From IMG/VR virus record IMGVR_UViG_3300037484_000394, positions 1 through 48,272 of that record: DNA of 48,272 nt; one strand, given 5' to 3'. The stretch is from a virus. Lineage: Duplodnaviria > Caudoviricetes. A program made the translations under genes and the position numbers. Shown here piece by piece: positions 1 through 48,272 of this stretch. The stretch's first letter is position 1; each line of letters begins with the position of its first letter. Below the pieces are notes generated by a model. The model saw nothing but the letters and a program-made list of their open reading frames with translations, was not told the origin of the DNA and did no database searches.

Positions 1-788
1 CGCCCGCGACGTTCGAGCAATTGCCGTACCTGGGCGAGGCTGGGATCAAGGCGGTTGGGACGGGCGTGGCGGATGGGGCCGGAGGCGGGAAAATCTACGC
101 CTATCCGATGCCGACGACGACGAAGAACACCATTAATACCTACACGCTGGAGGGCGGGGACGACCAGCAAGAGGAGGAGATGGAATACGGGTTCGTCGAG
201 TCGTTCAAGCTCTCCGGCAAGGCGGGCGAGGCGTGGATGATGTCTGGCAACTGGGCAGGCAGGCAGATCGCGCTTGGGACATTCACGGCCAGCCTGACTC
301 CGCCGGCGGTGGAGGAGATCTTGTTCGGCAAGAGCTTGCTCTACATTGACGCTACAACGATCGGGACGACGGTCAAGAGCAGCACATTGCTGGCCGCCGA
401 CGTGGATGTGAAAACAGGGTGGGTGGCCGTGTTTTCGGGGGACGGGCAGCTCTATTTCACGTTCGTCAAGGTGACGGGCACTGAGGAGGTGATGCTGAAC
501 ATCACGTTCGAGCACGACGCGACGGGGGTGGCGGAGAAGGCGGCCTGGCGTGCGGGGACACGTCGCTTGATTCGGCTCAAGGTGACGGGAAGCGCGGTGA
601 CGAGCGGGACGGCGTACAACGCCAAGACGCTGGTGCTGGACTTTGGCGGGAAGTGGGAAAAGTTCGACAAGATCGGCGAGCAGAACGGGAATGACGTGGT
701 GCAGGGGACGCTGCGGGCACGGCCCAGCACGACGGACTCGACGTTCTTTACGATGACGGTGGTGAACACGCTGACGAGTCTGACGTAG
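1..788 (+). CDS. Major tail (tube) protein, 3' part; the gene starts at 47938 and crosses the junction
   Basis: Reading frame is continuous across the overlap; lies upstream of the tail chaperone and tape measure genes; beta-rich. Confidence 0.8.
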   Translation, partial: PATFEQLPYLGEAGIKAVGTGVADGAGGGKIYAYPMPTTTKNTINTYTLEGGDDQQEEEMEYGFVESFKLSGKAGEAWMMSGNWAGRQIALGTFTASLTPPAVEEILFGKSLLYIDATTIGTTVKSSTLLAADVDVKTGWVAVFSGDGQLYFTFVKVTGTEEVMLNITFEHDATGVAEKAAWRAGTRRLIRLKVTGSAVTSGTAYNAKTLVLDFGGKWEKFDKIGEQNGNDVVQGTLRARPSTTDSTFFTMTVVNTLTSLT

Positions 789-913
789 GTTCTCATGCCC
801 TCATCCCTTCGGCGAGCTCATGGCAGGCCCCGGCCCTTCCCCCAAGGATGGGGGAAGGGAGGAAGAGGCAGGCCCCGGCCCTTCCCACAACGATGGGAGA
901 AGGGGTGAAGAGC

Positions 914-941
914 GGGACACATAATTTACATTATGTGTTGA
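914..941. other. dif-like site GGGACACATAA-TTTACA-TTATGTGTTGA
   Basis: 11-6-11 architecture with CATAA-N6-TTATG core, as in Xer dif sites. Confidence 0.7.
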
Positions 942-950
942 GACTGGGGA

Positions 951-979
951 TTGACAAGGGGCATGGATGGTGCTATGAT
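951..979 (+). promoter_or_regulatory. sigma70-type promoter TTGACA-17-TATGAT
   Basis: Near-consensus -35 and -10 with a TG extension. Confidence 0.75.
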
Positions 980-986
980 TTTCTTA

Positions 987-1126
987 TCCCTGGAAGGATA
1001 CGCGTACAGCCTTTTTTTGTTGCTGGTCGCGTTCACAACTCACTTGTGGGCAAAGGCCCGCGATTGGCGAAAGGCTGCTCTATCCTTCCAGGGACTGATC
1101 GGCAATAACCAATCGCGGGCTTTTGC
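987..1126 (+). ncRNA. Candidate structured leader RNA with crossing or alternative helices
   Basis: 987-1000 pairs with 1081-1094 (14 bp); 1007-1014 with 1070-1077; 1050-1067 with 1109-1126. Confidence 0.45.
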
Positions 1127-1215
1127 ATTAACAGAGCGCCACCGGAGAGATGAGCCTCCCCGGTGGCAGCAGGCGGAGAGATCTGCCTGCAAGCTCCATT
1201 ATAGCATAAGGAGAG

Positions 1216-1443
1216 ATGAAAGTGGCTAAGTCAGGATCGAGCACACAGGTTCTTTTGGAGGCGGGGGGATTGTGGCCCACGCAGGAGCGCATGGGGCACA
1301 TTCCAACCGGCCGCGGCCAGGCCAAGTACCGTGAATATCTGGCACGGTGCATCGTGGAGGCGCTGGGGCACTTGACGATGGAGGATCTGGTGGCGGTGAT
1401 GTACACGGTGGGGAAGTTGGCGCTGGAAAGGGGGAAAGGATGA
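1216..1443 (+). CDS. Hypothetical protein (moron in the tail operon)
   Basis: AAGGAG RBS; has its own promoter upstream. Confidence 0.55.
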   Translation: MKVAKSGSSTQVLLEAGGLWPTQERMGHIPTGRGQAKYREYLARCIVEALGHLTMEDLVAVMYTVGKLALERGKG

Positions 1444-1485
1444 GATTGGTATTGGGGATTGGGTATTGGGGATTGGGTATCAGGT
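1444..1485. repeat. Heptamer tandem repeat (ATTGGGG/ATTGGGT)
   Basis: Seen directly; a related tract lies at 46574-46616. Confidence 0.7.
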
Positions 1486-1551
1486 CATAGAAAAACAGCT
1501 ATTCGGTGTGCCCGCGCCCATTGGCCCGGAAAGAATTGCAGAGTCTGCGCG

Positions 1552-1590
1552 AACGCGCTCGCTCGTTTGAGTGGGCGCGTTTTCGTTTTC
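1552..1590 (+). terminator. Intrinsic terminator-like hairpin preceded by a conserved leader motif
   Basis: AACGCGCTCGCTC-GTTT-GAGTGGGCGCGTT followed by a T-rich tract. Confidence 0.6.
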
Positions 1591-1606
1591 AGAAGGAGAT
1601 GAGGAA

Positions 1607-1903
1607 ATGGCAGAGATTCGGTTGCACCTTACGATCGAGCGCATCAATGCCTTGAGCGTTGGGGAGCGGATTACGTTCGAGGAACCCAGTGAAGCCAGCA
1701 CGCGAGCGCTGCGGGACATGCTTGCCAATTTCGTCATGGGAGACAATGGGGAATATATGACGAACAAGGCTGCGCGCCAGCTCTTGAATCGTCTGTCACC
1801 CGACGAGTTCATAGAGATAGGTCGCAGACTCTATACGCAATTTGGAGTCCTTGCGGTAAACCCTACGCCCGTCGCAGACTCTATGATGCAACCTGCTGCG
1901 TAG
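1607..1903 (+). CDS. Tail assembly chaperone (gpG-like)
   Basis: Lies between the tail tube and tape measure genes; slippery A-AAC-CCT at 1858-1864. Confidence 0.7.
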   Translation: MAEIRLHLTIERINALSVGERITFEEPSEASTRALRDMLANFVMGDNGEYMTNKAARQLLNRLSPDEFIEIGRRLYTQFGVLAVNPTPVADSMMQPAA

Positions 1904-2127
1904 GCAGGGGGCCGGACTGGCTGGAGTCGTTGCGCCAGGCGCAGGCGTGGGGTCGTCCTCCCTGGGAGATTCTAGGGCGGCCAGGATCATTTTATGAGCG
2001 CATGATTTGGCGCGTCCGGTGGATAGAGGCAGATCGGTTAGGACTGCTGGATAGCCGAATGATCCTCAGGCAACTGGTGCAAACCCCCGTCCCTAAAAAG
2101 GATTGGGGAGAGGCGTGGAGAGATTGA
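1861..2127 (+). CDS. Tail assembly chaperone extension (gpT-like, -1 frameshift product)
   Basis: The -1 frame is open from the slippery site to 2127 and contains WGRPPWEI. Confidence 0.65.
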   Translation, partial: PYARRRLYDATCCVGRGPDWLESLRQAQAWGRPPWEILGRPGSFYERMIWRVRWIEADRLGLLDSRMILRQLVQTPVPKKDWGEAWRD

Positions 2128-3762
2128 TTGGCCGAAGAGCTAAAAATAATTATCACGGCTGACGATAAAGCCAGCGATGTGATCAAGGGAACAAACAAGG
2201 GTTTGATTGACCTGGGCGCTATTGCCGGCGGGGCGTTGAAGGTCGGACTGGCGGCCGGGGCCGCTGGTGTTGCGGCGCTGGGGGCTGGTCTAGTTTCAAG
2301 CGTTTTCGCGGCTTCCGACGCAGAGGATGCGCAAGCGGATCTCATCGCCACGCTGAAATCCACAAAGGGCGTGGCGGGGATGACCGCTGAAGCCGTCAAC
2401 GCTCTTGCCACTCAATTTCAAAATACAACAAGATTTGAGGACGATGTAACGGTCAAGGGGCAAGCCATGCTCTTGACGTTTACAAACATTGGGAAGGGGG
2501 TTTTCCCGCAGGCCACTGAAGCTATGCTGAACATGGGGCAGAAGTTCGGCAGTGTGGATGCTGCGGCCCTCCAGTTGGGCAAGGCACTCAATGACCCTAT
2601 TGAGGGTGTTACCGCTCTCCGGCGTGTCGGCGTGATGCTGACCGACCAACAAGAGGCACAAATCAAATCTTTGTTGGGAGACGCTGATGCACTCAAAAAG
2701 TTGTCCGAAGAAATGATGAAGGCACAAGACAAATTGCCTGGCCTAACAAAGGAGTTAGATGCAGCGAAACTGAAATACAGGGAGATGGCAGAAAGCGGAA
2801 CAGCAAGCGCCGAGGCTCTGAAAGATCAAAACAATAAAATAGCAGTTTTGGTCGGAAAGGTCATGGATGCTCAGGCTGCGATAGACCTGTACAACAAGGC
2901 TCAGACGCGCGCGGGGGACGCGACTTTACAAGCCTCAAACCTGGCTGCGGCACAAAAGATTATCTTGGGGGAGTTGAATACTGAATTTGGCGGTTTGGCC
3001 GTGGCTGCCGGGCAGACGTTCGCAGGCAAGTTGGACATCCTAAAGAATAAGTTCGGAGACATTCTGGAGACAATTGGCGGGGGGATGCTGCCGGGGCTGA
3101 CGAAGTTGGGCGATGGACTCATCAAGGCGTTGGATGATCCGGTCGTGAAGGCGGCCATCGCGTCTATTTCGGATTGGCTTGCCACTCAGTTGCCAAAGGC
3201 GATTGAGATGGGGGCCGGACTGCTGGACAATCTGCAAAAGAACGGGCTTACCAATGTATTGAGGCAGGCGCAGGCATGGGTGAATGATCCTGCCACGAAG
3301 GCTATGTTGCAAGGGGTTGGAACGCAGGTTGGGGATGGGATTGTGTCTGGAGTCAAAGCGGCGGCTACTAACATACCTGCGTGGACGGCATTGGGAACGG
3401 AGATTGGGAAAGTGGCTATTCCCATCATGGCAAATGTGGGCGGGGCCATTGGAGTCGAGGTGTACAACAGCATCATGGAGAAACTCGGGATCCCGTTTAG
3501 GCTGGGCATTGCCCCGGCAGGGGGAGCTGCGCCTGTGTCTGGATTTGCGGCAGGTGGGGTCGTGCCAGGCCCTATGGGTGCGCCTCAGTTGGCTGTGGTG
3601 CACGGCGGGGAGACGATCACGCCGGCGGGCGGAGGCGGAGGGGGATTCACTTTTGTGTATGCGCCGATGATGAGTCTGGCGGACGAGCGGGAAGCGCAGA
3701 CGAAACTCGCGCCGGTGCTGAATCAGTGGTGGGCGAATGCGAAGCGGATGAGGACGGCGTAA
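2128..3762 (+). CDS. Tail tape measure protein
   Basis: 544 aa, Ala/Gly-rich and helical; N-terminal ELKIIITADDKAS, ALNDPIEG motif, C-terminal FAAGGVVPG...VVHGGE. Confidence 0.9.
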   Translation: MAEELKIIITADDKASDVIKGTNKGLIDLGAIAGGALKVGLAAGAAGVAALGAGLVSSVFAASDAEDAQADLIATLKSTKGVAGMTAEAVNALATQFQNTTRFEDDVTVKGQAMLLTFTNIGKGVFPQATEAMLNMGQKFGSVDAAALQLGKALNDPIEGVTALRRVGVMLTDQQEAQIKSLLGDADALKKLSEEMMKAQDKLPGLTKELDAAKLKYREMAESGTASAEALKDQNNKIAVLVGKVMDAQAAIDLYNKAQTRAGDATLQASNLAAAQKIILGELNTEFGGLAVAAGQTFAGKLDILKNKFGDILETIGGGMLPGLTKLGDGLIKALDDPVVKAAIASISDWLATQLPKAIEMGAGLLDNLQKNGLTNVLRQAQAWVNDPATKAMLQGVGTQVGDGIVSGVKAAATNIPAWTALGTEIGKVAIPIMANVGGAIGVEVYNSIMEKLGIPFRLGIAPAGGAAPVSGFAAGGVVPGPMGAPQLAVVHGGETITPAGGGGGGFTFVYAPMMSLADEREAQTKLAPVLNQWWANAKRMRTA

Positions 3763-3763
3763 T

Positions 3764-3807
3764 CCCCTCCCCTGGCCCCTCCCCCGATGGGTACATCGGG
3801 AGAGGGG
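3764..3807 (+). repeat. REP-like hairpin family A (CCCC(A/T)CCCC...CCCTCCCC-loop-GGGAGAGGGG), about 16 copies
   Basis: Other copies near 828, 872, 5469, 7588, 12447, 15852, 19000, 25867, 30563, 33704, 37868, 41377, 41957, 45942 and 45998. Confidence 0.85.
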
Positions 3808-3809
3808 AT

Positions 3810-3837
3810 GAGACACATAAGGGGAATTATCGGACAG
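3810..3837 (-). other. dif-like site (minus strand CTGTCCGATAA-TTCCCC-TTATGTGTCTC)
   Basis: XerC-like and XerD-like arms around a 6-bp spacer. Confidence 0.75.
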
Positions 3838-3921
3838 TGGGACTTGTGGGCAAGTGGGCGACGGCGCTGTGTACAGCGGCAAGCCTCGCCCCTACGGGTG
3901 GGATGACGAGGATGGGATAAC

Positions 3922-5466
3922 GTGGCACGCTACAGCAAGTTCAAATATTCGGAAGCCAAGTATGGCGCGACTACGACACTCAATCTGCTGTGGGGACTGG
4001 AGGTGGATTGGGACAATGATGGGTTGTTCACTGGCGCGAGCGAAGACGCTCGGCTCAAGTCATTCTCGATTACGCGGGGACGTGAAGGTATGTTCTCTTC
4101 GGCCACAGGAGGAGAATCACGCTTTGCCAGGATGCAGGTGGGACAATGCACGCTCGCCTTGGACAATCACGACCGGCGGTATGACCCGTGGTATGCGACA
4201 AGCCCATTGTATGCGAATGTTCAGCCGGGGCGTGAGGTGCGGTTGCGAGTCAAGAACGGGTCGGCGGGGAGCACCTATAACCTATTCAGGGGCAAAGTAG
4301 ACGAGATCCCGAGTACGGGGGGAAGGCGCGACCCTCAAGTGCAACTCAAGGCATCAGATGGGTGGCGGCTGCTCTCAGATAGGCAAGCCACGGTTGTGCT
4401 CAGGACGAACACGACGGCGGATGTTTTGATTGACGACGTGTTGGATGACATTGGGTGGCCAACTACCTGGGGACAATCGCTCGACGTTGGAAGTGATACG
4501 ATCCCTTATGGTTGGGTGAACGATCAGGCCGCTTTTGACGCCATCCACGATTTGTCTGAGAGCGAGATGGGGTTGACCTACATCGGCGGGGACGGCAAGA
4601 TTTATTTCAAGAGTCGGCACACCTTATTGCTTGAGGCTGCAGCATTGGCGCTGACGCAAAGCGAGGTCGGGGACGAGCCCGAGATCAATAATCCGTGGGA
4701 CGCTGTGAAGAACAAGGTCAGCGTGCGGGCCTATCCGCGCCAGTTGGCGTCGTTGGGAGAAATCTGGAGGTTGGATGAGATCAGGGCCGTGACGCCTGGA
4801 TCCTCTGTGACGATCTGGGGTACCTTCCGGGACCAGAACTATAACGAGACAATCGCACAAAACGTGGTCAGCCCAGCGGCGACAACCGACTATACGATGA
4901 ATACGCAAGCGGATGGGCTTGGGACTAACCTCACAGCGAGTTTCACCGTGACGGCCTCGATCTTTGCGGGAAGCGTCAAGTTGGTCGTGACGAATGGGAG
5001 CGCATACGAGGGATACATCACGCTGTTGAAAATTCGCGGCGAAGCGCTGGAATCTTTGAACGTGTCTGCCAGCATCTCGGAGAACACGTCCAGTCAGACA
5101 ACCTACGGCAAGCGACAATTGACGCTAGAACTGCCTTTTCAGCAGTCAACGCTTGTGGCAAACGATTTGAGCGACTGGCTGCTTTCTTGGCTGACTTCGC
5201 CTCTACCGACCGTGGTGGTGGAGATCATCAACCGCCCGACGATTCAATTCGCCTACGAGTTGGGGACGCTGATCACGTTCGCGTCGGCCTATTATGGGAT
5301 CAATCACTCGTTTCGCATCGCCAAGATTCAGCATGACAGCCTGGAATCCATGCAGAGCGTCAGGACGCGATGGACGTTGGAGCCGGCGGCGGGTTTTCAG
5401 GCGTATTGGCAGTTGGGCGTGGCGGGGTACGACGAGCTCGGGGTCAATACGAGATTGGCGTTTTAG
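3922..5466 (+). CDS. Minor tail / tail tip (baseplate hub-like) protein
   Basis: 514 aa directly after the tape measure gene; LDNHDRRYDP and LFRGKVD motifs typical of tail proteins. Confidence 0.75.
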   Translation: MARYSKFKYSEAKYGATTTLNLLWGLEVDWDNDGLFTGASEDARLKSFSITRGREGMFSSATGGESRFARMQVGQCTLALDNHDRRYDPWYATSPLYANVQPGREVRLRVKNGSAGSTYNLFRGKVDEIPSTGGRRDPQVQLKASDGWRLLSDRQATVVLRTNTTADVLIDDVLDDIGWPTTWGQSLDVGSDTIPYGWVNDQAAFDAIHDLSESEMGLTYIGGDGKIYFKSRHTLLLEAAALALTQSEVGDEPEINNPWDAVKNKVSVRAYPRQLASLGEIWRLDEIRAVTPGSSVTIWGTFRDQNYNETIAQNVVSPAATTDYTMNTQADGLGTNLTASFTVTASIFAGSVKLVVTNGSAYEGYITLLKIRGEALESLNVSASISENTSSQTTYGKRQLTLELPFQQSTLVANDLSDWLLSWLTSPLPTVVVEIINRPTIQFAYELGTLITFASAYYGINHSFRIAKIQHDSLESMQSVRTRWTLEPAAGFQAYWQLGVAGYDELGVNTRLAF

Positions 5467-5529
5467 TGGCCCCACCCCCGGCCCCTCCCCCGTCGAGTAC
5501 GACGGGAGAGGGGGAAAAGGAGGAAGAGA

Positions 5530-5976
5530 ATGGACGCTGTTGATCGCATGATTTACGCACAAACGAACAAGGGGGCACGCATCGGGACGGCGCACGACAC
5601 GATCGGGGCGCTCAGAGGTGGGACGGGACTCGGGATCTGGTACGCGACTCAGGCACGCGCGTTAGGGTTTCCGTTCTCATTGCATCCCGATGGGGCTGTG
5701 AAAGCCGAGATCAATCATGGGCGCTGGCTAGCGCGTTGTCCGTTTTGCAGCGGAGCAGAGGAGGCCGATCCTGGGGAGCCAATCTTTTATTGCCTTTCCT
5801 GTGGTAACGCAGACAATGGGGGACACATAATGATGGTTATGTTCCCAGACGACCGGGACAAAATCGAGTCAGTGCTGCTGGCCCGGTTCAACATCGGCAC
5901 GCGCAATTGGACGCCGGGGGAATCGCTGCAGGACCTGGTGAAAGAGAATAAAGAGCATGGGCTGGACGACGCCTAG
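5530..5976 (+). CDS. Hypothetical protein with zinc-finger motif (CPFC...CLSC)
   Basis: RBS present; two CxxC pairs. Confidence 0.65.
   Translation: MDAVDRMIYAQTNKGARIGTAHDTIGALRGGTGLGIWYATQARALGFPFSLHPDGAVKAEINHGRWLARCPFCSGAEEADPGEPIFYCLSCGNADNGGHIMMVMFPDDRDKIESVLLARFNIGTRNWTPGESLQDLVKENKEHGLDDA
5820..5847. other. dif-like site inside a CDS: GGGACACATAA-TGATGG-TTATGTTCCCA
   Basis: Same consensus as the other copies. Confidence 0.6.
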
Positions 5977-6484
5977 TACGAAGACGACCGGGACGCTTGT
6001 CACCGCTGCGATCTGGAACGAGCAGGTGACGGCCAACATGACCTGGTTGGGAACATCGCACGACCATGATGGCGGCGCGGGTGACGGTGCAACGCTGAAC
6101 TTTGCGACCGCAGGGATGATTGGCATTTTCGATGCGGCGTGTCCGGCAGGCTGGACTCGTGTATCTGCCTTTGACGACAAGTTCCTGTATGGTGGGGCAG
6201 CTTATGGGGCTACGGGCGGGTCAGACACACACACACACGCATCTTCGCACGCCGTCCACACGGGAGCACACGTCCATGCCGTTGGAACATTGGCGCCTGG
6301 GGCCGCATCTCCGGGGGGAATCAGTTTAGGAGCAGGCGGATACAATGCGGCAACGGGAACGCATACGCACGCTTTGAGTGGCATCAGCGGGGCAATGGCC
6401 GTGGTCTCTGCCTCGACTGATCTGACGGCTGTTACAAAGTTGCCCACCTATATTGCAGTGGTATTTTGCAAAAAGGATGCTTAA
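5957..6484 (+). CDS. Short tail fibre / collar-domain protein, paralog 1
   Basis: WNEQVT, ACPAGWTR, ATGGSDTHTH, HxH motifs, C-terminal PTYIAVVFCKK. Confidence 0.75.
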   Translation: MGWTTPSTKTTGTLVTAAIWNEQVTANMTWLGTSHDHDGGAGDGATLNFATAGMIGIFDAACPAGWTRVSAFDDKFLYGGAAYGATGGSDTHTHASSHAVHTGAHVHAVGTLAPGAASPGGISLGAGGYNAATGTHTHALSGISGAMAVVSASTDLTAVTKLPTYIAVVFCKKDA

Positions 6485-7026
6485 TGGCTTGGGTTGCACC
6501 TAGCACGAAATCTACAGGACTTCTCGTGACTGCCGCGATTTGGAATGAACAAGTCACCGGCAACCTGGCATTCTTGGGGGACGCCCATAACCACAGCGGG
6601 GATGCGGGTGATGGGGCAACGATCAGCACCGCACTCCCGAGTGGGATCATTCTGATGTTTGATGCAGCCTGCCCATACGGATGGACAAGAGTGGCCGCCT
6701 TTGATGGGAAGTTTATTCGAGGGGCAGCGGCGTATGGGGCAACAGGCGGCAGTGAGGATGACCACACACATCCCTATGCAGCTCACACGCATTTGCACAC
6801 ACACGCAACGGGTTATACCCAAAGCGCCCCAAGCGCCTCAGTGAACTATGATCATGGGTCGGGTGGGTCGTACTATATCTCGTCCGGCGCTCACACAAAC
6901 CATGCCATAAATGATTTGAGTGCGAGTGGAACGGCAACGAATGAAGTGGCAGCGGGAAATAGTGATTCGCCTAGTTCATCGGACATCCCGCCCTATGTGT
7001 GTGTTGTATTCTGTAAAAGGAACTAG
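6484..7026 (+). CDS. Short tail fibre / collar-domain protein, paralog 2
   Basis: Same motifs as paralog 1. Confidence 0.75.
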   Translation: MAWVAPSTKSTGLLVTAAIWNEQVTGNLAFLGDAHNHSGDAGDGATISTALPSGIILMFDAACPYGWTRVAAFDGKFIRGAAAYGATGGSEDDHTHPYAAHTHLHTHATGYTQSAPSASVNYDHGSGGSYYISSGAHTNHAINDLSASGTATNEVAAGNSDSPSSSDIPPYVCVVFCKRN

Positions 7027-7027
7027 G

Positions 7028-7576
7028 ATGAGTTGGACTACACCAGCAACACAAACTACCAGCACGCACATCACGGCGGCTCTGTGGAATGAACAGATCA
7101 CAAACAACATGACCTGGCTTGGCGTTTCGCACGATCACAACGGGGGAGCAGGCGATGGGTTGGCGATTGGCAATGTACCTTCGGGTGCTATCGCAGTATT
7201 TGACGTGGCTTGCCCGACAGGGTGGACAAGCGTCTCTGCGGTTGCGGCGGCTTTTAATGGAAAGTTTATCGTGGGTGCGGCGACTTATGGGGCGACGGGC
7301 GGGGCAGCAACCCATACACACGACATCACCAGTCTGGCAGCACACACTCATAGCATAGCCAGCCACACGCACGCCGGGGCTGGCTTGGCGAGTGCGTACA
7401 CGATCTATCAGCAGGGTAATGGGTCTAGCTTGGATGTTTCAATGACTCATGCCCATGCAACGGGCGGGGCTAGTGCTGCGGCAACGGAGGCGGGAACAGG
7501 GGCAGCTACACCCACAGCGGCAAACGGGAGTAACTTGCCCGCGTACATCACGGTAATTTTCTGCAAGAAGGATTGA
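7028..7576 (+). CDS. Short tail fibre / collar-domain protein, paralog 3
   Basis: Same motifs as paralog 1. Confidence 0.75.
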   Translation: MSWTTPATQTTSTHITAALWNEQITNNMTWLGVSHDHNGGAGDGLAIGNVPSGAIAVFDVACPTGWTSVSAVAAAFNGKFIVGAATYGATGGAATHTHDITSLAAHTHSIASHTHAGAGLASAYTIYQQGNGSSLDVSMTHAHATGGASAAATEAGTGAATPTAANGSNLPAYITVIFCKKD

Positions 7577-7657
7577 GGGGCGGGAGACCCCACCCCTGCC
7601 CCCTCCCCCGTCGAGTACGACGGGAGAGGGGAGTGAGCATGAGCATAGGGAGATGAC

Positions 7658-7915
7658 ATGAGCAACAATGGCAATGGAAAGAAGGATGAGTTCACGGCGC
7701 TGGGTGCAATTGATCTGGCGACAATGACGGAAGACAAGGTGTGCATCCAACGCGATCATGCGACGGGACAAATGGCCTGGCGGTTCGCATCGCCGCAGGC
7801 CGATCCGATGGGGTTGCTGCTGCGGTGTATGGTGTATGATCTCATCATCAACAGCGACCTGGCGAAGAAGGTTGCACAGCTCGAGGAGCGAATCAAGACG
7901 CTCGAAGGCGGGTAG
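7658..7915 (+). CDS. Hypothetical protein with C-terminal coiled coil
   Basis: RBS present; KKVAQLEERIKTLE tail. Confidence 0.6.
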   Translation: MSNNGNGKKDEFTALGAIDLATMTEDKVCIQRDHATGQMAWRFASPQADPMGLLLRCMVYDLIINSDLAKKVAQLEERIKTLEGG

Positions 7916-7916
7916 A

Positions 7917-8528
7917 ATGGCATATCCAAGTGTTTTCCCAACGAGTCTGGATTCCTACACGGCCAAGACGGACGGATTGGATGACGTGATGGCCGTGGAT
8001 GTGAATGAGTTGCAGTCGGCCATTGTGGCGATTGAGACGAAATTAGGAACCGGTACACAGGCGCTTGCACTTGCGCAAGGTCAAATTCAATTTCCTGCAA
8101 CTCAAAGACAGTCAGCGGGCGCGAATGTGCTAGATGATTATGAGGAGGGGACAGTCACAGTCACGTTGACGTGTGGTACAAGCGGAACGATTACTCTCAA
8201 TGTCAACACGTTGTCGTATACTAAAATAGGAAGGCAAGTGACGCTGACAGGTCTGTTGAATGTCGCATCGGTATCTAGTCCGGTTGGGGGTCTAACCTTG
8301 AATGGGCTACCGTTTTCCGTACCCAATGGGAATTCATTTTATGGCACTGTATTTGTTTTGGGGGTAAACCTGTTAGCCACAGCTATAACAAGTTTGACAG
8401 GATACGTCAACATCAACACAACTACAGCAATATTGTGTAAATGGGGAACCGGGACAGTTGGAAACTTGGCAGCCGACATACAGGCTGGATCGCAACTTAT
8501 TATTTCCATAATATACTTCACAGCATAG
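7917..8528 (+). CDS. Tail fibre / receptor-binding protein
   Basis: N-terminal FPTSLD...VNELQSAIVAIETKLG; LDDYEEGT and YTKIGRQV motifs; AT-richer 3' half. Confidence 0.7.
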   Translation: MAYPSVFPTSLDSYTAKTDGLDDVMAVDVNELQSAIVAIETKLGTGTQALALAQGQIQFPATQRQSAGANVLDDYEEGTVTVTLTCGTSGTITLNVNTLSYTKIGRQVTLTGLLNVASVSSPVGGLTLNGLPFSVPNGNSFYGTVFVLGVNLLATAITSLTGYVNINTTTAILCKWGTGTVGNLAADIQAGSQLIISIIYFTA

Positions 8529-8595
8529 GGCGACCGAACGCATGGTAGTAGGTTTTTGAACCGATTTGTTTCCCGTCGTATTCGAGGGGAGATGG

Positions 8596-8638
8596 GATTT
8601 TCTTTAAAGGCGCAAAGTTTTGCAACCTATTTGCAACC
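8596..8638 (+). repeat. 43-bp direct repeat, copy 1 (copy 2 at 18026-18068)
   Basis: Identical GATTTTCTTTAAAGGCGCAAAGTTTTGCAACCTATTTGCAACC. Confidence 0.9.
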
Positions 8639-8671
8639 CCTGTACAATCCCAAGGGCTTTCTCTGGATTGT

Positions 8672-9598
8672 TCACAGCCGCCAGTTTTCGACTGGCGACG
8701 CAGTGCGGTGCGCGGCCTGCACGTCGGCTCTGGCGATGTCGAGATAGTGGCGCACCATGTCCAACGTGGAGTGGCCGAGAATCTTTTGCAGGGTGAACAC
8801 GTCGCCACCATTGCGGAGGTAGTTGATGGCAAAGGTATGCCGCAGCCGATGGGGGTGCACATCCTGGACGCCGGCGCGTTTGCCAATTCCGACGATGAGA
8901 TGACACAATTCGTCGCGGCGCAGGGGGGCACCAGTGCGGGTGAGGATGAGGGGAGTGTTGAGCCGGTCTTCAGGACGTGTACGGAGGTAGCGCCAAATGG
9001 CCTGGCCTGTGCGCGGGCCGAATGGAACTTGGCGCTCCTTGTCGCCCTTGCCCATCACGACGAGATATTGATCGGGCAGGTTCACGTCTTTGACGAGCAG
9101 ACTGCATAGCTCTTCGGCGCGAATGCCGGTGTCGAGCAGGATGAGGATGATGGCGCGATTCCGGCCGGCGGTACCAAGACTATGTTGACATTCGCGCTTG
9201 CCAGGTCGAGCGTAGGCGCGGGAGTGGTCGAGGGATTTCAGGATGGCCTCGACCTCGGATTGGGAAAGGGGAACTATGGCGCGCTCTTCGGGGTGGGGAG
9301 GGTCAATTGAACGGACCAGGTTGCCGTTGACAAGACCCTCACGATCAGCCCATTTCCACAAGGCAGAGAGGCCCGTGTGGTAGTTGAGTAGTGTTTTGTT
9401 CGAGACGTGTGTCTGGGAGGCAAGAAAACTTTGCACCTGGTCAGCGGTGATCTCGGCGATGAGCGGGTCATGGCCTAGATAGACTTGAAGTTTGCGGTAG
9501 GTGTTTGTGTAGTCGGCAAGGGTGTGCGCGCTCAGCCGGCGTGCCTGAGCATAGAGTGTGTAGCCTTCGATGGCTTCTGAGAATGTGATGCGATCCAT
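8672..9598 (-). CDS. int: Tyrosine integrase (XerC/D-like)
   Basis: TGIRAEE, GKGDKER, HPHRLRHTFA, LGH...Y; adjacent to a tRNA fragment. Confidence 0.93.
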   Translation of the reverse strand: MDRITFSEAIEGYTLYAQARRLSAHTLADYTNTYRKLQVYLGHDPLIAEITADQVQSFLASQTHVSNKTLLNYHTGLSALWKWADREGLVNGNLVRSIDPPHPEERAIVPLSQSEVEAILKSLDHSRAYARPGKRECQHSLGTAGRNRAIILILLDTGIRAEELCSLLVKDVNLPDQYLVVMGKGDKERQVPFGPRTGQAIWRYLRTRPEDRLNTPLILTRTGAPLRRDELCHLIVGIGKRAGVQDVHPHRLRHTFAINYLRNGGDVFTLQKILGHSTLDMVRHYLDIARADVQAAHRTASPVENWRL

Positions 9599-9776
9599 GT
9601 GACCTCCGGTTCAAAATTGCCTGGACACATAATCCGAAATGCGGGTAAGATAATTGTCCAGAGTCTTTTTTTTGATGCCGAAGGGCAAAGCCGTGTGGGC
9701 AATGGTCGTGGATGAACGAGCCATTTCCCAACGGATGACCACATGGATAGGGAACCTGAGTAACCGTGTGGCGAAA

Positions 9777-9820
9777 GGTGGGCGGTATAGGGCTCGAACC
9801 TACGACCTCACGGATGTCAA
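9777..9820 (-). other. attP core: 3' half of tRNA-Val(GAC)
   Basis: Minus strand TTGACAT-CCGTG-AGGTC-GTAGGTTCGAGCCCTAT-ACCGCCC-ACC = anticodon loop, T arm and acceptor 3' strand. Confidence 0.85.
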
Positions 9821-9969
9821 AAGTGTGAGGTATTTGGATGACCATTGCACACACGGATGCCTGCCACGGCTGTCCGTGTGATTGTCGGTAGGGCTATCCG
9901 TGTGACGGTTGGTGTCTCAATGCCCTGACGGGCATTTGTGGTTTTTTCACCTGAAACCCTACCTTGGGC

Positions 9970-9997
9970 GGGACACATAATCCTTATTATGAGACAT
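9970..9997 (-). other. dif-like site (minus strand ATGTCTCATAA-TAAGGA-TTATGTGTCCC)
   Basis: Matches the consensus. Confidence 0.75.
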
Positions 9998-10017
9998 GCG
10001 TGAAAGGAGACATCTCT

Positions 10018-10326
10018 ATGGTAGACCTGATCCGCGGTGGCACCATCAAATATCCAGACGGGCACACGATTACGCTGCCCCCGAATTCACAGCGCGTATT
10101 CGGCTCGATCTGGCACAATGGTGCTTTCGTCGAAGTCTTGTTTTACGAACAGCCCCAGCCTCATCAGAATGTCTCGGATCGAATCCACTTGCTGATCACC
10201 CCGGCCAAGGGAAAGTGCAGGGGATGGTTGATGAACGTCGAAGACGCAATCGCCATCATCCGAGGGTTATCGGTCGCCATCACCCAGGCGCTCGAGCAGG
10301 ACATCCCCGTCAAGCCTCCAGACTAG
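10018..10326 (+). CDS. Hypothetical protein
   Basis: AAGGAG RBS before ATG 10018. Confidence 0.6.
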   Translation: MVDLIRGGTIKYPDGHTITLPPNSQRVFGSIWHNGAFVEVLFYEQPQPHQNVSDRIHLLITPAKGKCRGWLMNVEDAIAIIRGLSVAITQALEQDIPVKPPD

Positions 10327-10332
10327 CCCGGG

Positions 10333-10569
10333 TTACTTTTTGTCCTTCGGTGGTATGGGATCATGCCCGTGACTATCTGAGCTCTGAATGGTCCCATCTT
10401 TCCCGTGGATGACCAATTCTGTCCCTTGATTTTGGCTGACCTTGCGCCCATAGTCTATGGCAGCCTGCTTGGTATCGGAATGTTTTGAAGCTCTGTCGGC
10501 TCCGCCTTTTTTGACATCCCATCCGCCACCTGGGCTTGGAACGACGTGATGTGATTTCCGTGGAGGCAT
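10333..10569 (-). CDS. DUF2188-family protein
   Basis: HHVVP..GGWDVKK.G..RAS...TKQAAI...ELVIHGKDG.IQ..DSHG.DP.PPK signature. Confidence 0.85.
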   Translation of the reverse strand: MPPRKSHHVVPSPGGGWDVKKGGADRASKHSDTKQAAIDYGRKVSQNQGTELVIHGKDGTIQSSDSHGHDPIPPKDKK

Positions 10570-10587
10570 ATAGATTCTCCTTGTTCA

Positions 10588-10612
10588 GGGCGACCGCGAG
10601 GGTCGCCCCTAC
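10588..10612 (-). repeat. GTAG-type REP family B (GTAGGGGCG...CGCCC), about 9 copies
   Basis: Other copies near 3857, 11469, 12866, 30033, 35555, 36121, 42046 and 43461; all carry GTAG on the minus strand. Confidence 0.85.
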
Positions 10613-11403
10613 GGTTTTAGGGACAGACGCAGCCGGGCGCGACGTTGCAGGTCTTGTCCAGCGTATCTGTAATCTTCACATGCTATGCCGTTGTTGTTCT
10701 GATCCAATCTGAATACGTCAATGGTGGGACCACCGCAATGCTCAAAGCAAACTTGCGCTTGCGCCTGACTGGCGAAGTCCGAGCAATTGAGTATATCGCC
10801 AGCGGAGCAGATGCAATTTGCTGGAATTGAAACACTCGTTCCCGTTGGCCGTGGCGTCCACGTTGGGCGCGGTGTTGATGTTGGCCACGGAGTTGAAGTT
10901 GGCCATGGCGTCCATGTGGGGCGCGGTGTTGATGTAGACCATGGTGTAAATGTTGGCCGTGGCGTAAAGGTTGCATTGGGTGTCAATGTTGTCGGCGCCA
11001 TCATGGGCTGTGCTGGCTGGCTGGTGGCCATGGCGCTTGAAATAGCGCGGGATGTGGAGCTGGGGGTGGCGATGACCGGTGCCGGCAGGGTGACGGTTGG
11101 CTTGGGCGTTGGCGTGGCTGGCGACCTGGTTGGCGATGGCACTGGAGACTGTATCAGTATCGCTGGCTGCGGCGGGTTGGTTGGCAATGATGGCGCGAGC
11201 TGCGTTTCTGTGGGCGGCGCTGGCAGCGCTGCGTTGGTCGGACGGTACGAGCGGGTGATGATGTAGGGATTGGTTGGTGCGACGGCGGCGGCGGGGGAAC
11301 GGACGGAGTTGGCCAGGGCGGCGCCAAGGACGGCCAGGCCGCAGCAGAGTGGCACGACGATGAGCAGGACGGCCGCGAGGTTGTACAGGCCCAGGCGTTT
11401 CAC
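10609..11403 (-). CDS. Membrane-anchored Pro/Thr-rich protein with C-terminal Excalibur-like Ca-binding domain
   Basis: N-terminal TM, TPRPTWTP repeats, NCSDF...LDQNNNGIACE. Confidence 0.75.
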   Translation of the reverse strand: MKRLGLYNLAAVLLIVVPLCCGLAVLGAALANSVRSPAAAVAPTNPYIITRSYRPTNAALPAPPTETQLAPSLPTNPPQPAILIQSPVPSPTRSPATPTPKPTVTLPAPVIATPSSTSRAISSAMATSQPAQPMMAPTTLTPNATFTPRPTFTPWSTSTPRPTWTPWPTSTPWPTSTPRPTWTPRPTGTSVSIPANCICSAGDILNCSDFASQAQAQVCFEHCGGPTIDVFRLDQNNNGIACEDYRYAGQDLQRRARLRLSLKP

Positions 11404-11488
11404 ATGAGGCCCCCTACCCCATTGGCGGAGTCCTTTGATGTTTGCATAGCGTTATCGCTATGCGAGGGAGGGCGCGTGCCACGCGCCC

Positions 11489-11656
11489 CTACCCGATGAT
11501 GTGCATGGCGGGCATGGGAAAGTACCACACGCGGCTGCCGGAGCGCCAGCGCATGGAGAGCATGATGTTGCGCAGGATGTACAGATCCTCGATACATAGT
11601 TGCGCCAAGATGGCGGCGAATTCGGCCTCTCTTTCAGATACCCACTTTCTTCCCAC
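11489..11656 (-). CDS. Small hypothetical protein (55 aa, MGRKWVSEREAEF...)
   Basis: GTG start with AAGGA RBS; overlaps the repressor end; stop codon lies in a REP GTAG. Confidence 0.45.
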   Translation of the reverse strand: MGRKWVSEREAEFAAILAQLCIEDLYILRNIMLSMRWRSGSRVWYFPMPAMHIIG

Positions 11657-12017
11657 GCGATTCCTTCTTCCGACGCTCCAGCTTGAGGCGGGCCAATTGC
11701 AGCAATTCCTCTTGGTCGCTTACGCTCAAGTCTGGAACGATGTGGAGCATTTCATCTACGACGGCGCCGCGTTGGCGCTCCTCGGCAGACGTGGGCAATA
11801 GCTCCAGCCTTTTGAGTACGATTTCTGGGGGAAGATCTAACGCTTGGGAAATGGCTACTCCTGCGTCCCATCCGATGCCACGCTCACCACTGCGGGCTTT
11901 GCTGATGACTGAATGAGACAAACCTGCTTTTTTTGAAAGTTGACTATCAGTCAAATCTAAATCTTTCAGATGAGAATCGAGCCACGGGAAAAATGAGGAA
12001 GGTGTTTGTTTACTCAT
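11634..12017 (-). CDS. XRE-family HTH repressor (CI-like)
   Basis: LTDSQLSKKAGLSHSVISKARSG helix-turn-helix; divergent from the Cro-like gene. Confidence 0.85.
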   Translation of the reverse strand: MSKQTPSSFFPWLDSHLKDLDLTDSQLSKKAGLSHSVISKARSGERGIGWDAGVAISQALDLPPEIVLKRLELLPTSAEERQRGAVVDEMLHIVPDLSVSDQEELLQLARLKLERRKKESRGKKVGI

Positions 12018-12079
12018 AGATGTTCTAGTAGACAATTATGTCTCACTTGTCGGAGTCTTATGACTCTCAAAATTGCCTA

Positions 12080-12109
12080 TTGACACGGATATATATATTG
12101 TGGTAGAAT
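12080..12109 (+). promoter_or_regulatory. Rightward early promoter TTGACA-18-TAGAAT in the immunity region
   Basis: Consensus elements; CGGAGTCTT and GTAGACAA each occur on both sides (possible operators). Confidence 0.65.
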
Positions 12110-12152
12110 GTGTCTGTAGACAAGTTACGGAGTCTTTAGAACGAGGCGAGAA

Positions 12153-12443
12153 ATGGCAAAGATAAAAGCTCTAACCCCCAAAGAGGCCCTGGTTCAGTGG
12201 GCCAAGCAAAACGGGATTACGCCCGCCAAGCTTTCTGAGAAGACCGGCTATAGCTATATGCACTGCTGGTCTTTGTTGCGGGGGGACACGGTTATCACGG
12301 CCGGGACGCTGGGCTGGCTGACGCTTGCATTTGGAGCAGAGTCGGTGGCCGAGATCGCCGAGGCGATGAGGGCGGAGATGCCGTTCGTTTCGGCCGCGCC
12401 GAACGAGAAGAAGGGGACCGGTCCGTTGGGTGGAAAGCGGTAG
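12153..12443 (+). CDS. Cro-like HTH protein
   Basis: ITPAKLSEKTGYSYMHCWSLLRG helix-turn-helix; position opposite the repressor. Confidence 0.75.
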   Translation: MAKIKALTPKEALVQWAKQNGITPAKLSEKTGYSYMHCWSLLRGDTVITAGTLGWLTLAFGAESVAEIAEAMRAEMPFVSAAPNEKKGTGPLGGKR

Positions 12444-12498
12444 GAGCCCCTCATCCCCTGCCCTTCTCCCAAAGGGAGAAGGGGGGACGGAGTGATTC

Positions 12499-12858
12499 AT
12501 GTCACACGCAACTGAGTTACTTATATGGGGTCTGGTGGCGCACCTGGTGGCCGATTGGTTGTTTCAGAATGATTGGATGGCCGTTCACAAGTGCAATCTG
12601 AATCATCCGGCCGCATGGGTACATGGCGGTATCCACGTTTTGGCCCTTCTGTTCGTTTTCCCGGCGCCGGTGGCGGTTATGCTGGGGATGGCGCATGTGG
12701 TCATTGACACTCGCAAGCCGTTGACCTGGTGGCGTGTGGCGATCAGGCAGATCAACGATAGCACGGTGCAGTCGTGGACGATCAGCGTGTGGAACGATCA
12801 GGCGCTGCATATTGCGTTGATCGCGGTGGCGGCGATGATGGTGGCAAGGTTGGGTTGA
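12499..12858 (+). CDS. DUF3307-like membrane protein
   Basis: AHLVADWLFQ..WMA, H..IH, H..ID and DQALH motifs. Confidence 0.8.
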   Translation: MSHATELLIWGLVAHLVADWLFQNDWMAVHKCNLNHPAAWVHGGIHVLALLFVFPAPVAVMLGMAHVVIDTRKPLTWWRVAIRQINDSTVQSWTISVWNDQALHIALIAVAAMMVARLG

Positions 12859-12900
12859 TAGAAATGGGGCGCATGACCATGCGCCCCTACGGGGGAAACA

Positions 12901-13233
12901 ATGGAAATGATCATGTTGAATGGGACGCAAGCACTCAACCTGGACCAAGTGGTTGACATGAAATACACTCCAGAGCATGAAGGTGATCAAGATACTGAAT
13001 ACTTTGATCAGGAAACTGGCAAGATGGTGAGTGGCTCTGTTCATCATCATTTTGCATCCAGACTTGAAATCACGACGGCGGCGGTCAAGTTCGAGACGCA
13101 AGAGTATGACTATAGCCAGTTCCATGCTGTCGGTGGGTGTGCGAGTAAGGTCATCGTTCTGATGGGAGAAGATGCCGACATTGTATGGAAGTACATTGAA
13201 TCCCGTTGCGAGGCTCCGATATTGGAGGCATGA
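12901..13233 (+). CDS. Hypothetical protein
   Basis: ORF within the early operon. Confidence 0.6.
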   Translation: MEMIMLNGTQALNLDQVVDMKYTPEHEGDQDTEYFDQETGKMVSGSVHHHFASRLEITTAAVKFETQEYDYSQFHAVGGCASKVIVLMGEDADIVWKYIESRCEAPILEA

Positions 13234-13506
13234 ATGCACACGACGTTGATGGCTCGAATATTTTTGGATACGCTCGCGTTGCTGGAGGCGGAGGTTGACA
13301 CGCCACAGAAGGCAGAGGAGTTCAAGGCGTTTGTGTTCGAGTCGGCGGAGGGCGAGCTGGCGTTGAAGGCGCTGGAAAGGACGCTGGGGTTGGCGTTGGT
13401 TCCAGCCGAGGTGGTGACTCAGCATTGGGAGTTCGGGCCGGTGAGCGTTGATCGAATGGATGCTATTTGGGCCGATGGGTGGAATTTTAAGGTGGGATTG
13501 GCATGA
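13234..13506 (+). CDS. Hypothetical protein
   Basis: GGAGG RBS; coupled to neighbouring genes. Confidence 0.6.
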   Translation: MHTTLMARIFLDTLALLEAEVDTPQKAEEFKAFVFESAEGELALKALERTLGLALVPAEVVTQHWEFGPVSVDRMDAIWADGWNFKVGLA

Positions 13507-14177
13507 ATAAAAAACGTGTTCTTGCATTGGTAGCCGGTCTGGCGGTGTTGATGGTTGAATGTGGCTGTCTGACTGTGATGGCTTTTGGGCCGGGAACAAC
13601 GGCGTTGAAGACATCGGCGCCGAGGGCAGCAGCATTGAGGACGGCAACGCCGAGGATAGTGGAGACGGACACTGTCACCCTGGTGACCATGGTTGTTGCT
13701 GCTAGAACTGCTACAGCACTCCCCACTGTTATCATTAGTGCGACGCCTATGCCAGTTGTTGTGGTGGTGACGGCGGCGCCGAGCACGGCAGCGTTGAAGA
13801 CGGTGACGCCGAGGGCAACGGCGACAATGATGAGAGTTGATGATCCGAGCAGCACGCCTTTGAGCACGATCTCTGCTCTTGGGCCAACGGCGGGACCAAC
13901 CACGATTCCGACGTGGACATGGACGCCGACCGCCATTCCAACATGGACGCCGACGATGACGTTTACTCCCATGCCGACGTGGACTATGACGCCAACACGA
14001 ACGCCGACACCAACGTGGACGCTGGTGCCAACTGCAACCCGGACACGCAGGCCAACGGTTACACGCCCGGCCCCGGCGACTTTGGCATGGCCGTGCCCGA
14101 CTTGTTCGCCTTTGACGACGCCATGCTCACCTTTGCCAACGCCGACGCCATTTCAATCGCCATTGGCGCTGCCATGA
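13503..14177 (+). CDS. Exported or membrane Pro/Thr-rich protein
   Basis: Signal/TM N-terminus and TPTWT repeats. Confidence 0.6.
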   Translation: MNKKRVLALVAGLAVLMVECGCLTVMAFGPGTTALKTSAPRAAALRTATPRIVETDTVTLVTMVVAARTATALPTVIISATPMPVVVVVTAAPSTAALKTVTPRATATMMRVDDPSSTPLSTISALGPTAGPTTIPTWTWTPTAIPTWTPTMTFTPMPTWTMTPTRTPTPTWTLVPTATRTRRPTVTRPAPATLAWPCPTCSPLTTPCSPLPTPTPFQSPLALP

Positions 14178-14527
14178 GCCATTGGTACAAGTTTGCGGAG
14201 GTTATGATGCCAGTGCAATATCTGGAAGAAGCGTTGAAGTTGGTCGAGCAACGGCGGGCAGAGTTGGAGGAGGATATTGAGTTGTTGACGGGGATCCCGG
14301 GGCAGGTGGAGGTTCATTTTCACGACACGATGAAGGATCCACACAAGTTGGCGCACGCAGCGGTCAGGATTGGATGGAAGATGCGGCGGGCATGGTCAGA
14401 TCGGAAGTTGGTGGTTGTAAGCCATCCGAACAGCAGGATGAGGATTTATCTGGGTTATCCCATGGGCAGGGCCGCCCCTATCGAGCAGACATGCGCTTGG
14501 GCAGAGCGCAAGCTGCGTTCACTGTGA
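14174..14527 (+). CDS. Hypothetical protein
   Basis: ATGA overlap with the upstream stop codon. Confidence 0.6.
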   Translation: MSHWYKFAEVMMPVQYLEEALKLVEQRRAELEEDIELLTGIPGQVEVHFHDTMKDPHKLAHAAVRIGWKMRRAWSDRKLVVVSHPNSRMRIYLGYPMGRAAPIEQTCAWAERKLRSL

Positions 14528-14577
14528 GCGGGCACAGAAGATAGGCGGCGGCCCTGAGTTCTTTTGAGGTAATCACC

Positions 14578-14646
14578 ATGTTATTCATAATCGCAGCGTT
14601 CGTCATTACGTTGGTCATTGCACTTTTGGTGGGCGTTGAAGCATAG
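14578..14646 (+). CDS. Possible 22-aa hydrophobic peptide (MLFIIAAFVITLVIALLVGVEA)
   Basis: GAGGT RBS; single TM segment. Confidence 0.3.
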   Translation: MLFIIAAFVITLVIALLVGVEA

Positions 14647-14651
14647 AACGC

Positions 14652-14695
14652 AGATTCTTCGGGCCTGACGCAGAGCGCAGGCCCTCAGAATGACA
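14652..14695 (+). repeat. REP-like family C (AGATTCTTCGGG...CCCTCAGAATGACA), 4 copies
   Basis: Other copies at 36473-36512, 38710-38749 and 46078-46122, all in the same orientation. Confidence 0.85.
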
Positions 14696-14702
14696 AAAAT
14701 TT

Positions 14703-15827
14703 ATGGACATCAACACGATCATCCCTAAACCGAATGATATAACCCTGCTAGGCGAGCAATCAGTTGCGGCACTGTTCCCTGGCGTTCGGGTGGAGGTGGG
14801 GGAATTCACGCCAACGCGCAGGCCGCCGACTCTGGACGACCTGGTGCACGCATGGGATTCTTCAAAGGCGGCGTGGCTGGCCAGCCACGAATCGGAGAAC
14901 ACGCGGAACACGTACAGCGCGGCGGTCGAGGCGTTCTTCAAGTGGAGCGCCAAGTACCCGTGGGCGGTGGGGCGCGTGGATGCGTTGGGGTGGAAGGAGC
15001 ACCTGGCGGAGATAGGGCAAAAGCCGGCGACGGTGAATTTGAAGCTGGCGGCGCTCAGCTCGTATTTTGAGTTTGCGGAGAACGATTACGCAGTGATGGA
15101 CGCAGAAGGGCGCGAGATCCCGCTGCACCACGACCCCCACGGCCAGGCGGCAGCAAACCCGTTCGGGCGGGTGAAGCGGATGCAGGTGAAGGAGACGAAC
15201 CGGCGCAAGCATTTGAACGGTGAGCAGGCGTTGGCGCTGTTGGATGCGGTGAACCAGAACACGCTTTCCGGGAAGCGGGACTTTGCGCTGATGCGGCTGA
15301 TGCTCTACACCGGTTATCGGAACACTGAGGCGAGGACGCTCAAGTGGGGCAACCTGGTGTTTGAGGCCGGCAAGGTGTTTCACTTTTGGGTGGGCAAGGG
15401 CGGCAAGGAGAACAAGGAACAGATCGCGCCGCCGGCGTGGGAGGCGGTCGAGGCTTATTTGCGTGCAGGCAGCCGCTGGGATACGATGCAACCGGATGAT
15501 TACATTTTTACGCCGCTGACGGATATGACACTGCGGCTGGGCAAGATCGCGCCGGAAGATTGGGATCGCAATCATCCGCTTTCGATCAAGGAAGTTGGTC
15601 GGATCGTGAAGCGGTATGCTAAACGCGCAGGGTTGAATGAGAAGGAGATCCACCCGCACACGCTGCGGCACAGCCTGGCGATGAATATGCGGGCGGTCGG
15701 GTTCAAGTTGGAAGAGGTGGCGGAGAAACTGCACCACTCGAACATCGAGACGACACGGATTTACGATCACCAGGATGGCAGCGATGACGTGACGTGGCAG
15801 ACGCTGCAAAGCAGGTTCAAGTGGTAA
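14703..15827 (+). CDS. Second tyrosine recombinase (Xer-like, with N-terminal core-binding domain)
   Basis: SENTRNTY, TGYRNTEA, GKGGK, HPHTLRHS, LHHS..TTRIY. Confidence 0.9.
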   Translation: MDINTIIPKPNDITLLGEQSVAALFPGVRVEVGEFTPTRRPPTLDDLVHAWDSSKAAWLASHESENTRNTYSAAVEAFFKWSAKYPWAVGRVDALGWKEHLAEIGQKPATVNLKLAALSSYFEFAENDYAVMDAEGREIPLHHDPHGQAAANPFGRVKRMQVKETNRRKHLNGEQALALLDAVNQNTLSGKRDFALMRLMLYTGYRNTEARTLKWGNLVFEAGKVFHFWVGKGGKENKEQIAPPAWEAVEAYLRAGSRWDTMQPDDYIFTPLTDMTLRLGKIAPEDWDRNHPLSIKEVGRIVKRYAKRAGLNEKEIHPHTLRHSLAMNMRAVGFKLEEVAEKLHHSNIETTRIYDHQDGSDDVTWQTLQSRFKW

Positions 15828-15917
15828 GCCCTTCGACAGGCTCAGGGCAAGCCCTCATCCCCCACCCCTGCCCCTCCCCCGCGTGACGCTTCGCGCGCGC
15901 AGGAGAGGGGAGAAAAT

Positions 15918-15945
15918 CGGGGACATAATTGGTCTTATGTGTTGA
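15918..15945 (+). other. dif-like site CGGGGACATAA-TTGGTC-TTATGTGTTGA
   Basis: Matches the consensus; just downstream of recombinase 2. Confidence 0.7.
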
Positions 15946-16015
15946 GGGGTGGTGTTGAGGTTGGTAAGGTGCGGGGTTGTTCAATAGATAAAGGGTAGCA
16001 CAAAACGGGGAGTTT

Positions 16016-16336
16016 GTGACAATGTTTGAGAATCTGGTGTGGAAATTGGTCTACCTGGCGCTGGTGTCGGCAGCGATCACCATTGAGCACAAGCGGTTTG
16101 CGCGGCTGTGGAAGCGTTACGAGCGTGCGCGTTGGACGATGGGGGTGGCGACGGTGCTTGGCCTGGCTGCTCCCCTGGCCATGGCTGGTTGGATGGATTG
16201 GGAGACGTGGTGCTGGTTGCTGGCTGGGTTCGGCATGGCCGGCGCGGTGACGACTCTGTTGTACCTGAATGAGGGGGCCAATGTCAACACCATTGCTCGA
16301 AGAGCCATCCGCAAGGCAGATCAGACTTCCAAATGA
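16016..16336 (+). CDS. Hypothetical membrane protein
   Basis: About 3 hydrophobic segments. Confidence 0.6.
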   Translation: MTMFENLVWKLVYLALVSAAITIEHKRFARLWKRYERARWTMGVATVLGLAAPLAMAGWMDWETWCWLLAGFGMAGAVTTLLYLNEGANVNTIARRAIRKADQTSK

Positions 16337-16550
16337 TGAATTGGATTTCCTGGAAGATCTGACGGCGTTGGCCGTTGGGATCATTCGGGATGTGAAGCAG
16401 CTTTCGTTTTGGATTGACGACCCGGACGAGTACGAGATCGGGATGAGTATCATGCACCAGGCGCTCAGGTTGAGGAGCCAGGTGATTGAGTGGAAGGCGA
16501 AACGGCGGGGGGAACGACCATCCGCAAGGAAAGAAAGGAAACCATCATGA
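16281..16550 (+). CDS. Hypothetical protein
   Basis: GAGGG RBS; ATGA overlap with the next gene. Confidence 0.55.
   Translation: MSTPLLEEPSARQIRLPNDELDFLEDLTALAVGIIRDVKQLSFWIDDPDEYEIGMSIMHQALRLRSQVIEWKAKRRGERPSARKERKPS
16452..16515 (+). repeat. 64-bp direct repeat (copy 2 at 17439-17502)
   Basis: Identical ATGCACCAGGCGCTC...GGCGGGGGGAAC on both sides of one gene. Confidence 0.9.
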
Positions 16551-17434
16551 AACAATGCTACATCGAAAAGGATTTCAACGCATCCAGCCTTTTGGTCATA
16601 AATCAGGCTAACGCTGTCTTGGAAGAATATCGCGCGATGGGGTACGTCTTGACCTTGCGCCAACTCTACTACCAACTCGTCGCGCGTGGTCACATCGAAA
16701 ACAATATGAAATCGTACAAACGGGTTGGCTCAATTGTCTCCGATGCGCGCCTGGCGGGACTGATTGACTGGAGCATGATCGAGGACAGAGGCCGCGAGGT
16801 AGTCACGCCGCCCCACTGGAACAGTCCCGCAGAAATCGTGGAGGCAGCAGCGCGCCAGTTCGCTATTGATAAGTGGGCCGACCAAACTTACCACGTCGAA
16901 GTGATGGTTGAGAAGCAGGCGCTTGAAGGCGTCTTGATTCCAGTGTGCAGAGAACTCGATATTGCCTTCACAGCCAACCGTGGCTATAGCTCGTCGTCTG
17001 CAATGCGCGAGGCCGGTCTTCGCATCATGCAGAAACTAGGCGACGGAAAAGAGGTTGCCATCTTTTACATGGGCGACCATGACCCATCGGGCATGGACAT
17101 GACGCGCGACGTGCGCGAGCGATTAGGACTGTTCGCGGAGACGACCGTTGTCAAGGTAGATCGCCTGGCGCTGAACTATGACCAGATTGAGGTGCTCAAC
17201 CCTCCGGAAAACCCGGCAAAGACCACAGATAGCCGGGCAGAGGCTTACATTGCAGAGTTTGGGGAAAGCTCATGGGAATTGGACGCCATTGAGCCGCGCG
17301 CCTTAGCCGACTTGGTGCGGCAAGCTACACTCGAGCTTCGCGATGAGAGACTTTGGAACAGAAATATCAAAGAGGAAGCGAGGATGAAAAAAGCGTTGAT
17401 GAACTTTGCGGCCACCTACGAGCAAGAGGACTAA
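16547..17434 (+). CDS. Topoisomerase VI-A/Spo11-like winged-helix plus Toprim protein
   Basis: TLRQLYY, VEKQAL, RGYSS, GDHDPSG and WELDA motifs. Confidence 0.8.
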   Translation: MKQCYIEKDFNASSLLVINQANAVLEEYRAMGYVLTLRQLYYQLVARGHIENNMKSYKRVGSIVSDARLAGLIDWSMIEDRGREVVTPPHWNSPAEIVEAAARQFAIDKWADQTYHVEVMVEKQALEGVLIPVCRELDIAFTANRGYSSSSAMREAGLRIMQKLGDGKEVAIFYMGDHDPSGMDMTRDVRERLGLFAETTVVKVDRLALNYDQIEVLNPPENPAKTTDSRAEAYIAEFGESSWELDAIEPRALADLVRQATLELRDERLWNRNIKEEARMKKALMNFAATYEQED

Positions 17435-17537
17435 CTTTATGCACCAGGCGCTCAGGTTGAGGAGCCAGGTGATTGAGTGGAAGGCGAAACGGCGGGGGGA
17501 ACAATCCCCAAAGAAGAGAAGAAAGGAAGATAGGGAG

Positions 17538-17942
17538 ATGAGCGAAAACACAAGCGACAAAATCGGTGTACCGGCGATTGTAGGCTTGTTTGGGCACAGT
17601 ACGATCGCCGGATATGTGTCGGCGGATACGATGTTCGGGGAATCCCTACTGCGGATTGATGTGCCGGCCACAAGCAAGCAGCCAGCGTTCACGCGGCACT
17701 ATGGGGTGAAGGCTGTGTATGAGATTGATTGGTGCAGCGAGGAGGTGATGGTGGCGGCGGCGGAACATGCGCAGGTGCGGCCGATCAATGTGTACGTGCC
17801 ATTGCTGGTGTCGAGAGAGGCGCATGAGCGCGCCTTGGCCGAGATGCGGGAATATATCGAGCAGTTGCGCAAGGGGTTGCCGGAGCCGGATCGGTTGGGG
17901 GATGAATCCGATGATGAGGATGACGACGAGGTGCCATTCTAG
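17538..17942 (+). CDS. Phage hypothetical protein (LFGH..IAG motif)
   Basis: RBS present; acidic tail ending EVPF. Confidence 0.65.
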   Translation: MSENTSDKIGVPAIVGLFGHSTIAGYVSADTMFGESLLRIDVPATSKQPAFTRHYGVKAVYEIDWCSEEVMVAAAEHAQVRPINVYVPLLVSREAHERALAEMREYIEQLRKGLPEPDRLGDESDDEDDDEVPF

Positions 17943-18025
17943 CCGTGATGAAGCCGAGTGGATGGCATGGCATGAATCGAATCGTCATAGTCGGGCTGGG
18001 CGCGGCTAAAGTCCGGACGTTAAAA

Positions 18026-18068
18026 GATTTTCTTTAAAGGCGCAAAGTTTTGCAACCTATTTGCAACC
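18026..18068 (+). repeat. 43-bp direct repeat, copy 2
   Basis: Identical to 8596-8638. Confidence 0.9.
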
Positions 18069-18114
18069 TGTGGATTATTTACAACATGGCACAGGATGAA
18101 ACTCGGAGGCGAGC

Positions 18115-18348
18115 ATGGGCAGGCAAACCAAACTCAGGCATGAAGCAGTGATTCGAGCATACCAGAATGATTTGGGCCAGGGCGAGCGCGAGGAAGTTGA
18201 CTTTTTGGCGGACGAGTTGGACAGCCACATGGAAAATCTGGCACCTCATGTGAGGTTCAGCCACCACATGGCCGTCGAACTGCTCGGAAGTATCGGTATT
18301 TTGATGTGCCATGTGGAAGAGGCCCAACAGGTGATATCACATGGATGA
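18115..18348 (+). CDS. Hypothetical protein
   Basis: GGAGG RBS. Confidence 0.55.
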   Translation: MGRQTKLRHEAVIRAYQNDLGQGEREEVDFLADELDSHMENLAPHVRFSHHMAVELLGSIGILMCHVEEAQQVISHG

Positions 18349-18604
18349 TGAATTTGAAGATGACGACAAGCCGTGCCCAAAGTGTGGTCACCATCCGACA
18401 CGTCGTAGGTCATGTGATGTGATTGGTTGCGAGGACGGATGGATTGACATGTACGAGTATGATGATCCACTCTGGTATGATCCCGGAGAATTGGAGCGAT
18501 GCCCTGAGTGCCACGGCAAAGGAGGTTTCTGGTGGTGTCCAGAGTGCGGGTTTGATATGTACCTATGTGCGTCAGCCCAACAAGCAACTGCGATTGAGAG
18601 ATAG
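18341..18604 (+). CDS. Cys-rich zinc-binding protein
   Basis: CPKCG, CPECHGKG and CPECG motifs. Confidence 0.7.
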   Translation: MDDEFEDDDKPCPKCGHHPTRRRSCDVIGCEDGWIDMYEYDDPLWYDPGELERCPECHGKGGFWWCPECGFDMYLCASAQQATAIER

Positions 18605-18605
18605 C

Positions 18606-21600
18606 ATGGATTCAATCACTGAAGAGATCAAGAGTCGAATAGACATCGTTGACTTAGTGGCCGAGACGGTGAAGTTGAAGCATACGGGCCACAGCTTTAC
18701 GGGGCTTTGCCCGTTCCACTCGAATACCAAGACGTCGGCGTTCGTGGTGTGGGCAGAGACGGGGACATGGAAGTGCTTTGGCGCGTGCAACACGGGCGGA
18801 GATATTTTCTCGTTCGTGATGAAGCGCGATGGATTGGAGTTCCGCGAGGCGCTGGAGAGGTTGGCAGCGCGCGCGGGCGTGGAATTGCGTCAGATGACCC
18901 CGGCAGAGCGGGAGAAAATCCAGACGGAACGCAAGCGGCAGGATGCGGTCGAGGGATTGCTGACGCGGGCAGCAGAGTTCTTTTACAAGCAGTTGTGGAC
19001 CCCACCCCCAGCCCCTCCCCTGGCGAATACGCCAGGAGAGGGGAGTAAAGAGGAACGGCAGGCCAAGGGGTTGATGTTCGCGCGCAGTCGGGCGTTGAGC
19101 GATGAACATTTGCAGGCGGCCCGGTGGGGCTGGTCGGGAGCTGACAATGCGCTCTTTGATGCGATAAAGAAGGCGGATGGGAGCCTGCTTCCGTTGGCGC
19201 GTGAGATCGGGCTGCTGCGTGCGGACGGCCGGGACTTTTCCGCGAACGCTGAAGGCGACATGGTATCGCCAGACGGGTGGCTGATCTACCCGCATCATCG
19301 CGGTGGCAAGGTGGTGTATTTCAGCGGGAGGGCGGTGAGCCAGGTTGATGGCGGGGACAAGAGCCGGAACATGCCCGGTTCTCGGCAAGTGTACCGAGCG
19401 GATGGGAACATAATAAGTCTTATATTACCCGCCGACAAATTGGTCTTGGTGGAGGGGCCAGCCGATGCTGAGAGCTGCCGGGCGTGGGGATTGGCGGCTT
19501 GGGCGATGTGCGGCGCTCCGGTGAGCGACGATGAGAACGGCAAGGCGACGCTGGACGTGCTGCGGAAGCGGGCCGAGCACAGCACACTCTATGCGGCGAT
19601 GAGTAACGACGTGGCAGGGCAGAGATTCGCGGATAAGGTCGGAGAGTTGATCAGTCCGCTGGTGCGGATCGTGTTATGGCCGAGGGCCGAGGGAGATAAG
19701 AAGAGCGACGCCAACGATCTGCTCAAGGCCGGGGGAACTGCGGAGCAAGTGTTCGCGCTGCTGGAGGAATCGCCAACGTATCTGGACACGCAGGTGCAGA
19801 GGGCATCCAGGCAGCGAGACGTGAAGAAGCGGGCGACGGAGATCGAGCACCTGGCCGAGTTGGTGGCCAAGTTGGACGAGACTGAGCGGCGCATTTACGT
19901 CAACGACATCGGCGAGCAGAAGGGACTTGACATATCGCGGCGCGAGTTCGAGCGGATGGTGGCAGAACGGTTGCCGAGGCCAGAGGAGAGTGGGACACAG
20001 TACCAGGTGATCCGGGGGCGGATGTGCCACATGACCTACGATCGGGTTGGGGAGCGACTGCCGGCGCCCCTATTTCAGGGCGTGATTAGGATCATGGGCG
20101 ACGTGGTGGAGGACGATGGCGAGGAGCAGGTGAGGCGGTTCGAGATCGAGGGGGCATTGCCGGACGGCAAGCCCTTGTCAAAGATCGAGGTGGAGGCGAA
20201 CGAGTTCGCGCAGATGAACTGGCTGCTGAATAAATGGGGAACAAAGGCAATCATGACGGCAGGCGGAGCCGTGAAGGAACATTTGCGCGCAGCAATCTTG
20301 ACGCTGAGCAACGACGTGAAGACGCGCTATGACTATTCGCACCTTGGATGGCGTGAGATGGACGGGAGGAAGGTCTATCTATCCGCGGCCGGCGCGGTTG
20401 GTCTGGATAACGTGCGGGTGCAGGTGGGGCACGATATGTCATTCTATCGGTTGCCGAGTTCGCCTGTGAATGTGCCGGACGCAGTGCGAGCGAGCCTGAG
20501 GTTCTTGAACGTTGGCACGTCTCACGCGACAATCCCGCTGTGGGCGGCGATGTACCTGGCACCACTTTCATCCATCATTCCGCCTACGTTCACGATTTGG
20601 CTCTTTGGGACGACGGGCAGCTTGAAAAGCACCAGCACAGCATTGGCGATGTGTCACTATGGCAAGTTCACGTATAACTCCCCGCCGGCGAGTTGGACCG
20701 CCACGGCAAATGCGTTGGAACGAATGACGTTCCTGTGCAAAGACACTCCGATGTGGATTGACGACTTTACTGCCCAGTCTACTTTTTCCGGGAATAACGA
20801 GCTGAGGGTAAAGTCAGATCAACTGTTGAGGAATTGGGGCAACCGGACGGGGCGGAACCGAATGCAGGCCGACCTGAAATTGCGCAAGACATTCATCCCG
20901 CGTGGGCTCATCATCAGCACGGCAGAGATTTTGCCCCCCAACCGCTCGATTTTATCCAGGCTATTTGCAATCGAGTTCAGCCCAGACGATGTGACGCGCG
21001 GGGACGGCAGCGCACTTTCGCTGGCACAGGTGAATGACGCGCCGCTTTACCCGCACGCGATGGCCGGATATTTGATGTGGTTGAGCGAGCGATATGCTAC
21101 GTTGGAGCAAGAGTTGCCGGATCGGCTGCGCGCGTACACGGAGAGAGCGCGAACGGAAGGCAAGCATTTGCGTTTGCCCGGCAACGTAGCCGAGATGTTC
21201 ATTGGGCTTGAGATGGGATTGACATTTGCGCGCTCAGTGGATGCGCTCGACCAGGAAACGGTAGACGCACTGAAAGAGATCGGATGGGCGACGTTGGTAG
21301 AGATCGGCGATCACCAAGCGCAGGACGTTGACAGCGAGGACCCGGTGGCAATGTACATGGTGGCCCTTGAGGAGATGATGGCGCAAGGTTCGATCTATCT
21401 CCGTGGCAAGGAGCATCAGGGAGATGAATTCATCATGCCTGCCTCGTTGCGCAATAGGGCATTGGGGGCGGCACAAATGTTAGGGTGGTACGACAAGCAA
21501 TTTTGGTACTTGATGCCAGGGGCAACATTCAACGCGGTCGCAGATTTCTATAAGCGCGGGATGACGGTGTTCCCGGACACGGAGCGCGGGCTACGAAAGA

Positions 21601-21782
21601 AATTGATTGAGCGGGGGATGTCGTTGCCCAGCGACGGCCGGATGGTGTACCAACTCAGGTTGGGAGACGAGTTCCAATGGGTACTGCGGATACGCAAGGC
21701 TGGAAATCTTGAAAACCTGGAGCCTATCCCAGAAAGTGATTACAGTGATAACAGTGATAACAGTGATAACATCAAAGAATAA
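18606..21782 (+). CDS. DNA primase (CHC2 zinc finger plus Toprim) fused to a DUF927-like helicase/ATPase
   Basis: GLCPFH...WKCFGAC, VEGPAD, DANDLL; Walker A GTTGSLKS and Walker B WIDD. Confidence 0.9.
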   Translation: MDSITEEIKSRIDIVDLVAETVKLKHTGHSFTGLCPFHSNTKTSAFVVWAETGTWKCFGACNTGGDIFSFVMKRDGLEFREALERLAARAGVELRQMTPAEREKIQTERKRQDAVEGLLTRAAEFFYKQLWTPPPAPPLANTPGEGSKEERQAKGLMFARSRALSDEHLQAARWGWSGADNALFDAIKKADGSLLPLAREIGLLRADGRDFSANAEGDMVSPDGWLIYPHHRGGKVVYFSGRAVSQVDGGDKSRNMPGSRQVYRADGNIISLILPADKLVLVEGPADAESCRAWGLAAWAMCGAPVSDDENGKATLDVLRKRAEHSTLYAAMSNDVAGQRFADKVGELISPLVRIVLWPRAEGDKKSDANDLLKAGGTAEQVFALLEESPTYLDTQVQRASRQRDVKKRATEIEHLAELVAKLDETERRIYVNDIGEQKGLDISRREFERMVAERLPRPEESGTQYQVIRGRMCHMTYDRVGERLPAPLFQGVIRIMGDVVEDDGEEQVRRFEIEGALPDGKPLSKIEVEANEFAQMNWLLNKWGTKAIMTAGGAVKEHLRAAILTLSNDVKTRYDYSHLGWREMDGRKVYLSAAGAVGLDNVRVQVGHDMSFYRLPSSPVNVPDAVRASLRFLNVGTSHATIPLWAAMYLAPLSSIIPPTFTIWLFGTTGSLKSTSTALAMCHYGKFTYNSPPASWTATANALERMTFLCKDTPMWIDDFTAQSTFSGNNELRVKSDQLLRNWGNRTGRNRMQADLKLRKTFIPRGLIISTAEILPPNRSILSRLFAIEFSPDDVTRGDGSALSLAQVNDAPLYPHAMAGYLMWLSERYATLEQELPDRLRAYTERARTEGKHLRLPGNVAEMFIGLEMGLTFARSVDALDQETVDALKEIGWATLVEIGDHQAQDVDSEDPVAMYMVALEEMMAQGSIYLRGKEHQGDEFIMPASLRNRALGAAQMLGWYDKQFWYLMPGATFNAVADFYKRGMTVFPDTERGLRKKLIERGMSLPSDGRMVYQLRLGDEFQWVLRIRKAGNLENLEPIPESDYSDNSDNSDNIKE

Positions 21783-21836
21783 TTAGCGATTACATCTTTG
21801 TTATCAAAGTTATCAAATTAATCATGTAATCACTGC
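21735..21836. repeat. Putative replication origin: 9-bp iterons (CAGTGATAA)x3 with inverted GTTATCA/GTAATCA copies, AT-rich
   Basis: Seen at the 3' end of the primase gene. Confidence 0.55.
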
Positions 21837-21893
21837 TAGGGGAGAGGTAAGATCATGAGAATTTTTCTTTCTGACATTATGTTGCTTGATTGG

Positions 21894-21965
21894 TTTCTTG
21901 AGCACGAAATAACTGGCAGAGTTTCGTGCGCAGGAAATAACGGGTGGAGTTTCGTGCGCAGGAAA
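21894..21965. repeat. Three 16-bp palindromes of the TTTCGTGCGCACGAAA type, 28-bp period
   Basis: Copies start at 21894, 21922 and 21950. Confidence 0.85.
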
Positions 21966-21992
21966 CTAAGCGGGAGATAGGGAGATGAGGAG

Positions 21993-22253
21993 ATGAAGAC
22001 AGAGTTTTATGCGGATAGAAAGGCGGAGTTGGCGAGGGTGAAACAACAGCAGGCTGAGCCATTCGCGCGGGCGATTCAGAATGTGGGCAATGAGGATGTG
22101 AGGGCAGCGATTGTGCATCTTCGGGGCAAGGCGGTGCGGGTGATCGGTCACTGGCGTAAGGCGTGGACACATGAAGATGTGCAAGCAGTGGAGACGTTGA
22201 TATGGTTCTGTCTGACACTGGCGAAGGATATGCAACGGGGAGGTGGGATGTGA
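21993..22253 (+). CDS. Hypothetical protein
   Basis: GAGGAG RBS. Confidence 0.6.
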   Translation: MKTEFYADRKAELARVKQQQAEPFARAIQNVGNEDVRAAIVHLRGKAVRVIGHWRKAWTHEDVQAVETLIWFCLTLAKDMQRGGGM

Positions 22254-22870
22254 ATCTGCGATCAGCGAATGATGTTGCGAAAGAGGTGATCGGGGCGCTG
22301 TGGCCGGCGTGCGAGCGGGTGGAGGTGTCCGGGAGCGTTCGGCGTAGGAAGTTGGAGCCGAAGGATATCGAGATCGTGTTCATCCCGAGGCTGGTGGAGT
22401 TTCCGGTGGACATGTTCAACACGGCGCGGGGACCAGCAACGGACTTGGTAGTGGATCGGCTGGTGGAGCAGAAGGTGTTGGCCTGGGACGAGGTTGTGAA
22501 ACGGAATGGGCCGCGCTACAAGCGGCTGATCCACGTGGCGCAAAATGTGGTAGTGGAGTTGTTCGCAGCACAAGCGGATAACTGGGGGCTGATCCTGGCG
22601 CTGCGGACCGGGCCGAGTGATTTCAACAAGATGTTGGTATCGCATCCATGGCAGGGGGGAGCGATGCCAATGGACATGATGATGCAGGATGGTTACTTGT
22701 GGCGGCGGGGGGAGAAGCTGGCTAGCCCGACCGAGGAAGTGTTTTTCGTGCAGATGAACTTGCCATGCTGGTCGCCGGAGGTGCGCAGTGTGGAGAGGTT
22801 GAGCACGCACTTGGATATGGTGCGGAGGCAACGGGCGTTGAGAAACGATAATCTGGTTCGGGACACATAA
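22250..22870 (+). CDS. DNA polymerase X-family (Pol beta-like) minimal nucleotidyltransferase
   Basis: GSVRR...KDIEIV, VELF, WG...LRTGPSDFN, TEEVFF. Confidence 0.85.
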   Translation: MNLRSANDVAKEVIGALWPACERVEVSGSVRRRKLEPKDIEIVFIPRLVEFPVDMFNTARGPATDLVVDRLVEQKVLAWDEVVKRNGPRYKRLIHVAQNVVVELFAAQADNWGLILALRTGPSDFNKMLVSHPWQGGAMPMDMMMQDGYLWRRGEKLASPTEEVFFVQMNLPCWSPEVRSVERLSTHLDMVRRQRALRNDNLVRDT

Positions 22871-22887
22871 GACTAGTTATAGGACAT
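22860..22887 (-). other. dif-like site (minus strand ATGTCCTATAA-CTAGTC-TTATGTGTCCC)
   Basis: Matches the consensus; contains the PolX stop codon. Confidence 0.75.
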
Positions 22888-22942
22888 GGTGCTCGACACG
22901 GATTGCGCGGGTACGCGCACACGGATACACGGATGGCAGAGG

Positions 22943-24751
22943 ATGACAATGAAGAAATGGATAGTGCGAGCTGCGGATTTGTTTTGTGGCGGCGGGGGAA
23001 CCTCAACGGGGTTGAAGCTGGCGTGCGAGGAACTTGGGCTTGACATCAGTCTGATCGCTGTGAATCACTGGGATTTGGCGATTGAGACTCACAGCGTCAA
23101 CCATCCCGACGTGAAACACGTATGCGATGACCTGGAACGATTGGATCCACGCAAACTAGTTCCGAGTGGCAAGCTGAGAATCATGGTGGCCTCGCCTGAA
23201 TGCACGCACTTTTCCAACGCACGGGGCGGCGAGCCGATGAGCAAGCAGAGCCGGGCGACGATCAAGCATGTTATCCGGTGGTGTTCAACGCTTGACATTC
23301 AAGACGTGCTGATCGAGAACGTGCGCGAGTTTATGCACTGGGGACCATTGCATCGCAAGGGACAACAGAAAGGTCGCCCGATCATGGCGCGCAGGGGGGA
23401 ATATTTCCGGCGCTTTGTATCCAAGCTGGAAAAGCAGGGTTATCGGGTGGAGTGGCGTGTGCTGTGCGCGGCGGACTATGGAGATCCGACGACGCGCGAG
23501 CGTTTGTTCATCCGAGCGCGCAAAGGAAACAAGACCATCTTATGGCCGGAGGCGACACATTCCAAGACGGGCGGGGAAACGTTTTTTGGGCGCGTTCCGC
23601 AATGGGTTCCAGCGCGCGAGATCATTGATTGGTCAAAGCCAGGCGGGAGTATTTTCAATCGAGCCAAGCCGCTAGCGCCGAACACGCTCAAGCGAATCGA
23701 GGCGGGGTTGCGCAAGTTTTGCGGGCTATCATTCGTGCTACCACTTGAAGGATTCTTTCGAGGCAACCAGCCGAGATCTGTGGACGAGCCATTGCCGACA
23801 ATCGTGGCGAGCCGTGGCGGCGGGTACGTGGTCAATCCGTTCCTGGTGAAGCTGTACAAGAGTTGCGATGTTGCTTCTATAGAAGACCCTCTTCCGACTG
23901 TGACAGCACAAGCGGGACATCTTGGATTGGCTCAGCCGTTCCTGGTCAAGTATTACCGTGGCAGCGACGCCGTTTCAGTTGATGAACCTGTTCCAGCAGT
24001 GACGGCGAACTATGAACACATGGGATTGGCGCAACCGTTCATCCTAGGCATTCGCGGTGGGAACGATGGATACATGCGTGGTGTTTCGGTTGACGAGCCC
24101 GTGCCAGCGGTGACGGGTCATCCGGCGCTGGCGCTGGTGGATCCCTTTATCGTGGCGTGCAATCATGGCAAAGAGTCTGGAAGAGTTTATTCGACTGAAG
24201 AGCCTTTCCCGACTGTGACGAGTGTGGATGCGTGGGGCGTGATCAATCCATTCATTGTGCAGATGGACTTTGCTAGGAATATGCACCTGCAATCGGTAGA
24301 TAAACCGTTGGGGACAATCACGAGCGCGGATGGGCGTGGACTAGTGACTCCATTTTTGATTCAGTATCACGGCGCGTCGTATCCGGGCGGTGATCGCGTC
24401 CGCTCAATTGATGATCCGATGGCGACGCTGGGCGCGCAAGGAATTCAGCAGGGATTGGTGCAGCCGTTTCTCGTGCGATACAACGGGGTGGGTATCGGAC
24501 AAGCGGTTGACGAACCGCTTGGGACGGTAACGGGGAAAGATCGGTTTGCTCTGGTCGTGCCAACAACCGAAGGGCCATTCCTGTTGGATATTCTTTTCAG
24601 GATGTTACAGCCGCATGAGCTGGCGGCTGCGATGAGTTTTCCAAGGTCATACGTGTTCGTCGGCAATCGTGAAGAGAAGGTGAAACAAATTGGGAACGCC
24701 GTGCCGGTTAACCTGGCAAAGGCATTGTGCAAGGCAATGTTGGCCAAGTAG
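22943..24751 (+). CDS. DNA (cytosine-5)-methyltransferase
   Basis: DLFCGGGG, SPEC, ENV, R.R and QIGNAVP motifs; repeated S(V/I)DEP(L/V)PT(V/I)T units. Confidence 0.92.
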   Translation: MTMKKWIVRAADLFCGGGGTSTGLKLACEELGLDISLIAVNHWDLAIETHSVNHPDVKHVCDDLERLDPRKLVPSGKLRIMVASPECTHFSNARGGEPMSKQSRATIKHVIRWCSTLDIQDVLIENVREFMHWGPLHRKGQQKGRPIMARRGEYFRRFVSKLEKQGYRVEWRVLCAADYGDPTTRERLFIRARKGNKTILWPEATHSKTGGETFFGRVPQWVPAREIIDWSKPGGSIFNRAKPLAPNTLKRIEAGLRKFCGLSFVLPLEGFFRGNQPRSVDEPLPTIVASRGGGYVVNPFLVKLYKSCDVASIEDPLPTVTAQAGHLGLAQPFLVKYYRGSDAVSVDEPVPAVTANYEHMGLAQPFILGIRGGNDGYMRGVSVDEPVPAVTGHPALALVDPFIVACNHGKESGRVYSTEEPFPTVTSVDAWGVINPFIVQMDFARNMHLQSVDKPLGTITSADGRGLVTPFLIQYHGASYPGGDRVRSIDDPMATLGAQGIQQGLVQPFLVRYNGVGIGQAVDEPLGTVTGKDRFALVVPTTEGPFLLDILFRMLQPHELAAAMSFPRSYVFVGNREEKVKQIGNAVPVNLAKALCKAMLAK

Positions 24752-24779
24752 GCGGCGCACAAATTGAATGGAGGATACG

Positions 24780-25916
24780 ATGGACGACAAGATCAAGACG
24801 GTTGCGGTTCCGAGTGTGGTGGGCGTCGGGTCAATGGACGCGGGGGGACTGACGCTGGCGAATGTGGCGCACGGGAGGAGCGGGCTAAAGAATCGCCCGG
24901 CCCGGGTGGCGTTCGATGGCGTTGAGTATCTGGTGGGGCACAACGTGGAGTTTTACGCGCGCCCGATTGAGCGGATGGACTTTGCCCGGTTCGTGGATGG
25001 GCCGGAGCTCCGGGCGTTGCTGTACGCGACGTTGCACCAGTCGCTGGGAGACGGGCAAAATCGGATTGCGCTAGCCATTGGGCTGCCGGTGGAGATGCTT
25101 CAGGACAAGTTCCAGGCGGCCAGCATCGAGGCAGCCATGACGAACTGGATGGTCGGGCAGCATCGCTTTGCGGTGGATGATCTGAATGTGGAATTCGAGA
25201 TCGTTGGGCTGCGGGCAAAGATCGCGCAGCCGGTGGCAACGTGGTTCGATTGGGGGCTGGACCTGAACGGCCAATGGGCGCGGGGACGGGTGGCAATCCA
25301 CGCGCCGGTGCTGGTGATTGACCACGGGTTCAACACGCTCGACCTGGTGGCGGTGGACGGCGGACAGATCAGCACGCGGTACACGTCGGGGGATACGTTG
25401 GGGATGCGCCGGGCTGCGGAGATGACGGCTGAAAATGTGCGGCGCCAGCATAATGTAGAGCTTTCTCTGCATGAGGCGGACGACCTGGTGCGCAGTGCGC
25501 TGAGCAATAAGAAGGCGCAGATCTATGTGCAGGGCGAGCTGGTGGATGTGACGGCGCAGGTTCGGCAGGCGATCAACAGTCTGGCGACGGACGTTGTACG
25601 GTTCATTGAGCGAAGTGTTGGGACGGCTGGCAAGTTCAAGGTGCTGTTGACGGGCGGCGGGGCGCTGGCGTTGGCGGCTCGGTTGACGCAGCAGTTTCGT
25701 CATGCGGAGGTGGTGCCGGATGCTGTCACGGCGAATGCCCGCGGGTTGGCGAAGTTGGCGCGGCGGCCAGGGTTTTTGGTGAAGGCGGATGAGGAGGGCG
25801 CGGAGGGAATACGGTTGATCGGGTTGGATCCTGGATTTGGGGCCGTGAAGTGCGCGGAGGTGGTAGCCCCCACCCCCATCCCCTCCCCCGTCGAGGACGA
25901 CAGGAGAGGGGCATAG
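24780..25916 (+). CDS. ParM/StbA-family actin-like ATPase, apparently circularly permuted
   Basis: VPSVV, IGLP, QP, VIDHGFNTLD, LLTGGGA, ANARG in order; phosphate-1 motif IGLDPGFGAVK at the C-terminus. Confidence 0.85.
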   Translation: MDDKIKTVAVPSVVGVGSMDAGGLTLANVAHGRSGLKNRPARVAFDGVEYLVGHNVEFYARPIERMDFARFVDGPELRALLYATLHQSLGDGQNRIALAIGLPVEMLQDKFQAASIEAAMTNWMVGQHRFAVDDLNVEFEIVGLRAKIAQPVATWFDWGLDLNGQWARGRVAIHAPVLVIDHGFNTLDLVAVDGGQISTRYTSGDTLGMRRAAEMTAENVRRQHNVELSLHEADDLVRSALSNKKAQIYVQGELVDVTAQVRQAINSLATDVVRFIERSVGTAGKFKVLLTGGGALALAARLTQQFRHAEVVPDAVTANARGLAKLARRPGFLVKADEEGAEGIRLIGLDPGFGAVKCAEVVAPTPIPSPVEDDRRGA

Positions 25917-26156
25917 ATGGGAAGGCCAGCAGCAGCGGGAGAGGTATTCTATTTGGGACGGCTCAGGTGGCGGCCGGGGGATGCGCTTGAGTTGCGCGAG
26001 TTGCTGGCTGAGATCGAGAAGGCCGGGCCGGGGCGGCACGACGAGATTTTGCGGGCGGCGTTGACCGGCGGGTTGGCGCAGGGACGGGCGCAGGCGGCGG
26101 TGGTCGAGGACGGACAAACGGCGGAGACGCTGGATGAGTTGCTGGAAGGGTTCTAA
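25917..26156 (+). CDS. Small ParR-like partner protein
   Basis: Abuts parM; basic N-terminus and acidic/hydrophobic tail TLDELLEGF. Confidence 0.55.
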   Translation: MGRPAAAGEVFYLGRLRWRPGDALELRELLAEIEKAGPGRHDEILRAALTGGLAQGRAQAAVVEDGQTAETLDELLEGF

Positions 26157-26157
26157 G

Positions 26158-26201
26158 TTTCGTGCGCACGAAATGGCAGGGGTAGTTTCGTGCGCAGGAA
26201 A
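26158..26201. repeat. Two 16-bp palindromes (one perfect), 28-bp period; parC/parS candidate
   Basis: Copies start at 26158 and 26186, immediately after the ParR-like stop codon. Confidence 0.85.
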
Positions 26202-26246
26202 TTTTGATTGTCACAGGGATGTCGGAATAGCATAGAATGATGAATA

Positions 26247-26274
26247 GGAACACATAATGGCGGTTATAAGACAT
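26247..26274 (-). other. dif-like site (minus strand ATGTCTTATAA-CCGCCA-TTATGTGTTCC)
   Basis: Matches the consensus; left border of the FtsK cassette. Confidence 0.75.
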
Positions 26275-26285
26275 GGGAGGTTGAG

Positions 26286-27215
26286 ATGATTGGAAAACGA
26301 TTGCTGTTCGCAATGCTGATAGTGTTGGCTTTGGGGCTAACGGCTTGTGGCGCCGTCATTGATTCTGAGGGGGCAAAGATCGGCGATCCGAAACGCTTTG
26401 CAGAAGCGACGCACGTCGCGCGCATGTCTGAGGAATCCGTGCACGCCACGTCAACCGCGGTCAGTCTGCAAACGACACGAACGGCGGCAGAGATTTCAGC
26501 GCAAGCCACGCGGACAATAGCGGACATCACGGCGCGCGCGACTGCTGAGGCGATTGCCCATGATAAGGCGCAGGCCGATGCGGACAAGGTGAGAGCAGAG
26601 GCAACCGTAGCACTTGCCAAAGCAAAAACGGAAGTGGACGCGCAACCAGCAGAAGCGCGCGGAAAAGCGACGGCTTATCTTTTGGGGTGGGCCGGACTTG
26701 GAGTTGGTGTGTTGGTGATGGCGGTGGGCCTGGCCTTTGGTGTTGTGGCGTGGGTGAACAAGCGGGCAACCGTGATCTATCCAAACGCACAAGGTCAGTT
26801 TCCGCTTGTACCTGAGCGCGGCCTCGGCTACACTATCTATCACGATCCCAACCGGGCACTTGGACCCGGCACGGTCGTCAATCGCCCTGGCCTGGCCGAG
26901 GCCATTACGCATGTGATCCTGCTTGCGCAAGGCAGGGAGAAACCGCAAGCGCCTGGGGCAGCGTATCCAGAGACGGCAAGCGAGCAGGCCATGCTCCAGA
27001 TCGGCACAGGCGCTCAGCTTGTCCAAAATGAAGTTGCCAAGCAGAGTGGGCGTCCCAGGTTTATGTTCGGGTTCATGCAATCGCCGGGAGTGCAGCCGAC
27101 CGGAGCTCATGGGCAGACGCGCCACGGCCGTATGCCTCAAGTCGCCGTGATCAATGATCCAAAGCAGATAGAGCACTTTGAGCAAAAGTTGCTTAACGAG
27201 GGTGATGATGAATAA
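26286..27215 (+). CDS. Putative lipoprotein with internal TM helix
   Basis: LTAC lipobox, Ala/Thr-rich helical region, TM segment near residues 130-156. Confidence 0.7.
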   Translation: MIGKRLLFAMLIVLALGLTACGAVIDSEGAKIGDPKRFAEATHVARMSEESVHATSTAVSLQTTRTAAEISAQATRTIADITARATAEAIAHDKAQADADKVRAEATVALAKAKTEVDAQPAEARGKATAYLLGWAGLGVGVLVMAVGLAFGVVAWVNKRATVIYPNAQGQFPLVPERGLGYTIYHDPNRALGPGTVVNRPGLAEAITHVILLAQGREKPQAPGAAYPETASEQAMLQIGTGAQLVQNEVAKQSGRPRFMFGFMQSPGVQPTGAHGQTRHGRMPQVAVINDPKQIEHFEQKLLNEGDDE

Positions 27216-28125
27216 AAGATGGGTCGTGCTCTCAGCATCGGTTCTGCTCTTGATCATGGCTATGATCGTCACGCCGGCAGCGGCGCAAGACCCTGGGCCT
27301 GTGACCGGGGCATTGGCGACTCTGGCTGCGGCGACTGCTCAAGCGCAGATGATTCGACAGGCGCAGGAGGCAACCTATGCCGCGCAGAGGGCGACGATCC
27401 AGGCGGTGATGATCGAGCAGACCCGGACTGCGGCGCAAATGCAGGCCAGTGCAACCCGTCAAGCTTTTTCAGTACAGGGCACAGCGACGGCGCTCAGCGC
27501 ACAGGCTACACAATCAGCGCTGGATGAATTGAACCGACAACGGGCTATGACGGCAACAAGTCAGGCGCAGAATCTACAAGCGACCCGAAACGCACAAGAG
27601 GCAGCAGCGACGGCGGCGGTATTGAGTTCGCAAGCCACAAGCGAAGCCTATCAAGCACAGGCGACGCGATTGCGAGCAATCGAAGCGGTTGCGATCGCGG
27701 CGCAAGCCACAGATGCGGCGCGACTTTCGGAAACCTACGCTACACGTCAAGAACGTTTCTCACTCGGCTTGCTGATTGTCGAGGTTGGATTCATCATAGG
27801 GGCACTGTTGATTATCGGTTGGCTGACAAGAACTCTGGTGCTGTGGGCCAAGCGATTAGCACCACAGCCAGTGAGTGATGCGGCGTTGCTTGATTTTGCT
27901 AAGCAAAATCGACGTACCAACTTGGCCGAAGTGATGACCCATGACGGCGCTGTGTACAGCGCAGCAGAGCCGACCGTGATCGAACAGCAGGCAGAGCCAG
28001 AGGCGCGTATGCCTGAGTTTGTGCAAGTGGTAGATGATCCGCGCATCGTGGAGGCTCTCGACCGATGGGCGGAAAGATTCGATGCAAGCGCAGCAGAAGA
28101 CCATGGAGGAACCCATGCAGGATAG
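27205..28125 (+). CDS. Membrane protein with QAT-rich helical repeats
   Basis: Signal peptide plus a second TM segment. Confidence 0.7.
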   Translation: MMNKRWVVLSASVLLLIMAMIVTPAAAQDPGPVTGALATLAAATAQAQMIRQAQEATYAAQRATIQAVMIEQTRTAAQMQASATRQAFSVQGTATALSAQATQSALDELNRQRAMTATSQAQNLQATRNAQEAAATAAVLSSQATSEAYQAQATRLRAIEAVAIAAQATDAARLSETYATRQERFSLGLLIVEVGFIIGALLIIGWLTRTLVLWAKRLAPQPVSDAALLDFAKQNRRTNLAEVMTHDGAVYSAAEPTVIEQQAEPEARMPEFVQVVDDPRIVEALDRWAERFDASAAEDHGGTHAG

Positions 28126-29485
28126 GATAGTCGTCAATGCACCGCGCAACTTGCCTACGCCAGTTGTTTCGGAAGTCGAACGGATGGGCTACGGGTTGCT
28201 GCGCGGCCTCGACCGGATGGGATTCACGCATGAGGACAAGAGCGGTGAGATTTTCACCGTGCGCTTTTCGCACGTGGCGTTGTATGGTGGAGCATGGGCC
28301 TCTTTCACCGTGGACGCTGAGCGCCTGTGGCATTTCAGCGTGGCCGATCTGAGCAAGCCGCCCGTGTTGGCGCAACTTGCGGCGGTGGTGAAAAAGCCTG
28401 TGCGGGCTGAAACAAGCTCGGGCCTGACCTACGCCATTGAGCTTCAACCTAAGCCAAAGGTGAGATTACCTGACAAGGTTGTGCTCGATTTGGAATCGAG
28501 GCCGGAAGGAGATCTGCTTGTGCCTATCGGCGTGGGCCGTACCGGCGCCATGTGGCACGGTCTTCCAGAGATGGGACACACATTGATCGTGGGTGAGACG
28601 GGATCGGGTAAAAGCTCGCAACTGCATTCTATGCTGGCGGGGGTGATGTCGTGCGCGACGTCTGAGCAAGTTCGGTTTGCGCTGGTTGATCCCAAGGGAC
28701 ACGAGTTCAGCGTATGGAAGAACGCGCCGCACACGATCTCGCGTGCTATCACCGTTGAGGAGGCCGAAAGCCTGGTGGGTGAATTGGCGATAGAGTCTAA
28801 TCGGCGAGGAGATCTGATGGACACGATGCTGGGCGTGTGCCGGGACCTGGCGACCTACAATGCCAAATCGGGCAAGGCTGAGCCGTACATTGTGTGCGTG
28901 TTCGACGAATGCCTGGATATGCTGGGTGAGAGCCGGTCGCTGGACACATCGCTCAAGATCATTGCTCAGCGAGGCCGCTCGGCCGGCGTGTTCCTGTGGT
29001 TGGCGACCCAGCACAGCACGGCCCTGGCCGGGATGCCGCGCGTGATCAAGGTCAACCTGAGCACTCGATTCGTGTTCCGAGTGGCTGACGAGGATGCGGC
29101 GCGCAATGCGGGCTGCCCCGGGGCAAATAATATTCCTCGCGATCGGCCGGGCCGGATGCTGGCCAAGATTGACGGCAAGCCTCAAGAGTTGCAGGCGTAT
29201 TACTTGCCTGACGATGATTTGACGCGCGTGGCGCAGGCGGTGACGGGGGAGAGAGTTGCAGAGCCAGTCATGGATGAGGGGGAGGCCGAACTCTTGACGT
29301 GGGCGAGGGATCGCAACGAGGGCTATTTGTCTATTGCGGATGTGCAGCGCAAGCGCAAGGTTGGGTACACTGAGGCCAGGCGAATAACTGAGGGCCTGGA
29401 ATCGCGCGGTTTGTTGGAGAAGGACAAAGCCAAATCAAACCGGAGGCGGATAACGGTCAAAGTGCGCGAGTCGCTTACGGTTTGA
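28115..29485 (+). CDS. FtsK/SpoIIIE-family DNA translocase with C-terminal gamma (wHTH) domain
   Basis: Walker A GETGSGKS, VDPKG, VFDE, RGRSAGV...ATQ; gamma-like SIADVQRKRKVGYTEARRITEGLESRGLL. Confidence 0.88.
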   Translation: MQDRIVVNAPRNLPTPVVSEVERMGYGLLRGLDRMGFTHEDKSGEIFTVRFSHVALYGGAWASFTVDAERLWHFSVADLSKPPVLAQLAAVVKKPVRAETSSGLTYAIELQPKPKVRLPDKVVLDLESRPEGDLLVPIGVGRTGAMWHGLPEMGHTLIVGETGSGKSSQLHSMLAGVMSCATSEQVRFALVDPKGHEFSVWKNAPHTISRAITVEEAESLVGELAIESNRRGDLMDTMLGVCRDLATYNAKSGKAEPYIVCVFDECLDMLGESRSLDTSLKIIAQRGRSAGVFLWLATQHSTALAGMPRVIKVNLSTRFVFRVADEDAARNAGCPGANNIPRDRPGRMLAKIDGKPQELQAYYLPDDDLTRVAQAVTGERVAEPVMDEGEAELLTWARDRNEGYLSIADVQRKRKVGYTEARRITEGLESRGLLEKDKAKSNRRRITVKVRESLTV

Positions 29486-29567
29486 GCGAGGAGTGGCAAG
29501 GGTTTGTGTGGTTTGCGCGGTTTGAGGGTTTGCGCGGTTTTTGGCCTGAAACCCACCCCTTGCAGGC

Positions 29568-29595
29568 TGAACACATAATGTAGCTTGTGGGACAT
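29568..29595 (-). other. dif-like site (minus strand ATGTCCCACAA-GCTACA-TTATGTGTTCA)
   Basis: Matches the consensus; right border of the FtsK cassette. Confidence 0.7.
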
Positions 29596-29605
29596 GGGAG
29601 GGGAC

Positions 29606-30031
29606 ATGATTTTTCAACGTACATACCAATGGGTGCTAGATCGGTCGCCGAATACCGGAAAGCCCAAGACGCAGACCAGGCGGCTGGCCAAGGATGGCGA
29701 CATCATCATCACTCCGTCAAACCATCCGCTCGACCACACGGCTCGACTGAGCTCGCCGAAGTCAATCTTTGCGGTCGAGAGGAATGGGCGATTGCTTTAT
29801 GAGGTTGGGAGGACGTATGCGATCCAACCCGGAAGAGGAAAGCACACATTGGGCCGAATTCGATTGCGGGCGATTGTGCGCGAGGTTGCGCAGGAAATCA
29901 GTGAAGGCGACGCCAGGGCAGAGGGGTTTGCTTCGCCGGCGGAGTTCCGAGAGGTGTGGATTGAGTTGTATGGGCGCGGTGAGTTGGAGCGGTTGTGCTA
30001 TGCGCTGGTAATTGAAAGGGTAATGGGATGA
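29606..30031 (+). CDS. ASCH/PUA-like domain protein
   Basis: KTQTRR and ISEGDARAEGF motifs. Confidence 0.8.
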   Translation: MIFQRTYQWVLDRSPNTGKPKTQTRRLAKDGDIIITPSNHPLDHTARLSSPKSIFAVERNGRLLYEVGRTYAIQPGRGKHTLGRIRLRAIVREVAQEISEGDARAEGFASPAEFREVWIELYGRGELERLCYALVIERVMG

Positions 30032-30061
30032 TGGGAAGCCGCAAGGGGGTTCCCCTACGGG

Positions 30062-30235
30062 ACATATAATATAGTTTTCTTGGACAGACGGCATGTCAAG
30101 TGGCGTGCACAAATAGAGAGTAATGGACAAGTGAGATCTCTTGGTTATTATGATACTGCCGAAGAGGCTGCGAGGGCGTACAACGATGCCGCGACTAGAT
30201 ACCATGGTGAATTTGCCAAGCTCAATGATATGTGA
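30062..30235 (+). pseudogene. AP2-domain fragment (remnant of an HNH-AP2 endonuclease)
   Basis: KWRAQI...LGYYDTAEEAARAYNDAATRYHGEFAKLN; no ATG start. Confidence 0.7.
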
Positions 30236-30246
30236 GATTGAATTGG

Positions 30247-30275
30247 TTGACAAAACAGATTATATGTTCTATACT
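30247..30275 (+). promoter_or_regulatory. Promoter TTGACA-17-TATACT heading the lysis/morphogenesis operon
   Basis: Consensus elements; the spacer contains a degenerate LexA-like AGATTATATGTTCT. Confidence 0.75.
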
Positions 30276-30337
30276 AATTGCAGTGCACTGTCCGTGTGAT
30301 GGGTGGTTGCTCTCCCAGCAGCCAGGTCGGGCGACGA

Positions 30338-30451
30338 ATGACTGAGGATGAATTCAAGCGAAAGGCGTGGCAGCATATCCTTGAACTGGTGCGGCTCTTG
30401 TGCATGTACTGGTTCAATAAGCCGTTTCTCGGTGGAGGAAATTTGAAGTAG
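30338..30451 (+). CDS. Small leader ORF (37 aa, MTEDEFKRKAWQHILELVR...)
   Basis: Lies between the promoter and the terminator; weak RBS. Confidence 0.4.
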   Translation: MTEDEFKRKAWQHILELVRLLCMYWFNKPFLGGGNLK

Positions 30452-30516
30452 AGCTAACCGCCATGTGATCGTCGCCGCGCCCATTGGCCCGGCACAATAT
30501 TTCAAGAGTCTGTCTG

Positions 30517-30554
30517 AAGCGCTCACTCCGAAAGGAATGAGTGCTTTTTTATTT
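30517..30554 (+). terminator. Intrinsic terminator in the late leader
   Basis: AAGCGCTCACTCC-GAAA-GGAATGAGTGCTT followed by a T tract. Confidence 0.7.
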
Positions 30555-30642
30555 CCCTTCGGCCCTCATCCCCAACCCTTCCCCCATACTTGGGGGAAGG
30601 GAGATAAAGGATGGGGGAAGGGAATTGTTGAAGGAGGTTCTC

Positions 30643-31041
30643 ATGCGTTGCTTCACGATTCGTGTTCTCGTCACTCTAGCGACCTTGCTCATGGTCGCCA
30701 TTCTTAGTGTCGGCATTGCGCTGGCCCAAGGCGCCGAGCCGCCAGCACCGCCACAGGTTCCCAGTTTGGTCGAGTTCCTACGGTTGCTGGCCAGCGGCGT
30801 GATCGTTGGCCCAGCGATCGCGTTTCTGTTCGAGCGTTTCAAGTGGTTCCAGAACCTATCAAGCGACGGGCGCTTCTGGGTCGTGTTTGCACTTAGCATC
30901 GGGTTGCCTCTCTTGGGAGCGACCTTGCTGCAATTCGTTCCGGCAGATGTATGGACTCAACTTGATCCATTTTGGAATGCGCTGGCTACCGGCGTCCTGA
31001 TCTGGGTTGGCTCCCAACTCGCGCATAGGTTTGCTAAATAG
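30643..31041 (+). CDS. Holin-like multi-TM membrane protein
   Basis: AAGGAGG RBS; about 4 TM segments; in the lysis region. Confidence 0.6.
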   Translation: MRCFTIRVLVTLATLLMVAILSVGIALAQGAEPPAPPQVPSLVEFLRLLASGVIVGPAIAFLFERFKWFQNLSSDGRFWVVFALSIGLPLLGATLLQFVPADVWTQLDPFWNALATGVLIWVGSQLAHRFAK

Positions 31042-31049
31042 CGGGCTCC

Positions 31050-31409
31050 ATGACCGAGCAACAAATCCTCGCGTTCGCTTGGCGACTCGGGCCTTGGGCC
31101 GGGCTTGTCATTTGTGTGACTTATATCATCGCCAATAAGGTCGGACCGATCTGGTTGGATGATTGGCGCGAGCAGCGCCGGAAGGCACGCGAAGCATTAG
31201 ATGTAGAGCGCCAGGCGCGGATCGAGGAAGAACGGGAGGATCGGAAGAATATTATTCTGTTCTATGAGCGTCTCATGGCTCAGAACAGCGAGATGACGAA
31301 ATTCATCGCCAATGCTTCCGAAGCGATTCACGAGTTCACCCGCGCAATGGACTTAAATACCCTGCAGCTTTATCGCTTGACTCAGGCCGTCAATGAATTA
31401 CAGAAATGA
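31050..31409 (+). CDS. Single-TM coiled-coil protein (possible lysis accessory)
   Basis: N-terminal TM followed by a charged coil. Confidence 0.55.
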   Translation: MTEQQILAFAWRLGPWAGLVICVTYIIANKVGPIWLDDWREQRRKAREALDVERQARIEEEREDRKNIILFYERLMAQNSEMTKFIANASEAIHEFTRAMDLNTLQLYRLTQAVNELQK

Positions 31410-31418
31410 GACTCCAGA

Positions 31419-31628
31419 ATGCAAGACCCTAATGTACTCGACGGGATCAATCTACAAGCCGACGGAAAAATGTCAAACCATGATGCGCGATTGATTCGGA
31501 TGCGATTACGGCAAAGGATCAAGAGCAATTCGGATGAACTAGCGCGCTTGATCGAGGATCTCACCCGGTTGAAAAACGACATTGATAACATTGCCCAGAT
31601 CGAGTTCTTTGTGGAGGATGTCGAATGA
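31419..31628 (+). CDS. Hypothetical coiled-coil protein
   Basis: ORF coupled to the next gene. Confidence 0.5.
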   Translation: MQDPNVLDGINLQADGKMSNHDARLIRMRLRQRIKSNSDELARLIEDLTRLKNDIDNIAQIEFFVEDVE

Positions 31629-32527
31629 AATGGTGGCTGGGCCCGGTTATCGGAGTTTCTATTTTGGTTGGCATAGGATTTGCCTCGTGCGATAATCCAG
31701 CGCCGACTGTTTCTCCTATATCGCCTCTCCCAACCCCGACCGTCACCTCGCCGATTTTTCCCCTGGCTGTACCGACGGCGTTGCCCCCGATCGTGGTCCC
31801 GGGGAATCTTTTGTCGGATAGCAGTTTGGAAGGACCGTACCATTCACAAGATGGTATCCCGGAGATCAATGTTTCGACCGTTTGGCGGGCCTGGTTCGTG
31901 AATGATCCAGGTTGTCGCCCCGGGGATCCCGAGTGTTATCTTTCTGTTTGTCCCTCGAATTGTTTTCAGCCTTCAAAACCTCGTTGTGTCGCAGATCGTG
32001 GCTGCTGGTGGGCGAGGCCAGAGTTCAACCCCATAGACGTTGGAAAGGCGGCATATCGTGTCCATTCCGGCAGGTTGGCACAGATGTATTTTACGTATGG
32101 CCGAATGGGACAGGGTGGGCTAGTCCGGCGAGTGACTGGAATCACGCCAGGGGCATGGTTGGAGTTTTCGGCCTGGGTGCAAACCTGGCAGTGTTACAAC
32201 TATGGCGTTGATTGTGACTGGGGCAGGAAGAGTGACAAGCCCTACGATATGCACACAAAGATCGGGATTGATCCGACCGGCGGGATTGATCCGTTTTCTT
32301 CTTCTATCGTATGGTCTGGGGAGGCGCCGGCGTATGACCAATGGACGCAGTTCATTGTGTACGCGCAGGCGGCAGGGGATTCAGTGACGGTGTTTACTCA
32401 TGCGCGGGCCGAGTTCGACTATGCTCGCATGAATAATGACGTGTACGTGGATGACCTGGCGCTGGTGAGCATCCCGGCGTTGTCTCCTAAAGTTTATTTG
32501 CCTTTGATCATGAGGTGGGGGGAATAG
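31625..32527 (+). CDS. Exported protein with carbohydrate-binding-like beta domain and C-terminal YLPLIMR motif
   Basis: Signal/lipobox, NLL.D.SLEG, IGIDPTGG.DP, DVYVDD; Chloroflexi-type C-terminal tail. Confidence 0.7.
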   Translation: MKWWLGPVIGVSILVGIGFASCDNPAPTVSPISPLPTPTVTSPIFPLAVPTALPPIVVPGNLLSDSSLEGPYHSQDGIPEINVSTVWRAWFVNDPGCRPGDPECYLSVCPSNCFQPSKPRCVADRGCWWARPEFNPIDVGKAAYRVHSGRLAQMYFTYGRMGQGGLVRRVTGITPGAWLEFSAWVQTWQCYNYGVDCDWGRKSDKPYDMHTKIGIDPTGGIDPFSSSIVWSGEAPAYDQWTQFIVYAQAAGDSVTVFTHARAEFDYARMNNDVYVDDLALVSIPALSPKVYLPLIMRWGE

Positions 32528-32863
32528 ATGGGCAAGTACTTGGGGACGTGCATCTTGCTTCCGCAACGAACGATGTGGGAACGCTATGATTTCGCGTCCC
32601 ATTGTGTAGAGTTTTCGGCAGCACACGCCGCGACTTTGACGTTTAGTGCGGATGACGCGGCCCGGTATGACCGGATCATTTGCGTCAATCCCGGGTGGAT
32701 CGGGACGGGGTTGACTTTAGACTGGTTGCGCTCTCGCGGGTTTACGGGGGAATGGAATGTGATCGAGGTTACGACTGCCTGTGAGTTGTGGCTAAAGTTC
32801 TATAAAGAGGGCGTTCCCGGATGGTATTCCCCAAGGTGGATAGAAGCCAGGCGCGAAGCATAG
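32528..32863 (+). CDS. Hypothetical protein
   Basis: ORF within the operon. Confidence 0.55.
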   Translation: MGKYLGTCILLPQRTMWERYDFASHCVEFSAAHAATLTFSADDAARYDRIICVNPGWIGTGLTLDWLRSRGFTGEWNVIEVTTACELWLKFYKEGVPGWYSPRWIEARREA

Positions 32864-32884
32864 GTGCGTGGTTGCGAGGTCATC

Positions 32885-33532
32885 ATGGCAACTAGCAAGG
32901 ATATGTATCTCCGACAGTGTATTGCTTCAATTCGGGCGATGCTCGACGATATGGAGGCTGTGTTGGAGCAAAACGTGGTCGCTTCCGGTATTCCATGTTA
33001 CCCATGGTCGCAACGCGATCCACGATGGGGTGACGACTTGTTGGGGCTGGCGACGAATCGGAAATATACACTCGCTCAGTACGGGTGTCTTTTGACTGAC
33101 ATGGCCAGCGCGACCACCATGACACCGGGGGAGCTCAACAAGTGGCTTGCCGAGCGCAAGGCGTTTGCGGACAACGGCGAAGGCCAATTCAACAAGATCA
33201 TCCTGGACAGCTTTGTGCCGTTGGGATTCCGGCTGGGTAAGGATATGCTGTGTTTGAAGGTCGTGGCCCATATCCCAGAGGCTGCCAAATGCCTAGCGAC
33301 CGGCGGGATGATCATTGCCGGCGTAAGCCATAACGGCGTTACCGATAGTGTGCAACACTATGTGCGCGTGGTCGAGCTTACTCCCGATGGGAAAGACGCG
33401 ACGATCATGGACCCTCTGCGCAACCCTGGTGATGAGATCGTCCATGGGGTTGCACAATACGCAAACAGGTGGGGCAGCGATCCGGCGCATGTCTTTTTGC
33501 GCGTCATGTTCTATGAAGCTGTAAAGTCGTGA
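32885..33532 (+). CDS. Peptidase C39-like cysteine peptidase (putative endolysin)
   Basis: SQRDPRW...YGC...HYV...MDP (Cys-His-Asp). Confidence 0.75.
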   Translation: MATSKDMYLRQCIASIRAMLDDMEAVLEQNVVASGIPCYPWSQRDPRWGDDLLGLATNRKYTLAQYGCLLTDMASATTMTPGELNKWLAERKAFADNGEGQFNKIILDSFVPLGFRLGKDMLCLKVVAHIPEAAKCLATGGMIIAGVSHNGVTDSVQHYVRVVELTPDGKDATIMDPLRNPGDEIVHGVAQYANRWGSDPAHVFLRVMFYEAVKS

Positions 33533-33563
33533 TGCTGACTATGTTGGGAGGAGGTGATAAGCC

Positions 33564-33701
33564 ATGCTGGGGAGCGTTCCGTTGAAACTTTTGTTCGTCG
33601 TATTGGCGCTTGTATGTTTTGCGCTCGCATTTTTCAATGTGCCTCGTTATAACTGGATGTGCGGTGGGTTCTTTTTCACGTTGCTGGCGTTCATGGTGTG
33701 A
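33564..33701 (+). CDS. Small 2-TM membrane protein (45 aa)
   Basis: GGAGGTG RBS; MLGSVPLKLLFVVLALVCFALAFF... Confidence 0.6.
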   Translation: MLGSVPLKLLFVVLALVCFALAFFNVPRYNWMCGGFFFTLLAFMV

Positions 33702-33753
33702 TGCCCCACCCCTGGCCCCTCCCCTGGCGAGTACGCCAGGAGAGGGGAATGAT

Positions 33754-33781
33754 GTGGGAGATAACGGGGATTATGTGTCGA
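33754..33781 (+). other. dif-like site GTGGGAGATAA-CGGGGA-TTATGTGTCGA
   Basis: Matches the consensus; lies between the lysis and packaging genes. Confidence 0.65.
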
Positions 33782-33981
33782 GGACTTTGTGTTCGGGTGC
33801 ATGAATGAGTCGGGCACAGACACAACATGAGGCGAGATGGAGAAACCTGGCGCGTGAGGCTCAGCGTTGGGGAATCGTGACGAAGGCGAGTCGAGCCTGG
33901 GTTCGTTTTTGTCGGAGGCAGGCCAATCGTGCGGCGCGCAGGTTTGGGAAGGGGGCGTGCCGGTGGTAGGGGATTTCTTTA

Positions 33982-34716
33982 ATGGCGCAAGTGCGTGATA
34001 CCGGATTGCAATCTAGCGATGAATTGAGTGCGAAGTTGGCCAAACTCAGCCCGGCACAGGCGGCAGCGGTGCCGAGGATTGTGGCGGCGGAGTTGGCGGG
34101 AAGCTCGGTAGAGTCGCTATTCAATGGGCCGCACAAGATTTGCAGCCGGTCCACGTATTATCGGCAGCGGGGATGGGTGCACAAGGCCGAGTTCCAGGCG
34201 GTGCTGGAGCAAGCCCGCCGCGAGATCCGGAATCAGAATCTGTTGGGGATGGTGAACGATGCGATCTCGGAGCTGAAGGCGACGACGCCGTTGGCAGCGC
34301 GGGATTTGAGGCGGCAGATCGTGGGCGACCAGGCAGCGATAGATGCGCTCTTGGCGGTCGTACTGGAGCGGAAAAAGTCAGTGGAGGAACGCAATGCGGC
34401 CGTGCGTAGCTTGGCCGTGATCGCGACGCCGCAGGCAACGGATGCGTTGCTGGCTTTATTGAGTGATGCCAACAAGGAAGTCCGCCTGGTGGTGATCGAG
34501 GCTTTGGGGATTTCGGCGGCGGGCACGAATGTTCAGAGGCGATTGGCGGATATTGCAGTGTTGGATCGCGCGGACAAGTTGACGGCGAGCAAGGTGAAAA
34601 CACAGGAGGAACTTGACGCGGAGATTGCTGCGGAGATAGCCAGGGTAAGCGGCTCGATCTCAAACTCAAGTCCAAGTGATGTGATGGAGCCGGCTAAAGC
34701 CTTGACTCCGGGGTGA
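33982..34716 (+). CDS. Terminase small subunit candidate with HEAT-like repeat
   Basis: Directly upstream of terL; CSRSTYY..W HTH-like segment. Confidence 0.6.
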   Translation: MAQVRDTGLQSSDELSAKLAKLSPAQAAAVPRIVAAELAGSSVESLFNGPHKICSRSTYYRQRGWVHKAEFQAVLEQARREIRNQNLLGMVNDAISELKATTPLAARDLRRQIVGDQAAIDALLAVVLERKKSVEERNAAVRSLAVIATPQATDALLALLSDANKEVRLVVIEALGISAAGTNVQRRLADIAVLDRADKLTASKVKTQEELDAEIAAEIARVSGSISNSSPSDVMEPAKALTPG

Positions 34717-34723
34717 TTAGGAT

Positions 34724-36472
34724 ATGTTGTCTCCCGTTTCGACTCAAGGGCAGGATTGGAGGAGCTGGACACCAGAGGCCAAGTTGGCGCTGCTGGGCAG
34801 GCTGCGTGAGATGCCGACGCCTAATGAGGTGCAGTGGGCGCGGTATCAATCTGCTCCGGTGGCGTTCGCGCGAGACGTGTTGGGCGATGGGAATTTGACG
34901 GATGGACAAGTGGCTGTGTTGAATGCCGTGCGCGACAACAAGGTGACGATCGTGCAATCAGCGAACGCGGTGGGCAAGACGTTTGCCGCGGCGGATGTGG
35001 CATTGTGGTTTTTGCGTGTGTTCTCCCCGAGCAAGGTGATCACGGCAGCTGCGCCGCCGGAAGACAATTTGAAGCGGCTGCTGTGGGGAGAGGTCGAGAC
35101 CAAGTTGTTGAAAAAGCCCGACATTTTCAAGGACGCGGTGCCGGGCATTCTCAATATTCGGATGACGCCCGAATGGTGGATGGCGGGCGTGGCGATCCCG
35201 ATGAGCGGAACGCCAGCGGAACGCGAGGCGAAATTCAGCGGGAAACATTCGCCGCACTTGCTGTTCATCGTGGACGAGGCAGACGCAGTACCAGACGAGG
35301 TGTATAAGGGCATCGAAGCGTGCATGAGCGGCGGGCACGTGCGGCTGCTGTGTATGTTCAATCCGCGGTCGGCGAGCGGGTCAGTGTATCGGATGATCAA
35401 GGCGGGGGCGCAGGTGATTGTGCTGGATGCGTTTGATCATCCTAACGTGGTGAGTGGGCGCGAGGAGATCCCTGGCGCGGTGAGTCGTGCGATCACGGTG
35501 GAACGGGTCAACAAATGGAGCCGGCCTGAGACGGAGGATGAAGCGGGGGCGAGAGGGGCGACGCACGCATCGCCCCTACGAGGGAATGATTCGGAATGGT
35601 TCACGGTTCCAGCGGTGTTGGATGGCGCGACGGTGCGATTGGACGATGGGACGTTGACGCCGGCGTTGATCGGCGGGCAGCGGAGGCAGGTGACGAACCC
35701 GGCGTTGAGTTATATGACGCTGGCTCGATTTCCAGGCCAGGCCGAGAGCCAGCTCATCAGCCGCTCGTGGGTGGAAGCGGCGCAGCAACGATGGCTGGTG
35801 TGGAGGGCGCAACATGGTGATACGCCGCCCGTGGGTGTGCGCCCAATTCATGGGCAGGACGTGGCCGAGTTCGGAGGGGACAGCAACGTGGCGTGTTTCC
35901 GTTATGGTGGATGGGTGGCGTCGTTCGAGGCATGGAACGGGGTGGACGTGTTGGTAACGGGCGACACGGCGGCGGCACGAGCGCAAGAGCGAAACGCACG
36001 AGAGAGCTTTGTGGACGCGACGGGGATTGGCGCTGGTGTGGCGCCGCAGATGCAGCGTTGGTGGGCAATGCACCCAAGGCAACTACAAGGAGGGCAACCA
36101 CAAGAAGGGCAACCACAAGAAGGGCAACCACAAGGGTTGCCCCTACAAGAGGCTTTTGATTGTCGGGCGATTCCGGTGCACGTGGCCGGCGCGCCAACAG
36201 TAAAGCCCGATGAGGCCGAGTTCGGGTTGCTGCGAGATCAATTGTGGTGGGCTTGCAGGGAATGGCTTCGTGCTGACCCGGGGGCGATGCTGCCCCCAGA
36301 CGAGTTTTTGGCCGACGAGTTGTGCGCGCCGCGTTACCAGGTGCGCCAAGGCAAGTTAAAGATCTCGGACAAGGATACGTTGCGAACGATTTTGCGCCGG
36401 TCGCCGGACAGGGCGGATGCACTGTGTTTGACGTTTGCGCCTACCGAGACGGGGGCTTTGGTGTTGTGGTAG
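34724..36472 (+). CDS. terL: Terminase large subunit
   Basis: SANAVGKT, IVDEAD, NP, GQDVA, VDATGIG and SPDRADA motifs. Confidence 0.93.
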   Translation: MLSPVSTQGQDWRSWTPEAKLALLGRLREMPTPNEVQWARYQSAPVAFARDVLGDGNLTDGQVAVLNAVRDNKVTIVQSANAVGKTFAAADVALWFLRVFSPSKVITAAAPPEDNLKRLLWGEVETKLLKKPDIFKDAVPGILNIRMTPEWWMAGVAIPMSGTPAEREAKFSGKHSPHLLFIVDEADAVPDEVYKGIEACMSGGHVRLLCMFNPRSASGSVYRMIKAGAQVIVLDAFDHPNVVSGREEIPGAVSRAITVERVNKWSRPETEDEAGARGATHASPLRGNDSEWFTVPAVLDGATVRLDDGTLTPALIGGQRRQVTNPALSYMTLARFPGQAESQLISRSWVEAAQQRWLVWRAQHGDTPPVGVRPIHGQDVAEFGGDSNVACFRYGGWVASFEAWNGVDVLVTGDTAAARAQERNARESFVDATGIGAGVAPQMQRWWAMHPRQLQGGQPQEGQPQEGQPQGLPLQEAFDCRAIPVHVAGAPTVKPDEAEFGLLRDQLWWACREWLRADPGAMLPPDEFLADELCAPRYQVRQGKLKISDKDTLRTILRRSPDRADALCLTFAPTETGALVLW

Positions 36473-36518
36473 AGATTCTTCGGGCGATGAGTACATTGCC
36501 CTCAGAATGACAAGCGAG

Positions 36519-36562
36519 TTTCTTGCGCAGGAAATTAGACTGTGAATTTCGTGCGCACGAAA
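36519..36562. repeat. Two 16-bp palindromes, 28-bp period
   Basis: Copies start at 36519 and 36547. Confidence 0.85.
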
Positions 36563-36573
36563 TGCAGGAATAC

Positions 36574-38709
36574 ATGGCAGCATTAGAGACATACGTTTAC
36601 GACGGGGCCAAGGTCACTGACATCGGCAAGCTCATTTTTGGGAATGATGGCGGCGCGGCAGTCTCGGTGATGGACGCTTTCAAGGCGGTGCCGTGGCTGT
36701 ACCGTGCGATCCTTTTGCGCGCGGGGGCCGTGGCAGGTATGCCGTTTTCACTCATGCGCGGCAAAGAGGATGTGACTTCGAATGAGGAATACAAACGGCT
36801 GACGGGGAAGTTGAAGCGGCAACTATGGCTGACAGAGGCATGTCTGATCACCGGGGGCGCGTCATATCTCATTTTGAATACGAACCTGGTAGGAAAGGAA
36901 ATCACGCCGCGTTGGGTTTTGCCCAGCACGATTGAGCCAGTCACGGACGAGGTGAAGGGATTGACCGGGTTCATCCGAAAGGTTGGGAGCAAAGACATCC
37001 CGATCCCCTTGGATCGCATCGTTTATTTCTGGATGCCCTCGCTTGAGACGGAGGTTGGGCCGGGGACATGCGACGCGGATGTGGCGCTGAATGCGGCGGG
37101 CGTGCTGCTCAACGCCGACCGGATGATCGAGAATTATTTCAAACGCGGCGCGATCAAGATCACGTTGCTGACCGTGGAAGGCAATCCACCTAAAGAAGAA
37201 CTCGACAGGTTGGAACATTGGTGGAAGCGGATGATCAGCGGTATCAGGAAAGCCTACGAATCCATAGCGATTCGGGCGAGCATCAAGCCGGTCATCATTG
37301 GCAGCGACTTGAAGGAGACGGACGCGGGGCCGTTGACGGACAAGAAGCGGGAGGATATCGCCGTGGCTATCGGCGTTCCGCAAGCGTTGCTGTTCCAATC
37401 GTCGGCTTATGCGACGGCGCGGCACGAGGATCAATTGATCTTCATCGAGCGGACGGTGCTGCCGGAATGCGACGTGATCGCAGAGGCGCTGAACGAGCAA
37501 TTGTTCAATCGAGAGGGCCTCGTCCTTGCGTTTCATCCTGATAAGTTGGCGGTGATGCAAGCCGCGCAACTGGCAAAGAGCCAGGCGGTTTTTCAATTGA
37601 CGGGGCAGCCGATTTTGACGGTGGACGAGGGACGCGATTTGATTGGACGCGAGCCGATGGCATTGACGCAAAGCGCAACGGCGAACGCAGCACAGGAGGA
37701 ATTGAGGACGTGGCAACGGTTTGCGCTGAGGCGCTTTCGCGAGGGCAAGGCGGAAAAGGCAGCGGAGTTCAAGTGCAATTTTGTTCCTATGGGTAGAGCG
37801 GCGCAGATCGCGGAGGCATTGAAGGCGGCTCGGACGGTTGAGGAGGTGGAGCAGGTGTTTGGAGAGACCCCTGCCCTCATCCCCGACCCTTCCCCCAAGT
37901 ATGGGGGAAGGGAGGAAGAGGAGACTCATAATCTGTCTTATATGTCGAGCGTAAAATCTATTGGGTATGGATCGGATGGGCACAAAAGTTTGATGGGGCG
38001 CTTTGACCGACGGGCGAATAAGTATGAGAAGCAATTATCGCGTGTGGTGAAGGCTCTTTTCAACCAGCAGCAAGAGGCTGTATTGGCGGGGTTGCGCAAA
38101 CGGGCAACGCGCAGCGTGGGCGTGAACGACGAGCCGTTCGATGTGGATGAATGGCGCAAGGAATTTGAAAAGAGCGTGGCCCCCATTCTTGAAAACATTG
38201 TTGAGACTGTCGGGCAAAATACGCTGGACGATTATGCTATTGAGATGGCGTTCAACGTGGACGAACCGGCGGTGGCGCATTTTTTGAGCCGCAGGGCGCA
38301 ACGATTTGCAAAGCGAGTGAACGAGACGACGTGGGAAGAGTTGAAGGCGTCGCTTCGGAAAGGAATCGAGGGGGGAGAAAACATCACGCAGCTCGAGGCG
38401 CGGGTGCTGGACGTGATGGCGGGACGTATTCGTAGCACACCGGAGACGATTGTGAGGACGGAAGTGATCGGTGCTGCGAACGGCGGGACGCTGGAGGCGT
38501 GGAAGCAATCGGGCGTGGTGGCGACGAAGACGTGGATGGCAACGTTGGACAGCCGGACGCGGGATAGCCATGTAGATGCACACGGGCAGACGGTGCCCAT
38601 CGAGGCTGATTTTGTGGTGGGCGGCGCGAGGGGACCGGCGCCTGGGCAGTTGGGGGTAGCAGAGGAAGATATAAACTGCAGGTGCACCATGAAGGCGAAT
38701 TTAGAATAG
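36574..38709 (+). CDS. Portal protein fused to a MuF/SPP1 gp7-like minor head domain
   Basis: HK97-type portal motifs (NYFKRGA, IAVAIGVP); C-terminal IVRTE, KTW...D.RTRDSH...HGQ, INCRC. Confidence 0.88.
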   Translation: MAALETYVYDGAKVTDIGKLIFGNDGGAAVSVMDAFKAVPWLYRAILLRAGAVAGMPFSLMRGKEDVTSNEEYKRLTGKLKRQLWLTEACLITGGASYLILNTNLVGKEITPRWVLPSTIEPVTDEVKGLTGFIRKVGSKDIPIPLDRIVYFWMPSLETEVGPGTCDADVALNAAGVLLNADRMIENYFKRGAIKITLLTVEGNPPKEELDRLEHWWKRMISGIRKAYESIAIRASIKPVIIGSDLKETDAGPLTDKKREDIAVAIGVPQALLFQSSAYATARHEDQLIFIERTVLPECDVIAEALNEQLFNREGLVLAFHPDKLAVMQAAQLAKSQAVFQLTGQPILTVDEGRDLIGREPMALTQSATANAAQEELRTWQRFALRRFREGKAEKAAEFKCNFVPMGRAAQIAEALKAARTVEEVEQVFGETPALIPDPSPKYGGREEEETHNLSYMSSVKSIGYGSDGHKSLMGRFDRRANKYEKQLSRVVKALFNQQQEAVLAGLRKRATRSVGVNDEPFDVDEWRKEFEKSVAPILENIVETVGQNTLDDYAIEMAFNVDEPAVAHFLSRRAQRFAKRVNETTWEELKASLRKGIEGGENITQLEARVLDVMAGRIRSTPETIVRTEVIGAANGGTLEAWKQSGVVATKTWMATLDSRTRDSHVDAHGQTVPIEADFVVGGARGPAPGQLGVAEEDINCRCTMKANLE
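37921..37948. other. dif-like site inside the portal-MuF linker: GAGACTCATAA-TCTGTC-TTATATGTCGA
   Basis: Degenerate consensus following a family A hairpin. Confidence 0.55.
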
Positions 38710-38768
38710 AGATTCTTCGGGCGATGAGTACATCGCCCTCAGAATGACAGAGGAAACGGGAGGGGAAC

Positions 38769-41375
38769 ATGGCAACGTGGAAGGTGGGTGCGGCAAGGGA
38801 TTTGCCGGTTGCGGAACGGAGCGCCTGGGATGGGCCGGCGGCTGCGGCGCGCATTTTTGAGTGGGCAGGCTGGCCGGATGATCCTGATTCATCAAAAGCG
38901 CGGCGCGGGTTTTTGATTTACGATGCGGATGCGCCCGACCTGAAGGGGAGCTACAAGTTGCCGTTCGCGGACGTGGTGGACGGCAAGCTCTCGATGATTG
39001 ACGCAGGATTACGCGCGTGCGCTTCACGGTTGCCACAAACGAAAGCGCCGCAGGACGTGCTCGACCGGGCGCGTAAGGTGATTGACGGGTACCAGAAGAC
39101 GATGGAAAAGCAGGGCAAGTCGCTGGGCCTGGACGCCCTCAAGGCGTGGGTGAATCATTTGCGGCAAGCGGGGGAACGGGAAACGAAGGCGATCACGGAT
39201 GCACCGGGATATCGTGCACGGTGGCCACGCAATTGCACCGGGTGCAATTTTTACCAGGCTATTGAGGGCAGCGACGATGGCATGTGCACTCAGTTCGAGT
39301 TCGAGACGGACTGTGAGCACGTGTGCGACGCATGGGCGGAAAGACAGCCTGCGCCAGACATGGCCGGAGCGGTGCCGGTTGTCATCGTGGGCGACGTGAG
39401 CGCGGAGGCCCAGGCGAAATCGTTGAAAGAATGGCGTGACAGCGATGATGCCGTGGTGGCGTTCGGCGGGGAGATCAAGTCGTTGGACGCGAATGGGCGC
39501 GTGGGGGGATACGGCGTGCTGTTTGGGGACGAGGAGCACAAGGACTTGACCGGCACATGGTTCACGGCTGAAACGGACTATGGCCCCCACAATGGCGACG
39601 GTGCACAGACGACGATGAATCATTGTCTGCCCCTCGGGCCCGAGTTGAAGGCGTTTGCGGAGCATCTATTGGCACCGGTCAAAGCGACGAAGGATCAGAT
39701 CGGTATTTTTGTCGAGACGGTGCTGAACCTGTCCGATGAGTATGAGAAGCTTCTTTACGAGTTGACACGGGCGGGAAAATTCAAGTGGTCATCGGGAACG
39801 GCCCAGCGGTTGATTCGGGCTGAGAAGAGCGGCAAGTTGACAAACTGGCCCATCATCGAATGGGCGTTGACGCCGATTCCGGCCGAGCCGCGCCTGGGCG
39901 CGGTGACGCCGTTGAAATCTTTGGCGGATGCTATACCTGAGCACACAGGACAGTCGGAGGCGCAGGCAGAGGCGGCCCCTGCGGGGACCGCGTCCGGCGC
40001 GACTGATTCTGAGGCAACGGGACAGTCTGCCAATCACTTAGCAGAGACGGGCTTGCCCGTCACTATAGTCGAAACACATGAGGAGGGCACAATGCCAGAT
40101 ACAGTGGATGTGAAGGCCATTGCAAAGCAGGCAGCGGATGAGGCTGTGGCGGCGGTGATGGCGAAATTGCAGGGATCTCCGGCGCAGGACGGCGCGGGGT
40201 TCGTGACGGAACCTACGAAGGGCTCCGATAAGGACGCGATCAAGGCAGCGCGCATGTTGCGGTTCGGGAACCTGGACGAGAACCAGAATACGGTGATGCA
40301 CGAACTGTTCGGCACTGATTACCGTGAACTGATTGAGCAGCAAACGCGAGCGTTCAAGACCTACATCCGCAAGGGCGAGCGCGGGATAGATCAGGATGCG
40401 GCTGCGATGCTGCGCCGGCAATTGTGGACTATTGACGATGTGGTCGGGCTGCTCAAGAGCGGCATGACGGTGTCCGAGATCAAGGCGACGATGGTCGAGG
40501 GCATTGACGTGCTGGGCGGATATGCGGTTCCGCCACAGACAAGCGCCAACATCATCCAGAGACTCAAGGGACTGACGGCAATGCGCGATGGCGGTGCGCT
40601 GGTGGTGCAAACCACGAGCAATATGCTGCAATGGTTGAAGTTGACCGGCGGCGGATCGCAGTACCCGACCGGAATGCGCGGGGCGTGGGGCACTGAAATC
40701 CAGACGCCGTCCCCGAAGAATTTCACCATCGGCTTGCTTGAAATTCCGGTGAACGTGTACACCTACAAGGTGCCGATGAGCGTTTCCGTGGTGGAGGACG
40801 CGAGCAACCTGGTGACGATCCTGGAACAGCAGATCGCGGACACGCTGGCGATTGACGAGGACACGGCGTTTCTGACGGGAGACGGCGCCAACAAGCCGCG
40901 TGGAATTCTGCCGGGCACTCTCAATAGCGATAGCTATGATCACGCGCCGAGCTTGAGCGCGGGCGCATTGACATGGTCTGGCCTGAATGGACTGGCCAGG
41001 GCGGTGAAGAGCCAATATCGCGCGAACGGACGTGCGAGCCTGATCGGTAACAGCGCTACCGGGGCTGCTATCGAGGACTTGGTGGACGGCATGAGCAGGC
41101 CGTACATCGAATCCTTGGTCAGCGGTGTGACCAAGGTCAAGAACGCGACCTGGCGCGAGTCCGAGTGTATGCCGGACGTGAGCGCGGGCCTGGTGCCGCT
41201 GATCTATGCTGACCTGAGCGGATATGCGATCGTTGAGCGGCTGGGTTTGAGCATTCAGCGCTACAACGACTCGTACACGGGGATCAACGTGGTGGAGTTC
41301 CATGTGCGCAAGCGCGTGGGCGGGCATGTGATCGAGCCGTGGAAGATCGCGGTGCAGGTGGTTGAGGCGAGCTAA
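38769..41375 (+). CDS. Prohead protease-major capsid polyprotein with extra N-terminal domains
   Basis: GYGVLFG..DL, WSSG, EWALTPIPAEP (HK97-type protease); GGYAVP, FLTGDGANKPRGI, RVGG (capsid). Confidence 0.9.
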   Translation: MATWKVGAARDLPVAERSAWDGPAAAARIFEWAGWPDDPDSSKARRGFLIYDADAPDLKGSYKLPFADVVDGKLSMIDAGLRACASRLPQTKAPQDVLDRARKVIDGYQKTMEKQGKSLGLDALKAWVNHLRQAGERETKAITDAPGYRARWPRNCTGCNFYQAIEGSDDGMCTQFEFETDCEHVCDAWAERQPAPDMAGAVPVVIVGDVSAEAQAKSLKEWRDSDDAVVAFGGEIKSLDANGRVGGYGVLFGDEEHKDLTGTWFTAETDYGPHNGDGAQTTMNHCLPLGPELKAFAEHLLAPVKATKDQIGIFVETVLNLSDEYEKLLYELTRAGKFKWSSGTAQRLIRAEKSGKLTNWPIIEWALTPIPAEPRLGAVTPLKSLADAIPEHTGQSEAQAEAAPAGTASGATDSEATGQSANHLAETGLPVTIVETHEEGTMPDTVDVKAIAKQAADEAVAAVMAKLQGSPAQDGAGFVTEPTKGSDKDAIKAARMLRFGNLDENQNTVMHELFGTDYRELIEQQTRAFKTYIRKGERGIDQDAAAMLRRQLWTIDDVVGLLKSGMTVSEIKATMVEGIDVLGGYAVPPQTSANIIQRLKGLTAMRDGGALVVQTTSNMLQWLKLTGGGSQYPTGMRGAWGTEIQTPSPKNFTIGLLEIPVNVYTYKVPMSVSVVEDASNLVTILEQQIADTLAIDEDTAFLTGDGANKPRGILPGTLNSDSYDHAPSLSAGALTWSGLNGLARAVKSQYRANGRASLIGNSATGAAIEDLVDGMSRPYIESLVSGVTKVKNATWRESECMPDVSAGLVPLIYADLSGYAIVERLGLSIQRYNDSYTGINVVEFHVRKRVGGHVIEPWKIAVQVVEAS

Positions 41376-41480
41376 TACCCCACCCCCCTGGCCCCCTCCC
41401 CTAGCGAGTACGTAGGAGAGGGGGGAGGCTAAAGACAAGTTACGCTGGGCTGAAATGGTCCAGCGCATGGGAGGAATACG

Positions 41481-41954
41481 ATGGCTGGTGAGATTCTCTC
41501 GAATAAGCTGAAGTATTTGTACTCTTCGGCGATTGGGACGGCGATGAGCGGTGTGTCTGCATATCCGGCCTCTGGCTCTTATGTGGACGTATCGCCCTAC
41601 GTGCGGGTTCATGTGATCGCCACGTTCGGGGTGATCCACAATAGCGATAGCCCGGTGGTGACGGTCAAGTGCGCGGAGGCGGTGGATGGGACGGCGGACG
41701 TGCTGGATGCGGCTCTGGCATACACGCCCGCTCCGGCATCCGACGATGGGTTGGCTGCGATGTGGACGTTCGAGGTTGCTTCGCTGCCGACCGATCACCA
41801 TTTCCTGCTTGTGGCAGCGAGCGGGACTCTTACGAACGGCACGTATATTCACGTGCAGATGTTCGGAGAGGTGAAGGATCAGCCCCCGACGCAGGATACG
41901 GCGGTGGTTGACTTTGAGTACAACTATGCGGGCGGCCAGGCGGATAATAGCTAG
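41481..41954 (+). CDS. Head-associated structural protein (possible decoration protein)
   Basis: Follows the capsid gene; GGAGG RBS; beta-rich. Confidence 0.6.
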   Translation: MAGEILSNKLKYLYSSAIGTAMSGVSAYPASGSYVDVSPYVRVHVIATFGVIHNSDSPVVTVKCAEAVDGTADVLDAALAYTPAPASDDGLAAMWTFEVASLPTDHHFLLVAASGTLTNGTYIHVQMFGEVKDQPPTQDTAVVDFEYNYAGGQADNS

Positions 41955-42015
41955 TGGCCCCCACCCCCATCCCTGCCCCTCCCCCGATGAGTACATCGGG
42001 AGAGGGGAGAAGGAT

Positions 42016-42043
42016 GGGACACATAATCGGCGTTATAGGACAG
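42016..42043 (-). other. dif-like site (minus strand CTGTCCTATAA-CGCCGA-TTATGTGTCCC)
   Basis: Matches the consensus. Confidence 0.75.
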
Positions 42044-42102
42044 TCGGGGCGAGGGTGCTGTGTACAGCGGAGAGCCTCGCCCCTACGACAGAGGAGGATG
42101 AA

Positions 42103-43422
42103 ATGACGGACAAACAAAAGCAATGGTTGGTGTGGGGCATCCTGGTGGTGATGATCGCCGTGGCGGGATTCTTGGGGATCGAGTTCCCTGTCCCGGTTCC
42201 AGCACCACCGGTGGCTGTGGCGCCACAAGCGTTTACCTATCCGCCCGGGGCGATCTATTTCGCCGAGGGTGGAAAGAGCCAGGTGTTTCAATCTGGCTCG
42301 AGCGCGACGTATAACAGCGGAGCGCAGCTGACAGCGAGCAGCGGGAGCACGGTGACGCTGAATGGCGCAACAGCAATGGCCTCGGACAAGTTCACCGTTA
42401 ACGGAACGACTGGGCAAGTTGTTATGACGCCCATCTCTGATACGGACACGGCCAACTATGATAGCCTGTTCCTGATCGAGCACGACATGGTCGGAGGAGG
42501 GACGAAGGACCGCATCTATGGCCTGGACGTGGAGATGACGAGACCTGCCGGGTATGCCACAACAGTCGGAGACCAGGACAATGCGGGCATCAAGGTCCGA
42601 ATGGTAAACAAGGCCGTTGGTAACGCCACTGGTAATACTCTACGCGGGATTGACGTGAATGTGAAAAACGACAATCCCGATTCTACGATCACAAACCTGA
42701 GTGGCGCAACCTTTACGGCACAGACGGATACTGGTTCACCTCCGGCGGGCAATGTCTCGACGGCCTATGCGGTACAGGGGCAGATTACTGGTAATGGGCC
42801 AATCACGGACAGCTTGATCGTCGCGGATTTTCGCAATTTCAGACAGACGGCAACTGTTCCGGCAATCGAATACGGCGTCCAAATCCGAAATGGCAACACG
42901 ACTGGCACCGGCATTGATCGCGGCCTGTCGTTCAAATCTGAGGCAGCTACCGTTGGCAACTTTGATTACATCATTCACATGGACGACGCGGCTGCAACGG
43001 TCGCTGACATCAAATTGTCGAATAGCAATGTCATCGCCGCTACGGAGGGGAAGGTCGTCTACAACGCGACGCACAGTGTTACGGCTGCCGAAATAAACTC
43101 CGGGCATACGCTCGTTACGGTTCCGGCGGGTCTCAAGTTTGCCCTAGTTGATGCAAAGGCAACAGCCTACGGTGCAACGTGTACGACCTCGACGAGCGTG
43201 TACTTGAAAGCGGGCAGTGTGACGTTGGTGACATACACCGTCGCAAATCTGGTGCAAAATACATTATTGGAGCTGACTACGACAGGAGTTGCGGTGGTTG
43301 CTGACGGAGCATCATTTACAACGCAGACGGCGGGTGATGATGTAACGGCCATTTCGGACGCGGCGACTACAGCCGGCTGCACCGGCGTCAAGGTCGTTCT
43401 GTCTTACACACTGGAAGAATAA
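42103..43422 (+). CDS. Beta-rich fibre-like protein with N-terminal TM/signal segment
   Basis: GAGGAGG RBS; WLVWGILVVMIAVAGFLG TM; Thr/Gly-rich. Confidence 0.7.
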   Translation: MTDKQKQWLVWGILVVMIAVAGFLGIEFPVPVPAPPVAVAPQAFTYPPGAIYFAEGGKSQVFQSGSSATYNSGAQLTASSGSTVTLNGATAMASDKFTVNGTTGQVVMTPISDTDTANYDSLFLIEHDMVGGGTKDRIYGLDVEMTRPAGYATTVGDQDNAGIKVRMVNKAVGNATGNTLRGIDVNVKNDNPDSTITNLSGATFTAQTDTGSPPAGNVSTAYAVQGQITGNGPITDSLIVADFRNFRQTATVPAIEYGVQIRNGNTTGTGIDRGLSFKSEAATVGNFDYIIHMDDAAATVADIKLSNSNVIAATEGKVVYNATHSVTAAEINSGHTLVTVPAGLKFALVDAKATAYGATCTTSTSVYLKAGSVTLVTYTVANLVQNTLLELTTTGVAVVADGASFTTQTAGDDVTAISDAATTAGCTGVKVVLSYTLEE

Positions 43423-43507
43423 GCCGGAGCCAGTTGAAGTAAGGGGGCGAGGACGCTGATAGGGCGAGGCAAGCCTCGCCCCTACATGATTCGGGGACGG
43501 AGTGACA

Positions 43508-44338
43508 ATGGCGATCACGAACGGGTACTGCACGCTTGAGGAGATCCGCGCCCGGTTGACAATCGGGAAACAACGAGTTGCGACGACGATCTCATTCACG
43601 GCGGCGACCAAGACGATCGCGGATAGCGCGCTAGGATTGGCGATTTTCCCAACCGGGGCACGGATCCGCGTGCAGGGCACTCTGTTGAATGAGGGCTATT
43701 TCACGGTTGCAACCGGCGGAGTGGCCGGGACGTTGGTCACGACTGAGGCATTGACCGGCGAGGCGGCAGGACGCAGCGTGACGATCACCGACGTGACGGA
43801 CGTTGCGGATGATCTGGCGCTGGAGCAGGTGGTGACGGGGATCAGTCGCGCTATCGAGGAGGAGACGCACCGGCGCTTTTACACGACGGCGAGCGATGAG
43901 GCGCGGTATTATTCGCCGGATGATTCGTATACGCTGATGCCCGAGGATGACGTCATTAGCGTGACGAAGATCGAGATCGACCAAGACGGCGACCGCGCCT
44001 ATGAGATCGAGTTGGCGGCCACGGATTGGGAGTTGTGGCCCTACAATGCGGCGCTGAATGGGAAACCATACCTGGAGATTCGGATCGCAACTCCAAATGC
44101 GGAATACGTGTGGCCGATATTGCCCAAGTCCGTGAAGGTGACGGGTAAGTTCGGGTACTCGGCCAGCACGCCGGCAGCGATCCGCGAGGCGTGTTTGCTT
44201 TCGGCCGAGAAGTTGTTCAAGCGTAAGGACGCTATCTTTGGTGTGGTCGGCTCGCCGGAAATGGGAGTGCTTAAGCAGATGATGCGGGACGACCCGGAAC
44301 TCAAATTGTTGATGGTGGGATTTACGCGGTTGGTGTGA
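43508..44338 (+). CDS. Head-tail connector protein
   Basis: YCTLEEIRARL, SRAIEE.T.RRF, VKVTGKFGY...PAAIREACL. Confidence 0.8.
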   Translation: MAITNGYCTLEEIRARLTIGKQRVATTISFTAATKTIADSALGLAIFPTGARIRVQGTLLNEGYFTVATGGVAGTLVTTEALTGEAAGRSVTITDVTDVADDLALEQVVTGISRAIEEETHRRFYTTASDEARYYSPDDSYTLMPEDDVISVTKIEIDQDGDRAYEIELAATDWELWPYNAALNGKPYLEIRIATPNAEYVWPILPKSVKVTGKFGYSASTPAAIREACLLSAEKLFKRKDAIFGVVGSPEMGVLKQMMRDDPELKLLMVGFTRLV

Positions 44339-44350
44339 TAACGCACTACG

Positions 44351-44375
44351 AAAAAGCCGCGCTTGTGGGCGCGGC
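44351..44375 (-). terminator. Terminator for the minus-strand cassette
   Basis: GCCGCGC/GCGCGGC stem with T5 on the minus strand. Confidence 0.6.
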
Positions 44376-44399
44376 GGTGAACCTTACAAACTGAATCAG

Positions 44400-44759
44400 C
44401 TACGAATCTTTGTAGTCGTCTGCGAGTTCGTCGGACTCGGCTTGCTCAAGTTGTGACTTGAGCGCGGCAGTCCGGTCGAGCGCAGCAGCCACACCCGACA
44501 AAATTTGCTCAAGCGCTTCATAGTCGCTTTGATCGAGCGACTTGAGCAGGCGGCGTATGCGCTTCGCGGTTGCTGTCATCGCGCCGGATGTGTCTTGCTC
44601 GATCATCAGTGTGATAACTTCCGCGCTGGCGAGTTGGTGCAACAGGTCGGCCACGCCGCGAAGTCCCATGCCGTCAGCGATGTCTTTCAGCGTCTTGATC
44701 TCGGCGGGATAAAGACGCGCAGAGAATGTCGGCGCATCGGACGATGAGAACTTGGACAT
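44400..44759 (-). CDS. Hypothetical protein, possible ribbon-helix-helix N-terminus
   Basis: GAGGT RBS; TFSARLYPAEIKTLKDIA. Confidence 0.6.
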   Translation of the reverse strand: MSKFSSSDAPTFSARLYPAEIKTLKDIADGMGLRGVADLLHQLASAEVITLMIEQDTSGAMTATAKRIRRLLKSLDQSDYEALEQILSGVAAALDRTAALKSQLEQAESDELADDYKDS

Positions 44760-44829
44760 TGTTTACCTCATAAGAAATCTCGGTCAGCGGAGGATTCTCC
44801 AGCTTGACCGATGGCGGGTTGGTACGATT

Positions 44830-45000
44830 TTAGTTGGCGTCTTTGTCGTTTGGATCGCGCACTATCAGTGTGCCCGGAAAGTCCGGGTATCCGCACTGAT
44901 TGCATGATGCGTTGTCCCAAAAATCTGTTTCGCGCACAGACGGCGGCGACGAAACGGTGATGTCATCACTACCACAGTTCGGACAAACGTGCTTGCTCAT
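44830..45000 (-). CDS. Small zinc-ribbon protein (56 aa)
   Basis: MSKHVCPNCGS...CNQCGY; GGGGTG RBS. Confidence 0.6.
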   Translation of the reverse strand: MSKHVCPNCGSDDITVSSPPSVRETDFWDNASCNQCGYPDFPGTLIVRDPNDKDAN

Positions 45001-45058
45001 GATTCACCCCTTTTTCGATGTTTGGGGGCAGGTGGCTGTCCCCGCCCTGGCGGAGCGG

Positions 45059-45259
45059 TTATGCGGTCAAGTTTTCAACGATGATGCGCTCGGCGGTAGC
45101 AGCGGTCTTGCACTCGACCTCTTCGCGGTTATCGCAGACGGTGAAAGTCCCGTCAGAGTTTTTGTACAGAACCGTTGTATCTGCGATTGGCTCAGGATTC
45201 CCTACCGTCACAACCTTGATTGCATCTTGCGCTAACTTGGTGGCCTTGCTCTTCGTCAT
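45059..45259 (-). CDS. Hypothetical protein (MTKSKATKLAQ...)
   Basis: AAAGGA RBS downstream of the promoter. Confidence 0.6.
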   Translation of the reverse strand: MTKSKATKLAQDAIKVVTVGNPEPIADTTVLYKNSDGTFTVCDNREEVECKTAATAERIIVENLTA

Positions 45260-45292
45260 TTTTCGTTTCCTTTCTTTTTCTTTGATGACATC

Positions 45293-45321
45293 AGTATAGC
45301 ACAATGTATATACATTGTCAA
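45293..45321 (-). promoter_or_regulatory. Promoter TTGACA-17-TATACT overlapping an 18-bp palindrome ACAATGTATATACATTGT
   Basis: Seen directly; the core TGTATATACA is repeated at 45351. Confidence 0.8.
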
Positions 45322-45408
45322 GAGACTAGCCTGACATTTACATGACTTATTGTATATACATAACAAAAAATCGTAGCTGATTCAGGTGCAAAATAACAAG
45401 GATTACTG

Positions 45409-45939
45409 ATGTTGAGTTATAGATTCGAGGGGCTGAAGGAGTTGATCAAGGCGACCGATCCGGTGTTGCTGGTCGAGCCACTGCGCAAGTTTTTCAAATC
45501 TGCGACGGTGGTGGTGCAGGGCGAGGCGCGGCATTATGCACCCTCGGATACGGGGCATCTACGGAACATGATTGTGACCGAGGTTGACGCTGGGCGGCCG
45601 CCGATCTGGGGCAAAGGGGGTGTGCTGAAGGCGCAGGAAGGAACGCCACTCTGGTTCAAGGCGCGTGCGATGGAGTACGGCACGGGCAGTCAGGGGGATC
45701 CGGAGGTGAGCCACAAGGCAGGGCACTGGCCGCCTGGCGAGGCGCTGGCTGTGTGGGGCAAGCGACACGGCGGGATCAGCGGGTACGCGGTGGCGGCGGC
45801 CATCGGGAAGCGCGGTGGGTTGAAGGGACGCAAGTATTTGCGGATTGGGTTCGCGCTGAGCCTGGATAGGATCAAGAATTTGCTGCGCCAGGTGCCGGTG
45901 GACGTGGTGAAGGAATGGGCAAGGCGGGTGAGGGGATAG
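45409..45939 (+). CDS. HK97 gp10-like tail/neck protein
   Basis: APSDTGHLRN, ARAMEYGT, GRKYLR motifs. Confidence 0.8.
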   Translation: MLSYRFEGLKELIKATDPVLLVEPLRKFFKSATVVVQGEARHYAPSDTGHLRNMIVTEVDAGRPPIWGKGGVLKAQEGTPLWFKARAMEYGTGSQGDPEVSHKAGHWPPGEALAVWGKRHGGISGYAVAAAIGKRGGLKGRKYLRIGFALSLDRIKNLLRQVPVDVVKEWARRVRG

Positions 45940-46042
45940 GACCCCACCCCCGGCCCCTCCCATGATGGGTACATCAGGAGAGGGGAGATGAGACCAACCT
46001 TCATCCCCGGGCCTTCTCCCAAGGATGGGGGAAGGGAGGAAG

Positions 46043-46070
46043 AGGGGAGATAACCCGCATTATGTTACCC
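46043..46070 (+). other. dif-like site AGGGGAGATAA-CCCGCA-TTATGTTACCC
   Basis: Right arm TTATGTTA closely matches the canonical XerD arm. Confidence 0.65.
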
Positions 46071-46141
46071 GTGGTAGAGATTCTTCGGGCCATGACGCAG
46101 AGCGCAGGCCCTCAGAATGACAGTAAGACGATAGGTGAACG

Positions 46142-46573
46142 ATGGCAGTGACATTACAGGCTGCGATTGATGAGGTCAGGGCGGACTTGGTTGCGGCGCT
46201 GACGACGGTGCGGGCCACGCCAGAGGACCCGCCAGAGCAGGTGACTGTGTTCCCCTTTATGACTGTGCACGCGGGGACGGGCGCATGGGAGGAAGGCCCG
46301 GCGGGGATGAAGAAGGGGTTGCATTCGATTGTGGTGGAGCTGCACGTGGCGCGGACGGCCGGCCTGGCGCGGGCGGTGAGCGAGGCGTTGGGGTTTGCTG
46401 AGAGCGTGCCCAACACGATTTTCAAGGGACGGAACGCGGACCGGTTCAACGGGACGATTGACACGTTCGACAGGATCACGTATACGTTCGGGCCGCTGAG
46501 CTGGGCAGGCGTGGATACGTTCGGGTGGATGTTCAGGATCGAGGGCGTGAAGCAGCAATCGGCGATCGCATGA
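46142..46573 (+). CDS. Tail terminator / tail completion protein
   Basis: Position and size (143 aa). Confidence 0.6.
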   Translation: MAVTLQAAIDEVRADLVAALTTVRATPEDPPEQVTVFPFMTVHAGTGAWEEGPAGMKKGLHSIVVELHVARTAGLARAVSEALGFAESVPNTIFKGRNADRFNGTIDTFDRITYTFGPLSWAGVDTFGWMFRIEGVKQQSAIA

Positions 46574-46624
46574 CAGGTATTGGATATTAGATATTAGATA
46601 TCAGGTATTGAGATTGGAGGAGAG

Positions 46625-47935
46625 ATGATTTCTGTGGTGATGCCGACAAAAGGGAGACCGGAGCAGGCGCGGGCGTGCGTGGAGCGGTTGCTGGATACGT
46701 CGAGCGGGCAAGAGGTCGAGGTCATTGTGGTGGCGGACGCGGGGGATTTTGACGCGCGCGGGCTGGAAAAGAACGTGGGGGTCATTCGGCCGCCTGATGA
46801 GCCAGGGCCTATTCCGGCGTGGAACCACGGGCTGGCTTTTGCGCATGGGGAGTGGATCGTGACGGGCGCGGATGACTTGGTGTGGTGCGATGGGTGGCTT
46901 GCGGCGGCGTTGGCCAGCGCGCGGGATGGGTTCTGCGGGCTATACGATGGGCACACGGAGCCGAGCGAGCGGGCGACGCATTTTCTTTTGTCGCGCGCGT
47001 ACATCGAGACGCACCAGGGCGGGCACTTGATGCCGCCGTATTACCGGTCGTGGTATCCCGACGCCGAGATCAGCGCAATCGCTCAGCGCGTGGGCGCTTA
47101 TGTGTGCCCGGCAGCGGCGCGTGTGGAGCATCATCACCCGGATTGGCGCGACGCTCCCGACGATGCGACTTATCAGGCTGGACGCAAACACCACAACGCG
47201 GACCGCCGAATATTTTATCGCCGGAAGCGGTTCGGGTTCCCAAATGAGGCCGTGCCGTGGGGCGACGACGTGCGAGCGATCATCGGGGTGCCGATCGAGC
47301 GAGCGATCTCGTATGCGGACGAGGTGTTTTGGGCGTTCATCTCTATCGCACAGCAAGGGTGGCCATTCATCAAGCTGCCCTACACGCGGATCGACGTGGC
47401 GCGCAACAAGTTCGCGATGCACATGTTGAACAGCGATTTTACGCACCTGGTGATGCTGGACGTTGACCACGAGCACCACGCAAACGTCGTCAAGCGATTG
47501 GTGAGGCGGGTGGAAGAAGACCCGGCGCGCCTGGTGGTGAGCGGGCTGAATTTCCGGCGCGGGCAGCCCTACGAGCCGATTGCGTTCGTGTGCCGAGACC
47601 AGGCGACCTATTCCGTGGCCGATTGGGCGCCGGGCGAGATGATCCCGGTGGACTTGATCGGATGCGGGTGCGTCATCATTTCGCGTGAGGTGTTCGAGCG
47701 GCTGCCAGGCCCGCCGTGGTTCTGGAACGATTACGGCGGGGCGGCGCTGGATAACTGGCCGGGCGAGGATATTGTTTTTTCGCGCCTGTGCCGACAGAAG
47801 GGGATCGAGTTGTGGATAGACACGGCCACGTCGTCCGACCATCTGATTGATGGGCGAGTGAACGAGGCGGTGTATCGAGCCTACATGGACGCTCATCACG
47901 ACGAGGTCTATGTCAACGAGGAGTTGGAGGTGTAG
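46625..47935 (+). CDS. Two-domain GT-A (family 2-like) glycosyltransferase
   Basis: ISVVMPTKGR, GADD, H.H; second domain ARN, MLDVD, GCG.V.ISR.VFE, GED..F. Confidence 0.85.
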   Translation: MISVVMPTKGRPEQARACVERLLDTSSGQEVEVIVVADAGDFDARGLEKNVGVIRPPDEPGPIPAWNHGLAFAHGEWIVTGADDLVWCDGWLAAALASARDGFCGLYDGHTEPSERATHFLLSRAYIETHQGGHLMPPYYRSWYPDAEISAIAQRVGAYVCPAAARVEHHHPDWRDAPDDATYQAGRKHHNADRRIFYRRKRFGFPNEAVPWGDDVRAIIGVPIERAISYADEVFWAFISIAQQGWPFIKLPYTRIDVARNKFAMHMLNSDFTHLVMLDVDHEHHANVVKRLVRRVEEDPARLVVSGLNFRRGQPYEPIAFVCRDQATYSVADWAPGEMIPVDLIGCGCVIISREVFERLPGPPWFWNDYGGAALDNWPGEDIVFSRLCRQKGIELWIDTATSSDHLIDGRVNEAVYRAYMDAHHDEVYVNEELEV

Positions 47936-47937
47936 AG

Positions 47938-48272
47938 ATGGCAGGAATCAGGGCATTGCGCAAAATCCAGATGGGGAAGGAAACCACGGCTGGAACGTTG
48001 GTTGACTCGACAACGCTCTGGCGTGGCGTGGGCGTGTTGGAAGACGCGCGGGAAACCAAGCAGGTCGAGGAGGACGTTGGATACATCTCCGGCTTGGATC
48101 GGCAGTACGTGCCCATGTTGCTGGGCAAACTGTCAATGGAGAACACGCCCGCGACGTTCGAGCAATTGCCGTACCTGGGCGAGGCTGGGATCAAGGCGGT
48201 TGGGACGGGCGTGGCGGATGGGGCCGGAGGCGGGAAAATCTACGCCTATCCGATGCCGACGACGACGAAGAA
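47938..48272 (+). CDS. Major tail protein, 5' part (MAGIRALRKIQMGKETTAG...)
   Basis: ATG at 47938 after GGAGG; open to the window end and joins ORF 21..788. Confidence 0.8.
   Translation, partial: MAGIRALRKIQMGKETTAGTLVDSTTLWRGVGVLEDARETKQVEEDVGYISGLDRQYVPMLLGKLSMENTPATFEQLPYLGEAGIKAVGTGVADGAGGGKIYAYPMPTTTK
48146..48272 (+). repeat. 127-bp terminal overlap identical to positions 1-127 (circularity)
   Basis: Exact match CGCCCGCGACGTTCGAGC...ACGACGAAGAA; the overlap lies inside a CDS. Confidence 0.97.

Follow-up and report, generated by a model that had tools for sequence, protein, structure and literature searches.

Why should the genome of a temperate phage carry more than a dozen dif-like sequences along its whole length, and which protein acts on them? 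The window, meaning the entire stretch of 48,272 nucleotides that was analysed, is a circular temperate phage genome of 48,145 bp, and its host group is probably Anaerolineae. A preliminary description had read these sequences, together with two Xer-type recombinases and an FtsK-gamma domain, as a candidate phage-borne Xer/dif system for acquiring or exchanging gene modules.

Sites in the window

We found 13 sites of 11-6-11 layout, none assigned to a strand: all 12 of the preliminary description, each in its place, and one more at 19403-19430. They were localised at 914..941 (spacer TTTACA, 9 bp past a REP-like hairpin), 3810..3837 (GGGGAA, past a REP-like hairpin in the tape-measure/tail gene interval), 5820..5847 (TGATGG, within a Zn-finger-like tail-region ORF at 5530-5976), 9970..9997 (TCCTTA, ~370 bp upstream of int1), 15918..15945 (TTGGTC, 90 bp 3' of the int2 stop), 19403..19430 (TAAGTC, within the primase gene at a variable loop, where the length equals that of G439), 22860..22887 (GACTAG), 26247..26274 (TGGCGG), 29568..29595 (TGTAGC), 33754..33781 (CGGGGA, before terS), 37921..37948 (TCTGTC, at the portal/MuF junction), 42016..42043 (TCGGCG) and 46043..46070 (CCCGCA). 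The 13 spacers were mutually distinct, as had been said of the first 12, and the arm frequencies were likewise borne out, the ACACATAA/TTATGTGT arm being present in 10 of the 12 listed sites, while six showed the second arm pattern. A variant with a 7-bp spacer (30059..30087, no strand, 18.0 bits), already described and of uncertain role, was also present, as was the half site at 9622, which we annotated as two tandem half-sites (9622..9653, + strand) directly upstream of int1 that occur in the relative L041 as well. A degenerate copy with a 5-bp spacer (12020..12046, - strand, 13.8 bits), absent from the earlier account, would divide a 5,948-bp gap between sites.

The site motif was far commoner than in shuffled sequence, a check that the preliminary description had proposed: ATAA-N6-TTAT occurred 12 times in the window, whereas 100 dinucleotide shuffles averaged 0.1 and never exceeded 1, and each of the other spacer lengths from 0 to 12 gave 0-2 occurrences of the ATAA/TTAT pair. 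With a leave-one-out PWM the sites scored 14.0-33.0 bits, compared with best scores of 6.2-11.4 bits in five shuffles. The two blocks said to be bracketed by sites were correctly placed, with a methylase, ParM and a small ORF between 22860 and 26247, and two membrane genes and FtsK between 26247 and 29568. As a correction to the earlier account, sites 5820, 19403 and 37921 fall within reading frames.

Arrays in related phages

Site arrays were detected in 24 of 63 related records, chosen via Int1, Int2 or TerL, which together with the window gave 25 array records with 6-19 sites per genome and 344 sites in total. Detection was done in two rounds: a strict detector missed arrays with a GCTAA core, and a relaxed pass, with thresholds set accordingly, added six arrays. 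No spacer was repeated within any one genome; identical pairs numbered 0 against 3.0 simulated (p=0.06), and near-identical pairs (at most one mismatch) 27 against 43.5 (p=0.008). The arms were phage-specific and differed between phages, many arrays being near-symmetric and some sites having two distinguishable arms, and several relatives had 7-bp rather than 6-bp centres. When protein families were compared across the array records, none was common to all. The exact window site pattern gave one unrelated AT-rich match in IMG/VR, a comparable array was not found in phage B83, Salinibacter phage B2_17 or the first 50 kb of phiAsp2, and no published description of such arrays was found in the literature searched, which covered few subscription papers.

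The coefficient of variation of the spacing was 0.24 in the window, whereas sites placed at random or at gene borders gave 0.86-0.90 (p=0.0002), and 17 of the 19 arrays tested were evenly spaced at p<0.005 under both nulls. Gaps between sites scaled with genome length, the largest circular gap corresponding to 8.2-12.6% of the genome in eight records of 34-65 kb that were complete or nearly so. If the terminal redundancy were 10%, the repeated segment would include a site at 95-100% of possible starts, as against 67-86% under random placement, and with 4-6% redundancy just 44-92% of starts would be covered. Site 5820 differed from its site-less homologues by substitutions only, with no indel. 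An integron-like cassette array was considered and rejected, because the sites tile core genes, sit within genes and have mixed orientations within genomes.

Two recombinases, and the proteins that may recognise the sites

The two recombinases, described earlier as Xer-like, are not an XerC/XerD pair: with XerC/XerD cut-offs of 330/335 bits, Int1 scored 157/153 and Int2 103/96. Int1 (P0001; 8672..9598, - strand) is a 308-aa tyrosine integrase of a tRNA-targeting family, and its attP core (9777..9820, - strand) agreed at 43 of 44 positions with the Leptolinea sp. HRD-7 tRNA-Val(GAC), in its 3' half. Int1 targets tRNA-Val through an attP of its own and is probably not the recombinase of the array. 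Of the 22 array records that have Int1, 18 had a site within 600 bp on the upstream side of its frame. As the array's actor Int1 was rejected, given its tRNA attP, the lack of covariation with the arms (Mantel r=-0.06) and the Int1-only phages without a nearby site.

Int2 (P0002; 14703..15827, + strand) is a 374-aa Cre/XerA/XerH-like tyrosine recombinase with core-binding and catalytic domains and an intact R-K-H-R-H-Y catalytic set (R206, K232, H319, R322, H345 and Y354). Its best sequence and fold matches were XerA, XerD and XerH, it matched Cre at E about 3e-5, and no isolate had a close Int2, the best identity being 25-29%. Among non-array records with Int2, 14 of 21 had a dyad site at most 900 bp downstream of int2, compared with a site near int1 in just one of 18 Int1-only records (p=0.0002). 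Covariation was seen between the arms and Int2 (Mantel r=0.41, p=0.002, and 0.45 as the partial value on Int1), and the single perfect palindrome of G470, a cos-type record, matched the consensus of the G469/G472 arrays, its Int2 being 76% identical to that of G472. The fit was imperfect in places: the window and G412 had similar arms despite an Int2 identity of only 36%, and the palindrome beside int2 in G427 differed from the array of that same genome. Six array records had no detected Int2, all of them linear or provirus (CheckV 26-100%), and two of these, G419 and G420, end where G416 carries Int2. Taken together, Int2 is the likely cognate enzyme of the array sites, as a predicted single recombinase. 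We agree with the earlier reading that the sites resemble tyrosine-recombinase targets and that distinct spacers would block self-deletion.

Could the sites instead be operators or stoperators of the XRE repressor (11634..12017, - strand), of Cro or of another DNA-binding protein? Cluster A mycobacteriophages are known to have repressor sites throughout their genomes (excerpts of PMC9283540), the degenerate copy of the window lies at the XRE start, and XRE distance tracked arm distance (Mantel r=0.54; partial on Int2 0.46, p=0.007), the partial correlation of Int2 with the arms given XRE being 0.26 (p=0.09). However, no array site was found within 600 bp of the start of an XRE-like gene in the 19 array records having one. 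G413 and G418 share arms and spacers although their repressors are unrelated (23/88 identical), as do G469 and G472 (21/92), and the window and G417, with XRE 64% and Cro 79% identical, differ in arms, spacer length and Int2 (85/288). The stoperators resemble the arrays as numerous, mostly intergenic, phage-specific sites spread genome-wide, but excerpts of PMC9283540 describe them as asymmetric 13-mers bound by repressor and aligned with transcription, whereas the array sites have dyad symmetry and centres that vary, and do not occur in the repressor promoter. Repressor binding, which the preliminary description had ranked as the alternative, is the weaker reading, with sites that avoid XRE starts and stay unchanged when the repressor is replaced; the XRE protein is disfavoured as site binder and we hold an operator function to be extremely improbable.

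A second possibility was that host XerC/XerD acts on the sites as on pdif, with the phage FtsK as activator. Dif has the same 11-6-11 layout (excerpts of PMC5357621), XerD was above the NCBIfam cut-off in 24 of 61 Anaerolineae genomes, and the arrays without detected Int2 and the sites with distinguishable arms would be in keeping with a host enzyme. The arms, on the other hand, vary by phage, spacers are of 6 or 7 bp and many arrays are near-symmetric. As candidates for a host repeat or a host dif the arm patterns were rejected, occurring in host genomes at chance level: that of the window once each in 6 of 401 genomes against 9 control matches, the second arm family in 2 of 201 and the symmetric pattern in 1 of 27. 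No conserved left arm was found by a D-arm-like search of 27 XerD-bearing Anaerolineae genomes, and 0 of 688 phage arms ended like the candidate D-arm pattern, findings that weaken the proposal, though none of these searches located the host dif; the dif predictions of Kono 2011 cover, for Chloroflexi, only Dehalococcoides (2/3 Chloroflexi rows of supplement 2; excerpts of PMC3025954).

An FtsK/SpoIIIE-family ATPase is indeed encoded at 28034..29485 (+ strand), as described before, but its gamma-domain match was weak (27.6 bits, under the Pfam cut-off of 30.6). FtsK was present in 13 of 25 array records and in 2 of 39 non-array records, and was missing from the other 12 array records, four of them complete; in terms of gene content it is associated with the arrays and dispensable. 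E. coli-type KOPS octamers showed no telling co-orientation with the sites (9 vs 21). With phage-specific arms that were not found as a host dif and an FtsK that is dispensable, the original Xer/dif interpretation holds in part and calls for correction, and targeting by host Xer proteins appears very improbable.

Terminase type and genome closure

The terminase large subunit (34724..36472, + strand) is of the phrog_2 type and not of the HNH-associated phrog_9 type. We take phrog_2/38/979 to be non-cos packaging families and phrog_9 with HNH to be cos. On this assumption, arrays were present in 16 of 19 records with Int2 and a non-cos TerL and in 0 of 14 with Int2 and a cos-type TerL (p=1e-6); this and the other Fisher values overstate independence, because the records are related, were selected by Int1, Int2 or TerL and carry an array label clustered on the TerL tree (7 changes, as low in 1 of 500 shuffles). 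Arrays were absent from all 16 cos-type records, whose Int2-bearing members mostly keep a single palindromic site beside Int2, and HNH was found in none of the 25 array records as opposed to 18 of 39 non-array records. The array system is not essential for non-cos phages, because three such records with Int2 have one site only (G426, G442 and G473) and 15 without Int2 have no array. From the terminase family we infer that the array phages package by headful; the nearest isolate with verified headful packaging is B83 (PMC6669507), with a TerL match of 32% across 31% of the protein. Even spacing, the in-gene site and the link to terminase type together suggest that the sites serve to tile the genome rather than to capture cassettes.

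The explanation that we favour, and consider moderately probable, is that the 13 sites are targets of Int2 and would circularise a headful-packaged, terminally redundant genome wherever its ends fall, extending the Cre/loxP arrangement of P1 to every headful. Int2 would bind both arms alone, like Cre or XerA. Under headful packaging the slice repeated at the ends would differ from virion to virion, and as the largest gaps span only about 8-13% of the genome, it would almost always hold one site twice, with the same spacer. Int2 made after injection would recombine these two copies and close a unit circle independently of RecA, and sites with unlike spacers would recombine poorly with each other, so that the genome would not be deleted. 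The mixed site orientation is compatible with cyclisation, which allows either. Where a prophage or co-infecting relative has matching spacers, the segment between two sites may be swapped, giving module exchanges.

The sites could also serve to resolve sister copies after replication, many unique sites speeding dimer resolution, concatemer processing or the unlinking of a ParM-partitioned circle. The single palindromic site beside int2 in the non-array records resembles a dimer-resolution module, and the window encodes both ParM and the array-associated FtsK. Dimer resolution, however, needs just one site, it predicts neither the even spacing nor the split by terminase type, and the four complete array genomes without FtsK also speak against it; we judge this function improbable.

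Module exchange between relatives

Exchange between genomes might, alternatively, be the main purpose of the array, with Int2 swapping spacer-matched segments of co-infecting phages or prophages in cassette exchange or in the rescue of damaged genomes. This corresponds to the idea of the preliminary description with a phage enzyme in place of Xer. In G413/G418, 8 of 20 and 5 of 18 breakpoints were at most 80 bp from a site (p<=0.0004), a tail module was substituted exactly between two sites, and the unrelated tail modules were flanked by the same two spacers in swapped order. Orthologous spacers were identical in 73/78 and 75/78 cases (94-96%), compared with 69-70% at fourfold-degenerate sites and 76-87% in the outer arms, a conservation that cyclisation alone does not need. 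Homology between the window and L002 stopped ~55 bp before 37921, with another MuF gene downstream in L002, suggesting an exchange there.

No breakpoint excess at sites was seen, on the other hand, in G428/G434, G416/G420 or G406/G407, and L002, ~80% identical to the window in head genes, has its sites elsewhere and with 7-bp spacers. In short contigs of three public sequencing runs no joint was found within a spacer, a joint at 15911-18032 fitting a repeat. Exchange as the main function would leave unexplained the absence of arrays from the cos-type records (16/16), the in-gene sites and the scaling of gaps with genome length, and seems unlikely. The module exchange proposed at the outset is seen in one pair and suggested in another, is missing from three, and is probably a secondary effect of the sites.

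Relation to known systems

P1 has one loxP of 13-8-13 layout (PMC8116776), DNA amounting to about 112% of the genome fits in its head (excerpts of PMC10999674), and the incoming linear DNA is cyclised by RecA or Cre-lox (excerpts of PMC3973344), Cre being used by only a subset of particles (excerpts of PMC10028697). The arrays share with it one phage tyrosine recombinase, inverted arms around a spacer, a site adjoining the recombinase gene (here 15918) and a terminally redundant genome needing circularisation, the redundancy being deduced here from the terminase family. They differ in that 6-19 sites with differing spacers tile the genome, while in P1 most particles use host recombination, and in that the sites are 11-6/7-11, the Int2-Cre match being only distant. 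The 28-bp layout and the closest relatives of Int2 recall Xer/dif, including the single-recombinase XerA/XerS/XerH systems (excerpts of PMC5357621), from which the arrays depart by many sites per genome, phage-specific arms, 6- or 7-bp spacers, an enzyme below Xer cut-offs and a dispensable FtsK. Acinetobacter pdif modules resemble the arrays in that a mobile element carries multiple dif-like sites whose spacers differ, and in the exchange of modules between sites, seen here in at least one genome pair, but pdif sites use host XerC/D and flank accessory plasmid genes, whereas the phage arrays evenly tile core genes, with some sites inside them, and have a phage recombinase (excerpts of PMC9771954).

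We regard it as an even call whether, in a group of Anaerolineae phages, the single loxP of P1 has been turned into a genome tiling, in which one recombinase would serve 6-19 sites that are orthogonal to one another, arise anew through point mutation when specificity changes and are spaced to the terminal redundancy, and every headful would circularise without host recombination, the same sites forming a natural recombinase-mediated cassette-exchange network. The closure of circularly permuted phage genomes is usually ascribed to RecA or phage annealing proteins; RecT, ERF, Rad52 and AAA_24 were not found over cut-off in the 25 array records, and the difference in annealing proteins (0/25 array vs 5/39 non-array records) was not significant. 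If the proposal is true, tiling would add to these two a third route to genome closure that relies purely on site-specific recombination between orthogonal sites, readable from sequence, and site spacing would predict headful redundancy from sequence alone. It could also account for phage mosaics whose borders lie at defined places, and the 25 arrays would be a source of many natural Cre-like specificities and 344 spacers, with spacers able to coexist in a single genome, useful for multi-site genome engineering.

Sites in the window

The window is a circular temperate phage of 48,145 bp, with a 127-nt repeat at its end, direct terminal repeats in the virus record and a CheckV value of 100%. 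It carries terminase, portal, MuF, capsid, tail, primase, ParM and FtsK genes, an XRE/Cro pair and two tyrosine recombinases, Int1 (8672..9598, minus strand) and Int2 (14703..15827, plus strand). Most of the best 80 genomic relatives of Int1 came from Anaerolineae or other Chloroflexota, so that these are the probable hosts.

All the sites listed in the preliminary description were present, far above chance: ATAA-N6-TTAT occurred 12 times, whereas 100 shuffles averaged 0.1 and other spacings gave 0-2. Thirteen good sites were counted, that at 19403 included, as well as a degenerate site at 12020, a 7-bp-spacer variant at 30059 and half-sites at 9622-9653. Their spacing was very even (CV 0.24), and three sites lay within reading frames. 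At least 6 of the 13 followed a REP-like hairpin by 2-9 bp, and new sites may be seeded by the ends of such hairpins. GC-rich hairpins of this kind, nearly all in one orientation, numbered about 15 or more between 834 and 46036 (repeat families D1, D2, D4, D19 and D20); their adjacency to sites was also seen in the related record G417. Substitutions alone separated site 5820 from the homologues without a site in G428, G434 and G415, showing that sites could be built in place and that an origin as cassette scars is unnecessary.

Other repeats were also observed. A topoisomerase-like ORF (16490-17434), sharing 87% identity with a protein of G417, is flanked by a perfect 64-bp direct repeat (16452-16515 and 17439-17502), suggesting a recent insertion. 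A 43-bp sequence was located at 8596-8638, 18026-18068 and 33971-34013; the copy that follows int1 and the one ahead of the replication genes were identical, and that before terS had diverged. Tandem TTTCGTGCGCANGAAA-type palindromes formed three clusters (21892-21993, 26156-26201 and 36517-36562), possibly replication-origin or partition sites. The variable region of the C5 methyltransferase (23870-24534) contained several internal repeats of 33-37 aa, and 23-bp inverted repeats (91%) at 44391-44413 and 45363-45385, some 950 bp from each other and situated between head-tail genes, enclosed small ORFs, possibly as a small mobile element.

Arrays among related phages

Arrays were searched for in 63 of 79 related IMG/VR records, nine of them lacking 0.4-5 kb of sequence, by a strict pass followed by a relaxed de novo one. 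They were found in 24 of the 63, and adding the window brings the totals to 25 arrays and 344 sites; the same search with four control spacer lengths gave 0-1 matches in total. In viral loci the core was commoner at N6 (189) than at other spacings (95-128), an enrichment not shared by the genomic loci that surround Int1 relatives (107 vs 91-121).

The arms were particular to each phage and the spacer was 6 or 7 bp long. No two spacers within one genome were identical in the 25 arrays (expectation 3.0, p=0.06), and pairs that were nearly identical numbered 27, fewer than the simulated 43.5 (p=0.008). Spacing was even in 17 of the 19 arrays tested (p<0.005 under both a uniform and a gene-border null). 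Across eight genomes of 34-65 kb, complete or near-complete, the largest gap amounted to 8.2-12.6% of genome length, and the mean gap rose with that length (rho=0.71, p=0.047). The G472 array combined the same arms with 6-bp and 7-bp spacers, seven of each, perhaps as a transition state. A separate repeated dyad in G432 (14000-22908), its centres nearly constant, unlike unique-spacer arrays, is probably an operator.

The protein acting on the sites

The two recombinases had been described as Xer-type, but they do not form a Xer pair, both scoring far below the XerC/XerD cut-offs. Int1 is the integrase and has its own attP, because a tRNA gene lies 80-300 bp before the start of many of its relatives and window 9777-9820 matches a Leptolinea tRNA-Val over its 3' half (43/44 identical). 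In host genomes the phage arm patterns were at chance level in three pattern searches (6/401, 2/201 and 1/27). True XerD was present in 24 of 61 host genomes, and a search for the dif of these XerD-bearing genomes did not find it. A TTATGTCAA-type motif, its left flanks varying, recurred in the Anaerolineae genomes L399-L428 slightly more often than in the control (43 vs 33) and is not a conserved dif. The array resembles Xer/dif in look but departs from the XerC/D-pdif family in its enzyme.

The catalytic set of Int2 is intact, and among solved structures it best matched XerA, XerD, XerH, IntI4 and Cre (model pLDDT 83.5). A site, mostly palindromic, was found no more than 900 bp downstream of int2 in 14 of 21 non-array records with Int2, and near int1 in 1 of 18 Int1-only records. 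The arms co-varied with Int2 (r=0.41, p=0.002, 19 records) but not with Int1 (22 records). There were exceptions: the window and G412 have similar arms although their Int2 proteins are 36% identical, and the palindrome beside int2 in G427 is unlike the G427 array. Six fragmentary array records had no Int2, two of them (G419 and G420) ending where G416 carries it. In G423 the int2 match was in two pieces (883-1842), with no cognate site found beside it.

The sites might instead be bound by the XRE repressor or Cro, as the repressor also correlated with the arms (r=0.54, 13 records) and the signal was kept in a partial test (11 records), which counts against Int2. Natural swaps argue against such operators, however: the arms are unchanged in G413/G418 and G469/G472 despite unrelated repressors, and the window and G417 have XRE and Cro in common, but not Int2, arms or spacer length. 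Moreover, among the 19 array records with XRE, none had an array site within 600 bp of the start of this gene.

Possible module exchange and FtsK

The proposed exchange of modules at the sites has real, if limited, support: in G413/G418 breakpoints concentrated at sites (8/20, p=0.0004), but no enrichment was found in three other genome pairs tested. Orthologous spacers were 94% identical in G413/G418 and 96% in G428/G434 (13 hand-paired sites each), higher than the 69-70% of fourfold-degenerate sites and the 76-87% of the outer arms, suggesting recombination between genomes. The same two spacers enclose unrelated tail or receptor-binding modules in G413 (13671-16829) and G418 (32614-36018), with the spacer order swapped; this would be the expected residue of heteroduplex exchange, possibly independent of homology. 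Homology between the window and the related record L002 stops at the hairpin before site 37921, beyond which the MuF gene differs; L002 has its own sites, with 7-bp spacers and at other positions. Portal and MuF of the window form a single reading frame (36523-38709) joined via the REP hairpin and site 37921, and in L002 they are separate genes, its MuF being unrelated. FtsK, put forward as a partner of the array, was indeed enriched (13/25 array vs 2/39 other records), but it was absent from four complete array genomes.

Terminase type and proposed genome circularisation

Among Int2-bearing records with a terminase, which are not independent of one another, arrays were present in 16/19 of non-cos and 0/14 of cos type (phrog_9 plus HNH). 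We take phrog_9 with HNH to indicate cohesive ends, and other terminase families headful packaging. Within non-cos records, arrays occurred in 16/19 with Int2 vs 4/19 without it. In G470, of cos type and with an Int2 76% identical to that of G472, the G469/G472 consensus was present once, as a perfect match. The array label was scattered on the Int2 tree (first 14 Int2-bearing arrays) and clustered on the TerL (terminase large subunit) tree, indicating that the array follows packaging type. The only relative with verified headful packaging, B83 (PMC6669507), is distant.

Closure of cos genomes proceeds via annealing, with at most one site needed, for dimer resolution. Headful genomes close via recombination between terminal repeats that vary between virions (PMC11769102); P1 achieves closure by RecA or Cre-lox (PMC3973344), has a head with about 12% spare capacity (PMC10999674) and uses Cre in a subset of particles only (PMC10028697). 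Even tiling of unique-spacer sites would place a self-matching pair in nearly every terminal redundancy. The computed coverage at 10% redundancy was 95-100% of starts, vs 67-86% with random placement, and only 44-69% at 4% redundancy. An annealing protein above the cut-off was found in 0/25 array records vs 5/39 others, a difference that is not significant.

By analogy, the array appears closest to P1 Cre/loxP cyclisation in its proposed mode of action, but falls outside Cre/lox in orthology and site size. We found no description of genome-tiling site arrays in the literature searched. The array is a real phenomenon; as its best mechanism we favour, with slightly better than even confidence, that Int2 and the tiled sites circularise the genome, probably packaged by headful, in a manner like that of P1 Cre/loxP.
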